IMG/VR virus record: IMGVR_UViG_3300044556_000077
Coordinates: 32,001-96,000 of that record
Strand: one strand, 5' to 3'
DNA length: 64,000 nt
Origin: a virus
Taxonomy: Duplodnaviria; Caudoviricetes
Shown here: positions 1-64,000 of the stretch, one piece after another
Position numbering within the stretch: the stretch's first letter is position 1
Layout of the letters: each line of letters starts with the position of its first letter
Made by a program: the position numbers and the translations under genes
The notes under the pieces: model-generated
Databases searched by the model: none
What the model saw: only the letters and a program-made list of their open reading frames with translations
Told to the model about the DNA's origin: nothing

Positions 1-246
1 AGACAGGAAGTAAATAACATTGTTAATCCACCTAAAACTCAGGCTGAACTTATTGCAGAATTAACCGCTCAGAATGAAGCTATTCAGTCTGCTATTGACT
101 TTCTGATGAGTACAGCTGTTGGCGATATTGGATCGGATGATACTAGCACTGATGCTAATACTGATAGTGCAAGCTCAAATACTAATGATGCATCTACTAG
201 TACTTCTACTTCCGAGAGTAAATCTGTATCAACTAGTGAATCTTAG
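1..246 (+). CDS. 3' end of a phage tail-associated protein (partial), Ser/Thr-rich C-terminus
   Basis: Frame 1 is open from the window start (RQEVNNIVNPPKTQAELIAELTAQNEAIQSAIDFLM...) to TAG at 244-246; not in the ORF track. Confidence 0.6.
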   Translation, partial: RQEVNNIVNPPKTQAELIAELTAQNEAIQSAIDFLMSTAVGDIGSDDTSTDANTDSASSNTNDASTSTSTSESKSVSTSES

Positions 247-387
247 AGTGCAAGTGCTTCAACAGTTTCTACTACTTCAGAGACTGCAACAGTTTAATAA
301 CGTAAATAACATAGTGTAAATGATATACGGAATTATCTTATAAATTAAATATCAAAGATTAGAGATTATATATAAGGAGGAATTTAT

Positions 388-609
388 ATGGCAGCATATA
401 TTGCAATGAGAGTTGAAATGGGGAAGATGAACTATAACAAAGTATTCAAGTACAAGCTGTATCAACAGTTTAAAGAAGATTGTGATGCTATTCTCGCTGC
501 AGATGGTTATGAGATTAATGAGAAAGGCTGGGCTGTAAAGAGTAAAAGTGATAGTGCTGAGGGTAGCGAGAGTGATGCGAGTGCTAGTGTAAGTACTACG
601 GTTGCGTAA
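388..609 (+). CDS. small tail-associated protein (XkdX/CD1375-like position)
   Basis: AAGGAGG RBS, 73 aa, lies among tail-fibre genes. Confidence 0.55.
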   Translation: MAAYIAMRVEMGKMNYNKVFKYKLYQQFKEDCDAILAADGYEINEKGWAVKSKSDSAEGSESDASASVSTTVA

Positions 610-620
610 GTTGGTGATTA

Positions 621-1373
621 TTGATGGCAATATTTGATTTGCATATGATGCAGAATGGATATGTTTCATATAAAATTGTTCCATGGTCTACTGGCACAGA
701 CGAAGAGATAGTTGCTATGGTAAATGCTGCCGATAATGGATTAATTAAATTAAGTGATTATTGGAAAGTTGGAGATACACGATCAATTAATCTTTCTGCT
801 ATGGACGCTACTGGAGTTGGCGAAAGTCATGCATCTCAAAGTGCTGAGTTTGTATTGATGAATGTTGGAGGTAAAAAGCTTAGTAATGACAAAGAGTGCA
901 ATTTTGTAGTCGGAACGAAGGATAGCCTGAACGAATCAGGACATATGAATTCATCAGATACGAATTCGGGCGGATGGAATTCCTGCAAGAGAAGAACGTG
1001 GTGCAACAGCGTCTTCTATAATGCGATTCCGACGGCACTGAGGCCGATTTTTAAGCAGTTCAAAAATGTTACAGCGTCGGGTGCGTCAACATCGACCACG
1101 ACATCGACAGACTATTTTGCACTTCCTGCTGAAAAAGAAATATTTGGAAGTGTGACATACGCAAATAGCACAGCCGAATCCAGTAACTCGCAGTTTGAGT
1201 GGTACAAGACATCATCGAACCGTGTGAAGAAGGTGAACGGTTCCGCCTACTACTGGTGGGAGCGCTCGCCGGGTACGGGCAACCCCGGTTTCTGTCTTGT
1301 CGGCAGCGGCGGGAGTGCCGACTACGCCAGTTCGGGCTTCACTACTGGGATTTCGCCATTCGGCTGTATTTAA
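621..1373 (+). CDS. DUF6273-like (C-type lectin fold) tail fibre/receptor-binding protein
   Basis: Motifs N.GGW..C..R.W, LP.EKEIFG, YYWWERSP, C-terminal GISPFGCI. Confidence 0.75.
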   Translation: MMAIFDLHMMQNGYVSYKIVPWSTGTDEEIVAMVNAADNGLIKLSDYWKVGDTRSINLSAMDATGVGESHASQSAEFVLMNVGGKKLSNDKECNFVVGTKDSLNESGHMNSSDTNSGGWNSCKRRTWCNSVFYNAIPTALRPIFKQFKNVTASGASTSTTTSTDYFALPAEKEIFGSVTYANSTAESSNSQFEWYKTSSNRVKKVNGSAYYWWERSPGTGNPGFCLVGSGGSADYASSGFTTGISPFGCI

Positions 1374-1410
1374 TTACATATAAAAAATATAAAGCAAGGA
1401 GTTAATAACA

Positions 1411-1665
1411 ATGAAGAATATCGATAAGGGTACAATTATCAGAACAGCCGTGCTGTTCCTCGCAATTATTAATCAGATTCTTTCTGTTATGGGCAAGTCC
1501 CCGCTCCCAATCGATTCTGATCAGCTAACAAATCTGATCTCAACAGGATTCACAACAGTTACCGCCCTGATTGCTTGGTGGAAGAATAACGATTTTACTG
1601 AGGCTGCCAGAATGGGAACTGCTAAGATGAAGAGAATTAAGACTGAAGAAAAGCAGACTGCTTAA
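1411..1665 (+). CDS. holin (SPP1 family)
   Basis: GTIIRT..L.LA.INQ.L...GKSPLPI and AWWKNN.FT signature; two TM helices; precedes endolysin. Confidence 0.9.
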   Translation: MKNIDKGTIIRTAVLFLAIINQILSVMGKSPLPIDSDQLTNLISTGFTTVTALIAWWKNNDFTEAARMGTAKMKRIKTEEKQTA

Positions 1666-1749
1666 TGAACTATTCGGAATTTCCGAACAGTTGAATGCTT
1701 TCCAAAGTAGAAATAATCTAAACTTTTGAAACTGAATATTATGAAATTT

Positions 1750-1785
1750 ATATCGAGTAGGGATTTCTCCCCTACTCGATTTTTT
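1750..1785 (+). terminator. stem-loop between holin and endolysin
   Basis: atcgagtaggg-atttct-cccctactcgat followed by a T run. Confidence 0.5.
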
Positions 1786-1802
1786 AGTATGGAGGTGATT
1801 TT

Positions 1803-2759
1803 ATGACAATTATTAAACCAAACTTTTATAAGCAAATCGCCTCTCCTTGGGCTTCGCACTCTAGAAATGGCTGTACTGTTGCGGGATACGCATGTGGAGA
1901 ATTTTCTGTCTTTAATATTGTTTCTCGCACAACAAAGCATTGGACAAATCCTCTTCAGGTGTGGAATTGGGCGTGGAATCATGGTCTGATTCTTAAGGGA
2001 GCTGGAACATACTGGTCTGGAATTGGTGCTATGCTCAATGCAGCTGGTATTAAAACATGGAAGACAACAACTAACTGGTCTGAAGTTCACGATGCTTTAC
2101 GGCACAATAAATGGTGTATTGGCATTATGCATCCGGGTATTTGGACTCGTGGTGGACATTTTATTGTTGCCTATTACGTAGACAAAAATGATAATATCTA
2201 CATTTCTGATAGTGCTAGTTATGCAGGATATCGTCAGTTTAATAGATGGTCTAACTTTAAAGCACAATGTAATAATGTTTGGGTTGTTGTAGATCCGAGA
2301 GATTACATTAAAGGTTCTGTAGGTAAATCCACAGGAGATCACACTGCTGTGCTTTACACAGACAACGATGAAGCTAATGTTAGAAAATCTGCTAGTGGAA
2401 ACTCCGCTCTTGTGACTACACTTAAGAAGAACGAAAAGCTTAAGCTTGACAATTATTCTGCGGGATGGTGGAAGATTATTAAAGGTAAAGGTAAAAGCGG
2501 ATGGATTCATGAATCTAATCTGTCTAAGTACAAACAGGTATCTTATACTTATAAGCTGAAATACGCTATGAATGTAAGAGATGGATATTCTACACAGGCG
2601 AAAGTGCTTGAAACAATCAAGGCTGGCACTGTACTTACTTGTAAGAAGCAGAGAGGTAATTGGGCTTACTTTAAGAAGCAAAAGGGATTAGCTAATTCTG
2701 GATGGATTAAGATTAGAGAATCTTCTGGAAAAGAATATCTCAACAAAGTAAAGAAGTAA
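1803..2759 (+). CDS. endolysin: C39-like cysteine peptidase plus two SH3b domains
   Basis: GC...ACG, GHFIV, DS catalytic pattern; two NVR...GW(I) SH3 repeats; follows holin. Confidence 0.85.
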   Translation: MTIIKPNFYKQIASPWASHSRNGCTVAGYACGEFSVFNIVSRTTKHWTNPLQVWNWAWNHGLILKGAGTYWSGIGAMLNAAGIKTWKTTTNWSEVHDALRHNKWCIGIMHPGIWTRGGHFIVAYYVDKNDNIYISDSASYAGYRQFNRWSNFKAQCNNVWVVVDPRDYIKGSVGKSTGDHTAVLYTDNDEANVRKSASGNSALVTTLKKNEKLKLDNYSAGWWKIIKGKGKSGWIHESNLSKYKQVSYTYKLKYAMNVRDGYSTQAKVLETIKAGTVLTCKKQRGNWAYFKKQKGLANSGWIKIRESSGKEYLNKVKK

Positions 2760-2949
2760 TAATAAATTTGGGATTGAGGTGTATGTTTTAGGACTGCACT
2801 GGGAGAGTCACTCTGTGGCTCTCTGTTATAATAATAGATTTGCTAAAATGCCGTGCGGTTGTCCACACGACTTTTAGATATATTAATGTTTAGTGTTTCT
2901 ATGTGAACATCTATTCTATTAATCTTTTTTCCTTTCAATACAATTCGTT

Positions 2950-2983
2950 AAGGGTAGTAACGGTGTGTACTTACTACCCTTTC
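2950..2983 (+). terminator. intrinsic terminator-like hairpin
   Basis: agggtagtaa...ttactaccct followed by tt. Confidence 0.5.
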
Positions 2984-2986
2984 TGA

Positions 2987-3062
2987 TGCGGAGTGGTGAA
3001 ACGGCTAACACAATGGACTTTGACTCCATCACTCATGGGTTCGACTCCCATCTCCGTAGCCA
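2987..3062 (+). tRNA. tRNA-Gln(TTG)
   Basis: Acceptor TGCGGAG/CTCCGTA, anticodon arm ATGGA-CTTTGAC-TCCAT, GGTTCGACTCC T-arm, encoded CCA. Confidence 0.92.
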
Positions 3063-3116
3063 ATTTTGAAGTTATTACAGGAATTAAAATGATACATATA
3101 TAAAGGAAGTGATTTA

Positions 3117-4607
3117 TTGGCAAAACGAGGTAGACCGAAAGGTAGTACAACTAAAAAGAAAATGCTTACCCCAAAACAGGAGCGATTACAGCTCCAAGCA
3201 GCTAATAAGAAAACTTCTCAGGAAATGACAGCTGCTGAGTCTAGAGCAGAAGTAAGAAGACTCCGTTCTATTATTCAGGACTTGAAAGATGGTGAATATC
3301 ATCAGTGTCGTATGTGCGGTGAGTATTTAAGAAATGATAAATTTTACCTTAGTACGGAAGAGGGTATTATTACACATGTTACCCCTATTTGCAAGGAATG
3401 CGCATTAGATGTTGCTATGCGTAAGGATTTGAATGGAGAGAGACATGAACCTACTAAGGAAAGCTTAATTGAAGCTCTTCAGTATTTAAATAAGCCTTTT
3501 ATTAATGTAATATACAATGCAGCCTTGCAACAGGCTAATAATTATAATGCAACACAAAGACAAACTAACTTTGCCAAGTGCTATTTTAGAATTATGCAGA
3601 TGCAGCAGTACGCAGGACTCCAGTTTGCTGATTCAGATTTCTTCAAAGATGGTCATGGTATCTCAATGAAGGAAGATGAGACTACAGGTAAAACACTTGA
3701 AGCATCTACTAGACAGCAGTTTTTACAGGATAAAGAAGATATTATCAGGTTACTTCATTACGATCCATTCTGTAACGAAGCACTTGAAGATCAGCCTTTT
3801 CTATATTCACAGCTTGTTGGATTGCTTGATTCCAGTGAAGATGCAAATGAAGATATGATGAGAAATGCAAGCTGTATTTCTATTGTTCGTGGGTTTCTTC
3901 AGGTGTCTAAGCTAGATGATGCTATTGCTGATGCGATGGCTAACAAGACAACAGTTTCTCAGAGTGCCCCTACGATTAAGAATCTGCAGGACTCTAAACA
4001 GAAACTGCTTACTGGCATTACAAAGTTAGCAGAAGAAAACTGTATCTCTCTCGCCCATTCCCGTAATTCTGGTAAGGGTGAAAATACATGGACTGGTAAA
4101 CTCAAGAAGATTAAAGATTTGAATCTCAGAGAGGCGGAAGTTAATGGTTTCGACATGGAGACATGCCGTGGCATGAGACAAGTCATGGATATGAGTAACC
4201 AGTCTATTATGCAAGCTCTCAGATTAGATGAATCAGAGTACTCTGATATGATTGCAGATCAGAGACAGATGATTACCGATCTTGAGAGAAAGAAAGAAGA
4301 TTTTAAAGAACTTTCACGTATTCTTTTGAGAGAAAATCTTGATCTTAAGGATACGATGGAAGAACATAATTTACTTCAGGGAAAGAACTTGATTGATTTG
4401 AATGAGCTGTATTCTAGGTACGCTAACAATAACCATGCAGGAGAAGAAGTACTTGAAGATGTTATTGAGGATGAAGAAGATAATAATGAAGATACCGAAT
4501 CTGAGAATAAGATTGAATTCAGTGAGAAAAGTACCGAAACCGGGAATAATTCAAACGCCGAATTTACAGAAGATTCAGTAGAAAGTGACGGTGATACAAA
4601 TGGATAG
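3117..4607 (+). CDS. Zn-finger protein immediately upstream of terminase (possible small terminase/packaging factor)
   Basis: AT-hook-like KRGRPKG, CxxC...CxxC; overlaps the terminase start. Confidence 0.55.
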   Translation: MAKRGRPKGSTTKKKMLTPKQERLQLQAANKKTSQEMTAAESRAEVRRLRSIIQDLKDGEYHQCRMCGEYLRNDKFYLSTEEGIITHVTPICKECALDVAMRKDLNGERHEPTKESLIEALQYLNKPFINVIYNAALQQANNYNATQRQTNFAKCYFRIMQMQQYAGLQFADSDFFKDGHGISMKEDETTGKTLEASTRQQFLQDKEDIIRLLHYDPFCNEALEDQPFLYSQLVGLLDSSEDANEDMMRNASCISIVRGFLQVSKLDDAIADAMANKTTVSQSAPTIKNLQDSKQKLLTGITKLAEENCISLAHSRNSGKGENTWTGKLKKIKDLNLREAEVNGFDMETCRGMRQVMDMSNQSIMQALRLDESEYSDMIADQRQMITDLERKKEDFKELSRILLRENLDLKDTMEEHNLLQGKNLIDLNELYSRYANNNHAGEEVLEDVIEDEEDNNEDTESENKIEFSEKSTETGNNSNAEFTEDSVESDGDTNG

Positions 4608-4908
4608 TATCACAACAATGATCCAAAATAACGAGATAGATAGAAATGGCGTAATTGCAAAGGTCGAAAACGATCCTAGCAAGTTATGCATTCAGAATGA
4701 TTTAGTTTACGTGCGACCGGGAGTTTTCTCTATGTCAAAACGTAAGTTAGATTCATTAAAACACATTGCTGCTATTCAGAAGTATTATCAGTGCAACCCT
4801 GTTAGGTTTGTATCTGATTTCTTTGGAATAGAACTGCTTGACAGCCAGTCATTCATATTAACTAGAACATGGGTATGCCCTCATGTTTTACTAGTGTGCT
4901 CAAGAGGT
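4600..4908 (+). CDS. terL: terminase large subunit, exon 1
   Basis: NPVRFV..FFGIEL..Q; ends VCSRG, the first half of Walker A; joins in frame to 5887. Confidence 0.9.
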
Positions 4909-5886
4909 TGACGATTTATAAAAGCCTCACTGCCTAGTAATAGGTAGATAGAAGAAAGGAAAATCGGTGAAGGCTAAGTAATAAAATTATATGCTAATAC
5001 CGAGAATGAAACAATATTTTGTAAAAACATGGAGGGGTCATATGAACCTAAATAAATATATTAAAAATGATAGAGAATTAAAAGGTGCTATAATCGGTAG
5101 TATAATGGGTGATTTAGGAATTTGTAAGAAAGAAGGAAAAAATACAAACGCTTGGTTTACAATGACACATGGAGCAGAGCAAAAAGATTATTTAAAATTT
5201 AAATCAGATATATTAGAAATGCATCCATTGGTCAAGATGAAAATGTATAAAAGAACTACACATCTAAAAAAAACAGAACGTGATTATTTACAATTTCAAT
5301 CAACATCCAATAATAATAAATATGCTACTTATTTATATAATTTAATATATCCAAATAAAAAGAAAATTGTAAATAAGAAAATTTTAGACCAAATAACGGA
5401 TTTTGGTCTTTTTTTATGGTATTTAGATGACGGATATTTAAATATTCGCAGATATCCAGATGGAAAAATTAAAGAATACCGTATTTTCTTATACACAATG
5501 AATTTTAAATTTAATGAAGTTGTAATGATTAGAGATTGGTTTATAGAAAAATATAACATATCCCCTAACATTAACAAAAAACAAAATGGTTATATTTTAT
5601 ATTTTAATTCAAAAAAGACAAGAGATTTTATGGAAATCATAAATAAGTATTATAACTTAGTACCTTGTTTAAACAGAAAATTTCTATGTGAATATATTTA
5701 ACAAAAGTTTCATTTGTAACGCATAGTGGCTGACGAATAGAATAATGCCACCACGAGTCCTTTCCATCTGACCAAGTAATGTTGAAGATGAAAATATATG
5801 CTAGACTGAATTGGAATTGACCAATTGATGAAAATGAGGGAAACTTCCAGAGCTAAAGATAAAAAACTTTAGGTTAATAACAATCG
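4909..5886 (+). ncRNA. group I intron 1 in terL (978 nt, carries a homing endonuclease)
   Basis: Exon GAGGU pairs with IGS GCCUC (U.G); P3 gaaagga/tcctttc; P4 atcggt/accga; P7 gcata/tatgc; terminal G at 5886; splicing gives VCSRG|FGKST. Confidence 0.92.
5042..5701 (+). CDS. intron-encoded LAGLIDADG homing endonuclease (two-motif, LAGLIDADG_2-like)
   Basis: GAIIGSIMGD and LFLWYLDDG motifs; RBS GGAGGGG before ATG 5042; AT-rich; enclosed by stem aatgaaac/gtttcatt. Confidence 0.9.
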   Translation: MNLNKYIKNDRELKGAIIGSIMGDLGICKKEGKNTNAWFTMTHGAEQKDYLKFKSDILEMHPLVKMKMYKRTTHLKKTERDYLQFQSTSNNNKYATYLYNLIYPNKKKIVNKKILDQITDFGLFLWYLDDGYLNIRRYPDGKIKEYRIFLYTMNFKFNEVVMIRDWFIEKYNISPNINKKQNGYILYFNSKKTRDFMEIINKYYNLVPCLNRKFLCEYI

Positions 5887-7506
5887 TTTGGAAAATCAAC
5901 ACTAATTGATATTATGATAATGGCTAAAGGTATGCTGTTTAACAATTACTGGAGCTACATTTGTTCTGGTTCTGGTTCTCAGGCACAGCAAACATTTACT
6001 ACTCTTGAACGTATTGCTAACAATAATATTGATACAATGGTTGGCTCTACAGGAGAGATATTTAAAGCAGAAGTTGAAATTAAAAATGCAGTTGGAGATG
6101 GATTTTCTCACTCCTCTGATGGTTTTAGATATAACCTTTATAATGGTTCGTTTACACAAACTCTAAATTCTAATGTCGATAAAAAAAGAGGTTTAAGAGG
6201 TAACGTCATCTTCGATGAGAGCGGATTCCTCTCAGAAGAAATGATGCAGACTTATGGTGCATTTGCTATTGTAAACAAATCATTTAAAACTGGTAAAAAC
6301 CGTGAAGGTAAACAGCTTGACGATATCAGGCTTAAGACTATTCCAGATGAAATCTCTAACCAACAATTTTATATTTCATCTGCATCTTCCACGGATACGG
6401 AGTTTTATCGTTTGTATAGAGATTATGCAAAGCGAATGATTATGGGTGATCCAGACTACTTTGTAGCGCAGTTCGATTGTGAAGCTTGCTTCTCCCCTAC
6501 TGTGCATGGTAAGAAAATTGCTCCGCTGCTTGAGAAATCAACGGTTGAATCTGCTATGCGTACAAATCCTGAAAAAGCAAGAAGAGAATACTATTGTCAA
6601 TTTACATCTGACGGTGGTAACAACGCTATTGTTCGCAGAGGAGTTATTGCTCGTAATGAAGAAGTAAGAAAACCTATTTTATATAACGATACTGGTAAAC
6701 GTAAGATTGTAATGGCTTACGACCCTGCTAGATCACGAGACAACTCGGTTATTCTTATCGGTGAAATCTATGACGATGGAAAAGATGGAAAGCATGATAA
6801 GAAATTGAGACTGCTTAATTGTGTTACTCTTGCAGATATTGGTAAGAAGAATCATACACCTATGCAGACTCCAGATCAGATTAAATATTTAAAACAACTG
6901 ATTCTGGATTATAACATGGGTGGAGATGATAAATACAGTAACATTGAAGGTATTTACATTGATGCAGGAGCTGGTGGATCAGGAGTTAATATTGCAGACT
7001 ATCTGATGGCAGATTGGGAAGATGAGAAAGGTGAAACACACAGAGGATTGATCGATAAAGAATACTCCGCTGATTATGTTCGCAAGTTCCCTAATGCTGT
7101 TGATAAAGTACATCTGATTCCCCCATCAAAGTTTAAATCTATTATCTATGAAGCAACAATTGAAATGCTGAATCAGGATAAAATCAGTTTTACTGCTACG
7201 TATGACAACAAAGGTTATCTTACTCTCATTAATACAAATGAAAAAATTCTCAATAGAGAAAAGAAGAAAATACTAAAGGATCTTGAGAAAGAGAATATTC
7301 CAGAAGATGAAAAACAGGATGAATTAAACAGGCGTTTACTTCAGGTATCCTGCGTTGAAACTAAGATGGAAAAACTTTCTTGGCAAGAGGAATTAGCATT
7401 GGAAAATATAGATGCTCTGAAAGAAGAGCTTGTTAATATGGTCAGAATCAAGCGAGAGAATAGAGATTCGTTTGAGTTATGTGCTGAGAAAAGGAATAAA
7501 CTGCAT
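5887..7506 (+). CDS. terL: terminase large subunit, exon 2
   Basis: FGKST, RGLRGNVIFDES (Walker B), YISSA, AYDPARSRD, IDAG nuclease motifs. Confidence 0.92.
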
Positions 7507-7719
7507 AAACATCGTTGTGCAGATGTGGCATAATCCATAAACCACATTAGGAAATTTAATCTGATTGACTTGGAACGCCAGAGGTGGCAGACAGGGCGCA
7601 AGCGTAATGGCAGCGTGAACGACTGAGTGATTAAATCTCATAGGATATTACATGAGAATGCGACAGTCTGAACTTCCGATATAACCTAACATTTATAGAA
7701 GTCGGAGATAACAAAAGCG
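7507..7719 (+). ncRNA. group I intron 2 in terL (213 nt, no ORF)
   Basis: P1 CUGCAU/GUGCAG; P3 atttaatc/gattaaat; P7 gactg/cagtc; ends in G; splicing gives KLH|DDRSYTLA. Confidence 0.9.
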
Positions 7720-7881
7720 GACGACAGATCGTACACTCTAGCTCTTTTAGGCTATTCTTTAGATCAAGCACGTAAACAAGACTATCTTAACTCACATAAA
7801 CGAGAAAAACAAACGTCTGGATTAGCAAAGTTATTTGCTTCTCAGGCAAAGAAAGCAACGAGGAAAACTGGCATATTCTAG
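7720..7881 (+). CDS. terL: terminase large subunit, exon 3 (spliced protein ~696 aa)
   Basis: DDRSYTLALLGYSLDQARK...GIF*; supplies the final catalytic aspartates. Confidence 0.88.
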   Translation, partial: DDRSYTLALLGYSLDQARKQDYLNSHKREKQTSGLAKLFASQAKKATRKTGIF

Positions 7882-7923
7882 TCTTCCTTTATCTAGGGAT
7901 TAATTTTAGAAAGGAGGTTTTGT

Positions 7924-9711
7924 ATGCCAGAAGTCTCAAACAATAATACTCAGAATAAGCGTAGACGGTCTAATTCAAAATATAAAAAGAAGAAGACTCA
8001 ATCATACAGCAAAGGTTCGAAGTTTCGTTCTAAGCAGAATAAAAATGCTAAAAATAACATTAAGAAACCTGATTTTGAGTTGCCGAAGCAGAATTTTAAC
8101 AAGACTATTGTTGAAAGCGAAAAAGAGATCAAGCAGAAAGAAAAAGATGAAAAGCGTCAACTCTCTGTTACCCAGTTGAGAAATTGGTATCAGAAGAATT
8201 CTAAAGAAATCGAGCGTTTCAAGAATGCCGAAGCACTTAAGCAACTTGGTATTCCTTCTAAGGAAAGAACTGCTTCTGCTACTACGTTTAGTAAGACAAA
8301 GCTGAGAACATATCTGAAGAACCCTATCAGAAACTATAAGAATCTTAGGAATCTAAGCAGATACTTAAGATATCGTTCTCAAGCTTATAGAAGATTAATC
8401 ACATACAATGCTTCAATGATTAATCTGAATTACAGAAGCGTAATCCCTCTTGTAGATATTAATAAGATGGATCGCTCTACTAATAAAAAGAAGACAATTA
8501 AGAGTTATTACAATACTCTTGAATGTCTTGAAGTAATGAATCTCCCTTTGGAGTTTTACAAGGTTTATATCACCTGTTGGACGGAAGATGTATTCTTTGG
8601 ATGTGCCTACTTTGATAAGGCGAACAATGAATTCTTTATTCTGCCATTAGACCCAGATTATTGTAAAACTATTGGTATCTACCCTACTGGTGACTTGGCA
8701 TTTGATATGGACATGTCCTACTTCGATTCAAGACAGGATATTCTTGAACTTTGGGGTGAGCCGTTTCAATCGATGTATAAAGAGTATCAGAAAGATACAG
8801 TAAATAATAAGTGGGTACAAATGCCAGATCAGTATTGTGTATGTTTGAAGCAAAATATTGATGACTGGGAAACTCCTATTCCACCTTACATTGCATTATT
8901 CAACTCTCTGATTAATTTAGAGGATCTTGTTGATATCACGGCAATTGCAGATGAACAGCAGATTTATAAAATGATTGTTGCTCAGATGGATACAATTACC
9001 GGATCTGCGGAAAGAGATGATTTTACTGTAGACCCTTATACAGCGATTGAGTATTTTAACAGATTGAAAGATCAGCTCCCTGATTATACAGAAGCTGTGC
9101 TCTCACCTCTCAAGCTTGATACGATCTCATTCGACAATGACCAGACTACAGATGTTAATAAGGTAGAGAATGCTACTAAGGCAGTATTTAATACATCTGG
9201 TGGCGCACAAGTTTTGAACTCTTCTACTATTAGTGGAACAACAGCTTGGAATGGTGCTATCAGATCGGATGAAGAATTTGCTTTGTCTTCTCTCCTTCCA
9301 CAGACAGAATCATGGATTAACAGGTTCTTGGCTTGTTATATTTCTAATCCTTCTAAGGTTAAGTTCTTGGAAACAACAAGATACACAGTGAATGACTTTA
9401 AGACATCTCTCCTGAAGGATGCAACTTATGGTCTTCCAAACAAGCTGATTATCAATTCTCTGAATGGATTGTCAGAGCTTGAAACAATCAGTCTGAATTA
9501 TCTTGAGGAAGACTGCCTTGGACTGAGTAGTAAATTCGTTCCACTTCAGAGCAGTAATACAATGAACACTGGCAACTTAAGTAACGATCCTGATTCCAAT
9601 AAGAAGACAGACCCTACTGCCAGTGATGGTTCTGAGGGAGCACCTAGTAAGGATGATACAGCATTAACAGATGAAGGTGAAGCTTCTAGAGACAAGAGAG
9701 ATCAAAGCTAG
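7924..9711 (+). CDS. portal protein
   Basis: Follows terL, 595 aa, LR.LSRYL...S..YRRLI.Y motif, AAGGAGG RBS. Confidence 0.8.
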   Translation: MPEVSNNNTQNKRRRSNSKYKKKKTQSYSKGSKFRSKQNKNAKNNIKKPDFELPKQNFNKTIVESEKEIKQKEKDEKRQLSVTQLRNWYQKNSKEIERFKNAEALKQLGIPSKERTASATTFSKTKLRTYLKNPIRNYKNLRNLSRYLRYRSQAYRRLITYNASMINLNYRSVIPLVDINKMDRSTNKKKTIKSYYNTLECLEVMNLPLEFYKVYITCWTEDVFFGCAYFDKANNEFFILPLDPDYCKTIGIYPTGDLAFDMDMSYFDSRQDILELWGEPFQSMYKEYQKDTVNNKWVQMPDQYCVCLKQNIDDWETPIPPYIALFNSLINLEDLVDITAIADEQQIYKMIVAQMDTITGSAERDDFTVDPYTAIEYFNRLKDQLPDYTEAVLSPLKLDTISFDNDQTTDVNKVENATKAVFNTSGGAQVLNSSTISGTTAWNGAIRSDEEFALSSLLPQTESWINRFLACYISNPSKVKFLETTRYTVNDFKTSLLKDATYGLPNKLIINSLNGLSELETISLNYLEEDCLGLSSKFVPLQSSNTMNTGNLSNDPDSNKKTDPTASDGSEGAPSKDDTALTDEGEASRDKRDQS

Positions 9712-9725
9712 AAAGAAGGATTCAG

Positions 9726-9947
9726 ATGGATACGAAGTTAGATAAGCGTGACAGTAATTTCATTATTGCTGCCAATGAATATACGTTAGAACGACTGTTG
9801 AAAGCGGGTTCTTGTTTGGTATCAAAGTTCAATTCTGGGAACACTGAGTATTATGTACTGACTAATACATGTTCAGCATTTGATATGGATACGTTTTCTC
9901 AGGATGAGAAGATGAACTTTGCCTACTCTAACAAGGCTTTCTTTTAA
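9726..9947 (+). CDS. small hypothetical head-module protein
   Basis: 73 aa ORF between portal and protease. Confidence 0.55.
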   Translation: MDTKLDKRDSNFIIAANEYTLERLLKAGSCLVSKFNSGNTEYYVLTNTCSAFDMDTFSQDEKMNFAYSNKAFF

Positions 9948-9964
9948 GTAAGGAGTTTTTTATT

Positions 9965-11692
9965 ATGGCAAAAATTAAGAAGTTATTGACTTTTGACGAT
10001 TTAGTCAACTTCTGTGAAACAAGCCATTTGAAATCTTTCTCATTTAAGGATTCTGGTTATAGATTGGCATTGCAAGTTCCTTCTACTTTTGAAATTGATA
10101 ATTCTAGTAATCGTGATGGACTGTTAGACATCAAAGTAAAAGTAATGCATATTGGGAAAAATAGAAATCAATCTTACATTTCCGAAGATGCAGTGAAGAA
10201 AGCAATGTCATCTATCAAGAATCGTCCTGTATTGGGATATATTCATCAGTTAGATGATGGCAGTTATGATTTTTATGGTCATAACATTGAGATTGTTGAA
10301 AATGAAGACGGTGATAACGAGGTTGAATACCTTGAGTATCCTGTTGGAAATTTCACAGAAGATGAGCCAACTTTAGAGTATGATCCAGAGCATGATAAAA
10401 CCTATCTGGTTGCTCATGCTGTTATTTATGAGGAGTACTCTAAGGCAGCCGATATTATTAGAGAAAAACAAGGCACTAAGAATTCCTGTGAGATCATCAT
10501 TAATTCTTTTGCTTATAATGCGAAAGAAAGATGTGTTGAAATTCAGGACTTTTATTTTAGTGGATCTACATTGCTCGGATCAGATGATGCAGGAAACGAA
10601 ATCCTTGAAGGGATGGAAGGCTCAAGAGCAGACATTGTAGATTTTAGTGAACAGAATAACAGTATGTTTGCTCATAAACCAATTGATAATCCTGCATCTG
10701 AGAATGAAAGAAAGGAGGACGATAGAGTGTTAGAGGAACTTTTAAAAAAGTACGGCAAGACTGTAGAAGATCTTACTTTCGATTATTCTGAGTTATCTGA
10801 CGAAGAGCTTAAGAAAAAGTTTGAAGACGAATTCGACATTGATATTGATGATGATGACGATGACGTAGATGATGACTCCGATGACGATGATGAAGAAATC
10901 GAGGAGACTACAGAAACGACTATCGAAGAAGAAGACGATGACGATGATGATGACGATTCTGACGAAGATGAGGATGAGGATGAGGATGACGAAGACGATG
11001 ATCTTGACAATCCTGATGATGAGTTCTCCAAGAATGAAGAGCCAAAGGCAGAGCCAGATTCTTCCGAGAAGAAGTGTGGTGGCGGTAGAAAGAGAGATGT
11101 ATACGAAGTTCGCATGGACGAAATTTGGGGCATCATTTATCAGCTGACTGAGCAGTATCGTAATCCAGTTGATAATGCTGACGAGTATTGCATTCCAACT
11201 GAAGTCTATGAGACATATTTCATTATGTGCGACTACAACAGTGACAGACATTACAAGGTATCCTACTCTGTTGATGGTGACAATGTAACTATTGGTGAAA
11301 ACAGAGTTGAGGTATTCCCTGAGTGGCTGACTGCTGATCAGAAGACTGCACTCGATACACTTCAGAGTCGTTTTGAAGAAGTATCTACGGATCTTCAGAA
11401 ATATAAAGATGCTGAAGATAAGGCTAACAAGGAGGCTGTACTCGCTGACGAGGCTTATGAACAATTTGCTGATACAGAAGAGTTTAAGACGCTTCATGAG
11501 AAGATGGATGAGTTTACTCTTGATGAGCTTAAAGAAAAGGCAGAACTTGCTTTTGCTAAGTGCGTAAAAGAAGCAGGATCTTTTTCTGCTCATAAGAAAG
11601 AACCACAGAAGACGAGTACGAGATATGCTTTCTTGAATCCAAACAACACGGTTGAACATAAGAATCCTTATGGCAATCTGTTTGAGGAATAG
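9965..11692 (+). CDS. prohead protease-scaffold fusion
   Basis: H.GKNRN.S.I and G..NSCEI protease motifs; acidic and coiled-coil C-terminal half. Confidence 0.8.
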   Translation: MAKIKKLLTFDDLVNFCETSHLKSFSFKDSGYRLALQVPSTFEIDNSSNRDGLLDIKVKVMHIGKNRNQSYISEDAVKKAMSSIKNRPVLGYIHQLDDGSYDFYGHNIEIVENEDGDNEVEYLEYPVGNFTEDEPTLEYDPEHDKTYLVAHAVIYEEYSKAADIIREKQGTKNSCEIIINSFAYNAKERCVEIQDFYFSGSTLLGSDDAGNEILEGMEGSRADIVDFSEQNNSMFAHKPIDNPASENERKEDDRVLEELLKKYGKTVEDLTFDYSELSDEELKKKFEDEFDIDIDDDDDDVDDDSDDDDEEIEETTETTIEEEDDDDDDDDSDEDEDEDEDDEDDDLDNPDDEFSKNEEPKAEPDSSEKKCGGGRKRDVYEVRMDEIWGIIYQLTEQYRNPVDNADEYCIPTEVYETYFIMCDYNSDRHYKVSYSVDGDNVTIGENRVEVFPEWLTADQKTALDTLQSRFEEVSTDLQKYKDAEDKANKEAVLADEAYEQFADTEEFKTLHEKMDEFTLDELKEKAELAFAKCVKEAGSFSAHKKEPQKTSTRYAFLNPNNTVEHKNPYGNLFEE

Positions 11693-11738
11693 AAATTTAC
11701 ACAATATTAAGATAAATAATTTAAAGGAGGAAATGTAA

Positions 11739-12209
11739 ATGGCTACAAATTTTCTGAATTTTACAAAGCATGCAATCGCTGGTAGTTCCAGATTGAAGGC
11801 TACGACTGCTGGCCATATTTATGACATCGTTGCAGATAAGAACTATGATAACGGCACTCTGATTACCAAGGGTGACTATGTAGAGAACCAGACATACAAG
11901 GCTGGTGCTGCTGCAACAGCATTTGAGGGAAAGATCATTGATATTGCTGCTAATGGCAACTATTATGTTGAGGTTGTTACTCCGGGAGATGCTCTGCTGA
12001 TCCTGACTTCCCCGCTGATCTATGAGGATTATACATCTCAGATGACAGCTGAGTCTAACTTCTTCAACGCAAAGGGAGACATTATGAGAGCTTATGAGCT
12101 GTACAAGGGTGATGTTTTCGAGCTGTCTGCTGAAGGTTTCGAAGGAGCTGTTAAGAAGGGTGACAAGGTTAAGGTTACAACTACTCTTCTGAAGCAGGCT
12201 AATGCGTAA
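11739..12209 (+). CDS. head decoration/cement protein
   Basis: 156 aa between scaffold and capsid; strong RBS; high-expression codon usage. Confidence 0.65.
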   Translation: MATNFLNFTKHAIAGSSRLKATTAGHIYDIVADKNYDNGTLITKGDYVENQTYKAGAAATAFEGKIIDIAANGNYYVEVVTPGDALLILTSPLIYEDYTSQMTAESNFFNAKGDIMRAYELYKGDVFELSAEGFEGAVKKGDKVKVTTTLLKQANA

Positions 12210-12240
12210 TTAATTGATTAAGTGAGAGGAGGTTTATAAT

Positions 12241-12707
12241 ATGCCTATTATGAGATTTAGTAATCCGAATACAAATGCCGTAATCGAAGACTATGGCTTT
12301 GAAGATACAAAGAGACTGATGTTTGATGCTGGTGTTAATTCCCTGAAGGGTGTTTCTCCGAAAAAAGCTGATGGAAAGATCAGAGAGATTTTCCAGAACA
12401 TTTTGGGTGTTAGTGAGAATTCTTCTGCTAAAGAGCTGAGAAATGCTATCAGAAGAAATGCTATTTCTGTATATGAAGTAATCGAAGAGGTTGTTCCGCA
12501 GCTGATGAGAGTTGGTTGGGCTGAGAATCCGTTCTTCGATGCTTTTGTTGAGTATAGAAATGGTGCACTGGGTGACACTAACGAGTTCTATGTAGAGGAT
12601 GACACAATCCTGTCTGTAGCAAAGCTGTCTGGTGGACACCATGATATTATTCGTCAGAGACTCGGTGAAGGAAGTTCGTTCTCTGTTAAGACTAACTGGT
12701 ACGGGGT
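12241..12707 (+). CDS. major capsid protein, exon 1
   Basis: Synteny; YEVIEE, F..FVEYRN..LGD..EF, G.HD..RQRL; ends mid-codon GT. Confidence 0.85.
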
Positions 12708-13101
12708 TAGATATTAGCTCCCAAGCATCGTGAGGTGCTTCGTAATATATAAATGCATTGAACTGCTGGAATTTCTTAAAGCTGATTACACTAAAACGTA
12801 AGTATGAAATAAGACTAGGCGTGAATGCCACGAAAGTAGAAAAAAGTAATCAGATGGTGCAAGGTTAAACCCTAAACACTGAATAATATACATAATATTA
12901 TTACAATAGAGAATCAGCATCCAAGTTCCGAATAGGAAAAGGATCAACGACTATCCCCTTGTGGGAGTAGAATTGCAAGCGATTGGTAATTCGAAGTGGT
13001 GCGCTCATTCAATGAGAATGAGAAAGATATAGTCTAATCTTTAGTGAAAGCTAAAGGGCTTAATGCCAACACAGAGTAGCGTCTGTAGTTAAATACAAAT
13101 G
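12708..13101 (+). ncRNA. group I intron in major capsid gene (394 nt, no ORF)
   Basis: P1 GGGGU/GCUCC; P4 tgctg/cagca; canonical P7 aacgacta/agatatagtc; terminal G; splicing gives WYG-GT|A-KIYTEFELFMAGRIDW. Confidence 0.92.
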
Positions 13102-13723
13102 AAAGATCTACACAGAGTTTGAGCTGTTCATGGCAGGAAGAATTGATTGGGCTTCTTTTGTTCAGAAGATTTATGATGCTTATGACAGAATGATGAATGA
13201 TATGCTGTACAAGGCTACTATTGATGCAGCTGCAGCTGTTACCCCGGCATCCACATTCACAGCAACAGGTAAACTTGATACAACTACAGTTGATCATCTG
13301 ATCGAGGTTGTTGAGAACGTTGAGATGGCTACACAGGAACAGGCAACAATCGTAGGAACGAAGGTTGCTCTGTCCAAGCTGAGTAAGATCGTACCAGCTG
13401 AGTGGATTTCCAACGAGATGAAGCAGGAAAGACATCAGACAGGTGCTCTGGGACTTTGGGAAGGAATTCCTCTGCTTGAGATTAAGCAAGGATTTAAAGA
13501 CAGAACTTATACAACTAAGGTTGCAAAGGATGACGTTCTGCTCATTATTCCGTCTGGGGACAACAAGTTCATCAAGGTATTTGATGAGGGTGATGCTCAG
13601 ATTTATCAGGTTCAGGATTCTGCAACGAACATGGATATGACCATGACTTATGAGTATCAGCAGAAGATGGGTATTGCTACTGTTATGAATACTAAGATTG
13701 GTAGCTACACCATCACAGCTTAA
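13102..13723 (+). CDS. major capsid protein, exon 2 (spliced protein ~362 aa)
   Basis: Frame is open upstream of the ATG at 13130 back to the intron terminal G. Confidence 0.85.
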
Positions 13724-13753
13724 TTAGTAGCTATATAATTAAAATACTTGAAA

Positions 13754-13794
13754 TAAATAGAGTAAGGGCATTTTACTGCCCCTACTCTATTTTA
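13754..13794 (+). terminator. terminator after capsid gene
   Basis: aatagagtaagggca-tttt-ac-tgcccctactctatttt. Confidence 0.65.
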
Positions 13795-13819
13795 ATACAT
13801 GAAGAAAAGGAGTTTATTA

Positions 13820-14491
13820 ATGGCAACAGTTGGAAATAAGAAAACAACTAAGGCTACGTCCACAAAGGCTGCTACTGTCAAGAAGACAGCTACAACAGCC
13901 AAGGCTAAGACAACTCCAGTTAAAAAGGTAGAAAAGGTTGAAGAAAAAGAGCCTACTATCTCTGCAAAGGATGTGACTTCTGCGGTTGCATCTGGTGTTG
14001 CAGCTGGTGTCGAGGCAGCTATGGAGAAAACGCACAAACAGAGTAATGACAGTGATCTTATTACTTGTTGTTCTGTTACATTTGGTAAGCTGATTGTCTC
14101 TGGAAAGTCATTTGATGATGTATATATTTTCTACAACTATGGAGATACATGCGAAATCTCTGTTAAGGATTTAAAGACCCTCAGATCGACTCGTTCCAGA
14201 TTCTTGTTCGATCCAATGTTTATGATTGAAGATGAAGAGTTTCTTGAACAGCCTGAGTGGAGCAGATTAAAGAAACTTTATGATGAGCTGACTTATAAGG
14301 ATGCTGTTGAAATCCTGAATCTGCCTAATGACAGATTTGAAAAGGCACTTGGTAATCTGCCTGATGGATTTATTAAGGCTATCCAGTCTGCTATTTCTAC
14401 AGGACTGACTGATGGAACATTCGATTCAATTAATAAGGTGCGTATTTTTGACAGAGTTTGTGGAACTGACCTGAAATGCTTAATTGGTTAA
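13820..14491 (+). CDS. virion-associated hypothetical protein, Lys/Ala/Thr-rich N-terminus
   Basis: AAGGAG RBS before ATG 13820; follows capsid gene. Confidence 0.6.
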   Translation: MATVGNKKTTKATSTKAATVKKTATTAKAKTTPVKKVEKVEEKEPTISAKDVTSAVASGVAAGVEAAMEKTHKQSNDSDLITCCSVTFGKLIVSGKSFDDVYIFYNYGDTCEISVKDLKTLRSTRSRFLFDPMFMIEDEEFLEQPEWSRLKKLYDELTYKDAVEILNLPNDRFEKALGNLPDGFIKAIQSAISTGLTDGTFDSINKVRIFDRVCGTDLKCLIG

Positions 14492-14503
14492 AGGAGGTTT
14501 CAT

Positions 14504-14944
14504 ATGACAAAATACACACAGATTTTTAATGTATTCTTGTCTAAGATTGAAGACTCAGACCTCCCACAGCTTTCAGAAAATGATCAGATGCTCGAACTAA
14601 ACACATGGCTTGATTCGGCTCTTGGTGAAATGGAAATCGAGGGTGTCAAGATTATGCATGACATTCACGACAGAGATTCCGTAAAAGGCATTTTTAATAA
14701 CACACTGTCCGTTGGTGAAATTGAAGTCATTGCTAGGTATATGGTCATTGCATGGTATGATCGCAAGATCAATTCGTTAGAACATATTCTTCTCTTTGTT
14801 GGTACGAAGGAAGAAAAATTTACAAACCAGAAAGACCACTTAGCAGCGTTGAAAAACGCAAGACAAGGCTATAGACAGGAAGTTAGACGGATGATCGCAG
14901 AGTATGGTTTTAAAAATAACACCTATCTGCAGGAGGAAAAGTAA
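14504..14944 (+). CDS. head-tail adaptor (putative)
   Basis: Synteny, size, MT.Y..IF..FL.KI.D start. Confidence 0.6.
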   Translation: MTKYTQIFNVFLSKIEDSDLPQLSENDQMLELNTWLDSALGEMEIEGVKIMHDIHDRDSVKGIFNNTLSVGEIEVIARYMVIAWYDRKINSLEHILLFVGTKEEKFTNQKDHLAALKNARQGYRQEVRRMIAEYGFKNNTYLQEEK

Positions 14945-14946
14945 AA

Positions 14947-15270
14947 ATGCAATATAAATATGGAGAATACACGCAAGAGCAAGTTCACGATTATAAGAAG
15001 AAACTGCACAGCCTTGTGCATTGGCTTCTTATTTATAAAGAACAGAAGAGCAACAATTTAGATAATTATTTTAACATTGTACAGAGTAAGCTTGATGGTT
15101 ATGACGAATTAGTCAACCACCCTGATGTAATGGTTGAGATTATGAATCTTGTAGAGTCTGCCAGACTTGAGAGCAAGAAAGAAGATTACTCTCATAAATT
15201 ATATCGAAGCTTAATTTTAGATACACACGATCTTATTGATAAGTTACCAGAAGTAGATCAGGCTGAATAA
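14947..15270 (+). CDS. hypothetical neck-module protein
   Basis: 107 aa, coupled to neighbours. Confidence 0.55.
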   Translation: MQYKYGEYTQEQVHDYKKKLHSLVHWLLIYKEQKSNNLDNYFNIVQSKLDGYDELVNHPDVMVEIMNLVESARLESKKEDYSHKLYRSLILDTHDLIDKLPEVDQAE

Positions 15271-15285
15271 TGGTGGTGATATATT

Positions 15286-16506
15286 ATGCAGGATGTATTT
15301 ATTCGCAGAATGCAAAAGAAGATCATACCTTCAACCAATGATTATAATCTGGCAAGTAGATTTATTTCCAACGCTAATATTATTGAGAATGCAACATTTA
15401 CCAATGACCCTAACTGGCATGTTGGTATGTTGTACAATCAGATGTTAGAACCATTAAGGGAAGTAGATTTTAAGATTCAGAAAAATAAAAGTTACGATCC
15501 ATCTCAGGACGTTGTTGACTATCTGTTTCAATTCAGACCGGGCTTTCATCCAGAACAGGAATTTAAATACCCTGATGGAAGAGAGAGGACTGGTTTCTAT
15601 ATTGATGTTGCTGATCCAGAAGACAGATCACATGTATGTAAATGGATAATTTATGGTAAAGATGAAAGACGCTCATTTGATAGATATGTAGGACTCCGAT
15701 GCAATTGGGAGTTTGAATGGGTGGTATCAGAAGATCCAAGATCATATAAGAAAACCTATTATCATACACTTGGGATTTTAAGAGATTCGAGTAACGAAAA
15801 CTCTACTGTGTGGAGAGATACGCTGACAGAGACAATGGCTCAACAGATTTATTTTGTTGTTCCAACTACTGATATTACAAGAACAATAGATTATAATTTA
15901 AGATTCATGCTTGGTGATAATCCATTGCATCCACGCACATTTAAAGTGACAAAGATATTTGATACCGCTCCTTTTGGTATTACAAAATTTGTTTTATCAC
16001 AGTGCTTAAGAGAGCCACATAAAGATTTTAATGGAAGTTCGGAAGACTTAAAGCAATACAAATCATATATTGATGCTTCCATGCTACCTACTTTTGATGA
16101 TTTATATGGTGGAGATTATCATCAAATTTGCGATGTTTTACGTGATAACACACAAGACTCAGCAGATACATATAGAAAAGATGAATCAAAAGAAACTAAT
16201 ATTGATAGCGGTTGGAAATTATCTGATGTTGGAGATAAATTATACATTAATGCTCAACCTGTAATTATCAAAGCAACAAACGCTAATAAAGATGCGGTAT
16301 CACCAGAATGGCATATATACATTGATGGAAATGAATACCCATTTAAGGATGGCGAATTAAAAGAATATTTCGATATTACATTGAGTGACAATACATTATC
16401 CGTCCGAGTAATTAACTATGTTATGGCAGGGTATGTGTTGAAGGTATCAATTAAAGATCAAAATGGAAAGCTTTCTGACAGCGTAGAGTTGGAGGTTGTT
16501 AATTAA
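15286..16506 (+). CDS. head closure/neck protein (putative)
   Basis: Synteny; W.I...R.CNW..W and RF.L.D...P..FKVTK patterns. Confidence 0.55.
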   Translation: MQDVFIRRMQKKIIPSTNDYNLASRFISNANIIENATFTNDPNWHVGMLYNQMLEPLREVDFKIQKNKSYDPSQDVVDYLFQFRPGFHPEQEFKYPDGRERTGFYIDVADPEDRSHVCKWIIYGKDERRSFDRYVGLRCNWEFEWVVSEDPRSYKKTYYHTLGILRDSSNENSTVWRDTLTETMAQQIYFVVPTTDITRTIDYNLRFMLGDNPLHPRTFKVTKIFDTAPFGITKFVLSQCLREPHKDFNGSSEDLKQYKSYIDASMLPTFDDLYGGDYHQICDVLRDNTQDSADTYRKDESKETNIDSGWKLSDVGDKLYINAQPVIIKATNANKDAVSPEWHIYIDGNEYPFKDGELKEYFDITLSDNTLSVRVINYVMAGYVLKVSIKDQNGKLSDSVELEVVN

Positions 16507-16508
16507 TC

Positions 16509-17144
16509 ATGGAGTTCAAGGAGAAAACATGTGATGTAGTCCTGTCCCCTACTATGGATGCGTATGTAAAGAATTCTTCTTCATTACATCCTGAAGGGAA
16601 TTTTGACGAGATCACTAACATTAAATACAAAATTATGAAAATGCTTACCAGCGATGGTGATATTTTAAGAACACTGCACAACACTGAATTAGAGAAGTAT
16701 GTACCTACTTTGTATGATCCTAAATATATGAACGATCCAAAGTTAGATAAACAGCATAATGGTGATGTATATATTGATACTAATGTATTCAATTTTTTAC
16801 GTATTCCAGATATTGCGAGTGATGTAAAAACATATATTGGATTTGAAGTAGATGATGTTGAAATTCCTGATTTCAATACAAGCAGAATGACTAGAAACAT
16901 TACATTTAGGACAGTTTCTTATAAAGAAGAAAGCAAGACTAAATACGGAATCAGAAGACAGGATTTGCTTGCTTTACTGATCCGCAATAAATTTAACTGG
17001 ACTAATAAGTTTGGTCTTTCTGTTCATACAATTTGTAACGAAGGTAAACTTCTGGAGAGTGGCTATTACTACAGAGATATTATTCTGAACATGACAGCAA
17101 CGAATGATACTTATGATAGTATCAATAATAGTGGAGTTGTTTAA
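16509..17144 (+). CDS. tail terminator/completion protein (putative)
   Basis: R.DLLA.LI...FNW motif; upstream of tail tube gene. Confidence 0.55.
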   Translation: MEFKEKTCDVVLSPTMDAYVKNSSSLHPEGNFDEITNIKYKIMKMLTSDGDILRTLHNTELEKYVPTLYDPKYMNDPKLDKQHNGDVYIDTNVFNFLRIPDIASDVKTYIGFEVDDVEIPDFNTSRMTRNITFRTVSYKEESKTKYGIRRQDLLALLIRNKFNWTNKFGLSVHTICNEGKLLESGYYYRDIILNMTATNDTYDSINNSGVV

Positions 17145-17983
17145 TGTCAGATGTTTTAAATGAAATAAGTAATACAAGTAATGCTAGTCCTACTGCTCCA
17201 GAATCACAATCACTATTTGAATACGACATGCTTCAGATGTATATGAATACGTCTGATTATCATGTGACAGATAAAATTACTATTCATCAGCCTACTATTG
17301 GTGAAATCACACAGTATGGTGAAAAGGATTTTTTTAGAATGACAGCTGCGCTGTGCGCCAATCCAACTTCTTTAAGGCTTGAGCTTTGGGATCTTGGAAT
17401 TGATTGGAACAAGATTACTGAGTTTCAATTATTTACTATGGTTGCCCCACAATGGGAGCAGAAGCAGACTGAAATTCTATTTGGTGATCTTGATTTTCAA
17501 AAGTTTAAATTAACTACTAAAGAAAATAGTGATGATCTAGTAATGGTTTATTTGCCAGATATTTCTATTCAAATAGATGAATTGGTTTATTTACAGATTG
17601 TAGATTATTTAAGGTTTATGTTTAACATACATCCAAAGGTTGAAAGAGCGAAAGGTAAAACCACAAAAGAATTTATTATAGAGGGTGATCGCATGGATAA
17701 AGCTGCTCAAGAGCGGTTAGAGCGAATGCATCCTGAAAAAAGAGATAGTGGTGTTTTGTTTCGCCTGATTTCAAGTGCAGTTAACCATCCGGGCTTTAAG
17801 TATAAAAAAAATGAACTTATCGATGTTGGTATCGTTGAGTTCTTGGATAGTGTAAACAGACTCAGATTGTATGAACAATGCACTTCTGTTATGAAAGGTA
17901 TTTACAGCGGGTTTGTAGACACGAAAGGAATGAATATACAGAAAGAAACAGACTGGACACAGGATATGTATTCTAGTGATTAG
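17144..17983 (+). CDS. conserved tail-module protein
   Basis: I.QPTIGEI and GIYSG.VD motifs; TAATG coupling. Confidence 0.55.
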   Translation: MSDVLNEISNTSNASPTAPESQSLFEYDMLQMYMNTSDYHVTDKITIHQPTIGEITQYGEKDFFRMTAALCANPTSLRLELWDLGIDWNKITEFQLFTMVAPQWEQKQTEILFGDLDFQKFKLTTKENSDDLVMVYLPDISIQIDELVYLQIVDYLRFMFNIHPKVERAKGKTTKEFIIEGDRMDKAAQERLERMHPEKRDSGVLFRLISSAVNHPGFKYKKNELIDVGIVEFLDSVNRLRLYEQCTSVMKGIYSGFVDTKGMNIQKETDWTQDMYSSD

Positions 17984-18060
17984 TCTGATTTTCTATATAT
18001 AATTTACAAAATATTCTTGCTTTCTAAGCAAAACAAATTCTTTAACAAAGGAGGAAAACT

Positions 18061-18888
18061 ATGAGCTTTAAGATTGATAATATCGTAATCGATCGTGTCC
18101 AGATGGCTATTGCTGAAGACACAACACCTGAGCATAATTTCCTGTACACTCTGACACAGCTGTCCGAGCCACAGATTGAGATTAACGCTGAGTCCACAGA
18201 AGCAAAGGATGCTAACGGAGTTCTGATCAGAAAGTTCTATAAGGGAAAGACTGGTACATTCACAGCTAACTCTGCCCTGATCGACTTCAACATTCTGGGA
18301 GCTACTACTGGTTCTGGTAAGGAAGTTGCATCTGATACAAAGAAGATGACAGTTCCGAAGATCATGTATGTAAAAGTTCCGACAGGAACGGCTGCACCGA
18401 TCACTCTGCCAGATTCCACAGCTAACTCTGATGTTGTACTGAAGTCTCTGAAGGTTGCTTCTGTTGCAGGAAACGGAACAATGCTGACAAAGTACAAGCT
18501 TGGTGATGGTGGATTCCAGTTCTCCGAGGGCAAGCTGACTCTGCCTACTCTGTCTGATCAGGACAAGAAGGACGGAGCTACACGTTTCGTAATCAAGTAT
18601 GACAGAGTTCTGTCTGACAACGCAGTTGCAGTTAAGAACCGTGCAGATAAGTATCCGAGCACAATCAGACTCACTCTGAAGTGCCTGTGCATTGACCCGT
18701 GCGATGCTGGTACTCTGAGAGCTGCTTACATTGTACTTCCGTCCTTCCAAGTTTCCCCGGAGACTACAGTTGAGATGAAGACAGATGCACAGCTGGCTTA
18801 CAAGGGCGACCTTCAGGTTGACTACTGCTCTGACGAGAAGACTCTGTACGAGATTTACATGGCTGAAGACGATACTGAGGAAGAGTAA
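18061..18888 (+). CDS. major tail tube protein
   Basis: 275 aa, strong RBS, high-expression codon bias, position. Confidence 0.75.
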   Translation: MSFKIDNIVIDRVQMAIAEDTTPEHNFLYTLTQLSEPQIEINAESTEAKDANGVLIRKFYKGKTGTFTANSALIDFNILGATTGSGKEVASDTKKMTVPKIMYVKVPTGTAAPITLPDSTANSDVVLKSLKVASVAGNGTMLTKYKLGDGGFQFSEGKLTLPTLSDQDKKDGATRFVIKYDRVLSDNAVAVKNRADKYPSTIRLTLKCLCIDPCDAGTLRAAYIVLPSFQVSPETTVEMKTDAQLAYKGDLQVDYCSDEKTLYEIYMAEDDTEEE

Positions 18889-18982
18889 TCCTAGTATTAC
18901 TAAAAACATGTAACTAAATAAGTAATATGTTTAGGGGAGAGAGCTATCTCTTCCCTATTCTACTTAAACAGGGAGTTTATTA

Positions 18983-19507
18983 ATGAAGAGAGTAAACAGA
19001 GAGTGTATTGTATGCGGAGAAAAATATGAGTATTGCGATACATGCGGTGCGCCTACAGAGGAGAAAACTGATCTCTGGAAAGCACTGTTTCATGATGAGA
19101 ATTGCAAACATATTTACGAAGCATTAAGTGCACATATGGTTGGTACAAGATCCAATGAAGAAATTGTTTCTATGCTTTCCAAGTGCAATCTTGACTCTAT
19201 TACTTTAAAGCCTACTATGCAGAGAGCTTATGAAGAAATTATGGAGATTGCTACTGCCCCTTCTAAGAAAGAAGCAGATAAGCATGAAGAGAAAGAAGAA
19301 ACTTCTGAAGTAGAAACTAAAGTTGAAGAGCCAGAAGTAAAAAAAGAAACAGCTTCTAAAGAAGCAAAGACTGAAGATGTAACAGAAACTATTGATGTTA
19401 CTGATACGAAAGCAACATCAAATAAGTCTAATGTATCTTCCAACAAATATGTGAATGGAAGAGATTCTTCCTTCCTTTATAAGTCTGGATTCAAAAGAAG
19501 CAGATAA
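18983..19507 (+). CDS. Zn-finger protein
   Basis: CIVCG..YEYC..C and F....C motifs. Confidence 0.6.
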   Translation: MKRVNRECIVCGEKYEYCDTCGAPTEEKTDLWKALFHDENCKHIYEALSAHMVGTRSNEEIVSMLSKCNLDSITLKPTMQRAYEEIMEIATAPSKKEADKHEEKEETSEVETKVEEPEVKKETASKEAKTEDVTETIDVTDTKATSNKSNVSSNKYVNGRDSSFLYKSGFKRSR

Positions 19508-19568
19508 GAAATAATGAATAGTGATTTTTAATTAGACTTTATGCGTAAAATATTTGATTCCAAAATAT

Positions 19569-19615
19569 AGAGCTATGCAAATATCCTATTCAGATTTTGC
19601 ATAGCTCTTTTTTTA
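19569..19615 (+). terminator. intrinsic terminator
   Basis: agagctatgcaaa...tttgcatagctct followed by a T run. Confidence 0.7.
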
Positions 19616-19658
19616 CGCATTTTAGTTTAAGTTATGTTGGATAAAATGGAGAATTTAT

Positions 19659-19889
19659 ATGAAAGAATCGATTACAAGTGAAACGACTGGTAAAACATAT
19701 TGCCCCTCTGATTGTATTCGTTTGGTCAATATGAAACAGCTTGCTGCGTACATGGCATATGGGGTTGAACTTCAGGATATTTACGCAAGCAGAGATTTTA
19801 AAACAAATGTACCTATTCTCGTAGGAATTGTTAAGAGAGAAGACAGCAAACAGGCTTATGAGAAATGGTGCAATTATGAGCTTAAATAA
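19659..19889 (+). CDS. hypothetical protein
   Basis: 76 aa, GGAG RBS. Confidence 0.6.
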   Translation: MKESITSETTGKTYCPSDCIRLVNMKQLAAYMAYGVELQDIYASRDFKTNVPILVGIVKREDSKQAYEKWCNYELK

Positions 19890-19909
19890 ACTTAACTATT
19901 TACATTAGT

Positions 19910-20557
19910 TTGAAACTTAGAACAACTGAAGTGATTTATGAATGGAGTGATTGTTTGATACTAGATTTAGACAGACCAGTATTACACCTGACATCCCCTA
20001 TCCCAAGGACGGTAAATCATTATATGGGGATCAGAGTGGTTAAAAAAGGAAATAAAAGTATTCCAATGACGTATGTTACGCCAGAAGCTAAAAAGTACAA
20101 GTTGGAATTCATTCATTATATAAGAAAAGAAGTTAAGAAACAAGGTTGGGATAAGGTAAATAATAAGTATCGTCATCTATATATGGATGGCGTTTTTTAT
20201 ATGCCTAAAACCAATATGGACGCTGCTAACTGTGACAAAATCCTCTCAGATGCTATTACTGAATCAGGGGTAGTTTGGGATGATGATAGCGGTATTTTGT
20301 TCAGACCACAGAGAATTTATTATGATACGCAGAATCCTAGAATTGAATTAACAATTCATCCTGTTGAGTATTATGGGATCTTTGAGTCTAAGGAATCTGC
20401 TGAAAAGTTTGAACATAACTGTAGAAAATGCAAGAGATATATGCGTAATTGCAGTCTGCTTAGAAAAGCATTTGAATGCAGAATCTGTGAAGAAATCGAT
20501 ATGAATGGCGATGAGCCAGTATGTGAAAAGTTTAATCCAAAGGATAGTAAGGAGTAG
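19910..20557 (+). CDS. rusA: RusA-family Holliday junction resolvase (start may be slightly downstream)
   Basis: P.TVNHY, D.AN..K.L.DAI, V..DD, NPRIEL motifs; C-terminal Cys cluster. Confidence 0.85.
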   Translation: MKLRTTEVIYEWSDCLILDLDRPVLHLTSPIPRTVNHYMGIRVVKKGNKSIPMTYVTPEAKKYKLEFIHYIRKEVKKQGWDKVNNKYRHLYMDGVFYMPKTNMDAANCDKILSDAITESGVVWDDDSGILFRPQRIYYDTQNPRIELTIHPVEYYGIFESKESAEKFEHNCRKCKRYMRNCSLLRKAFECRICEEIDMNGDEPVCEKFNPKDSKE

Positions 20558-20562
20558 TAATT

Positions 20563-33100: not shown

Positions 33101-36100
33101 AATGGCAAGTATGTAACTAAGACAGTAAAAGTTATTAAAGGTCAAACCAAAAAAGTTAAAGTACCAAAGAAGAAGAATGGCAAGATTGTCAGAGATAAGA
33201 AAGGCAAAATTGTATATACCACAAAGAACGTACCTGTATACGAATACAAAATGGTTCCAAAGAGGTACAAGTCTGGTAAGAAGAAAGGTAAAGTTGTCAA
33301 GAAGAATGGCAAGACTGTCTACACAGTAAAGAAAGTACAGAAAAAAGTACCTGTATATACATATAAAGGTGGTGTTACCTATAAGAAAGGTAAAACCAAA
33401 GTTAGACTTGACAAGAAATGGCAACAGCTTGTAATTAACGGAGCTATCAAATCTATCTCTAAGAGTGGAAAGATTAAATACATTAAAGGAGATAAGATTC
33501 AATCTGTTAAAGATGAAAATCTTGCAAAAGCTATTCAGGACTTCCAAGATTACTATGATAAATATCGTGAAGCAAAAGAGAAAGCGGAAGAGCTTAAAGT
33601 ACAAAAGCTCGATGCGTTTAAACAAAAATTCGATAATGTAGTTTCTGATTATCAGAACAGACAAAGTATTATTGAACATAAAGCTACTATGGCTTCTAAA
33701 CAGAATGATATTCTTCAAACCAGAGGAAGAATGATGACAGCAGCAAATTATACTGCTATTAAAGAAGCTAATGAAGCAAAGCTTGCATCTGAAGTTGAAG
33801 AACAAAAGAAACTTCAAAAGAAGATGCACGACTATCTTAAGAATGGTGGCAAGAAGAATTCTCAAGCATGGCAGGAAATGACCATCTCAATGAATGAGAA
33901 TCTTGAAGCACAGCTTGACACCAAGAATGAGATTGCGCAAGCAAGCAAAAATATTCTTGAGGCTCAATGGAAGAACTTCGATAAACTACAGGAGTTATAT
34001 AATGTAATTCCGAATGAGATGCAGTTCCTTGTAGATAATCTCACTAAAGATGGATTATATTATGAGTTAGATCATTACTATGATTCTGATATTGCTCAAG
34101 GAAGAAATGTGTCTGAGCAGATGCATGAGTATGCTAATATTGGTAAGTTAAATAACAATGGTATCGCTGCCGGAGGATTAAGACTTGCTAAGTATGAAGC
34201 TTATATTGCACAGGCAAAGAGTTATCAGAAAGAAGTTGAAAAGCTTAAAGAAGAAATTGCTGCAGATCCGTATGATCTCGACATCAGAGCGCAGTATAAT
34301 ACATATCTTGAAGCTTATCAATCAGCAGTCAATAGTGCTAATGAAGAAAAAGAAGCAATCAAGAGCTTAATTTCTGATGGATATCAGAAGCAATTAGATG
34401 CTATCAATAAGATTATTAGTGCTCGTAAAGAATCTCTCCAAGCAGAAAAGGATCTGTATGACTATGAACAGTCTATGCAGGATAAGCAGAAGAGCATTAA
34501 TAGCTATAAGAAGCAGTTACTTGCACTTCAGGGAGATAACTCAGAAGAGGCTCAAGCGCGAAGACAGATTATCCAAAAGAATCTTGACGATGCCAAGAAA
34601 GATATGAAAAGTACTCAGATGGATAGACTCGTATCCGATCAAGGTGCTATGCTTGACCAGCTTTATACCAGACTTCAAGAGCTTACTGAAAAGATTTCTA
34701 ATGATACTGATCGCTCTATTGAAGAACTTAAAACTCAAGTGAGAGGTGGAGCTTCTACTATTAAAGATACAATTAGTTCTGAGACAGAAAAATGGGGATA
34801 TAAAGTATCTGATGACACACAAAAGATCATCGATCAACTTAGTGTATCTGGTAATATTTCTGATACTATTGGAACAATTAAAGAAAACCAGACTGGAATT
34901 GAAGGTACACTTGAGCAGATTCTTCAAACTCTTATGGATTACATTGAAGCTAAAGGAGACAAACAATATACTGGATGGGAAGAACTTAAGTCAAAGCTGT
35001 ATGATAAAAATGGAAATCTTCTTAAGAGATATTCTACGGACAAGCATGGATATAAAGATATTACTAAAGAGATTGAGAAGCTTGAACAACTTATTAAAGA
35101 AAAAGGTTGGACAGCTAAAGAAACTCAAGAACAATATGCTACAGTACAAAAGCTTGTTGGTGAGGATGATAGTAATTATAACTCTCGTGTTAAAGCAAGA
35201 CAGCGTACAAACAAGCATCTTAGTGACCTGAAGAAGACAGAAGATTCTATTAAAAAGAAGATTAGTTCTGCTAATGATAAACTTGGAGAGCTTAAGAAAG
35301 AAAGAAGGCATGCTAAGACATCTTCTGAAAAGAAGAAACTCGATAAAGAAATTGCAGCTGAACGTAAGAAGAGAGATAAGTATAAAGAGCAATATGAGAA
35401 AGCTAAGAATGAGTATAATAAGCTGAATAATCTTATGAAACAAGGGGGAGAGCCAGCAATGGACTACATTGATGATGTTCAGGCTGGTAAAACCAAGTGG
35501 CAAAAGGCTGATATCAAGCGTGGAGAAAAAGCTGTAGACACTCACCTGAAGAATCTCAGAAAAGATAAGAAAGCTGACCAAAAGGTTCTTAAGAAGCAAG
35601 AAAACGATCTTGTTAATATCAATAAACTTATTAGTAAATCACATGGTGATGCCAAGAAGAACCTGCAAAAGCAGAGAACCGAGATCACTAAGAACATTCA
35701 GGACTTACAGAAGTCTATTGACTCCAAAACTGTAGAGATTAACAATATTGTTAATATGCAGATGGAAGGTGGACAAGGCTGGATGGATTATGTTCAGGAC
35801 GCTGCTGATGGTAAACAAAAGTGGCAGACAAATCCTACTGGATCTGATAAGAAGACATCTTCCAGCTCTTCTAATAAATCTTCCTCTTCCTCTTGGAAAG
35901 CTCCATCAGTGCTTAAAGGATTTGACCACGGTAAAACTAACAAGAAATATAAAAACGCTACAACAGCGCACGATATGCTTAGATATCGTGGATATGATGT
36001 AAGTGGTAGTGACAGTGACTTCAAGGCAATCTTTAAAAAGATTTTCGGTCGTACATGGAAAGGTACTGCAAAAGATACTAAGGATTATAGAAATTGGTTA

Positions 36101-36481
36101 AAGAAACACGGTTTCGCTCAAGGTGGAACTATCGGTGATCTCATTAAGGGAACTGGTGAAGATGGATTTGTACTTGCCAGAACAGGAGAAGAAGTCCTCT
36201 CTATTCCTAAACTGAAGCTTGCCGATGAAATGGTTTCTAAGTTAATCAATGCCAGTGTTGCCACACCTCATGTTGCAACAAATACAAATACAACAACACC
36301 TGTTGGTAATATAACATTCACTATTGAAGAAATGAATCTTCCGAATGTTAAGGATAGTAAGGACTTTGCCAATAATCTTATTGGTGTCCTCAAAGATGAT
36401 ACTAGGATTCAAAAGGCTATCCGTTCTGTATCTATTGATATGGTTGGCGGTGGAAATACCTTCGGTGTAAGGCGTTTCTAG
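27158..36481 (+). CDS. tape measure protein, exon 2 (spliced protein ~4600 aa)
   Basis: Second half of TMP core (TRQDGSEIGNAMKTILTRI); three A.GG...GE.. motifs; frame open from 27158. Confidence 0.88.
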   Translation, partial: KGIQIMTDAVQKAGAVAKDSGMSYEQLMAITASVSARTRQDGSEIGNAMKTILTRIGKASKLSASGEVDNATLSDASKALNNVGIDVYKPNGQFRNINTILGELSQRWGSLTDAQKRQISFAIAATRQTNVLSAILETYSQSTKLATEATNAHGNAMKNNEKWMDSSAGKIQSVKTNLSDFWIHFYNSNVIKGVLNLTKGFTTLFSTISHIPGIGGGLSGGLLAAFGINRFLRGKQAFQNFKNLRTKEGAGWTSAVFQSLFGLHNYTDKSEYKNSMLRNDVNRFQKIWDGVNKTLFSGDLIASLKNKFSKAKEQFALGREGAAAGYKNADEFLNARYTARTKDYIRNGVRLGDVYDKLSQEEIKAARLKEGNASDAANLALNAGMLAGNLKTGFKETVLPNLIKFIKNPVGIGAIAAAVTYGALRIATYAAHSINRKYDGAAKKIKEYERDEDKAQLNVDKLKAQRARHGTLNAADQSTLEMYQARVKFAKQQQKVQKQIQASNVEGSFKVKTKGSGMTWDDKAAFNGIAGVGGSTGLAGITEAYSQVEKYLREYKAKNSKLGFTDFMKRSSAQMEALMKFRDKVRQYDKQGLRVSSQDKQLANQIDTLANSWNKVAIAQSKASSGMAKYNNTINSVTKKMSSWQDYINSAPAVLDSMNKVIKGANDNGASLKSFQDTIKTVLTNSADTKQGTDQFWTAAETMFTKKQLIRNGYDYTKTRAMMQQEQKFAAKSASGAYSFLQYLNQNKSAIGKATAKSKGGQVTITQDSSGIHVSGLNTKNIGAVGNAIGYSKDLMNLFEDNLQRYAPMALTYTKQALDKVAPKIAGSMENTVWKGSNKKADKKWLKANGSSKNPYADTTDLYTDSLQWYKKGGQRSLVRKTFKGFNFKELADNVSKASNKYNAKNLIGYSKSRYGATNKTAPVFSDAKAKSMELNIAQLAREGKAKGLTKSETIQAIRSLKQGTKAATGKDVGYYGKTKENGKTVTDSNLSAKEMKSIVKKAYGDPDSNKKSKVNISAKSVYVNGKKVKDPKDDDSKHPKKHPDKDTKDTKDTKKHQDKNGTKGSGSGSGGKGGGHGSRGSSSSGGGRSSSSGSGGGHGGSSSRGSHTSSSSSSHGSHSSSSSNGNGRGSKKNIISKSALQNSLNGTSTSHANVGKGINWDKVGKSIESANKKVNKWFKTGDTSNGGTKGKHILNPLAPIDKHPEVHYKGNKVIPNYKGATNQDPISKVLGKTSKNVKNSLADSFASSDLWRKSTIIANSDAFTGLGKLPSGGGLFPHSNKTKTAKSIKNSLADSFASSFLWRQSTIAKNALSTLPSRGKNALSTLPSRGKNALSALSNSGKNLLGTLFPAWKSSAFKADRGENLFSRLAKGANIAFRGGKSVLGKIGSGIANETSLFEAMKAGTASSKQIKQGWLHQLASKGKGLLGKGKDWLLDGFSMSAVYGATKKGSSKSSKDNKSKVKVDADTKSLSSALRKVKAKIKSLGKGKAGKIKIKADTKGVESPLKKLKSTLNKFKKTKKIKVSANVTGKKKITSLKSALKSIKSKKAHIKVTGGESASKQARSVKSALKKIPASKKTKVSAPGATQSAKQINAHVSAAKKIPPSKKTKVSAPGASKAASDLKSVANASKNIKTNIQINVTVSKHKKAHGGLVTNDELTTTGELGKELVRTPEGHFYTVGNKGREDVPLSKGSYVFTAAQTSKILRGKSYITKNNQLTTDKTKGISPTLTNIYDAKASGGEAKAGYSLVGEEGAELIKSGDRAYLVGKNGAELTYLNKGDYVYTADETKRIMNGRSTKTDILNDIMSRAGGTSGDKLKDGGYYTVKVVRSAAHPIGTGDQGMSAADVKKANAKKASSKSNKKSSKKSSKKSSKRSSKKSSKKSSKKSGKKSSSKKSKDSEPTKFDWIERAVAKIEHVLNIIDKHVESIHRTWGDREKSLDHQIKTLNEELNLQKKAAKWYKAKAVGTKKQKTKKVRVKKNGKYVTKTVKVIKGQTKKVKVPKKKNGKIVRDKKGKIVYTTKNVPVYEYKMVPKRYKSGKKKGKVVKKNGKTVYTVKKVQKKVPVYTYKGGVTYKKGKTKVRLDKKWQQLVINGAIKSISKSGKIKYIKGDKIQSVKDENLAKAIQDFQDYYDKYREAKEKAEELKVQKLDAFKQKFDNVVSDYQNRQSIIEHKATMASKQNDILQTRGRMMTAANYTAIKEANEAKLASEVEEQKKLQKKMHDYLKNGGKKNSQAWQEMTISMNENLEAQLDTKNEIAQASKNILEAQWKNFDKLQELYNVIPNEMQFLVDNLTKDGLYYELDHYYDSDIAQGRNVSEQMHEYANIGKLNNNGIAAGGLRLAKYEAYIAQAKSYQKEVEKLKEEIAADPYDLDIRAQYNTYLEAYQSAVNSANEEKEAIKSLISDGYQKQLDAINKIISARKESLQAEKDLYDYEQSMQDKQKSINSYKKQLLALQGDNSEEAQARRQIIQKNLDDAKKDMKSTQMDRLVSDQGAMLDQLYTRLQELTEKISNDTDRSIEELKTQVRGGASTIKDTISSETEKWGYKVSDDTQKIIDQLSVSGNISDTIGTIKENQTGIEGTLEQILQTLMDYIEAKGDKQYTGWEELKSKLYDKNGNLLKRYSTDKHGYKDITKEIEKLEQLIKEKGWTAKETQEQYATVQKLVGEDDSNYNSRVKARQRTNKHLSDLKKTEDSIKKKISSANDKLGELKKERRHAKTSSEKKKLDKEIAAERKKRDKYKEQYEKAKNEYNKLNNLMKQGGEPAMDYIDDVQAGKTKWQKADIKRGEKAVDTHLKNLRKDKKADQKVLKKQENDLVNINKLISKSHGDAKKNLQKQRTEITKNIQDLQKSIDSKTVEINNIVNMQMEGGQGWMDYVQDAADGKQKWQTNPTGSDKKTSSSSSNKSSSSSWKAPSVLKGFDHGKTNKKYKNATTAHDMLRYRGYDVSGSDSDFKAIFKKIFGRTWKGTAKDTKDYRNWLKKHGFAQGGTIGDLIKGTGEDGFVLARTGEEVLSIPKLKLADEMVSKLINASVATPHVATNTNTTTPVGNITFTIEEMNLPNVKDSKDFANNLIGVLKDDTRIQKAIRSVSIDMVGGGNTFGVRRF
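31084..31170 (+). repeat. 33-bp tandem repeat (~2.6 copies; KNALSTLPSRG)
   Basis: taaaaatgcattatctacattacctagtcgtgg at 31084 and 31117, partial at 31150. Confidence 0.9.
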
Positions 36482-36552
36482 TTTTATTAATGGAGAGAGA
36501 TATATAGAGATATATGTCTCTCCCCTACCCTTATTGACGAAAGGAGTGAGTT

Positions 36553-37074
36553 ATGCATGGAGTGGGAATGCCACCGGATCATCTGGCAAGAGCGTTAAGA
36601 GATATCTCTCTTTACGATTTCTTAGCAGCTATGGTCTTTATTATTGGAGTTGTAGCCTATGTAAGTTCTAAGCTTCATAAGCTGTTGGAAAGTTACAGGA
36701 AAGCAATAAATGAATTTGAGGAACACAACGCAGAAATCAAGAAACACTCTAAAGCTATTTCTAAATTAAAAATGGAAGATGACACAATTCACAGTGACAT
36801 ATCTAAACTTAGTGGAAATGTTGAAGTTCTTAGACAGATGCTTATAGGAATGCAAAAGAAAAATGATGATTGTGAACGAGCGAGGTTGAAGAACGAGATT
36901 AGTAAAGCCTACCAACGATTTCATAAAGTAAGAAAATGGTCTTCAATGGAAAAAGAAGCTATGGAAGACTTAATCGAACAATACGAAGCGTGTGGCGGTA
37001 TGAATAGTTTTGTTCATAAAAAAGTTCAGGTTGAAATGTACACTTGGGAAGTTACAGATGATATTGTTGAATAA
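36553..37074 (+). CDS. membrane-anchored coiled-coil protein (holin-associated type)
   Basis: One N-terminal TM helix; Y...GG.N motif. Confidence 0.5.
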   Translation: MHGVGMPPDHLARALRDISLYDFLAAMVFIIGVVAYVSSKLHKLLESYRKAINEFEEHNAEIKKHSKAISKLKMEDDTIHSDISKLSGNVEVLRQMLIGMQKKNDDCERARLKNEISKAYQRFHKVRKWSSMEKEAMEDLIEQYEACGGMNSFVHKKVQVEMYTWEVTDDIVE

Positions 37075-37112
37075 TTTATATTCTGCAATGAATTTTATAA
37101 AGGAGCAAGAGG

Positions 37113-37577
37113 ATGGACTTTAATTCTATATTCAATAGAGAGAAAGAAATTCAAGCAAATAGAAATAAAGGCTCAGAAAAATATTTAAGCGAAGATAAAT
37201 CTTCACAGGTAAAAGAACCTGTTGAAAATATTAATTTGGTTGATTCTCAATATAATGAGCCAGAAACTAAATCACTAGAGCAGAAGCTTGTTGACAGCTT
37301 GGTTGCAGAGCGTGATGAGATTAAAAGTAAGTATACTAAGTTAGTTGAGTCTCTGGATTTACATACAGAGGCACAAGACGAACTGAATGACAAGTGCTTT
37401 GAAATTTTAGAAGCATGGAGAGAATGTCAAAAGATATATGATGAGGGACTTCAATCTATTGTTGAGGTACGAACCAAATACCAATCTCTTTGCGATGAGA
37501 TGGAAGAATTAAAAAAAGAATACAAGAAGAAAATGGATAAATTATTGAAGGACGCAAAACATGAATTGCGTCATTAA
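37113..37577 (+). CDS. coiled-coil hypothetical protein
   Basis: AAGGAG RBS, 154 aa. Confidence 0.55.
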   Translation: MDFNSIFNREKEIQANRNKGSEKYLSEDKSSQVKEPVENINLVDSQYNEPETKSLEQKLVDSLVAERDEIKSKYTKLVESLDLHTEAQDELNDKCFEILEAWRECQKIYDEGLQSIVEVRTKYQSLCDEMEELKKEYKKKMDKLLKDAKHELRH

Positions 37578-37668
37578 TTTATTTTGAAGCTTATTTTTAT
37601 ATACAAGGATTTTATAGAATACAAGGATTATAAGGAACACTTAATTATTTTGAAGAAAGGGGCGTTAT

Positions 37669-38553
37669 ATGCAAGTCAAAGACATAATTTATGACGGTCA
37701 GAAATTCTCTGATTATGGTCTGTTAAATGTTTATGTGTCCTTATCAGAGGAGCTTACCCCTGATATTGGTAATAAGTTAGAACTCACTAAAGTTAAAGCT
37801 GCCGATGCGGATGTTTACCATATTGTAAATGCGCAGTATCAGGATGTAGTTCAGTTTCAGATTGAAGCTACCAGAATCAACTGCGAATACATTAATAATT
37901 ATGAAATGACTGGTAAAGAAATTAATGATTTCCTCTTCTGGCTTAACAGAAAAGAACCACATAAGTTTCAGGTTATTTACGACAAAGATGGATTCGATGA
38001 TATTTACTATATGGGCACATTCACTGAATTCAAGCCTATTAAGGTAGGAGCTGCATTAGTTGGTTTTAACTGTACTTTTACTGCCAATGCCCCTTTCGCT
38101 TTCCACGAACCTGTTACCTTCACAAATTATAAAATTAAGGTGGATAATACAGGGAAAATTGTTAAAGATGCGAACGGTAATATTGAGCATGATAGAAGCA
38201 AGGAATTCCGTTATAACAGCATTTCTACTGAAGAAGGTTTTATCTATTGTGATTGCACAGTAAAACTGTTTGAAGACGGAGATTTCACTTTAACAAATGA
38301 ATATGATTTAAATCCAGTTGTAGTGAAGAACTGCAAGTCTGGTGAAATACTTACCTTCAAGGGATCTAACAATGTAAAGAATTTAACCTCTTCCCTTGGA
38401 GATGCACATAAAAAATTATTTAATGATTTTAATTTCAGATTCCCTAGAGTTATGAATGTATTTGGGAATCCACATAACCAATTCAAGTCTAGTTTGGATG
38501 CCGAGATCACAATGACATATATCCCAATCGCAAAGGTAGGTGAGATATTCTAA
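37669..38553 (+). CDS. distal tail protein (Dit)
   Basis: YDG..FSDYGL start, WLNR, FT.NAPFA; follows TMP. Confidence 0.8.
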   Translation: MQVKDIIYDGQKFSDYGLLNVYVSLSEELTPDIGNKLELTKVKAADADVYHIVNAQYQDVVQFQIEATRINCEYINNYEMTGKEINDFLFWLNRKEPHKFQVIYDKDGFDDIYYMGTFTEFKPIKVGAALVGFNCTFTANAPFAFHEPVTFTNYKIKVDNTGKIVKDANGNIEHDRSKEFRYNSISTEEGFIYCDCTVKLFEDGDFTLTNEYDLNPVVVKNCKSGEILTFKGSNNVKNLTSSLGDAHKKLFNDFNFRFPRVMNVFGNPHNQFKSSLDAEITMTYIPIAKVGEIF

Positions 38554-41500
38554 TGAATTTACTTTCAAAATATTCAGGAGAAGTTACTCCTTACACAGTT
38601 ATTCTGTGCAACAGAAACCATATTAACCTTGGTCTTATTCAGAATCCATCAGAGCTTACAGTAAAGATTAATATGAATGCAGCCGATGAGATTACATTCA
38701 CACTTTATGAAGAGAGCGAACCTTTGTGGGATAAGATTGAAGACTTTAAATATGTATTGATTCCAGAAATTGATTATCTGAATCCTAACGGAGAGTACTT
38801 TGAGATTGCTGTTTCCTATTCTGTAGAGGATGGTGGCAAGAAAACTATTACAGGTGTATCTGCAGGAGAATGTGAATTAGGACAGATTAATCTTTATGGT
38901 GTAGAAATTAATACTGAGACAGATATTGACCGGGCAGATTATAAGGTAGCTAAGTTCTGGGATGAGAAGACAGAGAATCAGCCTAATACGCTGCTTTACA
39001 GAGTATTAAAGGAAGTTCCGAATTGGTCAGTTGGTCATGTAGATGCTTCTATTGCACAGCTTCAGAGAACATTCTCTATTGATGGAATATCCATTTATGA
39101 CTTTCTGACTCAGCAAGCTGCACAAGAGTTTAACTGCTTATTTCAGTTTGATTCGTATGATCGTGTAATCAATGTTTACGATCTTTATACAGTATGTACT
39201 CATAAGAATAGTGATGGCACATCTTGTGGAGAACGTGGAGACTTCTATCAGGTATGTCCTAAGTGCGGAACTGATGATGAACTTCACTATTACGGTAAAG
39301 ATACTACAGTTTATGTTGACTCTGAAAATCTGTCAGACAATGCAGGATTAGAAATCGATAAAGACAGCGTTAAAAACTGTTTTCATCTGGTAGCTGGTGA
39401 CGATAATATGACAGCTGCGGTATTAAACTGCTCCCCTTCTAATTCTAGCTACATCTATTATTTCTCTGATGAGCAGAAGGAAGATATGTCTAAAGAGCTT
39501 AGAGATGCTTTAGATAAGTATGAGAGTGATTTGAAAGCTGTACAGCCTACTTATGCTGATATGATGGAAAAGTATTATGATGCAATCGATAAGGAAAGCT
39601 ATTATGAGAACACCATGATGCCTACCCTCACCCCTGATTTGCCTACTACGACAGATGAGTATGAGAAGAGTAAGTTATATGCTGATAAGCTGACAAATTA
39701 TAATCTTTCTCCTATTGCTCTTGACTACATTTCTCCTGATACATCTCAAGCTACTGTAGAAAACTCTATTGAAGAGTATGCTAAAGTCTATGTACCTACT
39801 GCATATTATGAAGTTGAAGTAGCCAGAATTGCTGATTGGAATCATGTTAAAAATGTTAGTCTGCCTACCTACATGGTAGATCCAACTTATTCATATGATG
39901 AAGCAAGTAATACAGGAACTTGGACTGGTGTACTTGTTGTTAAGAATTATAATGACGAAACCAAGCCAGCGTTCTCTCAGGTACTTACAATCAGTTTTAG
40001 TTCTGCTAATCAGGAGCAGTTTATCAGACAGAAGATCGAAAAGATGCTCACTGCATATGACTATTATCAGAGAGATGATTATAGAGCAAATAAAGATGAT
40101 CGTTATATGTTCAACGTTCTGAAGCTTACTGATATTAATAAGTATAAAGAATCAATCAAGCTGTATTGTATGACACTCCTGAAAGACTTCCGCACTTCTA
40201 TCGAAGGATGTCTTGATATGCTTTCCGAATTCAGTATTGGTGATGGATCTGATGAAACAGACCAGCAGCCAGAGTTCCAAAAGCTTTATAATACATATTA
40301 TCAGATGCGTGAAGCTACTGAAGCTGAAATGAATGAACGTCAGAAACAGATTGATGAGCAAAACGCACTGATTAATAAATACCAAGCTGAAAACAAAGAG
40401 TATATTGAAAAGTATGATCTGAAAAAATATCTTACTGGTGATCTGTATAACGAGTTCTGTGCTTTCAGAAGAGAGGACGAATATAACAATACAAACTATA
40501 TCTCCGACTCTTTGGATACGGCTAAAGAATTATTTAAGAGAGCTAATGAGTTCTATAAAGAAGCCACAAAAGAACTTAAAAAAGCATCCAACTATAAGTA
40601 CAACATTACAACTGACTTAGCTAATCTGCTTGCCATTAAAGAGTTTGAACCACTTGCTACAGGCTTCGATCTTGGTGATTGGATTAGGATCAGAGTAGAT
40701 AAAGATATCTTCAGATTGCGCTTTATCAGCTATACAGTTAACTTCTCACAGCTTGACAAGATTCAGGTTGAGTTCTCCGATGCTACTAAAGCTAGAATCG
40801 ATGATCCTTATTATTCGATTAAGAACGTGTTAGACCAAGCCAGAAGTATGGCTACATCCTACTCTGCTGTTACCAGACAGGTTAAAAATAACAGTGATAA
40901 AACTACTGTAATTGACAACTGGGTAGAGAATGGTTTCGATGCAACTAAAACTAAGATTGTAGACAATGCTACGAATCAGGGAATCACTATTGACCAGCAT
41001 GGTGTGCTTGCTAGGCGTTGGAGCGATATTAATAAGAAGTTTGATAATAAGCAGCTTAAGCTTATTAACAATGGTATCTATATTACAGACGATAATTGGA
41101 AGACTATTAAAACGGCTTTGGGTAATTACTATTATCAAGATCCCGTTACTGCAAAGCAGACAGAGACTTATGGTTTGATGGCAGATACGATTGTAGGTAA
41201 GTTTATTCTGGGAAACAAATTATCCGTACAAGCGTTAGGTAAAGATCCTATTACAGGAGATCAGAACTTCGTTACATTCAATGTAGATTCTGATGGAGTA
41301 CAGTTAAATAACAGCTCATTCTCACTTACAGCGGATAAAAAAAATGCTTTAGGACACAGAAATAAGATTGTGCTTGATCCTAAGTTTGGTCTGCTTATGG
41401 GGGATGACCGTATTCTGGATTACTCTAATGGTAAGTATACGATTAAATCTGATTATGTAAATGAAGATGGAACGCTGAAATATAACGTATCAAGTGGTCA

Positions 41501-42878
41501 GATTCCAGATGGTGCAAGTACATACATTGATATTAATACTGGTAATGTAATCTTTAATGGAAGTCTTCACGCATATAATGGCTACTTTTCTGGCACTGTA
41601 GCTCAGAATAAGACTTCTGTGGATGACGATTCTCATGCAGGATTCTATTTTGATGGTACTGGACAAGCCAATATGGGCGGTAATGCAAGCCATATTAAGA
41701 TCAAGAATGACGGCACTGTAGATATTAATTCTGATAATGTGAAGTTTGGTAATGTATTCAGCGTTAATAATACCGGGGCTAAGATTGCAGGATTCCATTT
41801 AACTGATGGCACTATGTACACTGGAAATAAAAGTTCTATTGATAGTGAAGAAAGCGGAATATATATGGATAGTAATGGCAATTTCGCTATTGGCAATGGA
41901 AGTAGGGGTATTACTATTAAAGATGGCGCAATGACGTTTAATGGAGATATTAGTGAAGATGATTTAACTGCAGGACTGGCTCAAAAGATTAACGAAGGTG
42001 CGAGTGCTAAAGAAATTGCTGAGGCTGCACAAATATCTGCTGCAAATGCACAATATTTTTATAACCAATGGGTTGAATCTGGTACTACATATATTGATGG
42101 AAGTAAAATTGCAGCAGGAACTATTACGGCTACACAATTAAGTGCGGTACAATTTAATACTTTAACAGATGGAATAACAAAGTTACAAATATCTGGTGGT
42201 AATGTTAATTTCTATTTTAGTTCAGATAATATATGTACCGGCTCAATTGGGTCGGCGGCAGAATTGTTGCATATTCAATCTAGTTATGGAGTGCTTATTC
42301 AAAGTGGTACACAAAGTATTTCAGTAGGACACAATGGAATTACAATGAATGGGGATTTTATTGCAACTCTTCCTATCAGTTCGTTAGATGTTACAAAACA
42401 TTATGCAGGTTCTGGAAATATTATTTTTGGAAGTGATGACCAAGGTAAAAATGCAGCTGTAACTGGTTGGGTAGATGATCATTATGTAAAAAAGTCAGAT
42501 AGAAGAGTAAAAGATAATATAAAAACATTAGATGAAAATACTATAATAGATATCTATAATAAAATTAACCCAGTAAGTTTTAATTATAAAAACATTAAAG
42601 ATCCCGATACGTTTTATACTCAAGGTACTCAGTTCGGCTTTATTGCTCAAGAAATAGAAAGTATCATTAAACCAATATTTAATGATAATAGTGTTGTTAT
42701 TACTAAAACAGAATACCTAGGAGAAACAGAACGTAAACTTTGTCCAGACGGATTGAAAAAAATTAATTATGAAGAATTCCATGCTTTTCATGTAGTTTAT
42801 GGGCATTATCTTAACAAACGTATTAATCAATTAGAAGCTAAACTATCTGAATTGGAGAATAAAATAATTAAAGAATAA
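38553..42878 (+). CDS. tail tip/hub protein with C-terminal intramolecular chaperone (peptidase S74-like) domain
   Basis: Follows Dit; beta-rich C-terminal half; SDRRVKDNI...GFIAQE plus terminal coiled coil. Confidence 0.85.
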   Translation: MNLLSKYSGEVTPYTVILCNRNHINLGLIQNPSELTVKINMNAADEITFTLYEESEPLWDKIEDFKYVLIPEIDYLNPNGEYFEIAVSYSVEDGGKKTITGVSAGECELGQINLYGVEINTETDIDRADYKVAKFWDEKTENQPNTLLYRVLKEVPNWSVGHVDASIAQLQRTFSIDGISIYDFLTQQAAQEFNCLFQFDSYDRVINVYDLYTVCTHKNSDGTSCGERGDFYQVCPKCGTDDELHYYGKDTTVYVDSENLSDNAGLEIDKDSVKNCFHLVAGDDNMTAAVLNCSPSNSSYIYYFSDEQKEDMSKELRDALDKYESDLKAVQPTYADMMEKYYDAIDKESYYENTMMPTLTPDLPTTTDEYEKSKLYADKLTNYNLSPIALDYISPDTSQATVENSIEEYAKVYVPTAYYEVEVARIADWNHVKNVSLPTYMVDPTYSYDEASNTGTWTGVLVVKNYNDETKPAFSQVLTISFSSANQEQFIRQKIEKMLTAYDYYQRDDYRANKDDRYMFNVLKLTDINKYKESIKLYCMTLLKDFRTSIEGCLDMLSEFSIGDGSDETDQQPEFQKLYNTYYQMREATEAEMNERQKQIDEQNALINKYQAENKEYIEKYDLKKYLTGDLYNEFCAFRREDEYNNTNYISDSLDTAKELFKRANEFYKEATKELKKASNYKYNITTDLANLLAIKEFEPLATGFDLGDWIRIRVDKDIFRLRFISYTVNFSQLDKIQVEFSDATKARIDDPYYSIKNVLDQARSMATSYSAVTRQVKNNSDKTTVIDNWVENGFDATKTKIVDNATNQGITIDQHGVLARRWSDINKKFDNKQLKLINNGIYITDDNWKTIKTALGNYYYQDPVTAKQTETYGLMADTIVGKFILGNKLSVQALGKDPITGDQNFVTFNVDSDGVQLNNSSFSLTADKKNALGHRNKIVLDPKFGLLMGDDRILDYSNGKYTIKSDYVNEDGTLKYNVSSGQIPDGASTYIDINTGNVIFNGSLHAYNGYFSGTVAQNKTSVDDDSHAGFYFDGTGQANMGGNASHIKIKNDGTVDINSDNVKFGNVFSVNNTGAKIAGFHLTDGTMYTGNKSSIDSEESGIYMDSNGNFAIGNGSRGITIKDGAMTFNGDISEDDLTAGLAQKINEGASAKEIAEAAQISAANAQYFYNQWVESGTTYIDGSKIAAGTITATQLSAVQFNTLTDGITKLQISGGNVNFYFSSDNICTGSIGSAAELLHIQSSYGVLIQSGTQSISVGHNGITMNGDFIATLPISSLDVTKHYAGSGNIIFGSDDQGKNAAVTGWVDDHYVKKSDRRVKDNIKTLDENTIIDIYNKINPVSFNYKNIKDPDTFYTQGTQFGFIAQEIESIIKPIFNDNSVVITKTEYLGETERKLCPDGLKKINYEEFHAFHVVYGHYLNKRINQLEAKLSELENKIIKE

Positions 42879-42894
42879 TAGATATATTTTGCGT

Positions 42895-42940
42895 AAAAGA
42901 AAAGAAGCCCTCGTAACAAACAATCACAAAGGCTTCTTCT
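42895..42940. terminator. bidirectional terminator at the end of the late operon
   Basis: aagaagcc...ggcttctt stem, A-rich upstream. Confidence 0.55.
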
Positions 42941-43137
42941 CCGCTTTATTAAATATTACCATACATGCATTAAATGATTTATCTACTTCAACGTATAAAT
43001 AAACAACATATATGACCATATCTAATAAAACTTAATATACATTTTTCACTCATATCCATTGATGTACCGAAAGGAAAAAGGTACAAAAATGAAAGCAACT
43101 ATAATATACTATAACTATTTAAAATTGTCAAGAGCAA

Positions 43138-43545
43138 TCAAACGATTGCTCTTTTTTTTACGCTTTTACGATTGAATGTTTTCATCATTCCCCAATAAGC
43201 CATTCCACCACAAAGATAAGCAATTACATCTTTCCAATCTCCGTAGCTGTCAGGTCTAAAGAATGGTGTTATATACTCCCAAAAGATTGCGCAAATGAAA
43301 ATAAATAACATGCATACCCTAAACTTTTCTATCCTCTTTTTGATGAGCAATGAGTACACTGCCAGAAAAAAGATGCCACACAGAAAATCATTCAAATGGA
43401 ATGCTACGAATCCACCCACCAGAGTTTTATAGTTAATAATCTGCCTTATATAGAACCGATTAAGCGAGTAAATAACAAGCACTGTAAGAGAGATCAATGT
43501 ATTAATTTTAATGTCTCTCGCAGTATATAATCCTTTATTTTTCAT
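43138..43545 (-). CDS. integral membrane protein (VanZ/DUF2809-like)
   Basis: Four TM helices; HLND, WEY..P, D..D..AY..G. Confidence 0.6.
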   Translation of the reverse strand: MKNKGLYTARDIKINTLISLTVLVIYSLNRFYIRQIINYKTLVGGFVAFHLNDFLCGIFFLAVYSLLIKKRIEKFRVCMLFIFICAIFWEYITPFFRPDSYGDWKDVIAYLCGGMAYWGMMKTFNRKSVKKRAIV

Positions 43546-43598
43546 TTGAATATCCTCTAAGAGTTGCAATGTAATAAATAAACATATATAATAATTAT

Positions 43599-43693
43599 AT
43601 TCGTCAGGGGGAGTTGCCCGCAGGTCGTATGGCGGTCAACCCCAGAAATTTGGTGTTGAAGCCACTAACAAATTGCTAGTGGCTTCTTTTTTT
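43599..43693 (+). ncRNA. putative small RNA with its own promoter and terminator
   Basis: TTGCAA-17-TATAAT (43564-43592); GC-rich hairpin; terminator gaagccacta/tagtggcttc-T7; no ORF. Confidence 0.55.
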
Positions 43694-43702
43694 CTTTTAA
43701 GC

Positions 43703-43915
43703 CTATCCTTCTATTCCAAGAATAACCATACAAACAATAAACGCTACAACAGCCCAGACAAAATCACTGTGCTTCTGTTGATATGGAGTTTTGTGTCCAC
43801 ATTTAGGACACTTGTTTGCTGTTATTGGATAAAGCTGACCGCAGCATTCACATTTAATCTTATCTACATCACTATGGTCATCTTCAATTACATGTCCGTG
43901 TTCATCATAAATCAT
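43703..43915 (-). CDS. zinc-ribbon membrane protein
   Basis: CECCG...CPKCG plus C-terminal TM helix; AAAGGA RBS. Confidence 0.65.
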   Translation of the reverse strand: MIYDEHGHVIEDDHSDVDKIKCECCGQLYPITANKCPKCGHKTPYQQKHSDFVWAVVAFIVCMVILGIEG

Positions 43916-43997
43916 AATAATCCTTTCTTTCTAATTTACATGAATTATAATTCTTTTTAGTAAAACATCTGCATTGAAATTATATCATACAAAATAT

Positions 43998-45224
43998 TTA
44001 AATTGTTAAATAGTCTGGATAAGGCTTAAACTTTCTAACTCCTTTCTCGTACTTAAAAGCCTCTGCTATATGCACGTATGTGTTAGCTGTAACTTGTATA
44101 CCTGAGTGACCGAGTAAATATGAGATCGTTTTAATGTCTACTCCCTGTGCGAACAATGCAGTTGCGTATGTGTGTCTTAATATATGTATTCCATGCTTAT
44201 CTTTAGGCAGCTTGGCAGCTTGCATCAATTTATCACATGCTCTGCGCACGTTATATGTCCATAGGAGTGTGTTATTTTGACTTTTGAAAATCAGGTCGGT
44301 ATCAGAATTATCTTCTCTTAAATGCTTCTCTATGACGTTTGAGACATTATCATTTACAGGGATAATCCTGTAACTGCTTTTCGTCTTAGGCATCTCTTGT
44401 ATCTGCATATGTTGTACTCCGATCTTCTGCTTTCTCACATCTACCCGTGATACAGGTAGAGCATTTCTTCTGATATATAGCATCTGAGTTTGAGGGTTGT
44501 AATCTCTTTTCTCTAGTGCTATTCCTTCGCCTACACGCAAGCCTGTGTTGAGCAGTACATAAAGCAGATCCGCATATGTAGATCCATTTCTTTGACAGGC
44601 GTTGCAGAATTTCACAACTTCTTTATCAGTGAGCCAGTTAACTTCTTTCTGTGCTTCTGTAGGCAGATGGATATAATCTATTATGTTTGGTCTGTAGTAG
44701 AGTTTGTTTTTTATTAGGTAATACTGATAGAAACTCTTTAGTGCTGATTTCACTTTCTTCATCGAAGAATATGACAGTCCTTGTTTTCGCATTTCATTAA
44801 TCAGCTCATTGTCAATAATCTCTACTGTTAGCTCTGAGACAGCCAAATTTCCGATATGAGGTACGATTTGATTGTGTATGGTATGATAGAGCCTTTTAAA
44901 ACTTTCAGGCTTTAAATCGTGCTTTTTAATGGTTTCTAACCATTTGTACATCTCATCGGCTAAAGTTGCTTTCGTTGCCACAACAGCCTTACTCTCCGGG
45001 AAGTCAGATGGAGTTACTTTATTAGCTTCTATTACTTTGTCTTTGAATAAGTTTAATTTCTCTTCTACAGATGCTTTATCCTTACCAGAGAACTGTTTAC
45101 GTACTCTTCTACCGTTGCGAGTAATCATGATAGAAGCATGCCATTTACCATCGTTCCCCAGATAAATAGATCCTTGATGGTTGGTGTTTTTTTGATGTTT
45201 TTTTGCTTGTTGTTTAGTCTTCAT
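43998..45224 (-). CDS. int: tyrosine integrase
   Basis: N-terminal arm-binding domain (GSIY...GKW.A); TGLRVGE, K, HILRHT, LGH, Y catalytic residues. Confidence 0.95.
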   Translation of the reverse strand: MKTKQQAKKHQKNTNHQGSIYLGNDGKWHASIMITRNGRRVRKQFSGKDKASVEEKLNLFKDKVIEANKVTPSDFPESKAVVATKATLADEMYKWLETIKKHDLKPESFKRLYHTIHNQIVPHIGNLAVSELTVEIIDNELINEMRKQGLSYSSMKKVKSALKSFYQYYLIKNKLYYRPNIIDYIHLPTEAQKEVNWLTDKEVVKFCNACQRNGSTYADLLYVLLNTGLRVGEGIALEKRDYNPQTQMLYIRRNALPVSRVDVRKQKIGVQHMQIQEMPKTKSSYRIIPVNDNVSNVIEKHLREDNSDTDLIFKSQNNTLLWTYNVRRACDKLMQAAKLPKDKHGIHILRHTYATALFAQGVDIKTISYLLGHSGIQVTANTYVHIAEAFKYEKGVRKFKPYPDYLTI

Positions 45225-45473
45225 TACTTATTCCCCCTGTCAGATAATTGATTGCACGAAATTGATAGAAGTAAATAAGAAGTAAATAAGAAGTAAATTA
45301 AACACATCTAATTTACTTCTCAGAAGAAGGATAATTACCTATTTTTTCCTCTCCAGAATCAATTGTACAAAACTAGTAGAAGTAAATAAGAAGTAAATTA
45401 GCGTTTATGGGAAGAAGTAAATAAGAAGTAAACTTGCGATGAATAATACTGCATAAATAAGATTTCTAACATG

Positions 45474-45530
45474 AAAAAAGCGTGTGCTTTCAACACTCAC
45501 AATCTCTGAAAGTATTGAAAACACACGCTT
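45474..45530 (-). terminator. terminator downstream of tRNA-Phe
   Basis: aagcgtgtg.tttcaa...ttgaaa.cacacgctt stem with U6 on the minus strand. Confidence 0.7.
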
Positions 45531-45539
45531 GGATTAAAA

Positions 45540-45612
<73 letters not shown>

Positions 45613-45822
45613 ATTATGTGTGTTTCCAATACCTGTAGATGCGAGAATCTATATTCATGCAGGAAATCTTATAAATGAAGTAAATTCAGAAGTAAATTAA
45701 TTTACTTCTCTATCATCTCTTCCAAAACTTATTTACTTCTTTTTCACTCTTCTCTCTAATCATATTTACCATACAATTAGTCTTTCTTCTAATTACCTCA
45801 GAGGTCTTTATCCCCTAGTCAC

Positions 45823-45851
45823 TTTATACTACAGGTTCAGGAATAAGTCAA
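45823..45851 (-). promoter_or_regulatory. sigma70-type promoter facing tRNA-Phe
   Basis: TTGACT-17-TATAAA. Confidence 0.55.
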
Positions 45852-45915
45852 TGCTCTCAGCTCAATTAATATGTCTAAAACACGAATTTATTTTACGCCT
45901 AACAAAACTAAAGAT

Positions 45916-46293
45916 TTAGGCGTGTTTCTTTCTCTTAGGCGTATTACTACTACGTCTGTTCTTTCCTTTTGTTCTTACTCTTCCATTCAGATTAGATGTC
46001 CTGCCATTAATAACAGACTGAATAATGAAGTATGCTCTGTTCTCTCCCGCCAGTCTATGCTCTTCATTAATGTTTACACATTTTCTAATCTTATTATCGT
46101 TCTCAATTCTCTTAGCCTGACAGATTTCATTTATCCTTCTCAATCTACGTTCACAATAGTATCTGTCTTTAAACTTCACATGGATGCAGTAATTAAACAT
46201 CATAACACTGCCATATGCGACTCCAAGAAAAAACATAACAGCTAACCACAAACCAAACATTTTATTCTCCCTATTCATTATCTTCATTATCAT
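45916..46293 (-). CDS. hypothetical membrane-anchored protein (start probably 46260)
   Basis: N-terminal TM helix; GGGAG RBS before MFGLW. Confidence 0.5.
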   Translation of the reverse strand: MIMKIMNRENKMFGLWLAVMFFLGVAYGSVMMFNYCIHVKFKDRYYCERRLRRINEICQAKRIENDNKIRKCVNINEEHRLAGENRAYFIIQSVINGRTSNLNGRVRTKGKNRRSSNTPKRKKHA

Positions 46294-46465
46294 TTAAATT
46301 TTCATCTGTGTCATGGAATTCATATAAATACCCAAATTCAGAAGCGGATTCATACATTTCATCCTTTACCTGTTCTACTGGTTTATCTTCATTTATTTTA
46401 ATCCAGCTCTCATCTAAGAAGTAAATCCTGCGGAGCTGCATAGCCACAACCCCACAGGTTCTCAT
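46271..46465 (-). pseudogene. truncated paralog of the 47612-47962 C-terminus
   Basis: SWIKI...KPVEQVK.E...S..EFG..YEF shared. Confidence 0.55.
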
Positions 46466-46479
46466 TGTAATCTATATTC

Positions 46480-47433
46480 TTACCAAACAACTTTAGGATC
46501 ATTGATCGGATAGTCTTGCGTATCAATAGGATATTTCTTTTGGAAGTCCTGAGTGAATAACTTAGGATCTGGCTTATGATATCCAGTATAAGCAAAGTTA
46601 TCACTACCTCTAAGGAAGTAATAGTAGCCAACACGATTACCACCACAGTCATCCCAACATGAATCAACCCAATACCACTTTCCATCAAGCTTAACAAGAT
46701 TGTAGGCGTGACCTACATTGTTGTATTCCGCTGACGGAATTAATCTACATGGGATACCCATATCTCTACACATCTGATAAAATGTCCCTGCGTAGCCAAT
46801 GCATACAATTTGCTTGTTTAAGAAAGCAGACCATACATAATACTGTCCATAATGTGGAAGATCATAATCAGCGTATTCGGTATTTAAAATAATATAGTCA
46901 TGAATGGCTAATACTAGATGAGCTTGATCGGCGTTAGGATTCTCCTTTTTAATTTTTTCCTCGGCTAATTTCATCATCTTATCAGCTTTTTTTGCTCTCA
47001 TAGCTTCACCTTTGTCATCTGGAGTAAGTGTGCCATAAAACCAATATTGTTTACCAATCTTCCGTTTATGTTCATTGAAGTCTCCATAATAGACCCTACT
47101 TCCAATAAAGTACTGATAGTAGTCTCCTCTTTTAGAAGTTCCATTATCATACTCCATTTGTTTCCAGATTCTTTCAGCAAGCCTACTTACACTTGTTTTC
47201 TTACTCATTTTTAATCTGAAATTCACTGTTTGTGTATTAATAGCAGCCTGTCTTAAACTAGTTACAGCATCGGAGAAGTTCTTGTAAGTTACTACTTTTA
47301 CTGCTTTCTTGTGTGTCTTTTTTGCTTTTGCATAGCATGTAACGTCATCGTTGAACAGCAAAGAAGAAAGAATTAACACTACAATTAATACAATAGCAAA
47401 AGGTATACGAACCCAATTCCTTTTATTACTCAT
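46480..47433 (-). CDS. secreted transglutaminase-like protein
   Basis: Signal peptide; AIHDYI, VC.GYA, HAYNLVKLDGKWYWVD (Cys-His-Asp). Confidence 0.85.
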   Translation of the reverse strand: MSNKRNWVRIPFAIVLIVVLILSSLLFNDDVTCYAKAKKTHKKAVKVVTYKNFSDAVTSLRQAAINTQTVNFRLKMSKKTSVSRLAERIWKQMEYDNGTSKRGDYYQYFIGSRVYYGDFNEHKRKIGKQYWFYGTLTPDDKGEAMRAKKADKMMKLAEEKIKKENPNADQAHLVLAIHDYIILNTEYADYDLPHYGQYYVWSAFLNKQIVCIGYAGTFYQMCRDMGIPCRLIPSAEYNNVGHAYNLVKLDGKWYWVDSCWDDCGGNRVGYYYFLRGSDNFAYTGYHKPDPKLFTQDFQKKYPIDTQDYPINDPKVVW

Positions 47434-47611
47434 ATAATCACCTTTGTCTTAACGTCTAATTAGCATCACCTCTCTCCTTGTAATCCTACGATTATCCTTG
47501 TATGCCGTGTTAATCCTTGTGATCATATATGAGTTACCTTAATGGCTATGGTGGTAACTCATGAATAACTAATGTATTAGACATATTCATTTTTCTCTCC
47601 TCTCTTATTTT

Positions 47612-47962
47612 TTATACTTCTTTCCATTCATCAAGCTTGTCATTATCACTATTAAATTCATATTTAAATCCAAATTCTTCTTTTGAGTTCCATGCCTCAT
47701 TTTTCACCTGCTCTACAGGTTTATTGGAATCAATCTTTATCCATGAAGCATCTTCAATAAAAGAGTTTGTAATATAAACCATATAATCTTTAGCTCTACG
47801 AAATCCAATTTCATTATTAGGAAAAACAACACTATGTTTCTCTCCATCTGTAGTTGTAAATACAATCTCAGAAGGATTTTCGTTAAGCCTATATTCTGTC
47901 ACATTGTTAAAATTAAGGATAAAATGTATTGACATGGCTTCATTACAACAATATATCAGCAT
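47612..47962 (-). CDS. hypothetical protein
   Basis: 116 aa, coupled to the upstream ORF. Confidence 0.6.
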   Translation of the reverse strand: MLIYCCNEAMSIHFILNFNNVTEYRLNENPSEIVFTTTDGEKHSVVFPNNEIGFRRAKDYMVYITNSFIEDASWIKIDSNKPVEQVKNEAWNSKEEFGFKYEFNSDNDKLDEWKEV

Positions 47963-48863
47963 TAATCTTCACCAACTTCTTTAGATAAATAAGCTTCAAT
48001 GGCTTCCTCACAAGTTACCCTTTTATTTTTAATAGACAGTCTCTCGCATTCATAAAAAGCAGCACATTTGTATTTTGTCCTGCAGTCAAACATTTTCCCA
48101 GACAAAGCCTTAAGAAGATTATCTTTATTTGAAACCAATTCTTCCATCCTAGTCATTATAAAGTTCCTTTCTCTGCTGCAACCATGCAACTATATTTTTA
48201 AAGCAATTCTCTACAGAATCACATTCATTATCATCCCAAACAGGGCAACATATCTCTCCTTCGCAACAGGTATCTGGCTCAAGTAAAGATGCCAGTTTAT
48301 ATTCATTCTGTGTATAGTACTCAAAATTAGTCATTATATAGCTCCTTGTTGGTTATTGTTCTTTATTTCATATTAATCATACTGAATCGCATAGAATAAC
48401 TGCTCTCTTACGATATCTAATGCTATACAAATTCCTTTATCAAATTCATTGTCGTTGCACAATTCCTTACGGAGTAAATCTTTCATCAGTTTCAATGCAG
48501 CAATATACCCATCTCTTTTACCACATTTATATGCAGCTTTATTATTTTCGTTCATGTTTATTTCCTCTTGCACTCTTACGAATGATAAACTAAATAATAA
48601 TGTTTACCATTATATTCTACATGTTCATATCCTATACAATAACTATTCATTCTCACAACAAGCCAAACTGCATCTTTAACAGGCTCTTCGAAATCTCCAC
48701 AGTCCTCATCAAATTCCATCTTTGTTAGAGGAACATCAGAACAGAATCCAACATCCCAATCATCCAGATTAAAATGATCCCATAAATCATCTTCTGATAG
48801 TCCTGTAAGTTTGCTCAAATCTTTTCTGGTACTGAACATCTTTAATTCAATCATAGGCTTCAC
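47962..48863 (-). CDS. run of four small hypothetical genes (47962-48189, 48149-48334, 48373-48573, 48576-48863); two are Cys-rich
   Basis: Tightly packed minus-strand ORFs with RBSs. Confidence 0.55.
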
Positions 48864-48966
48864 CTCATTTAACCAATATGCTTTTCAATAATATCAATAA
48901 TCCTGTCTAATTCATTAATATATTTAAACATGTCTTCTTTTTCTTTCTGCAAATCATTAATAATAC

Positions 48967-49563
48967 CTAATGAGGGTTTGTGTTTAACTTCATACCGTGG
49001 CAACGAATTTTGTTCTTTTTAGAATCGTCATTATAACCATATCTCATAGTATTAGCATCAGTTTCAAATTCATCTGGTGTAATTCGTTTAAATCCACCGA
49101 ACAAAGAACCACTTTTCCCATTAGACAAAATACAAGCCAAACCATTGATAAATGCTGTGTTGTTTTGTGCATTCTGTATTTCTACACTATTTACAAACAT
49201 CTGTGCAACTTTCAGCATGTCACGCCCTTCAGCAGTCTCGCATTCTTTTACTGCTTTATTAAAGTTATCAATATAGTCTTTTACTTTGTCTAAAGTCTTC
49301 TGAGCTTTATCCTCAACATTCTTATTGATTTCTTCTTTCTTAATAAGTTCCTGCGTTTTATCTTCAATTTCCTGTTTGATCTCATTAAGTCTTTTCTCTG
49401 CTTTATCAATTTCCTTTTCAGTATCAAACAGCTTTAACAGATCTGGATTTTTAGAACAAATCGCATATGTAACTTTTGCAGCTCTACTATTTGCCTGTGA
49501 ATGATTCAACCCATTGTTCATCAATGTTTCTTTTACCACTTCCCAGTTTTTATTCAGTTCCAT
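48967..49563 (-). CDS. coiled-coil hypothetical protein
   Basis: AGGAG RBS, 198 aa. Confidence 0.6.
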   Translation of the reverse strand: MELNKNWEVVKETLMNNGLNHSQANSRAAKVTYAICSKNPDLLKLFDTEKEIDKAEKRLNEIKQEIEDKTQELIKKEEINKNVEDKAQKTLDKVKDYIDNFNKAVKECETAEGRDMLKVAQMFVNSVEIQNAQNNTAFINGLACILSNGKSGSLFGGFKRITPDEFETDANTMRYGYNDDSKKNKIRCHGMKLNTNPH

Positions 49564-49595
49564 TTTTTACTCCTATCTATTTAACTTTATAACTC

Positions 49596-50114
49596 TTACT
49601 CCTCGTTTGGAAGCTCTGGTAATGGCATCCATGCTATTATTCTGCTTGTAGTAAATTTGCTATGCACTGTGGTTTCAAGCACAATCGGTCTTTTTTCGCC
49701 CACGCTGTCGCAAATTTCAAAAACAGGATAACCGCTATTTCCGTCCTTACTTATCATTCTGCCGTAGATAACTCGACCATAACAGGACAGTAGAACGTGC
49801 TGTTTTATTTCTGGCAGTCTCTCACTACATGGAATCCACCTTGGCTCTGGCTGTGCGTATGGCAACACAGATAATTTACTCACGGCAAAATCAATTCCGT
49901 CATTGTATCCGATGTCGTACTCGGTGCACCATCCCTCGTCAACCTTTGCACCGTCGAATGCATCAATCGCCGCCTGTCTGCTAATCAAATCATCCATCAT
50001 GTTCTCCTTTCCATGCTTCTGGTATTTGTCATGCAGCATCCAATCTGGTATTTCTGCATTACGTTTGTTTACTTCATCCATTCCTCTGTACCGATTAATA
50101 CTTAAATCAAACAT
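49596..50114 (-). CDS. DUF551-domain protein (internal start at 50000 likely)
   Basis: DLISRQAAID, WIPCSERLP, AWMPLPE. Confidence 0.75.
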   Translation of the reverse strand: MFDLSINRYRGMDEVNKRNAEIPDWMLHDKYQKHGKENMMDDLISRQAAIDAFDGAKVDEGWCTEYDIGYNDGIDFAVSKLSVLPYAQPEPRWIPCSERLPEIKQHVLLSCYGRVIYGRMISKDGNSGYPVFEICDSVGEKRPIVLETTVHSKFTTSRIIAWMPLPELPNEE

Positions 50115-50116
50115 TT

Positions 50117-50431
50117 TTATTTCTCCTTTGGCATATTAGGCAATGGCATCCAATACTTCACTGTATCTGGAAATCCTTGTTCATCAAGCCACTCTTCCGA
50201 TATAAGAACCCAGTGACAAAACTCTACAAATAATCCTGTAAAAACAAGATATTTACCCGATGTCTTAGGAAGTTTATCTTCTACACTTATCCACCGTCCA
50301 AATGGCAGGGCAGTTGGCATATTATCAATCAAATTATATAAATTACCAAACGTAATGAAGTAGGCTCTAAGATTTGCATATTCTTTATTGGCTAATTTAC
50401 TAATAAGTGCATCCACATCAATCAATCTCAT
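50117..50431 (-). CDS. DUF551-domain protein
   Basis: MRLID.D, WISVEDKLP, YWMPLP. Confidence 0.8.
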   Translation of the reverse strand: MRLIDVDALISKLANKEYANLRAYFITFGNLYNLIDNMPTALPFGRWISVEDKLPKTSGKYLVFTGLFVEFCHWVLISEEWLDEQGFPDTVKYWMPLPNMPKEK

Positions 50432-53400
50432 TACTTTCCTCTTTCTTAATTGCTTCTTTAATATACTTTACTGCAGCATGGATTGCACCGTTATATCCCT
50501 GCTGATAATCATCAAGTCCTTCTTCTGGACTCCATGCTAATTCACTAATTGCTTTTTTAATATTTGTTAATGTTTCTATCGTATGGCTACCCATCATTCT
50601 GCCCTCTAATACTTTGCGTCTTCCCAAAATGAATCTACAAACATCTTTATAATCACCATTAACTAATTGATCTTTAATTGTCTCAGAAACAATAGGAGGG
50701 ATTTCTAAGAAATCTTCTATCTGCTCTGCAAAGAATTTTGCATCGCTTCTTTTCATTCCGTCTTCTAATTTTCTAAACATCATTATCTTTCCTAATATTA
50801 CTCTTTATTAAACATAAGTTCTAATAGAGTATTATTCCTCTGTATCCTTTAACAGACTCTCAATATTATCAGCCAGATAATGTGTTACTCTCTTATATCC
50901 ATTGGAGTTTGTATTTTCGTCAAACCCTCTGAATGATGTCCTGACTGGATAAACATCAGTAATTTTATCGTCCTCAATCTCTACGGCAATAGCCCATCCG
51001 AACAAATGAAGGATACTATTAATAAACCACAATAATCCTGTTGCTCTAAATTCTTCCCATGTCTTTTTCTTAATCATTTTTATTCATCATCCTTTAAAAT
51101 ATCTTTTAAATATTGTACTCTTTTAATGCGTTCAATTTCTTTCTTCATGTCCTTTTTAATTCCACTGACTGCTTGACCTACACCTACCTCAGAGCTAAGA
51201 CCAAGTGACCTGTGATTATCAAACCAGTCGTCCACAATATTCATAGCAGAATATATGCCCTCAATATAAATCTCAAACTTTTCATTACTATTCATCATAA
51301 TCACCTACGCTTCGCTGAATTGTCTCTTCTATAAATGCTTTGATTTTTTCCACGTCATCTCTTGAAAGGGTATTAGAACAATACACTATATCGGTCACAA
51401 GACCAATTGCGACTGTTATCATCGTAGTCATTTAATCCACCTCCATATTAAGCTTGTCATTTCATACAGTTCACTATTCTTTAGGTAATTTCCAATTCGC
51501 TTTCATGCCATTAGCTAGCCACAAGGTGAAATACTTCTGAGGAATTTTTTGCTTATGTCTTTCTTCCAACATTTAATCCTATTACTAACGTATCTTATCT
51601 TTATTGATTGTTTCTTCTGCTCTAATCTTTCTTGTCTTGTCATCACTTTTCACTAATCGTAGCCTTTTTTTTCTTTTGCAATTATAGCGCATCCAACCCA
51701 GTAGAGACACCATCCAAAATTTTTAACATGTTCAGACATATCTGTGCATATAAGATAAGTTTTAATATGCTCCATAAATTCCTCGTTTGTATAGATTTTT
51801 ACTGTACTCATAATTTTACTGTTCTTCTTTGTGCTTTACCCATTTACTACAAAAATCATCTGAGCAAATATCAGCAGTCTTAGTTAATGAGCAGAAATAT
51901 GAATTCATTGTTCTTCCGCCTGCAAGTGCTATATGAGTATAGTATTTACAAGTAGAACATTCGTGCACCGTTTTGTAGCCATTTTTGTTCATGTTTATAA
52001 TGGCATCTACATAACCCTTAGTGTATTCGTCTTTTGGAATCTTATCTGCTTTGCTTTCTTCCATCTCTTTCATGCTAAGACAAATTACATCATATATCTT
52101 CCATTTATCATCTTTTAATACTTTATAATTATCCCTAGCTACAGAGAAAATCTTATAAAGTTCATCCCACATTTCTTTATAATCAGCCATGTTATTTATT
52201 AGCCTTCTTTTGCTTTATGCTTCATAAACTCAATTAAATCATTATAGCAGCATTCGCACATATCTAGTTTATGCCTATAATCATATTTATATTCCTTGAA
52301 TTTATACTTAAAGCGATCCTTCGTTATATCTCTTCCGCAGATATCACACGTAACAACTTTTCTTTTCATTCCAATTAAACTCCCGTCATTTCAATAAACT
52401 CATCATAATACTCATATATTTCTGCCTTGCCATCTTCGAAGCCTTTGTCATAGGATTCATTATAGCTGTTGCTCTTATTTGCTTTGTATCCATCGTCAAA
52501 AGCTGCAGAGTAATAAGTTTAAGATAGTCATTCATAAATATACTTTTGCGTTCTTCACTTCTATCCTGATTAGGATATATCTCTCCCAAAGTATCCCAGA
52601 TCCATACTACAAATGCGTTCTTGCAGTTTTCAATACCATGATCTACTCCATCACAAAACCCTTCATCACGCATAGGGCATCTGACACACTTTATATAGTT
52701 AGATAAAATTTCAGCTAAAGTGCCAACTTCATTATTAGTCATCTATATTCTCCTCATCAATAAGTTTACTACGATATCTGATCCTGTTATTAATATCATC
52801 CAGTCTGTCATAGATCAAAGTCTTGTAGGTAGTAAGTGCTTCAATCTGGTCACATACAATATTAAGCGGGGCATATCGATCATACATGTGTACATCCTCA
52901 TCATAAGCTAGGCTTGAGTAATATAAAGCGCATTTGTCATATTCCTTATTAAGCTCAATCACTCTTGCAGCTACATCTTTATACTCACCTTCAAACTTTG
53001 CGTACTCATATTTCAACTTGCTGATAAACTCATCATTCTTACTCAATGGTATCTCCTCTCTTACATTAAAATATTTAAAAGCTCATTATATTCTGCTTCA
53101 TCACTGTCGGTATTCTTCTCATATTTTTCCTGAAATCTCATAACCTTCGACATTAAAGCTACGATAATTGAATTTAAAAATAAAACATCTTCATCACTTA
53201 TTTCTTTAGTTTCTTTTATACGTGCAAGAATAAGTTGTGCTTTAAGTCCATCTACTAACATCATATCTTCTTTATTATTCATCGGTTTCATCCTCTTTGT
53301 AATATCCACATCCTAACATATCACTTGTATAAGATTCGAGATAACAACCTAATCTTTTACAATAAAGACGAGTAAGTTCTTTACTGTATGCACATTTATT

Positions 53401-54598
53401 ACATGTATGTGCCGGGTTAATCTTTTTAGATGTCTCAATCTTTCTCTTAAATGAATTAATGTCTATCGCCAAGGCAAACATGCAGATCATAAAGACAACC
53501 TGAATGATTACGAGCAATATCAGTAATGATGCTACGCTACGCATTGTTTTCTTCTTCCTTTCTTTGCCATTTGTCGCAACACATTGCCTCATATACTATT
53601 AACCCACTAAGACATTTGCATTTTCCATCAGCCCACATATTTTCCAAGGCCACGTTACCTTCACCATACTGAAATGAATCATAGTGCTTACAATTTTTAC
53701 AATACTTCTGAGCAATTACATATTCATTCATTTTTATTCTCCTTTAACATATCTACGATCCTTCGTATCTTGATACCAGCCTGAACAGCGCATATCAGGA
53801 GTAACCAATAATCCATACTTGTAGCACTTTAATCTGTTGTTGCAATATTCAATTTTGCATGAACCACTACACCATTCGCATGTCATACTACTAAACCTGT
53901 TAAAAGCATCATTATATCCATCGTTATAAGCTTTGCGTACTGTCTCAGCAGCCATCTCAACATCTTTGTCTTTCCCTCGATCGATTAGTCTCTGTATAGC
54001 AACATCAACATTATGTTCTCCTTTATCGGATAGATTAAAATTTCTCAATGCATCAAGAAACACTTTTGCTTCTGCAAGCTCTAATTCAGTCGGTGTCATT
54101 ATTCGTCATCACTCTCCTTTATCTTCTTTTAATTCATCTTTTTCTGCTTCAAAGCACTTAATCATATTCTTCAATGTATAAATTCTTGTATAAGTATCAC
54201 TTAATTCTTTCCTAACTGTTTCTTCTTTGTTTAGTTCAATTTCAAGCAATGTCTCAACATACTTAATCACATCTTCCCTGTTCTTTTGCTTAAAGATTTC
54301 TATAGCTTCTTTACTTGTTATCATTGTCTTTGTCCTCAACATCTATTACAATTGGATCACATACCTTATTCTGCAGCTCACGAATCTTATTCCGAATAAA
54401 AGTTCTTTCGTCACGAAATTCTTCTTCAAGGATCTTTATCCTAGAGCCTGTGTGAATATCCATAAAGATACTCACCAACAGGACTATTGTAAGTGTTATG
54501 TTCGCCACCAAACTAAGCATTTTCATCTTCATCCCATCCTTCTTGATCGTATTCCCATTCTTCTTCTTTGCACTTCTCATATCCGCTTTCATATCCAT
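50418..54598 (-). CDS. cluster of ~12 small hypothetical phage genes (50418-50783, 50832-51077, 51080-51304, 51816-52190, 52386-52742, 52735-53046, 53061-53309, 53275-53592, 53537-53731, 53734-54099, 54109-54342, 54311-54598)
   Basis: Co-oriented, abutting ORFs; several CxxC...C...C domains and GY.DG motifs. Confidence 0.55.
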
Positions 54599-55013
54599 CT
54601 GAGAATCCCATATCGTACATACTATTCAGTTTAGAATACATATAATCCGTAAGCACTTTATAGCAATCATTTACAGCCTTTGGATTTCCATGATCTCTTT
54701 CGTATTCTTCATCATACTCATCTCTATAAAACATATCTTCAACCACTTCCCTTGCCATCATATGATTTGTTTCTGCATCCTCTAAAACATCTGTATGCCA
54801 ATCCAACTTCGGTATAGTAACACCAGATTTGTTTACTTCAATCTCTCCGTCAGTATCACATTTATAAGCAGCTGTCTCATAATCTTTCAGATCATACATG
54901 CATCTGGCGTCTACCACAAACCCTTCTACAGAACGATCATCTTTCATCCATTTCGGAACGCTCTCATTAATCTGATCGATAGCTTTCTTTACTGCTTCTT
55001 TGTCTTTGCTCAT
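54513..55013 (-). CDS. hypothetical protein, paralog of 55088-55387
   Basis: P.WM..DR.VEGFVVD......DYET.A..C shared. Confidence 0.65.
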   Translation of the reverse strand: MSKDKEAVKKAIDQINESVPKWMKDDRSVEGFVVDARCMYDLKDYETAAYKCDTDGEIEVNKSGVTIPKLDWHTDVLEDAETNHMMAREVVEDMFYRDEYDEEYERDHGNPKAVNDCYKVLTDYMYSKLNSMYDMGFSDGYESGYEKCKEEEWEYDQEGWDEDENA

Positions 55014-55087
55014 ATCTCATTCAAACCTTTCCCATAATATTAACCCCCTAAATATATTATCAATGCAACAGTTTATGTTTTAGACTT

Positions 55088-55387
55088 CTATTTCATATCT
55101 CTCAGCATCTTTCTGGCTTTCTTGTGATTGAACCTTGCCTGAACCAGATTCTTCGCATGCAACTCAACGACCGGATCTCCGTAGGCTCTACTTGTTACAT
55201 TACCTTTCTTATTACATCTAAATGCCATTGTTTCATAGTCCTGTGTATCCAGAGTATATACTGTATCTACAACAAACCCCTCAACAGTACGATCTTGTCT
55301 CATCCATTCAGGGATATTCTTGTTTGCATGATTGAAGTCTATAAGTTCTTTTTCAAACTCTGTAATCTGATCTGTATAGTCTGCCAT
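55088..55387 (-). CDS. hypothetical protein, paralog of 54513-55013
   Basis: Same shared motif; AAAGGA RBS. Confidence 0.65.
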   Translation of the reverse strand: MADYTDQITEFEKELIDFNHANKNIPEWMRQDRTVEGFVVDTVYTLDTQDYETMAFRCNKKGNVTSRAYGDPVVELHAKNLVQARFNHKKARKMLRDMK

Positions 55388-55531
55388 GCTACATTCCTTT
55401 CTTTTAACGTTACAATAATTGATAAAATAACAAAAGATGTAACTTAAATCTTTATTTTATACCAATTAAGTTACACCTCATAATCTCTAGTCCCTTCTAG
55501 CAAAAATCGCTGTATCCCCTTGACACTTTTT

Positions 55532-55559
55532 ATTATACATATATCGCAAGATTTGTCAA
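55532..55559 (-). promoter_or_regulatory. consensus sigma70 promoter
   Basis: TTGACA-16-TATAAT. Confidence 0.6.
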
Positions 55560-55609
55560 TGATTTTATTTATCGGACATTTATATTCTATTATGTTTAAT
55601 AGTCTTTAG

Positions 55610-56008
55610 CTATATTACATTCCCACGCTGTACTGCACCATTTACCATACTCTCACTCGGAGGATCTGGAAGATATGTCCAAGCAATTAAATCAGCTTCA
55701 CCGATCAAACGTGTATTAAAGCTGTTATGCTCATAAGGCAATACAGCATAATTATAATCATCATATGAAAAAAAGTTGCATTTCCTATAATATACCAAAT
55801 ACTCACCCATCTTCTCGGGATGGGTATTCATGCAGCTGTGCCACTCCTGACTCATATTAGCATCCATATTGTTCACATACACCTCAATATCTCCCACAGG
55901 ATCATCCGATCTATTCAGATCATCACTATCCAAATACTCCATAAGTTCTCTCTGTGAAATTAAATCTCTTTCATATTCCATTGCATCACTCCAAATCATT
56001 TGCTTCAT
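55610..56008 (-). CDS. DUF551-like protein
   Basis: DLIS, WHSC...P...GEYLV, IAWTYLP. Confidence 0.65.
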   Translation of the reverse strand: MKQMIWSDAMEYERDLISQRELMEYLDSDDLNRSDDPVGDIEVYVNNMDANMSQEWHSCMNTHPEKMGEYLVYYRKCNFFSYDDYNYAVLPYEHNSFNTRLIGEADLIAWTYLPDPPSESMVNGAVQRGNVI

Positions 56009-56357
56009 CGAGTTTCAAGCTAATCAAAGCGCAGACTTTAGCATACCCGGTGGCAACGCCTAAATAAAATTCATTATCTTTCTGGTCATTCTCTTCATTC
56101 ATTCCAAGATGCTTATATCTTCTGGCTCTGCTCCTGCAGCTCTCATAAAGTTCTCCTATGTTTAACATGTTTTTATCGATCTGACAAAGTTCTTTCTCGT
56201 CACTCTCACTGACAGTATTTGTATCGCTCTGATGCTTCTCTGGCTGGCTGTGGTTAGCTCTCTCACGAGTTTTCTTCACGCTTGACCCAAGCATCCATCC
56301 AAGTATAAAAGCGCAAACCAGAGCCATAAGAAGGATTATTTTAACATCGTTTGTCAT
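55986..56357 (-). CDS. membrane-anchored hypothetical protein
   Basis: N-terminal TM helix, RBS. Confidence 0.6.
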   Translation of the reverse strand: MTNDVKIILLMALVCAFILGWMLGSSVKKTRERANHSQPEKHQSDTNTVSESDEKELCQIDKNMLNIGELYESCRSRARRYKHLGMNEENDQKDNEFYLGVATGYAKVCALISLKLDEANDLE

Positions 56358-56461
56358 TTAACATTCCTTTCTGTAAATAAAGCCCTTTATCAATACATGA
56401 TTAACAAAGGGCTTAGTTGAAATACAGTGAGCTATAGTTATTTATATCATTCTATATTAGA

Positions 56462-56638
56462 CTACTTATTCTCTTCTGTAACCTGATTAGCATTCTGCTG
56501 TGCAGCTGCTTCTCTCTCAATAATATTCTTAAGAGTAGTAATTGAAGCTGCCATATTAATCGTATCCATTCCCTTTACTTCAATTCCAAGCAGTGCGTTA
56601 TATACCTGTGCGATCTCATTCAGTGTCTTCTGATCCAT
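56462..56638 (-). CDS. 58-aa hypothetical protein (below ORF-track cutoff)
   Basis: MDQKTLNEIAQVYNALLGIEVKG...; TAATG coupling, GAGG RBS. Confidence 0.6.
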   Translation of the reverse strand: MDQKTLNEIAQVYNALLGIEVKGMDTINMAASITTLKNIIEREAAAQQNANQVTEENK

Positions 56639-57234
56639 TATTCATCCTCACTTTCATTACTTCCATAAAGTTTTTTCTCGGCTTCTCTAAACAGGATTTC
56701 CTGTCTCCAAAGTTCCATACCAGTCTCAAGCTTATATCTGGTTACAAAGTTAGGGCACTTAATATTTTCCATGAAATTCTCATTGAATTCCTTATACATT
56801 CCTTTAGTCCAAGTTCCGTTAGGCTTTGGGAAATCCATTTTGTTAGCATATTTCTTAAGATATGTAATATACGTTCTCCAACTCATGTACGGAGCATTTG
56901 CTCTCCAGAAAATAAACAACTTATCAAGCATAGCCAGAGTATTTCTGGAAGTGTCATTAACAAATACGCTTCTCTCAAGAGAAAGATCGTCAGCGTTCTT
57001 TCTGTACTTATCGAATGATTTACTAAGTCTATCATAATCAGATACCAGAACACCAAGACCAAGCTGCTCCTCTGACATTGTATTAGTCAGCCAAGTAAAA
57101 GTAGGGTTCTCTGTATCTTTATGGTGGAAATACAGATATCCCATAAACATCTTTCTGATCTCACTACGTTCCTTATCTCTAGCTTTTCTTACCTCGGATT
57201 TTTCATCATCTGACAAAGGCTTGTAAACTACTTC
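56638..57234 (-). CDS. IStron host gene, exon 2 (hypothetical; spliced protein ~236 aa)
   Basis: Frame open from the IStron 3' end: EVVYKPLSDDEKSEVRK... Confidence 0.8.
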   Translation of the reverse strand, partial: EVVYKPLSDDEKSEVRKARDKERSEIRKMFMGYLYFHHKDTENPTFTWLTNTMSEEQLGLGVLVSDYDRLSKSFDKYRKNADDLSLERSVFVNDTSRNTLAMLDKLFIFWRANAPYMSWRTYITYLKKYANKMDFPKPNGTWTKGMYKEFNENFMENIKCPNFVTRYKLETGMELWRQEILFREAEKKLYGSNESEDE

Positions 57235-57345
57235 CTGAACCTCCCACGACTAAAGTCGCGGGGTTCTTGGTCAACACCTCTAACGAGGTGAGATTACCCA
57301 AGCTATCCCCGTAGTTCCTACGGTTTTACATATGTTATTTAAGCT
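57235..57345 (-). ncRNA. TnpB omega/reRNA scaffold and IS right end (5' limit uncertain)
   Basis: CCGTAGGAACTACGG, CTTGG..CACCTCGTTAGAGGTG..CCAAG and CCCCGCGACTTTAGTCGTGGGAG hairpins ending GTTCAG. Confidence 0.75.
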
Positions 57346-58436
57346 GATATTCTCATCCCTTCATTTAAAATGTTCTTTGCTGCATTAATATCCCTATCTA
57401 ATTTTGCTTTACAATTAGGACATACCCATTCTCTAACATTAAGATCTTTAGTAATAGGGAACTTTTTACCACAACAGCTACAAGTTTGACTACTTGCATA
57501 AAATTTATCTATTTTTACAACTTTCTTTCCATACCATTCGGCTTTGTATATAAGTTCTCTTGTAAATTCAGACCATGATACATCAGCAATATTACGTGCA
57601 AGTTTATGATTTTTAATCATATTTTTTACTTGCAAGTCTTCAATACAAATAACATCATAATCTTGAATTAATTTAGTAGATAACTTTTGTAAATAGTCTC
57701 TTCTCTGATTAGAAATATGCTCCTGAATCCTGGCAACCTTAATTCTTACCTTTACCCAGTTTGAACTTCCTTTTGTTTTTCGAGAAAGCTCTCTCTGAAG
57801 TTTGGCAAGTTTCTTAAGAGATTTATCCAAATATTTAGGATTATGATATTTCATACCATCTGAAGTAATTGCAAAGTCTTTAATACCAAGATCAATTCCT
57901 ACTTCTTTTGAAGTTTTTGGCAATGTAGGAATCTCTATTCCCGTACAGCATAAAGACACATAGTATTTACCACTTGGAACTTGAGACACTGTGGCATTCA
58001 AAATTCTTCCTTGAGGAATCATTTTATCTGTGATACGTAATTTCCCAAGTTTGGGAAGTTGTATGTATTTGCCAAGAAATTTGATATTGTTATTTGTATA
58101 ACTCGTTCTATAAGAATTATTATGAGTTTTTTTAGATTTAAATTTTGGATATTCACTTCTTTTATCAAAGAAATTCTTATAGGCAGTATCTAAATCTCTA
58201 AGTGCATTCTGCAATGCGAATTTGTCAGGTTCTTTAAGCCATAATAATTCTTTTTTTATTTTAGTCAGGTCTTTAGAACATGCACTATAGTTCATTGTTT
58301 GCTTAGACTCTTTATACAATTCTTTTCTCATGGCAAGATAATAATTAAAAACGAATCTTGCACATCCAAACGTCTTTGCAATTAATATTTTTTGTTCAGT
58401 TGTTGGGTATATACGATATTTATATGCTTTTTCCAT
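57339..58436 (-). CDS. tnpB: TnpB RNA-guided endonuclease
   Basis: AYKYRIYP HTH; RuvC GIDLG, IEDL, DRDINAA; Zn finger CSCCG/CPNC; all intact. Confidence 0.95.
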   Translation of the reverse strand: MEKAYKYRIYPTTEQKILIAKTFGCARFVFNYYLAMRKELYKESKQTMNYSACSKDLTKIKKELLWLKEPDKFALQNALRDLDTAYKNFFDKRSEYPKFKSKKTHNNSYRTSYTNNNIKFLGKYIQLPKLGKLRITDKMIPQGRILNATVSQVPSGKYYVSLCCTGIEIPTLPKTSKEVGIDLGIKDFAITSDGMKYHNPKYLDKSLKKLAKLQRELSRKTKGSSNWVKVRIKVARIQEHISNQRRDYLQKLSTKLIQDYDVICIEDLQVKNMIKNHKLARNIADVSWSEFTRELIYKAEWYGKKVVKIDKFYASSQTCSCCGKKFPITKDLNVREWVCPNCKAKLDRDINAAKNILNEGMRISA

Positions 58437-58437
58437 A

Positions 58438-58839
58438 TTACTTTCTCTTTTGGCTTTTTATATATTCTATTATTTGCCGTTCGGTATTTTCTGATACGGT
58501 AGCAACAAAGTAGGATGGATTCCATAAATGTCCTTCCCAAAGAACATTCTTCCATCTCTCACGATATCTTTTCATTAAATATCGTGCCGAAACACCTTTT
58601 AACGCCTTTATCATATTTGGTATGTAATGTTGTGGTGAGCAATTAATCAGTAAATGTATATAATCAGCCTCACCATTCATTTCAAGTATTTCAAACCCAT
58701 TTTTTTGAGCAATATTATTTAATACTTCATGTAAATATTTCTCAACATCTTCTGTTAAAACTTTTTTTCGGTATTTGACACACCATACAATATGATATTG
58801 GATTGAATATACATATCCTCTTCCATGTGTTACTTTCAT
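58438..58839 (-). CDS. tnpA: IS200/IS605 Y1 HUH transposase TnpA
   Basis: YHIVWCVKYR, DYIHLL (HUH reads YIH), LW..SYF, YI..Q; AAGGAGG RBS before ATG 58839. Confidence 0.93.
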   Translation of the reverse strand: MKVTHGRGYVYSIQYHIVWCVKYRKKVLTEDVEKYLHEVLNNIAQKNGFEILEMNGEADYIHLLINCSPQHYIPNMIKALKGVSARYLMKRYRERWKNVLWEGHLWNPSYFVATVSENTERQIIEYIKSQKRK

Positions 58840-58857
58840 GCCATCCTCCTTACGCAT

Positions 58858-58886
58858 AGAATAACATATGTAACACGGAAAGTCAA
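58858..58886 (-). promoter_or_regulatory. internal tnpA/tnpB promoter
   Basis: TTGACT-17-TATTCT with TGn extended -10. Confidence 0.6.
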
Positions 58887-58959
58887 GTAAATATCAGTAT
58901 AGTTTAGCTATATTTTAATAACATATGTAAAGCCATAGGACTATTAGTCATCTATGGAG

Positions 58960-59412
58960 GTTGTAGTTCACATGGTGTCGCTAATTCCATGCATCCTTAT
59001 CTGCCTTATTGTTTAGCAGCAGGTATCTCATGCTTTCACATGAGCACAGACTATATCTTATCCTTGCCATATTTCTATGGTTTAGGCGATACCACTTCGA
59101 ATCGCTTGATTCTACTCCCCTCAAGAGGGATAGTCGTTGAACCTTCTCCTTTTCGGAGCTTGGCTGCTGGTTCTCGATTTTTAAGCACTTAGGTTTTAAC
59201 CTTATACCATCTAATAATTTTTTTCTGCTTTCGCAACATTCGTACCTAGCCATATTTCATGCTTATACTGTAGTATTATTAGCTTTACGAATTTTCAGCA
59301 GTTCAGTATCTTTGTTGGACGTTTAAACGTCACTACATACAAGTTTCCCTATATGCTAACTATTTATGTGTCTTACTCATGACTAAAGTCACGAGTGTGC
59401 GACACATATTTA
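58960..59412 (-). ncRNA. group I ribozyme core of the IStron
   Basis: GAACTGCTG, AACCAGCAGCCAAG, TTCAACGACTA, AAGATATAGTCTG; P1 TTGAT/GTTAG. Confidence 0.9.
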
Positions 59413-59526
59413 ATCAAAGTTAACCTTAACTTTTTCAGTCTTGAAAGGTTTGTTTGTTACAGCATCATTTTTCTTCATAGCTTTAGCATGTTTACCTTTC
59501 TTCGAATTCTTCTTTTTATTAGCCAT
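59413..59526 (-). CDS. IStron host gene, exon 1 (38 codons)
   Basis: AAGGAGG RBS; MANKKKNSKKGKHAKAMKKNDAVTNKPFKTEKVKVNFD ending in TTTGAT. Confidence 0.82.
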
Positions 59527-59546
59527 TCTTCCTCCTTATCTTTCAA

Positions 59547-60212
59547 TTACTTTCCACTACTGCCAAGCATTCCTGTACCACGATTAGACTCAATCTTTGC
59601 GATCTCATCAGGTGTTACTTCATAAATCTCAAACTTTGGAACTTCCTCTACAGCAGCCTGTGCAACAGCCTTAGAATATGGAACATAAATACAATCCTGC
59701 TTTGCTCCATATTCCTGCGCTTCAACACACATATTATTGCAATGATGCGTTACAGTAGTAGACCTTGTAACTTTGCTTACATTCTTAGAGATAATAACTG
59801 GAACGCTGTTAGCATTATAAAGTGCTACAAACCATTCACCTCTGAAGTTAGAATCGATCTGTCCTGCCATTACCTGAAGAGTAGACTTTGTATTACTTCC
59901 TCTTTCTCTCAGAGAGATTCTGTAATCACTGTCAAATGCAGAGCAGATACCAGTAGGAACAAGCTTTACAGTGAAAGGTTCAATTCTCATCTCATCCTCT
60001 GCAAAACAAGCATATACATCATAACATCCATCCTCATCTCTCTTAGATGGAATGGTAGCTCCCTCTCTCATCTTAGCAAACAGGAGTACATTAGACGGAA
60101 CTGTTTTTACTTCATTTGTTACTCCCTCAGACACTTTAGTAAAAGCATTTCTGTCAATACTGTTTACTACGTCCTCATTCATTTCTTTTGTTATCTTTCT
60201 AAAGTTAAACAT
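59547..60212 (-). CDS. dut: trimeric dUTPase
   Basis: G.YD, ERGS, GQIDSNFRGE, AQ, RG.G.LGSSG motifs. Confidence 0.92.
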   Translation of the reverse strand: MFNFRKITKEMNEDVVNSIDRNAFTKVSEGVTNEVKTVPSNVLLFAKMREGATIPSKRDEDGCYDVYACFAEDEMRIEPFTVKLVPTGICSAFDSDYRISLRERGSNTKSTLQVMAGQIDSNFRGEWFVALYNANSVPVIISKNVSKVTRSTTVTHHCNNMCVEAQEYGAKQDCIYVPYSKAVAQAAVEEVPKFEIYEVTPDEIAKIESNRGTGMLGSSGK

Positions 60213-60248
60213 TTAAACCTCTTTCTATATCTTTAATTCTATTTTATC

Positions 60249-60812
60249 CTATTTAAGCAGATCCTTATATCTTCCTACTGGGTAGCCAAGCGCAGCCAGA
60301 CAGAGTACACTTCCTAACAACGGATTATCACCGCAGATATTATATTCGAAGTCAATCTCTTTCCATTCATTCTCACTGGAATGTTCTTTCTCTTCATCAG
60401 AAAGCATTCTGTCTCCTGCCTTATCAGAACCCATAACTCTTACAGAATCGATCTTATTAAAATCATAGAACTGAAGTCTGCCAAGTTCATTCTCGTATCT
60501 AACATCTGGCACAATTGCTACATCATATAAATCTTCAATGCTATAAACAAATAAGATCTTTGCTGTCAGATCAGCCCAGAACGCAGGAAAATGCTTTCTA
60601 AACAAATCCGTACCTACATGCTGAAGCAGATATCTTCCATACAAATCTTTCTGACCATCCCAATTAAAATGGTCTTTGCAGATATGTTTAAGCATATCAG
60701 CTTCATGTACAATGATTACTCTATATCCTGCGCTCTGAAGAATCTCATGCATATACTTTGCGTAAGTGTCTTTTCCAGATCCTGCAGAACCACTAAGTGT
60801 AATAACGTTCAT
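60249..60812 (-). CDS. deoxynucleoside monophosphate kinase
   Basis: SGSAGSGKDT, R.LLQ.VGTD..R, DVRYENE, HSSE. Confidence 0.85.
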   Translation of the reverse strand: MNVITLSGSAGSGKDTYAKYMHEILQSAGYRVIIVHEADMLKHICKDHFNWDGQKDLYGRYLLQHVGTDLFRKHFPAFWADLTAKILFVYSIEDLYDVAIVPDVRYENELGRLQFYDFNKIDSVRVMGSDKAGDRMLSDEEKEHSSENEWKEIDFEYNICGDNPLLGSVLCLAALGYPVGRYKDLLK

Positions 60813-60852
60813 TTAATATCCTTTCTACTGCTGAACTCCCCAAATACTGATC

Positions 60853-61170
60853 TTACTCATGATGTAATCTTTCAATTCTATTCCTGTGTCTTGCATTCTC
60901 TTCACTTCCGCAAAGATCAGGATGTTCATGTTGAACTTTTCTTCTAATCCTTGTTACTGAATCGAACGAAGGAAACATCTTCATTCTGCTCTGATTCTTG
61001 TAAAATCTAATTACCGAAATCTTATTTAAATTGATTCCTTTATTCTCAGCAATCTCAGCAAGCACACAAGCGTACATTTCACTGTCATCTTCTCTAGCCC
61101 TATTATTCTGAGACAGTACAGAAAGCACTGTCTCATAAATAGGATTGTTGCTTTTATTTAATGCGTACAT
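60853..61170 (-). CDS. hypothetical DNA-binding protein (start approximate)
   Basis: AR.DD and P..DSVTR.RRKVQ..HP motifs. Confidence 0.55.
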   Translation of the reverse strand: MYALNKSNNPIYETVLSVLSQNNRAREDDSEMYACVLAEIAENKGINLNKISVIRFYKNQSRMKMFPSFDSVTRIRRKVQHEHPDLCGSEENARHRNRIERLHHE

Positions 61171-61171
61171 A

Positions 61172-61816
61172 TTAGGCTTCTTTCCTCTTATTATACGGAT
61201 TAATGATCCATTCCTTAAAGCATGGAAGTGTTTCAACCCAGTCACAGAAACACTGCCACTCAGGGAGAACATGATGTCTTCTCTGAAAGTAAATTGTTTT
61301 AAGCTGCTGATAATTAGTTACCATTCCTGCTGTCAGCTTCAAACCTGTAGGACAGGAATACAGGACTCTCAGATACTGCTCATGCAGAGCCTCATAGTAA
61401 ATATCATGGTCAGCTTCATCGATCTGGTCTTCAGCTTCTTTCATCTGATTATAGCCCTTGGCAAGCTCTTTCATAATCTCAATCATTCTCTTGTCTGTAT
61501 ATTCAATAAACTGCTTACTAAGATCAAACTTGCAGATTCTATGAATGCTAGACTGAGAACTTATAATATCAAAGAAGTGATATCTCTCTGCTTCTGTCCA
61601 AGCCTTAACTGTGAAAGTCAGATCAAAATGAACTGTAATTCCTTTAAGGAAGTTGTCATGAGCTGTGCCAGTCGGAACTCCTGCAAGTTTTGCTGTCATC
61701 TTCGTAGGCTCTCCTGTGCACTTCTGGGCATTTGTAGCCATTGGGTACTTAGAGGAACGAATAGCAAAATCCATTCCGCTGACTTCTACATTTGAGATAA
61801 TGTCGTTGTAGTTCAT
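61172..61816 (-). CDS. divergent ThyX/Thy1-like protein
   Basis: H..FL, E..RY....SS.S..HR, TNY..L.....QR..H...EW; next to dUTPase and kinase. Confidence 0.65.
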   Translation of the reverse strand: MNYNDIISNVEVSGMDFAIRSSKYPMATNAQKCTGEPTKMTAKLAGVPTGTAHDNFLKGITVHFDLTFTVKAWTEAERYHFFDIISSQSSIHRICKFDLSKQFIEYTDKRMIEIMKELAKGYNQMKEAEDQIDEADHDIYYEALHEQYLRVLYSCPTGLKLTAGMVTNYQQLKTIYFQRRHHVLPEWQCFCDWVETLPCFKEWIINPYNKRKEA

Positions 61817-61857
61817 AATTCTCCTTTTCTATATTAAACATGTAACAACTTAACAAA

Positions 61858-61906
61858 ATAAAAAAATCATGTGCAAGGGGAAGTATCTGTCTTCCTCTTG
61901 CACATT
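61858..61906 (-). terminator. intrinsic terminator
   Basis: ATGTGCAAGAGGAAG...CTTCCCCTTGCACAT followed by a U run. Confidence 0.7.
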
Positions 61907-61974
61907 TATAATACAACAGTTCCTAGGATAAATCAAGAAGTATTTATTGTACATCTTAAATTTTCCAATTTACC

Positions 61975-64000
61975 TTATCTTCTCTGTCCAAATCCTTTCA
62001 GCCAAGTATCTCTATTTACGTTGTGATTTGTTCTAATGCAAGTAATATAAGCTTTTGGCTCAGACACCAAAAGGAATTTTTTCTTCGCTCTGGTAATCAT
62101 CGTATAGAGCATACAGTTATCAAGCAGAGTATAATGCGTGTTATCAAGCACACCTACTACTACCGGGAACTCACTACCCTGTGTAGAATGAATGGTAAAC
62201 GCATATGCCAGATTCAAATTCTGTACAGTTCCCGCATCATAGAACACAGTTTTGTCATTATCATATTCTACTTCCACGCTGCACTGAGGATGCTTGTGTT
62301 CCCTGTCATTCTCTTTATAGTAAACGTCAACGTCAATTACTTTTCCGATCTCTCCATTAACCACATTATTTGTGTAATCGTTTTTCTTCTGGATTACAAT
62401 GTCTCCTACTCCAAGTTTGGTAATATTAGCATATGGAGAGTTACTAATTGTAATAAGTTCTCTACCTTCAATCTTAGCAAGCGCATTCTGAATGTACTGA
62501 TTCATGTTATTTGAACAGTTCAAACAGCCTTGCTTACGAGGAGTTATCATACACACATTCTCCTTGCCAATTGCCTTTACAGCAGACATATAAGCATTCA
62601 GAGAAATTTTATATATCTCCTCTCGATCCCTGGAGAACATGTAAATCATATCCCTCTTATCACCATATACGATTCTTGTTTCAGGCTTTTCAAGAGGATT
62701 CTTGCCATTGCGAATCATATTCGCTGCCTTGAGGATTCCAGAATCAGTTGCCTGTCTCATCGGTTTTGTAAGCTGAAAACTTGTAAATCTGTTATTCACA
62801 AGTAAATCGTAGAACACGTTCCCCGCTCCGATTGGTGGCAGCTGCAGAGCATCTCCCATCAGAATCAGTCTCGTATCCTGTCCAATAGCCTCTACTAAAT
62901 GCTTAAACAGCGAAGCATTAATCATTGAGCACTCGTCAATAAAAATTACGTCATATGGAAGTAACTCTTTCTCATTATATCTGAAGTTATTAAACCCATC
63001 AGCCTTAAGAAGCCTATGAATCGTTGACGCTTCTAATCCTGTAGTTTCTGTAATTCTCTGTGCAGCTTTGGCAGACGGAGCAGCTGCGCCAATTGACATT
63101 CCTTTACTGTCATAAGCTTTCAGTATTCCTCTAGCTACTGTAGACTTACCAGATCCTGCACAGCCTGAGATAATAGCCACATTGGTATTAAGAGAGTTTA
63201 CAATTAACTCTCTCTGTTCATCTGTGTACTGGAATCCCTGTTCCATTTCAGCCTGAATAATTGCATGCTTGATATCATTTTCATCGAACACAAATTTCTC
63301 AGGAGTCTTAGAATGGTTCTGCTTATCCTCCAGAACGCTGTAAATATAACGCTCCTGTTTCCACATAGACTTCAAGCCTACACGCTTGCCTTCTTTAGTT
63401 TCTACTACATGAAAATCTCTAGCTTTATCAAGCATTTCATCGAAGTAATCCATACATTCTGGTACGTTTTCATAAACAGCCTTACGAAGCTTGTTCACGT
63501 AGCACCATGTATGCCCGTCATTTCCAATAGTATGAAAATGATACTTTAGGAAAGCCATTAGCCTTTCAGGGCTTTTTAACATCTCTGGTTTCATTTTCAG
63601 AGCGATATCATCTGTTCTTTTAAAGCCAAATCTACTGTACTCTGAAATGTAATATGGGTTCTGTTTGATTTTCTGTTTGACCAACTCAGGACTGTCATTT
63701 TCTAACATTGAGTCAATAGCATTCTCAGTAATCCCAAGAGGGATAAGCATACCAAGCAGGTCAGACAGTTCATACTTGTCTACGATATCTCCATAGAGCT
63801 TTTCCCATGTCTTCTTTCCGAGTCCTTTAATTGGCTTGTAATCGAAATTGTCTTTTGTGACTGTACCGTCCAGAATCTTGTCAATCAGATCAGGATCAAC
63901 TTTCATAAGCTGCTCTGCAACTGGTTCTGTCGTAAGAGTCTTCAGATAAAGCTTTTTCTGGTTCACAGTTTTCGGTGCAATAGAGGTGACTGTCATCACG
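61975..64000 (-). CDS. recD2: RecD2/TraA-family SF1B helicase (5' truncated by the window)
   Basis: NPY/GFK..D, GCAGSGKS, STIHRLL, DECSM, GD..QLPPIG.G, RQA, AYAFTIHSTQGSE, YT.ITRAK. Confidence 0.92.
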   Translation of the reverse strand, partial: VMTVTSIAPKTVNQKKLYLKTLTTEPVAEQLMKVDPDLIDKILDGTVTKDNFDYKPIKGLGKKTWEKLYGDIVDKYELSDLLGMLIPLGITENAIDSMLENDSPELVKQKIKQNPYYISEYSRFGFKRTDDIALKMKPEMLKSPERLMAFLKYHFHTIGNDGHTWCYVNKLRKAVYENVPECMDYFDEMLDKARDFHVVETKEGKRVGLKSMWKQERYIYSVLEDKQNHSKTPEKFVFDENDIKHAIIQAEMEQGFQYTDEQRELIVNSLNTNVAIISGCAGSGKSTVARGILKAYDSKGMSIGAAAPSAKAAQRITETTGLEASTIHRLLKADGFNNFRYNEKELLPYDVIFIDECSMINASLFKHLVEAIGQDTRLILMGDALQLPPIGAGNVFYDLLVNNRFTSFQLTKPMRQATDSGILKAANMIRNGKNPLEKPETRIVYGDKRDMIYMFSRDREEIYKISLNAYMSAVKAIGKENVCMITPRKQGCLNCSNNMNQYIQNALAKIEGRELITISNSPYANITKLGVGDIVIQKKNDYTNNVVNGEIGKVIDVDVYYKENDREHKHPQCSVEVEYDNDKTVFYDAGTVQNLNLAYAFTIHSTQGSEFPVVVGVLDNTHYTLLDNCMLYTMITRAKKKFLLVSEPKAYITCIRTNHNVNRDTWLKGFGQRR

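Follow-up and report, generated by a model that had tools for sequence, protein, structure and literature searches.

Phages of Gram-positive bacteria are well documented to harbour group I introns in their virion genes, and the locus described here represents no new kind of system. Prophages of the Bacillus cereus group carry such introns in the tape measure gene (TMP; IVS1-3), in the large terminase gene (term-IVS1/2) and in tail-tube genes (Tourasse and Kolsto 2008, PMC2504315). As in the phage studied here, TMP and terL introns occur together in one prophage, most are devoid of an open reading frame (ORF), stop codons occur at the beginning of the intron or close to it, and one terL intron and one TMP intron are homologues outside P1, just as found below for terL intron 1 and the TMP intron (PMC2504315). 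The present case differs in the phage lineage (SPbeta/949-like), in the insertion sites, in an extra capsid intron and in a C preceding the TMP splice site. Cluster J mycobacteriophages have introns in capsid and tail genes whose splicing has been demonstrated with RT-PCR and N-terminal sequencing (Pope et al. 2013, PMC3706429). As at our locus, the capsid intron is accompanied by a related tail-gene intron without an ORF, and only some close relatives carry them, but the hosts are high-GC actinobacteria, the endonuclease in the capsid intron is antisense and terL introns are absent (PMC3706429).

Interruption of terL by one or two self-splicing introns is likewise known from Bacillus phage Moonbeam, with two group I introns in its terminase gene, and, as cited in the same paper, from Lactobacillus phage LL-H, with one (PMC4299906). 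Both terL introns of Moonbeam contain an endonuclease (PMC4299906), whereas the second one here is a minimal ribozyme of 213 nt. The most intron-rich parallel is provided by the Jug (jumbo gut) phages, with about 18.5 group I introns per genome, split terL, nrdD and DNA polymerase genes, and splicing confirmed by metatranscriptomes (PMC12880540). They resemble the present phage in being intron-rich, with terL in two to three pieces, split nrdD and polymerase genes and small introns of about 200 nt, but have genomes of 360-400 kb and Bacteroides hosts (PMC12880540); here at least eight introns lie within a record of 132 kb. This record is a metagenome assembly with an estimated completeness of 72%, and the window analysed is a 64,000-nt stretch of it. 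The phage is a large, gut-type temperate siphophage of Bacillota of the SPbeta/949-like type, probably with a clostridial host.

Interruptions in terL, MCP and TMP

The sequence-only reading had proposed that terL is interrupted twice and that the genes for the capsid protein (MCP) and TMP are interrupted once each. All four interruptions are present, displaced by no more than a few bases from where it had placed them (Table 1). Each insertion is precise, its removal restores a conserved frame, and the spliced coding sequence is colinear with the gene of a sibling phage (G005) whose exons are 96-99% identical. The sibling has both terL introns and precisely lacks those in MCP and TMP, so that its two uninterrupted genes define the boundaries to the base; the sole ambiguity comes from an AAA repeat of 3 nt at the TMP site. 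In the sibling, TMP forms an uninterrupted open frame of more than 3513 aa. For terL, the exact boundaries come from more distant relatives as well. Homologues of exons 1 and 2 directly adjoin each other in five intronless relatives (61-64% identical), exons 2 and 3 are contiguous by tblastn in L011 and L009, and L007, L010 and L011 have a single frame through both junctions, reading ...L(N/H)DDRAY at the second.

Table 1. Exons, introns and the endonuclease ORF of the three genes (window coordinates).
Feature	Position	Strand	Description
terL exon 1	4585..4908	+	108 aa, ends ...CSRG inside Walker A loop; tblastn against intronless relatives stops at residue 108
terL intron 1	4909..5886	+	group I class A (IA-like), 978 nt; boundaries from relatives and sibling
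LAGLIDADG_2 homing endonuclease ORF	4991..5701	+	236 aa; Pfam PF03161, 1.7e-28, 100.1 bits
terL exon 2	5887..7506	+	540 aa, FGKST at start, ...NKLH at end; phrog_2 4.5e-17
terL intron 2	7507..7719	+	compact group I class B, 213 nt, no ORF
terL exon 3	7720..7881	+	53 aa plus stop; starts DDRSY, nuclease acidic motif
MCP exon 1	12241..12707	+	phase-2 junction after GT; colinear with uninterrupted sibling gene; phrog_4088
MCP intron	12708..13101	+	group I, 394 nt, no ORF; RF00028 44.5 bits, E 3e-10
MCP exon 2	13102..13723	+	100% aa identity with sibling
TMP exon 1	22311..26798	+	1496 aa; runs on into exon 2 in sibling
TMP intron	26799..27157	+	group I class A, 359 nt, no ORF
TMP exon 2	27158..36481	+	3107 aa; PF10145, phrog_4211

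As searches of Pfam, NCBIfam and PDB sequences returned no match for TerL or MCP, the identity of TerL rests on PHROG (phrog_2), its motifs, the gene position and an ESM Atlas terminase cluster (0.99). Among cultured phages, tblastn with TerL exon 2 found no protein match, and megablast with 10 kb found just one 58-nt match to an intron core. The intact MCP has the HK97 fold (AlphaFold2 pLDDT 75.6, with HK97-type capsids as top Foldseek matches); a single sequence gave a pLDDT of 36, while a 25-sequence alignment gave a usable model. In TMP, residues 6-120 of exon 2 correspond to positions 96-196 of the PF10145 profile. The intron therefore cuts the conserved TMP domain. All three proteins belong to essential late genes, and their production is predicted to depend on splicing, as the earlier reading had it.

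In-frame stops are located 0, 8, 2 and 11 full intron codons past the respective 5' splice sites; in terL intron 1 the first intron codon is TGA. These stops, together with the sizes of the insertions and the ribozyme cores, reject programmed bypass as well as inteins. Group II introns are rejected by the sizes and by the lack of an Rfam match. The early stops pointed out by the sequence-only reading are thus present, but they are no nearer to the splice sites than expected: at 35% GC, the chance of all four falling within 12 codons is P ~0.12, and the idea of early stops as a designed feature was discarded.

Ribozyme cores and intron families

All four introns have a group I core and end in the terminal guanosine, omega-G (G5886, G7719, G13101 and G27157). 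In three of them the 5' splice site is marked by a U.G pair. For terL intron 1, helices read from the sequence place P1 at 4904-4908/4924-4928 with U4908.G4924, and P7 at 5721-5725/5797-5801. For terL intron 2, P1 is formed by 7501-7506/7517-7522 with U7506.G7517, P3 by 7555-7561/7629-7635, P7 by 7621-7625/7664-7668 and P8 by 7637-7641/7652-7656, with P1 and P2 obtained by folding. The MCP intron has P1 at 12703-12707/12717-12721 with U12707.G12717 and P7 at 12949-12953/13030-13034. The TMP intron has P7 at 26927-26931/27058-27062 and pairs exon CGG 26795-26797 with 26811-26813 in P1, but C26798 stands opposite A26810 instead of the canonical U.G. Given the intronless allele, the last exon base can only be C or A, and the two relatives of this intron at the TMP site likewise have a C before the splice site.

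The introns fall into three types, as had been proposed: terL intron 1 with the TMP intron, the MCP intron with the ribozyme of an IStron, and terL intron 2. Identity and profile comparisons agree with this grouping and with separate invasions. The first pair shares 70% identity over about 100 nt and matches the same class A profile (E 6e-40 for the 3' half of terL intron 1, E 6e-47 for the TMP intron, which has a fold z-score of -5.1). The MCP intron shares 72% identity with the minus-strand ribozyme of an IStron (59100-59305). It is not an IStron itself, as it measures 394 nt and has neither an ORF nor a TnpA/TnpB module 3' of the ribozyme; the true IStron (57339-59360, minus strand) shares only the ribozyme with it. 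Intron 2 of terL has no relative among the other introns of this genome.

Family membership and core structure are further established by compensatory changes. In class A, such changes are seen in 43 of the 61 predicted pairs, with P2-P9.2 in group I order together with an invariant P7. In a 30-sequence alignment of the class B family, 90% of cells are paired, and 129 changed on both sides compared with 39 in shuffles. P3, P4, P5, P6 and P8 of this class are 93-100% paired, at a score reached by none of 500 shuffles and far above slid controls too. The variable class B P9 was misaligned by MAFFT and is just 42% paired, and the P3' strand of the TMP intron was also misplaced in A1. As P7 is invariant in both classes, covariation neither supports nor rejects it. 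Scans with 14-mers and gapped patterns gave many chance matches, and loci were therefore filtered by blastn or a second motif.

The standard Rfam model RF00028 (gathering cut-off 50 bits) was also run at permissive thresholds and on short excerpts. None of the four introns reaches the cut-off, and terL intron 1, terL intron 2 and the TMP intron have no match at E<=10. The MCP intron aligns over the full model at a score below the cut-off, and its homologue at the MCP site of L254 exceeds it with 62.4 bits. The misses reflect the reach of the model, because it also fails to find further class A and class B introns. It thus overlooks two classes of group I introns that are abundant in phages.

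Occupancy and endonuclease turnover among relatives

A survey of related phages, as the sequence-only reading had suggested, shows that intron occupancy varies: the sibling has two of the four introns and more distant relatives have none. The reading frames restored by splicing are under purifying selection, as MCP differs from that of the sibling at 34 nt but only 3 aa, and terL exon 2 at 72 nt but only 4 aa. SNPs cluster within about 130 nt either side of the MCP site (in a window chosen post hoc), which is the pattern expected from co-conversion. The copy of terL intron 2 in the sibling is 99.5% identical.

The insertion sites are used repeatedly. Ten of 16 distinct class A introns reside in the Walker A loop of terL and three in the same TMP site, while the class B introns in L226 and L232 are at the DDR site of terL or 10 nt away. 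All three lineages also occupy other genes and other phages.

Only one endonuclease gene is found in the region, in agreement with the earlier reading. Its PF03161 match covers positions 3-168 of the 168 in the profile (cut-off 25 bits), and the ORF starts in L5 with its body in the P6 loop. The other three introns are ORF-less, with the longest sense-strand open stretch at most 40 codons. The ORF of terL intron 1 in the sibling, by contrast, is of the LAGLIDADG_3+HTH type and lies in the P1/P2 region, as opposed to LAGLIDADG_2 in L6 here. GIY-YIG ORFs are carried by relatives of the MCP-site, TMP-site and terL-site introns, among them the homologous intron at the same MCP site (73.5% identity). 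For each of the ORF-less introns, other phages contain a relative with an endonuclease, at that site or one adjacent to it, which makes mobilisation during co-infection plausible. Trans-mobilisation by endonucleases elsewhere in the genome had also been suggested, but the 132-kb record gave no match to HNH, HNH_3, GIY-YIG or LAGLIDADG_3, and its sole LAGLIDADG_2 match is that of terL intron 1. The two near-identical phages, which differ by two whole introns and by the endonuclease in a third, provide a natural example of the homing cycle.

Probable selfish persistence and alternative readings

From these sequence comparisons, the four intervening sequences are very probably genuine mobile elements, group I introns from three lineages engaged in a selfish homing cycle. 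The insertions would have struck three essential late genes at their most highly conserved motifs, namely the Walker A loop and the nuclease DDR motif of terL, the invariant WYGVKIY of the HK97-fold capsid and the PhageMin_Tail core of TMP. The ribozymes of the introns themselves would splice the late transcripts, with exogenous guanosine attacking the splice site in P1 and exon ligation following after omega-G, to yield a TerL of 701 aa, an MCP of 362 aa and a TMP of 4603 aa. What we infer is that the transcripts are spliced, how efficiently this happens and that it plays no regulatory role, and the introns are assumed to be neutral. They would persist as selfish elements through cycles of gain and loss of homing endonucleases, with terL intron 1 representing the endonuclease-carrying stage. 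The other three would be ORF-less survivors, and any spread of these would rely on recombination or on cognate endonucleases from co-infecting relatives.

An allele that already contains the intron is immune to the cognate endonuclease, and in mixed infections intron endonucleases can give flanking markers an advantage. The introns could therefore serve as weapon and armour, the terL endonuclease cutting the intronless terL of co-infecting phages (marker exclusion) and the ORF-less introns shielding their sites from the GIY-YIG and LAGLIDADG enzymes of relatives. Protection against rival homing endonucleases, raised in the sequence-only reading next to CRISPR spacers, is plausible; that the introns are selected as weapon or armour we consider unlikely. 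The threat exists, given that relatives have endonuclease-bearing introns at these very sites in MCP, TMP and terL, and two different endonucleases compete for one terL site in near-identical phages; however, the sibling persists with empty MCP and TMP sites, and purely selfish dynamics predict the same pattern. It is similarly doubtful that the ORF-less introns, rather than being passengers in decay, are selected as occupants of their sites against rival endonucleases, together with a TMP ribozyme that works with C.A in place of U.G. If the site-occupancy reading were true, the late-gene module would be an arena of phage-versus-phage interference.

A regulatory checkpoint on the late genes, in which virion production would hinge on four splicing events sensitive to GTP, Mg2+ or temperature, had been put forward by the sequence-only reading and is very improbable. 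Its appeal is one of logic, as all four introns are in essential late genes and weaker splicing would cut burst size. The introns are not conserved as a unit, however, being absent from the distant relatives, and they come from three unrelated lineages also found in other genes and phages; the early stops are no nearer than chance would place them. Since a sibling with 96-99% identical exons does without the MCP and TMP introns, the four do not form a fixed set adapted to one another, and a phage of this type can dispense with two of them. That the genes were broken by insertions and never rejoined, in a defective phage or as an artefact of a metagenome assembly of incomplete extent, is scarcely credible in view of four independent base-precise insertions each with an intact ribozyme core and omega-G, flanking exons under strong purifying selection without frameshift, and both terL introns recurring in the independently assembled sibling.

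The sibling pair opens homing, exclusion and fitness cost to direct test. As two intron classes are missed by Rfam, split terL, capsid and TMP genes in metagenomes will be mis-annotated as fragments unless their junctions are checked against intact relatives.

The phage and its late module

The record is a linear IMG/VR sequence of 132,182 bp, estimated to be 72% complete, of which bases 32001-96000 form the window, and its head-and-tail module occupies a plus-strand block at 3-43 kb of the window. From the gene content of this module, the relatives of the capsid protein and the integrase, the record is a large, probably temperate SPbeta/949-like siphophage of Bacillota. A temperate lifestyle is suggested by the integrase and the tRNA gene at the switch in strand bias. 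Cultured-phage relatives of the capsid protein occur in the ~125-kb Lactococcus 949-group and in Bacillus, Enterococcus and Clostridioides phages, and one NCBI protein comes from a Clostridium sp. The family labels precomputed at the source are PF27364 (listed as YonB) for the capsid protein and PF27290 (YonD_N) for its neighbour. When the intact capsid protein of a sibling phage record, G005, was folded with a 25-sequence alignment (pLDDT 75.6), Foldseek matched the predicted model to HK97-type capsid proteins with a probability of 1.0. The spliced tape measure protein would have 4603 aa, very long even for SPbeta/949-type siphophages, and known TMP profiles match only around the intron and in one later stretch.

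Introns and associated features; positions prefixed G000:C1 refer to the whole 132-kb record and lie outside the window
Feature	Position	Strand	Remarks
TerL	head-and-tail block	+	phrog_2
terL intron 1	4909-5886	+	class A
LAGLIDADG_2 ORF	4991-5701	+	in terL intron 1, P6 loop
terL intron 2	7507-7719	+	class B
Portal	head-and-tail block	+	phrog_2739
Capsid (MCP) intron	12708-13101	+	
Tail proteins	head-and-tail block	+	profile matches
RusA-like resolvase homologue	19910-20557	+	phrog_34, 2.6e-27; mid tail-gene block
Tape measure (TMP), giant	22311-36481	+	PF10145, phrog_4211
TMP intron	26799-27157	+	class A
Tyrosine integrase	43998-45224	-	adjoins tRNA gene, at strand-bias switch
tRNA gene	45540-45612	-	adjoins integrase
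IStron-like element, complete	57339-59360	-	ribozyme, TnpA and TnpB; adjoins dUTPase-like ORF
TnpB/OrfB_IS605	57339-58436	-	after TnpA in IStron
IS200-type TnpA	58438-58857	-	after ribozyme in IStron
IStron group I ribozyme	59027-59360	-	RF00028, 49.9 bits
RF00028 match, nrdD-like gene	G000:C1:20117-20347	+	splits anaerobic ribonucleotide reductase once
RF00028 match, PHP-domain DNA polymerase III alpha-like gene	G000:C1:97304-97578	-	one of two splits
RF00028 match, PHP-domain DNA polymerase III alpha-like gene	G000:C1:98681-98916	-	one of two splits

Interruptions and their exact boundaries

Three-frame translation yields TerL in three pieces and the capsid and tape measure genes in two each. 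These four interruptions, proposed from the sequence alone, are confirmed and could be sharpened to the base with intronless relatives and the sibling. With TerL exon 2 as query, six related viral contigs were retrieved; in the five with 61-64% identity, the homologues of exons 1 and 2 abut exactly, exon 3 follows directly 3' of exon 2 in L011 and L009, and a single frame runs across both junctions in L007, L010 and L011. The intact relatives read ...TRG|WGKST... and ...L(N/H)|DDRAY... where the window has CSRG|FGKST and NKLH|DDRSY, which places the first intron in the Walker A loop and the second in a conserved acidic nuclease motif. One of these TerL homologues (L009:3271-3429) has an in-frame stop ~33 codons past the Walker A motif through which tblastn aligns; possible explanations are a sequencing error, recoding and a further insertion.

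The sixth contig is the sibling (34.5 kb, exons 96-99% identical), which carries both terL introns but no interruption in its capsid gene (362 aa) or tape measure gene. BLASTN against it delimits the capsid intron unambiguously. For the TMP intron it gives a length of 359 nt; a 3-nt AAA repeat lies at the boundary, and the position is set by requiring a terminal G. The spliced genes of the window are colinear with those of the sibling and change is mostly synonymous (34 nt and 3 aa differences in MCP, 72 nt and 4 aa in terL exon 2, 29 nt and 9 aa in a 3.1-kb stretch of TMP), so purifying selection acts on the exons as joined frames.

In-frame stops are reached 0, 8, 2 and 11 codons past the respective 5' splice sites. 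Because of these stops and the separation of the halves of essential motifs, it was fair to propose that no virion would form without four splicing events. The early position of the stops is not special: all four fall within 12 codons by chance with P ~0.12 at this base composition, and stops near the intron start are already in print for Bacillus cereus introns (PMC2504315).

Ribozyme cores and intron types

The capsid intron matches Rfam RF00028 over its full length with 44.5 bits (E 3e-10), short of the 50-bit cut-off, while the other three have no Rfam match, even as short excerpts. Their cores were approached through relatives. For class A, the family of terL intron 1 and the TMP intron, a conserved 14-mer led to ~25 viral contigs of genuine similarity. 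The RNAalifold structure of 11 members comprises P2 to P6, P8, P9, a GAAA-capped P9.1 and P9.2, together with a hairpin lying between P7 and P3' that we take to be P7.1, an IA-type feature; compensatory change is seen in 43 of 61 pairs. The invariant GCAUA/UAUGC segments of P7 pair across P3, forming the group I pseudoknot. For class B, the family of terL intron 2, searching with a gapped P7 pattern yielded a large family, of which 37 distinct sequences were retained. Across 30 of these, standard pairs make up 90% of cells when all tested pairs are counted, as opposed to 38-50% with slid partners, and double-change cells number 129 versus 39 in shuffles; P3, P4, P5, P6 and P8 are each 93-100% paired and P9 is misaligned. 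Members of both classes (L126, L155, L226, L153) have no RF00028 match at E<=0.1, which means that these abundant phage introns are under-detected by the standard Rfam model.

All four introns end in G, and a U.G pair stands at the P1 cleavage site of the terL and capsid introns. In the TMP intron the last exon base may be C or A, and is C if the intron ends in G; this C lies opposite A in P1 rather than in a U.G pair. The 5' exon also ends in C in two relatives at the same site.

The proposal of three intron types holds. Class A is shared by terL intron 1 and TMP, terL intron 2 is the sole class B copy in the genome, and the capsid intron is nearest, within the genome, to the IStron ribozyme (72% identical over 228 nt). 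Three further RF00028 matches outside the window bring the record to at least eight group I introns.

Endonucleases, mobility and known introns

The region, like the record's 132 kb as a whole, contains a single homing endonuclease gene, the LAGLIDADG_2 ORF; HNH, HNH_3, GIY-YIG and LAGLIDADG_3 have no matches there, and no sense-strand open stretch exceeds 40 codons in the three short introns, as the count of one endonuclease and three ORF-less introns had it. For each ORF-less intron an endonuclease-bearing relative was found. At the capsid site, 52%-identical relatives (L254:1741-3000, L255-L257) carry an intron that is 73.5% identical and scores 62.4 bits, and its 260-aa GIY-YIG ORF lies at the 3' end, after the ribozyme core; GIY-YIG ORFs lie in L5 of two TMP-site relatives (L134, L030) and after P9 of the terL intron of L232. 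In the public capsid cluster, many entries listed as 193-aa "proteins" are exon 2 of intron-split genes of this kind.

The sibling's terL intron 1 (L012:2706-4000, 1295 nt) has the same ends as that of the window, sharing its first 10 and last 98 nt, and a core 79% identical, but encodes a 326-aa LAGLIDADG_3+HTH protein near P1/P2 instead of LAGLIDADG_2 in the P6 loop. This is an endonuclease replacement at a single site. Around the capsid site, 15 of the 60 differences from the sibling fall within 260 of 3106 aligned nt (~130 nt each side, an interval picked post hoc); such a cluster would be expected from co-conversion, be it in homing or in loss. The TMP site has no such cluster.

Most likely, these are selfish homing introns, mobile group I elements of ordinary mechanism that would each be at their own stage of the endonuclease cycle, a reading that every feature fits. 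Class A introns occupy the terL Walker A loop in 10 of 16 distinct cases, across at least two divergent TerL families, and the same TMP site in three. Class B introns recur at the same H|DDR terL site in L226 and, in L232, 10 nt further downstream. Class A members also stand in at least two other conserved genes (L045, L052, L035), whose 3' exons start [DE]YQ[LI]ERLHIYGDEHP and DQSVYDALVNMAQFF.

The introns could plausibly be mobilised by endonucleases that co-infecting relatives supply, and protection of occupied sites from those enzymes is plausible too. Trans-mobilisation by endonucleases of the phage's own genome, which the sequence-only reading had raised, finds no candidate within the 132 kb of the record. 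Its late-gene checkpoint is unsupported, since the introns come from unrelated lineages, two are missing from the sibling, the 61-64% identical relatives have none, and the same families occur in other genes elsewhere.

Similar cases are known. The B. cereus cases include one prophage that has TMP and terL introns together, and also a terL intron that is homologous to a TMP intron save in P1 (PMC2504315). In Cluster J mycobacteriophages, splicing was shown for a capsid intron and for an ORF-less tail-gene intron related to it, both carried by only some members (Pope et al., PMC3706429, who also cite the capsid intron of Lactococcus phage Tuc2009). Terminase introns number two in Bacillus phage Moonbeam and one in LL-H (PMC4299906), and in Jug phages, where the mean is 18.5 introns per genome, terL is split into two or three pieces and metatranscriptomes confirm splicing (PMC12880540). 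Among cultured phages, 89 records match the capsid-type intron (mainly Staphylococcus, Lactococcus, Enterocloster, Bacillus and Clostridium), one of them, Clostridium phage D-1873, with a group I intron annotated there; class A matches Clostridium and Staphylococcus phages, and class B two records.

The four-intron case is thus a further instance of known mobile group I introns in phage genes. Its most useful by-products are the intron-plus/intron-minus sibling pair, the endonuclease swap at one site, the TMP splice site that ends in C, and two intron classes unseen by Rfam.

Follow-up and report, generated by a model that had tools for sequence, protein, structure and literature searches.

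Organization of the element and its host gene

The DNA analyzed here (the window, a stretch of 64,000 nucleotides) carries on its minus strand a 2,178-bp element (57235–59412), which starts with TAA, ends with TCAG and is inserted in sense orientation directly after a TTGAT within a phage gene. On the basis of its sequence, we assign this element, which is carried by a large gut phage, to the group A IStrons (IS200/IS605, CdISt1-type), an already known kind of transposon that doubles as a self-splicing intron and as an RNA-guided nuclease system. The first exon of the host gene (exon 1; 59413–59526, minus strand) spans 38 codons and ends in TTTGAT, the last five bases of which (59413–59417, minus strand) represent at once the target site, the TAM and the exon strand of the 5′ splice-site helix. 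Exon 1 is followed directly by an in-frame stop, the TAA with which the element opens, and the coding sequence continues beyond the element in exon 2 (56638–57234, minus strand; 198 codons and a stop).

Excising positions 57235–59412 leaves a frame of 711 nt, which has the same length as the uninterrupted gene of a sister-phage contig (L004) and 95.4% identity with it; the L004 gene reads ...NFD|EVVY... across a junction identical to the predicted one. The uninterrupted gene comprises 236 codons in the sister-phage contigs, with the junction exactly as predicted, and the placement of the boundaries is unambiguous, a shift of even one base being excluded. Exact removal therefore recreates the sister allele, and an identical copy of the whole IStron is present in contig L135. 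An earlier, sequence-only reading had proposed that a phage gene harbors a sense-oriented CdISt1-type IStron, with a 38-codon exon ending in TTTGAT, an element extending to ...CAG and an in-frame FD|EVVY junction after exact removal; the exon and the element are present where it had placed them, parts, boundaries and precise removal all agree with this assignment, and the junction is that of the natural uninterrupted gene.

The host gene is conserved throughout its cluster of eight members and encodes a protein without recognizable family. No match was obtained in Pfam and PHROGs or in the ESM Atlas, a search of 1.8 billion representatives returned the exon 1 peptide and a 95-aa fragment only, and nothing was found for exon 2 by tblastn against phage records or in IMG/VR; the sister phages were recovered solely through a large protein index. 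The AlphaFold model of the host protein (mean pLDDT 47) was unusable. Since a tyrosine integrase gene adjoins a tRNA gene in this genome and SPbeta-like genes are found on the sister contigs, the temperate lifestyle assumed for this phage in the sequence-only reading is plausible.

Ribozyme, RNA-guided nuclease and transposase

The ribozyme core (59027–59360, minus strand) matches the Rfam group I intron model (RF00028, Intron_gpI) with 49.9 bits, 0.1 bit short of the gathering score of 50, and an E-value of 3.9e-11, in line with the group I core proposed earlier; its core motifs are invariant in alignment A3. In the same alignment, an internal guide sequence (59356–59360, minus strand) pairs with the exon TTGAT to form P1, with a U•G pair at the splice site. 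P1 of this element consists of 5 bp only, three of which are wobble pairs. In a relative inserted after TTTAT (L019), the internal guide differs in a way that matches the altered exon, indicating covariation of P1. Group A IStrons were taken as those inserted directly 3′ of TTGAT, or of ATTAT or TTTAT, and insertion at such a site together with a TCAG end was also found in 13 relatives.

Both ends of the element fold into hairpins, as had been claimed from the sequence. The left-end subterminal hairpin (59376–59395, minus strand), with an 8-bp stem and a TTTA loop, lies inside a covarying outer helix and is the presumed TnpA recognition element, while the right-end hairpin (57243–57262, minus strand), which likewise covaries, is embedded in the omega-RNA scaffold. 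Their 10-nt core occurs exactly twice in the 64 kb, once per end (0.12 occurrences expected).

TnpB (365 aa; 57339–58436, minus strand; PF01385, PF07282 and PF12323) retains the RuvC residues D182, E266 and D349, which align to D191, E278 and D361 of ISDra2 TnpB, its closest solved natural structure (E 9e-102). The zinc finger is intact with both CxxC pairs kept, such that the earlier description of a nuclease with intact catalytic residues was borne out.

The omega-RNA scaffold (57235–57323, minus strand) contains the 3′ splice site and comprises three stem-loops and a candidate pseudoknot (loop GGAAC / 3′ GUUC). RNAalifold analysis of 22 elements (alignment A1) yielded 26 consensus pairs, 19 of them with compensatory changes, and the candidate pseudoknot bases are invariant in this alignment. 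A weak Rfam hit of this scaffold against Enterococcus sRNA 70 (E 0.18) was not significant and was discarded. By the IS605 omega-RNA rule (PMC10690162), the predicted 16-nt guide/target corresponds to the first bases of exon 2 (57219–57234, minus strand), consistent with the proposal that TnpB uses TTGAT as TAM and takes its guide from exon 2. Within the window, the only near match to this target is the element's own junction.

The Y1/HUH transposase gene tnpA (139 aa; 58438–58857, minus strand; PF01797, 4.5e-40) has an intact frame. The catalytic tyrosine and glutamine are kept (Y132, aligned to Y132 of ISDra2 TnpA, and Q136). The HUH motif, by contrast, reads Y66-I-H68 (codon 66 is TAT, 58660–58662), i.e. 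the first histidine of the metal-binding His-hydrophobic-His motif is replaced in this copy. All eight other members of the TnpA 90% cluster have H-I-H, so that H66Y is private to this copy within the cluster; two further private amino-acid changes accompany it. The 'complete' TnpA of the sequence-only reading is thus full-length and open, whereas its catalytic motif is altered.

This TnpA is probably impaired, in which case the copy would need TnpA in trans; given H66Y, the element may no longer move by itself, and its autonomous transposition is doubtful. Among the best 120 TnpA relatives, 107 have H-I-H or H-V-H and 10 have the tyrosine. As the same H-to-Y change arose independently in relatives, it may instead represent a tolerated or selected variant.

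A recently mobile family and its empty sites in sister phages

Full-length 2,178-bp copies were found at nine different TTGAT sites and are 96–99% identical to each other, mostly about 99%. Compared pairwise, the eight full-length copies differ by 14–31 nucleotides per 2,178 nt, with 77–86 differences for the copy at site G. Six of the eight other copies sit in DNA 90–98.5% identical to this genome: at five of these sites the joined flanks align straight across the junction to this genome (90–98.5% identity), and at the sixth the right-hand flank, the only one at hand, matches it at 91%. Wherever the left flank is known, the insertion follows TTGAT, and all copies with both flanks known are sense-oriented, with removal restoring an open frame. 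An apparent preference for an in-frame GAT at the insertion sites (10 of 11 relatives) amounted to 5 versus 3 within the 2,178-bp family, and was dropped.

Both tnpA and tnpB frames are open in all eight full-length copies, and tnpA changes in the sister copies are mostly silent (13 synonymous versus 4 nonsynonymous). In the copy under study, the 555-nt ribozyme part and the 104-nt right end are free of private changes, and five of its eight private tnpB changes are synonymous. Taken together, these sequence comparisons indicate that the family was evidently mobile in the recent past. One copy is visible per contig; IStron repeats disrupt assemblies, and many of the copies are located at the ends of contigs.

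This genome itself offers perfect empty sites, i.e. TTGAT followed by a perfect target, for the copies at four sister sites: site B (10683–10703, plus strand), for the copy in L151, L142 and L143, in a gene spanning 9965–11692 (phrog_3313); site H (17400–17420, plus strand), for the copy in L156; site E (19955–19975, plus strand), for the copy in L150, in a RusA-like resolvase gene; and site I (38757–38777, plus strand), for the copies in L157, L158 and L195, in a minor tail protein gene. At site G (61402–61422, minus strand), the target of the copies in L154 and L155 is matched at 16/16 positions, and the TAM is changed to TCGAT by a synonymous substitution.

Conversely, the empty alleles that the earlier reading had suggested looking for in related phages were found at the site occupied here (site A): three sister contigs (L004, L137 and L138) have TTGAT and an identical 16-nt target, and in four others the target is mismatched or the TAM is changed (TTAAT), the natural mismatches falling at guide positions 3, 8 and 15. 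In the flanks, sister alleles with and without the IStron differ at −22 and +41. Target-site variation in sister alleles was not above that of the rest of the gene, with no signature of nuclease-driven selection. The same insertion is present on four contigs, and the one compared matches this genome without a single difference along 8.6 kb.

A metagenome scan with the 31-nt right end identified more than 120 contigs, nearly all with more distant families (66–73% identity), and just one further copy of the 2,178-bp family. Transfer of the element by the phage into host chromosomes, as had been suggested, is unsupported, since no copy with more than 74% TnpB identity was found in 185,579 species-representative bacterial genomes.

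Proposed function and relation to known systems

Overall, the best explanation of these results, to which we assign a probability of about 85%, is a mobile CdISt1-type IStron that combines splicing or omega-RNA production with spread by TnpA and homing and retention by TnpB. We infer splicing, omega-RNA processing, cleavage and homing from the conserved parts described above. The host-gene transcript would self-splice at TTGAU| and ...CAG| to restore the 236-codon message, or alternatively would be turned into an omega-RNA with the initial 16 nt of exon 2 as guide. The family would have spread by means of TnpA, which would move it as single-stranded DNA into TTGAT sites by peel-and-paste, while TnpB and its omega-RNA would cut TTGAT followed by a matching target on IStron-free genome copies, be they products of excision or brought by a co-infecting sister phage. 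Repair off the IStron-bearing copy would then copy the element in, accounting for both homing and retention.

It is unlikely that the element is instead a dead relic, neither splicing nor cutting, which hitch-hikes in a dispensable gene that is effectively a pseudogene. The lack of a recognizable family or known function for the host gene, the altered TnpA motif and the ribozyme score just below the cut-off would suit such a relic; however, both exons are open and in frame in a gene kept by its whole cluster, the RuvC residues and zinc finger are intact, the private changes spare the ribozyme and right end and are mostly synonymous in tnpB, and the family moved recently.

We consider it slightly less probable still that TnpB is selected primarily as a weapon by which the carrier phage destroys or out-competes co-infecting, insertion-free sisters. 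Interference between co-infecting phages by intron-encoded protein endonucleases is known, perfect TAMs and targets exist in sisters for this copy and here for four sister copies, and TAM-changed alleles occur at sites A and G. Nevertheless, site variation is no higher than the gene background, and sequence alone cannot separate such a weapon from homing. A misjoining of bacterial IStron DNA into the phage contig is very improbable, even though the contig is metagenome-derived and such repeats do break assemblies, for the identical insertion recurs on four contigs, one of them matching over 8.6 kb, insertion after TTGAT is base-exact with the exons in frame, and sister contigs bear the family inside collinear phage DNA.

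Building on the preferred reading of a mobile, homing IStron, we tentatively put forward a broader model, which in its entirety has somewhat worse than even odds: the family might be spreading now within one SPbeta-like gut phage lineage, with reciprocal guides that could amount to a multi-locus gene drive between viruses. In this model, each sister's copy at its own TTGAT site would carry a guide matching perfect empty sites in the others, co-infecting sisters would cut one another's genomes under RNA guidance and copy their elements in, the alleles with TTAAT (site A) and with the synonymous TCGAT (site G of this genome) might be immune, and the recurrent H-to-Y change in TnpA might have been selected because it turns an element that jumps into one that stays and homes.

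The closest characterized counterparts are CdISt1 and the CdiIStrons of Clostridioides difficile, which agree with it in architecture and in the order of their parts, and likewise target TTGAT and end in TCAG (Hasselmayer 2004; Tourasse 2014, PMC4227781; PMC10690162), the target and end being typical of group A IStrons (PMC4227781). The ribozyme part is 76–78% identical to these copies at the DNA level and TnpB 64% at the protein level; the two also share the hairpin cores of the left and right ends and the location of the omega-RNA in the tnpB 3′ region, with a middle stem-loop 15 nt larger in the C. difficile scaffold. In contrast to the C. difficile elements, which reside in a bacterial chromosome and in strain 630 are without full-length tnpA (PMC10690162), the present element resides in a phage genome and belongs to a family in which both genes are open in every full-length copy. 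ISDra2 of Deinococcus radiodurans (PDB 8BF8, 8EXA and 8H1J; 2XM3), whose TnpA is also the closest solved natural structure (E 8e-41), has the same TTGAT site and TAM, the same RuvC triad and a guide likewise derived from the right-end flank, but it has no ribozyme and its TnpA reads H-V-H rather than Y-I-H. Intron-less relatives in alignment A1 end in ...TTCAA, whereas IStrons end in ...TTCAG, which provides the terminal G needed by a group I intron.

The view that IStrons are described mostly from bacterial chromosomes needs correction, as phage-borne CbISt3 and CbISt4 (Clostridium botulinum phages c-st and D-1873) are already published (PMC4227781). These and CboIStron are phage- or plasmid-borne IStrons of group B (IS607-type), a group of independent origin whose TnpA is a serine recombinase, whose target ends in GG (TGGG) and whose members themselves end in CGG (PMC4227781). 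For CboIStron, homing by TnpB and omega-RNA and its conflict with splicing were shown experimentally (PMC10690162), and a homing logic for IStrons is already established or proposed (PMC10690162, PMC13565253); in the searchable literature, homing between co-infecting phages was found only as a proposal.

IStrons, including phage-borne ones of group B, are thus already known, and what is notable here is an unusually informative population setting. IStrons and TnpB homing have so far been worked out on copies of bacterial or plasmid origin reconstructed in E. coli, whereas this lineage provides, in natural sequences of near-identical phages, alleles with and without the element at nine loci, perfect, mismatched and TAM-variant targets side by side, and one copy with a changed transposase motif but unaltered nuclease, guide scaffold and ribozyme. 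It is suited to testing super-Mendelian, TnpB-driven intron inheritance between viruses, and bears on the balance between splicing and guide production during phage infection and on whether loss of TnpA activity stabilizes the element. Phage group I introns with protein homing endonucleases are likewise self-splicing and spread by double-strand break and repair in co-infection; compared to these, the nuclease predicted here would be RNA-guided and would re-target itself to every new site, and the element, judging from its family, could also transpose to unrelated TTGAT sites.

Boundaries of the IStron and empty alleles of its insertion site

The extent of the IStron proposed in the sequence-only reading (57235-59412, minus strand) was borne out exactly, from the end of exon 1 through the intron core, the genes and the hairpins to the exon junction. 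The 38-codon frame of exon 1 (59413-59526, minus strand, as are all features of the element) ends in TTTGAT and runs into TAA, the first codon of the element. The group I intron core (59027-59360) matched the Rfam group I intron model at 49.9 bits (E 3.9e-11), and is absent from the whole-window run at gathering threshold, for which the cut-off is 50. It is followed by tnpA, encoding a Y1 transposase of 139 aa (58438-58857), and by tnpB (57339-58436; 365 aa), both with strong Pfam matches. The 10-nt core of the end hairpins occurs at exactly two places in 64 kb, one per element end (chance expectation 0.12), and hairpin folding was found for both the left and the right end. This is the only full IStron copy in this genome.

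Excision of 57235-59412 in silico yields a 711-nt gene of the same length as the sister gene, with 33 mismatches, and no other deletion frame reproduced the sister sequence. The exon 2 protein matched one cluster of a 5.8-billion-protein index, the representative of which has 236 aa (38 + 198) and reads ...NFD|EVVY... across the junction. Its gene lies on L004, an 88-kb metagenome scaffold that runs collinear to the window (94-99.5% identity), in which TTGAT is directly followed by the start of exon 2. The in-frame NFD|EVVY junction anticipated on exact removal of the element is thus carried by a natural gene, and empty alleles do exist in related phages. Three stretches of the window (49009-52053, 52229-52530 and 54333-54975) are absent from or replaced in the otherwise collinear L004, and are further insertion/deletion differences between sister phages.

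At site A, the insertion site of the window copy, L004 and two further sister contigs (L137 and L138) carry the TAM TTGAT and match the guide at 16/16 positions. TTGAT is also present in L139 (guide mismatches at positions 3 and 15) and L136 (positions 3, 8 and 15), and L140 and L141 combine TTAAT with mismatches at positions 3 and 15. The variation shows, by TAM and guide match, that susceptible alleles coexist at this site with others that are probably resistant. It is no denser at the target than in the rest of the gene, and does not show selection by the nuclease. Across the gene as a whole L141 and L136 share 94-96% identity with the window, yet carry a patch of a more divergent allele type that extends from roughly -37 to +50 relative to the insertion site (window 57150-57234 and 59413-59450), which includes the TAM and guide mismatches and suggests recombination across the homing site.

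TnpB, its RNA scaffold and the ribozyme

The closest solved natural structure to the window TnpB is ISDra2 TnpB (E 9e-102). The RuvC residues, described earlier as intact, are indeed so, with D182, E266 and D349 aligning with the ISDra2 triad, and the cysteines of the zinc finger are retained. We aligned the region from the tnpB stop to the right end in 22 related elements, a mix of IStrons and ordinary IS605 elements found on viral contigs and in Faecalimonas, Tyzzerella, Phascolarctobacterium, C. difficile and others. In this alignment the omega-RNA scaffold folds into three stem-loops with 26 pairs, of which 19 are accompanied by compensatory changes. The loop of the first stem is complementary to the last bases of the element, both being invariant, and these bases would fit the pseudoknot known in omega-RNAs (PMC10690162).

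The last bases in the same alignment read ...TTCAG where a ribozyme is present and ...TTCAA in IS605 relatives that share the scaffold and have no intron. A group I intron requires a terminal G, and a single terminal base here divides a plain transposon end from one that doubles as a 3' splice site. The ribozyme part aligns well across nine IStrons, all of which start directly after TTGAT. In a relative inserted after TTTAT the internal guide sequence is altered in step with the exon, and this co-variation supports the P1 helix, which in the window copy comprises 5 bp, 3 of them wobble pairs.

A second, ORF-less group I intron splits the putative major capsid gene (12699-13056, plus strand; RF00028, 44.5 bits, E 1.4e-9). 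With the IStron ribozyme it shares 72% identity over ~228 nt; it does not follow TTGAT and has no IStron ends.

A recently mobile 2,178-bp family and its TnpA

Tracing the TnpA cluster to contigs gave about 20 loci, among them eight full-length copies including that of the window, each of exactly 2,178 bp and with tnpA and tnpB open in all eight. These copies differ pairwise by 14-31 nt, except for that at site G (L155; 77-86 nt). The family occupies nine different sites, and TTGAT immediately precedes the copy at each one with a known left flank. The copies lie in sense orientation, and wherever both flanks are known their removal leaves an open frame. At five of the eight sites other than A, the joined flanks align through the junction to this genome with 90-98.5% identity, and site D, with the right-hand flank only, aligns at 91%. 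Four sites occupied by sister copies are unoccupied in this genome and carry TTGAT with a 20/20 target, namely B (gene 9965-11692), H (gene 17132-17983), E (a RusA-like resolvase gene) and I (a minor tail protein gene). Site G (gene 61172-61816) has a target matching at 16/16 positions, with TCGAT as its TAM through synonymous changes. The 14.6-kb contig L195 carries a copy at site I within DNA 98% identical to this genome, and site A is empty on L137, a separate contig of the same sample. A search of 185,579 species-representative bacterial genomes gave no TnpB more than 74% identical, and IMG/VR gave none above 69% apart from near-identical records.

Several further arrangements were observed. 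In L146 (Logan SRR27911147, 2,927 nt) a family right end is joined straight to a left end (2230-2290), in the permuted order of a flank ending in TTGAT, element bases 70-2178, bases 1-76 and a homologue of the site C gene, which could reflect reinsertion of a circular transposition intermediate via an internal pseudo-site, or else faulty assembly. L153 (1-60 and 2209-2350) holds a copy inside a gene encoding a tyrosine-recombinase-like C-terminal motif, at a site without counterpart in this genome, and the downstream flank of the copy on L145 starts one base past the stop codon of ORF 43138-43569. The exact 31-nt right end recurs in over 120 metagenome contigs and in 6 viral ones (L160-L285), with 59 different downstream guides across 85 scorable loci. 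Almost all of these are more distant elements (66-73% identity; 1,774-1,806 bp in the three with both ends in hand), and the right end is much more conserved than the element bodies.

The description of TnpA as complete held in part: the frame is full length and retains Y132 and Q136, but tyrosine takes the place of the first HUH histidine (codon 66, TAT; H66Y by alignment to ISDra2 TnpA). Histidine occupies this position in 17 of 19 relatives among the related loci compared, and in all eight other members of the 90% cluster. Eleven changes are private to the window copy when it is set against the seven sister copies of full length. Three lie in tnpA, all nonsynonymous (E52K, H66Y and G108E), and eight in tnpB, five of them synonymous; the 555-nt ribozyme part and the 104-nt right end have none. 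The tnpA changes in the sister copies are 13 synonymous versus 4 nonsynonymous. The insertion-bearing site A allele is recorded on four contigs, one of which, from a separate JGI assembly of the same strain, shows no difference from this genome across 8.6 kb, so that an error in a single contig does not account for H66Y. In the 120 closest TnpA relatives, all of them cluster representatives (P0012-P0131), the residue is histidine in 107, tyrosine in 10 and any other residue in none, and the scatter of tyrosine forms among histidine forms implies at least seven independent H-to-Y changes. The substitution may be tolerated, or even favoured, rather than a sign of simple decay; its distribution looks like that of a recurrent, possibly selected change and not of random decay.

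Phage setting, proposed cycle and relation to known IStrons

The phage record is a 132-kb linear viral contig with an estimated completeness of 72%. It encodes two tyrosine recombinases, a 408-aa integrase (43998-45224, minus strand) ~300 nt from a tRNA gene (45540-45612, minus strand) and a second one outside the window (G000:C1:112267-112734). The insertion is surrounded by genes for a DNA polymerase III alpha-like enzyme, a RecD2-like helicase, a dNMP kinase and a dUTPase, and SPbeta-type protein families are present on sister contigs. The element's carrier is plausibly a temperate, SPbeta-like phage that infects gut Firmicutes.

Beyond the DNA anatomy of the element, which the sequence shows, we infer from the literature on CdISt1 and CboIStron (PMC4227781, PMC10690162, PMC13521648, PMC13565253) a cycle in which the host transcript would either be spliced, restoring the message, or give rise to an omega-RNA with 57219-57234 as guide. 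TnpA would move a single-stranded DNA form of the element into TTGAT sites, and TnpB would cleave TTGAT plus target on IStron-free copies, whose repair would copy the element in. With an impaired TnpA, the window copy would act as a pure homing intron, still mobilisable in trans by sister copies. Within the window, the target has its sole near match at the element's own right junction, and self-cutting by TnpB is not expected, since this junction is preceded by TTCAG instead of TTGAT.

Published work already covers group A IStrons with their TTGAT target and TCAG end, homing by TnpB and its conflict with splicing, and also phage-borne group B IStrons. Our literature search found no paper on group A IStrons in phages or on IStron transposition and homing between phages. 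Related copies are present in an unannotated Clostridioides phage record (GenBank CP067352) and on four IMG/VR contigs (L005, L009, L019 and L027), the latter all without intact tnpA. The value of the present case lies in a full-length, recently mobile IStron family with both occupied and empty alleles across a phage population.
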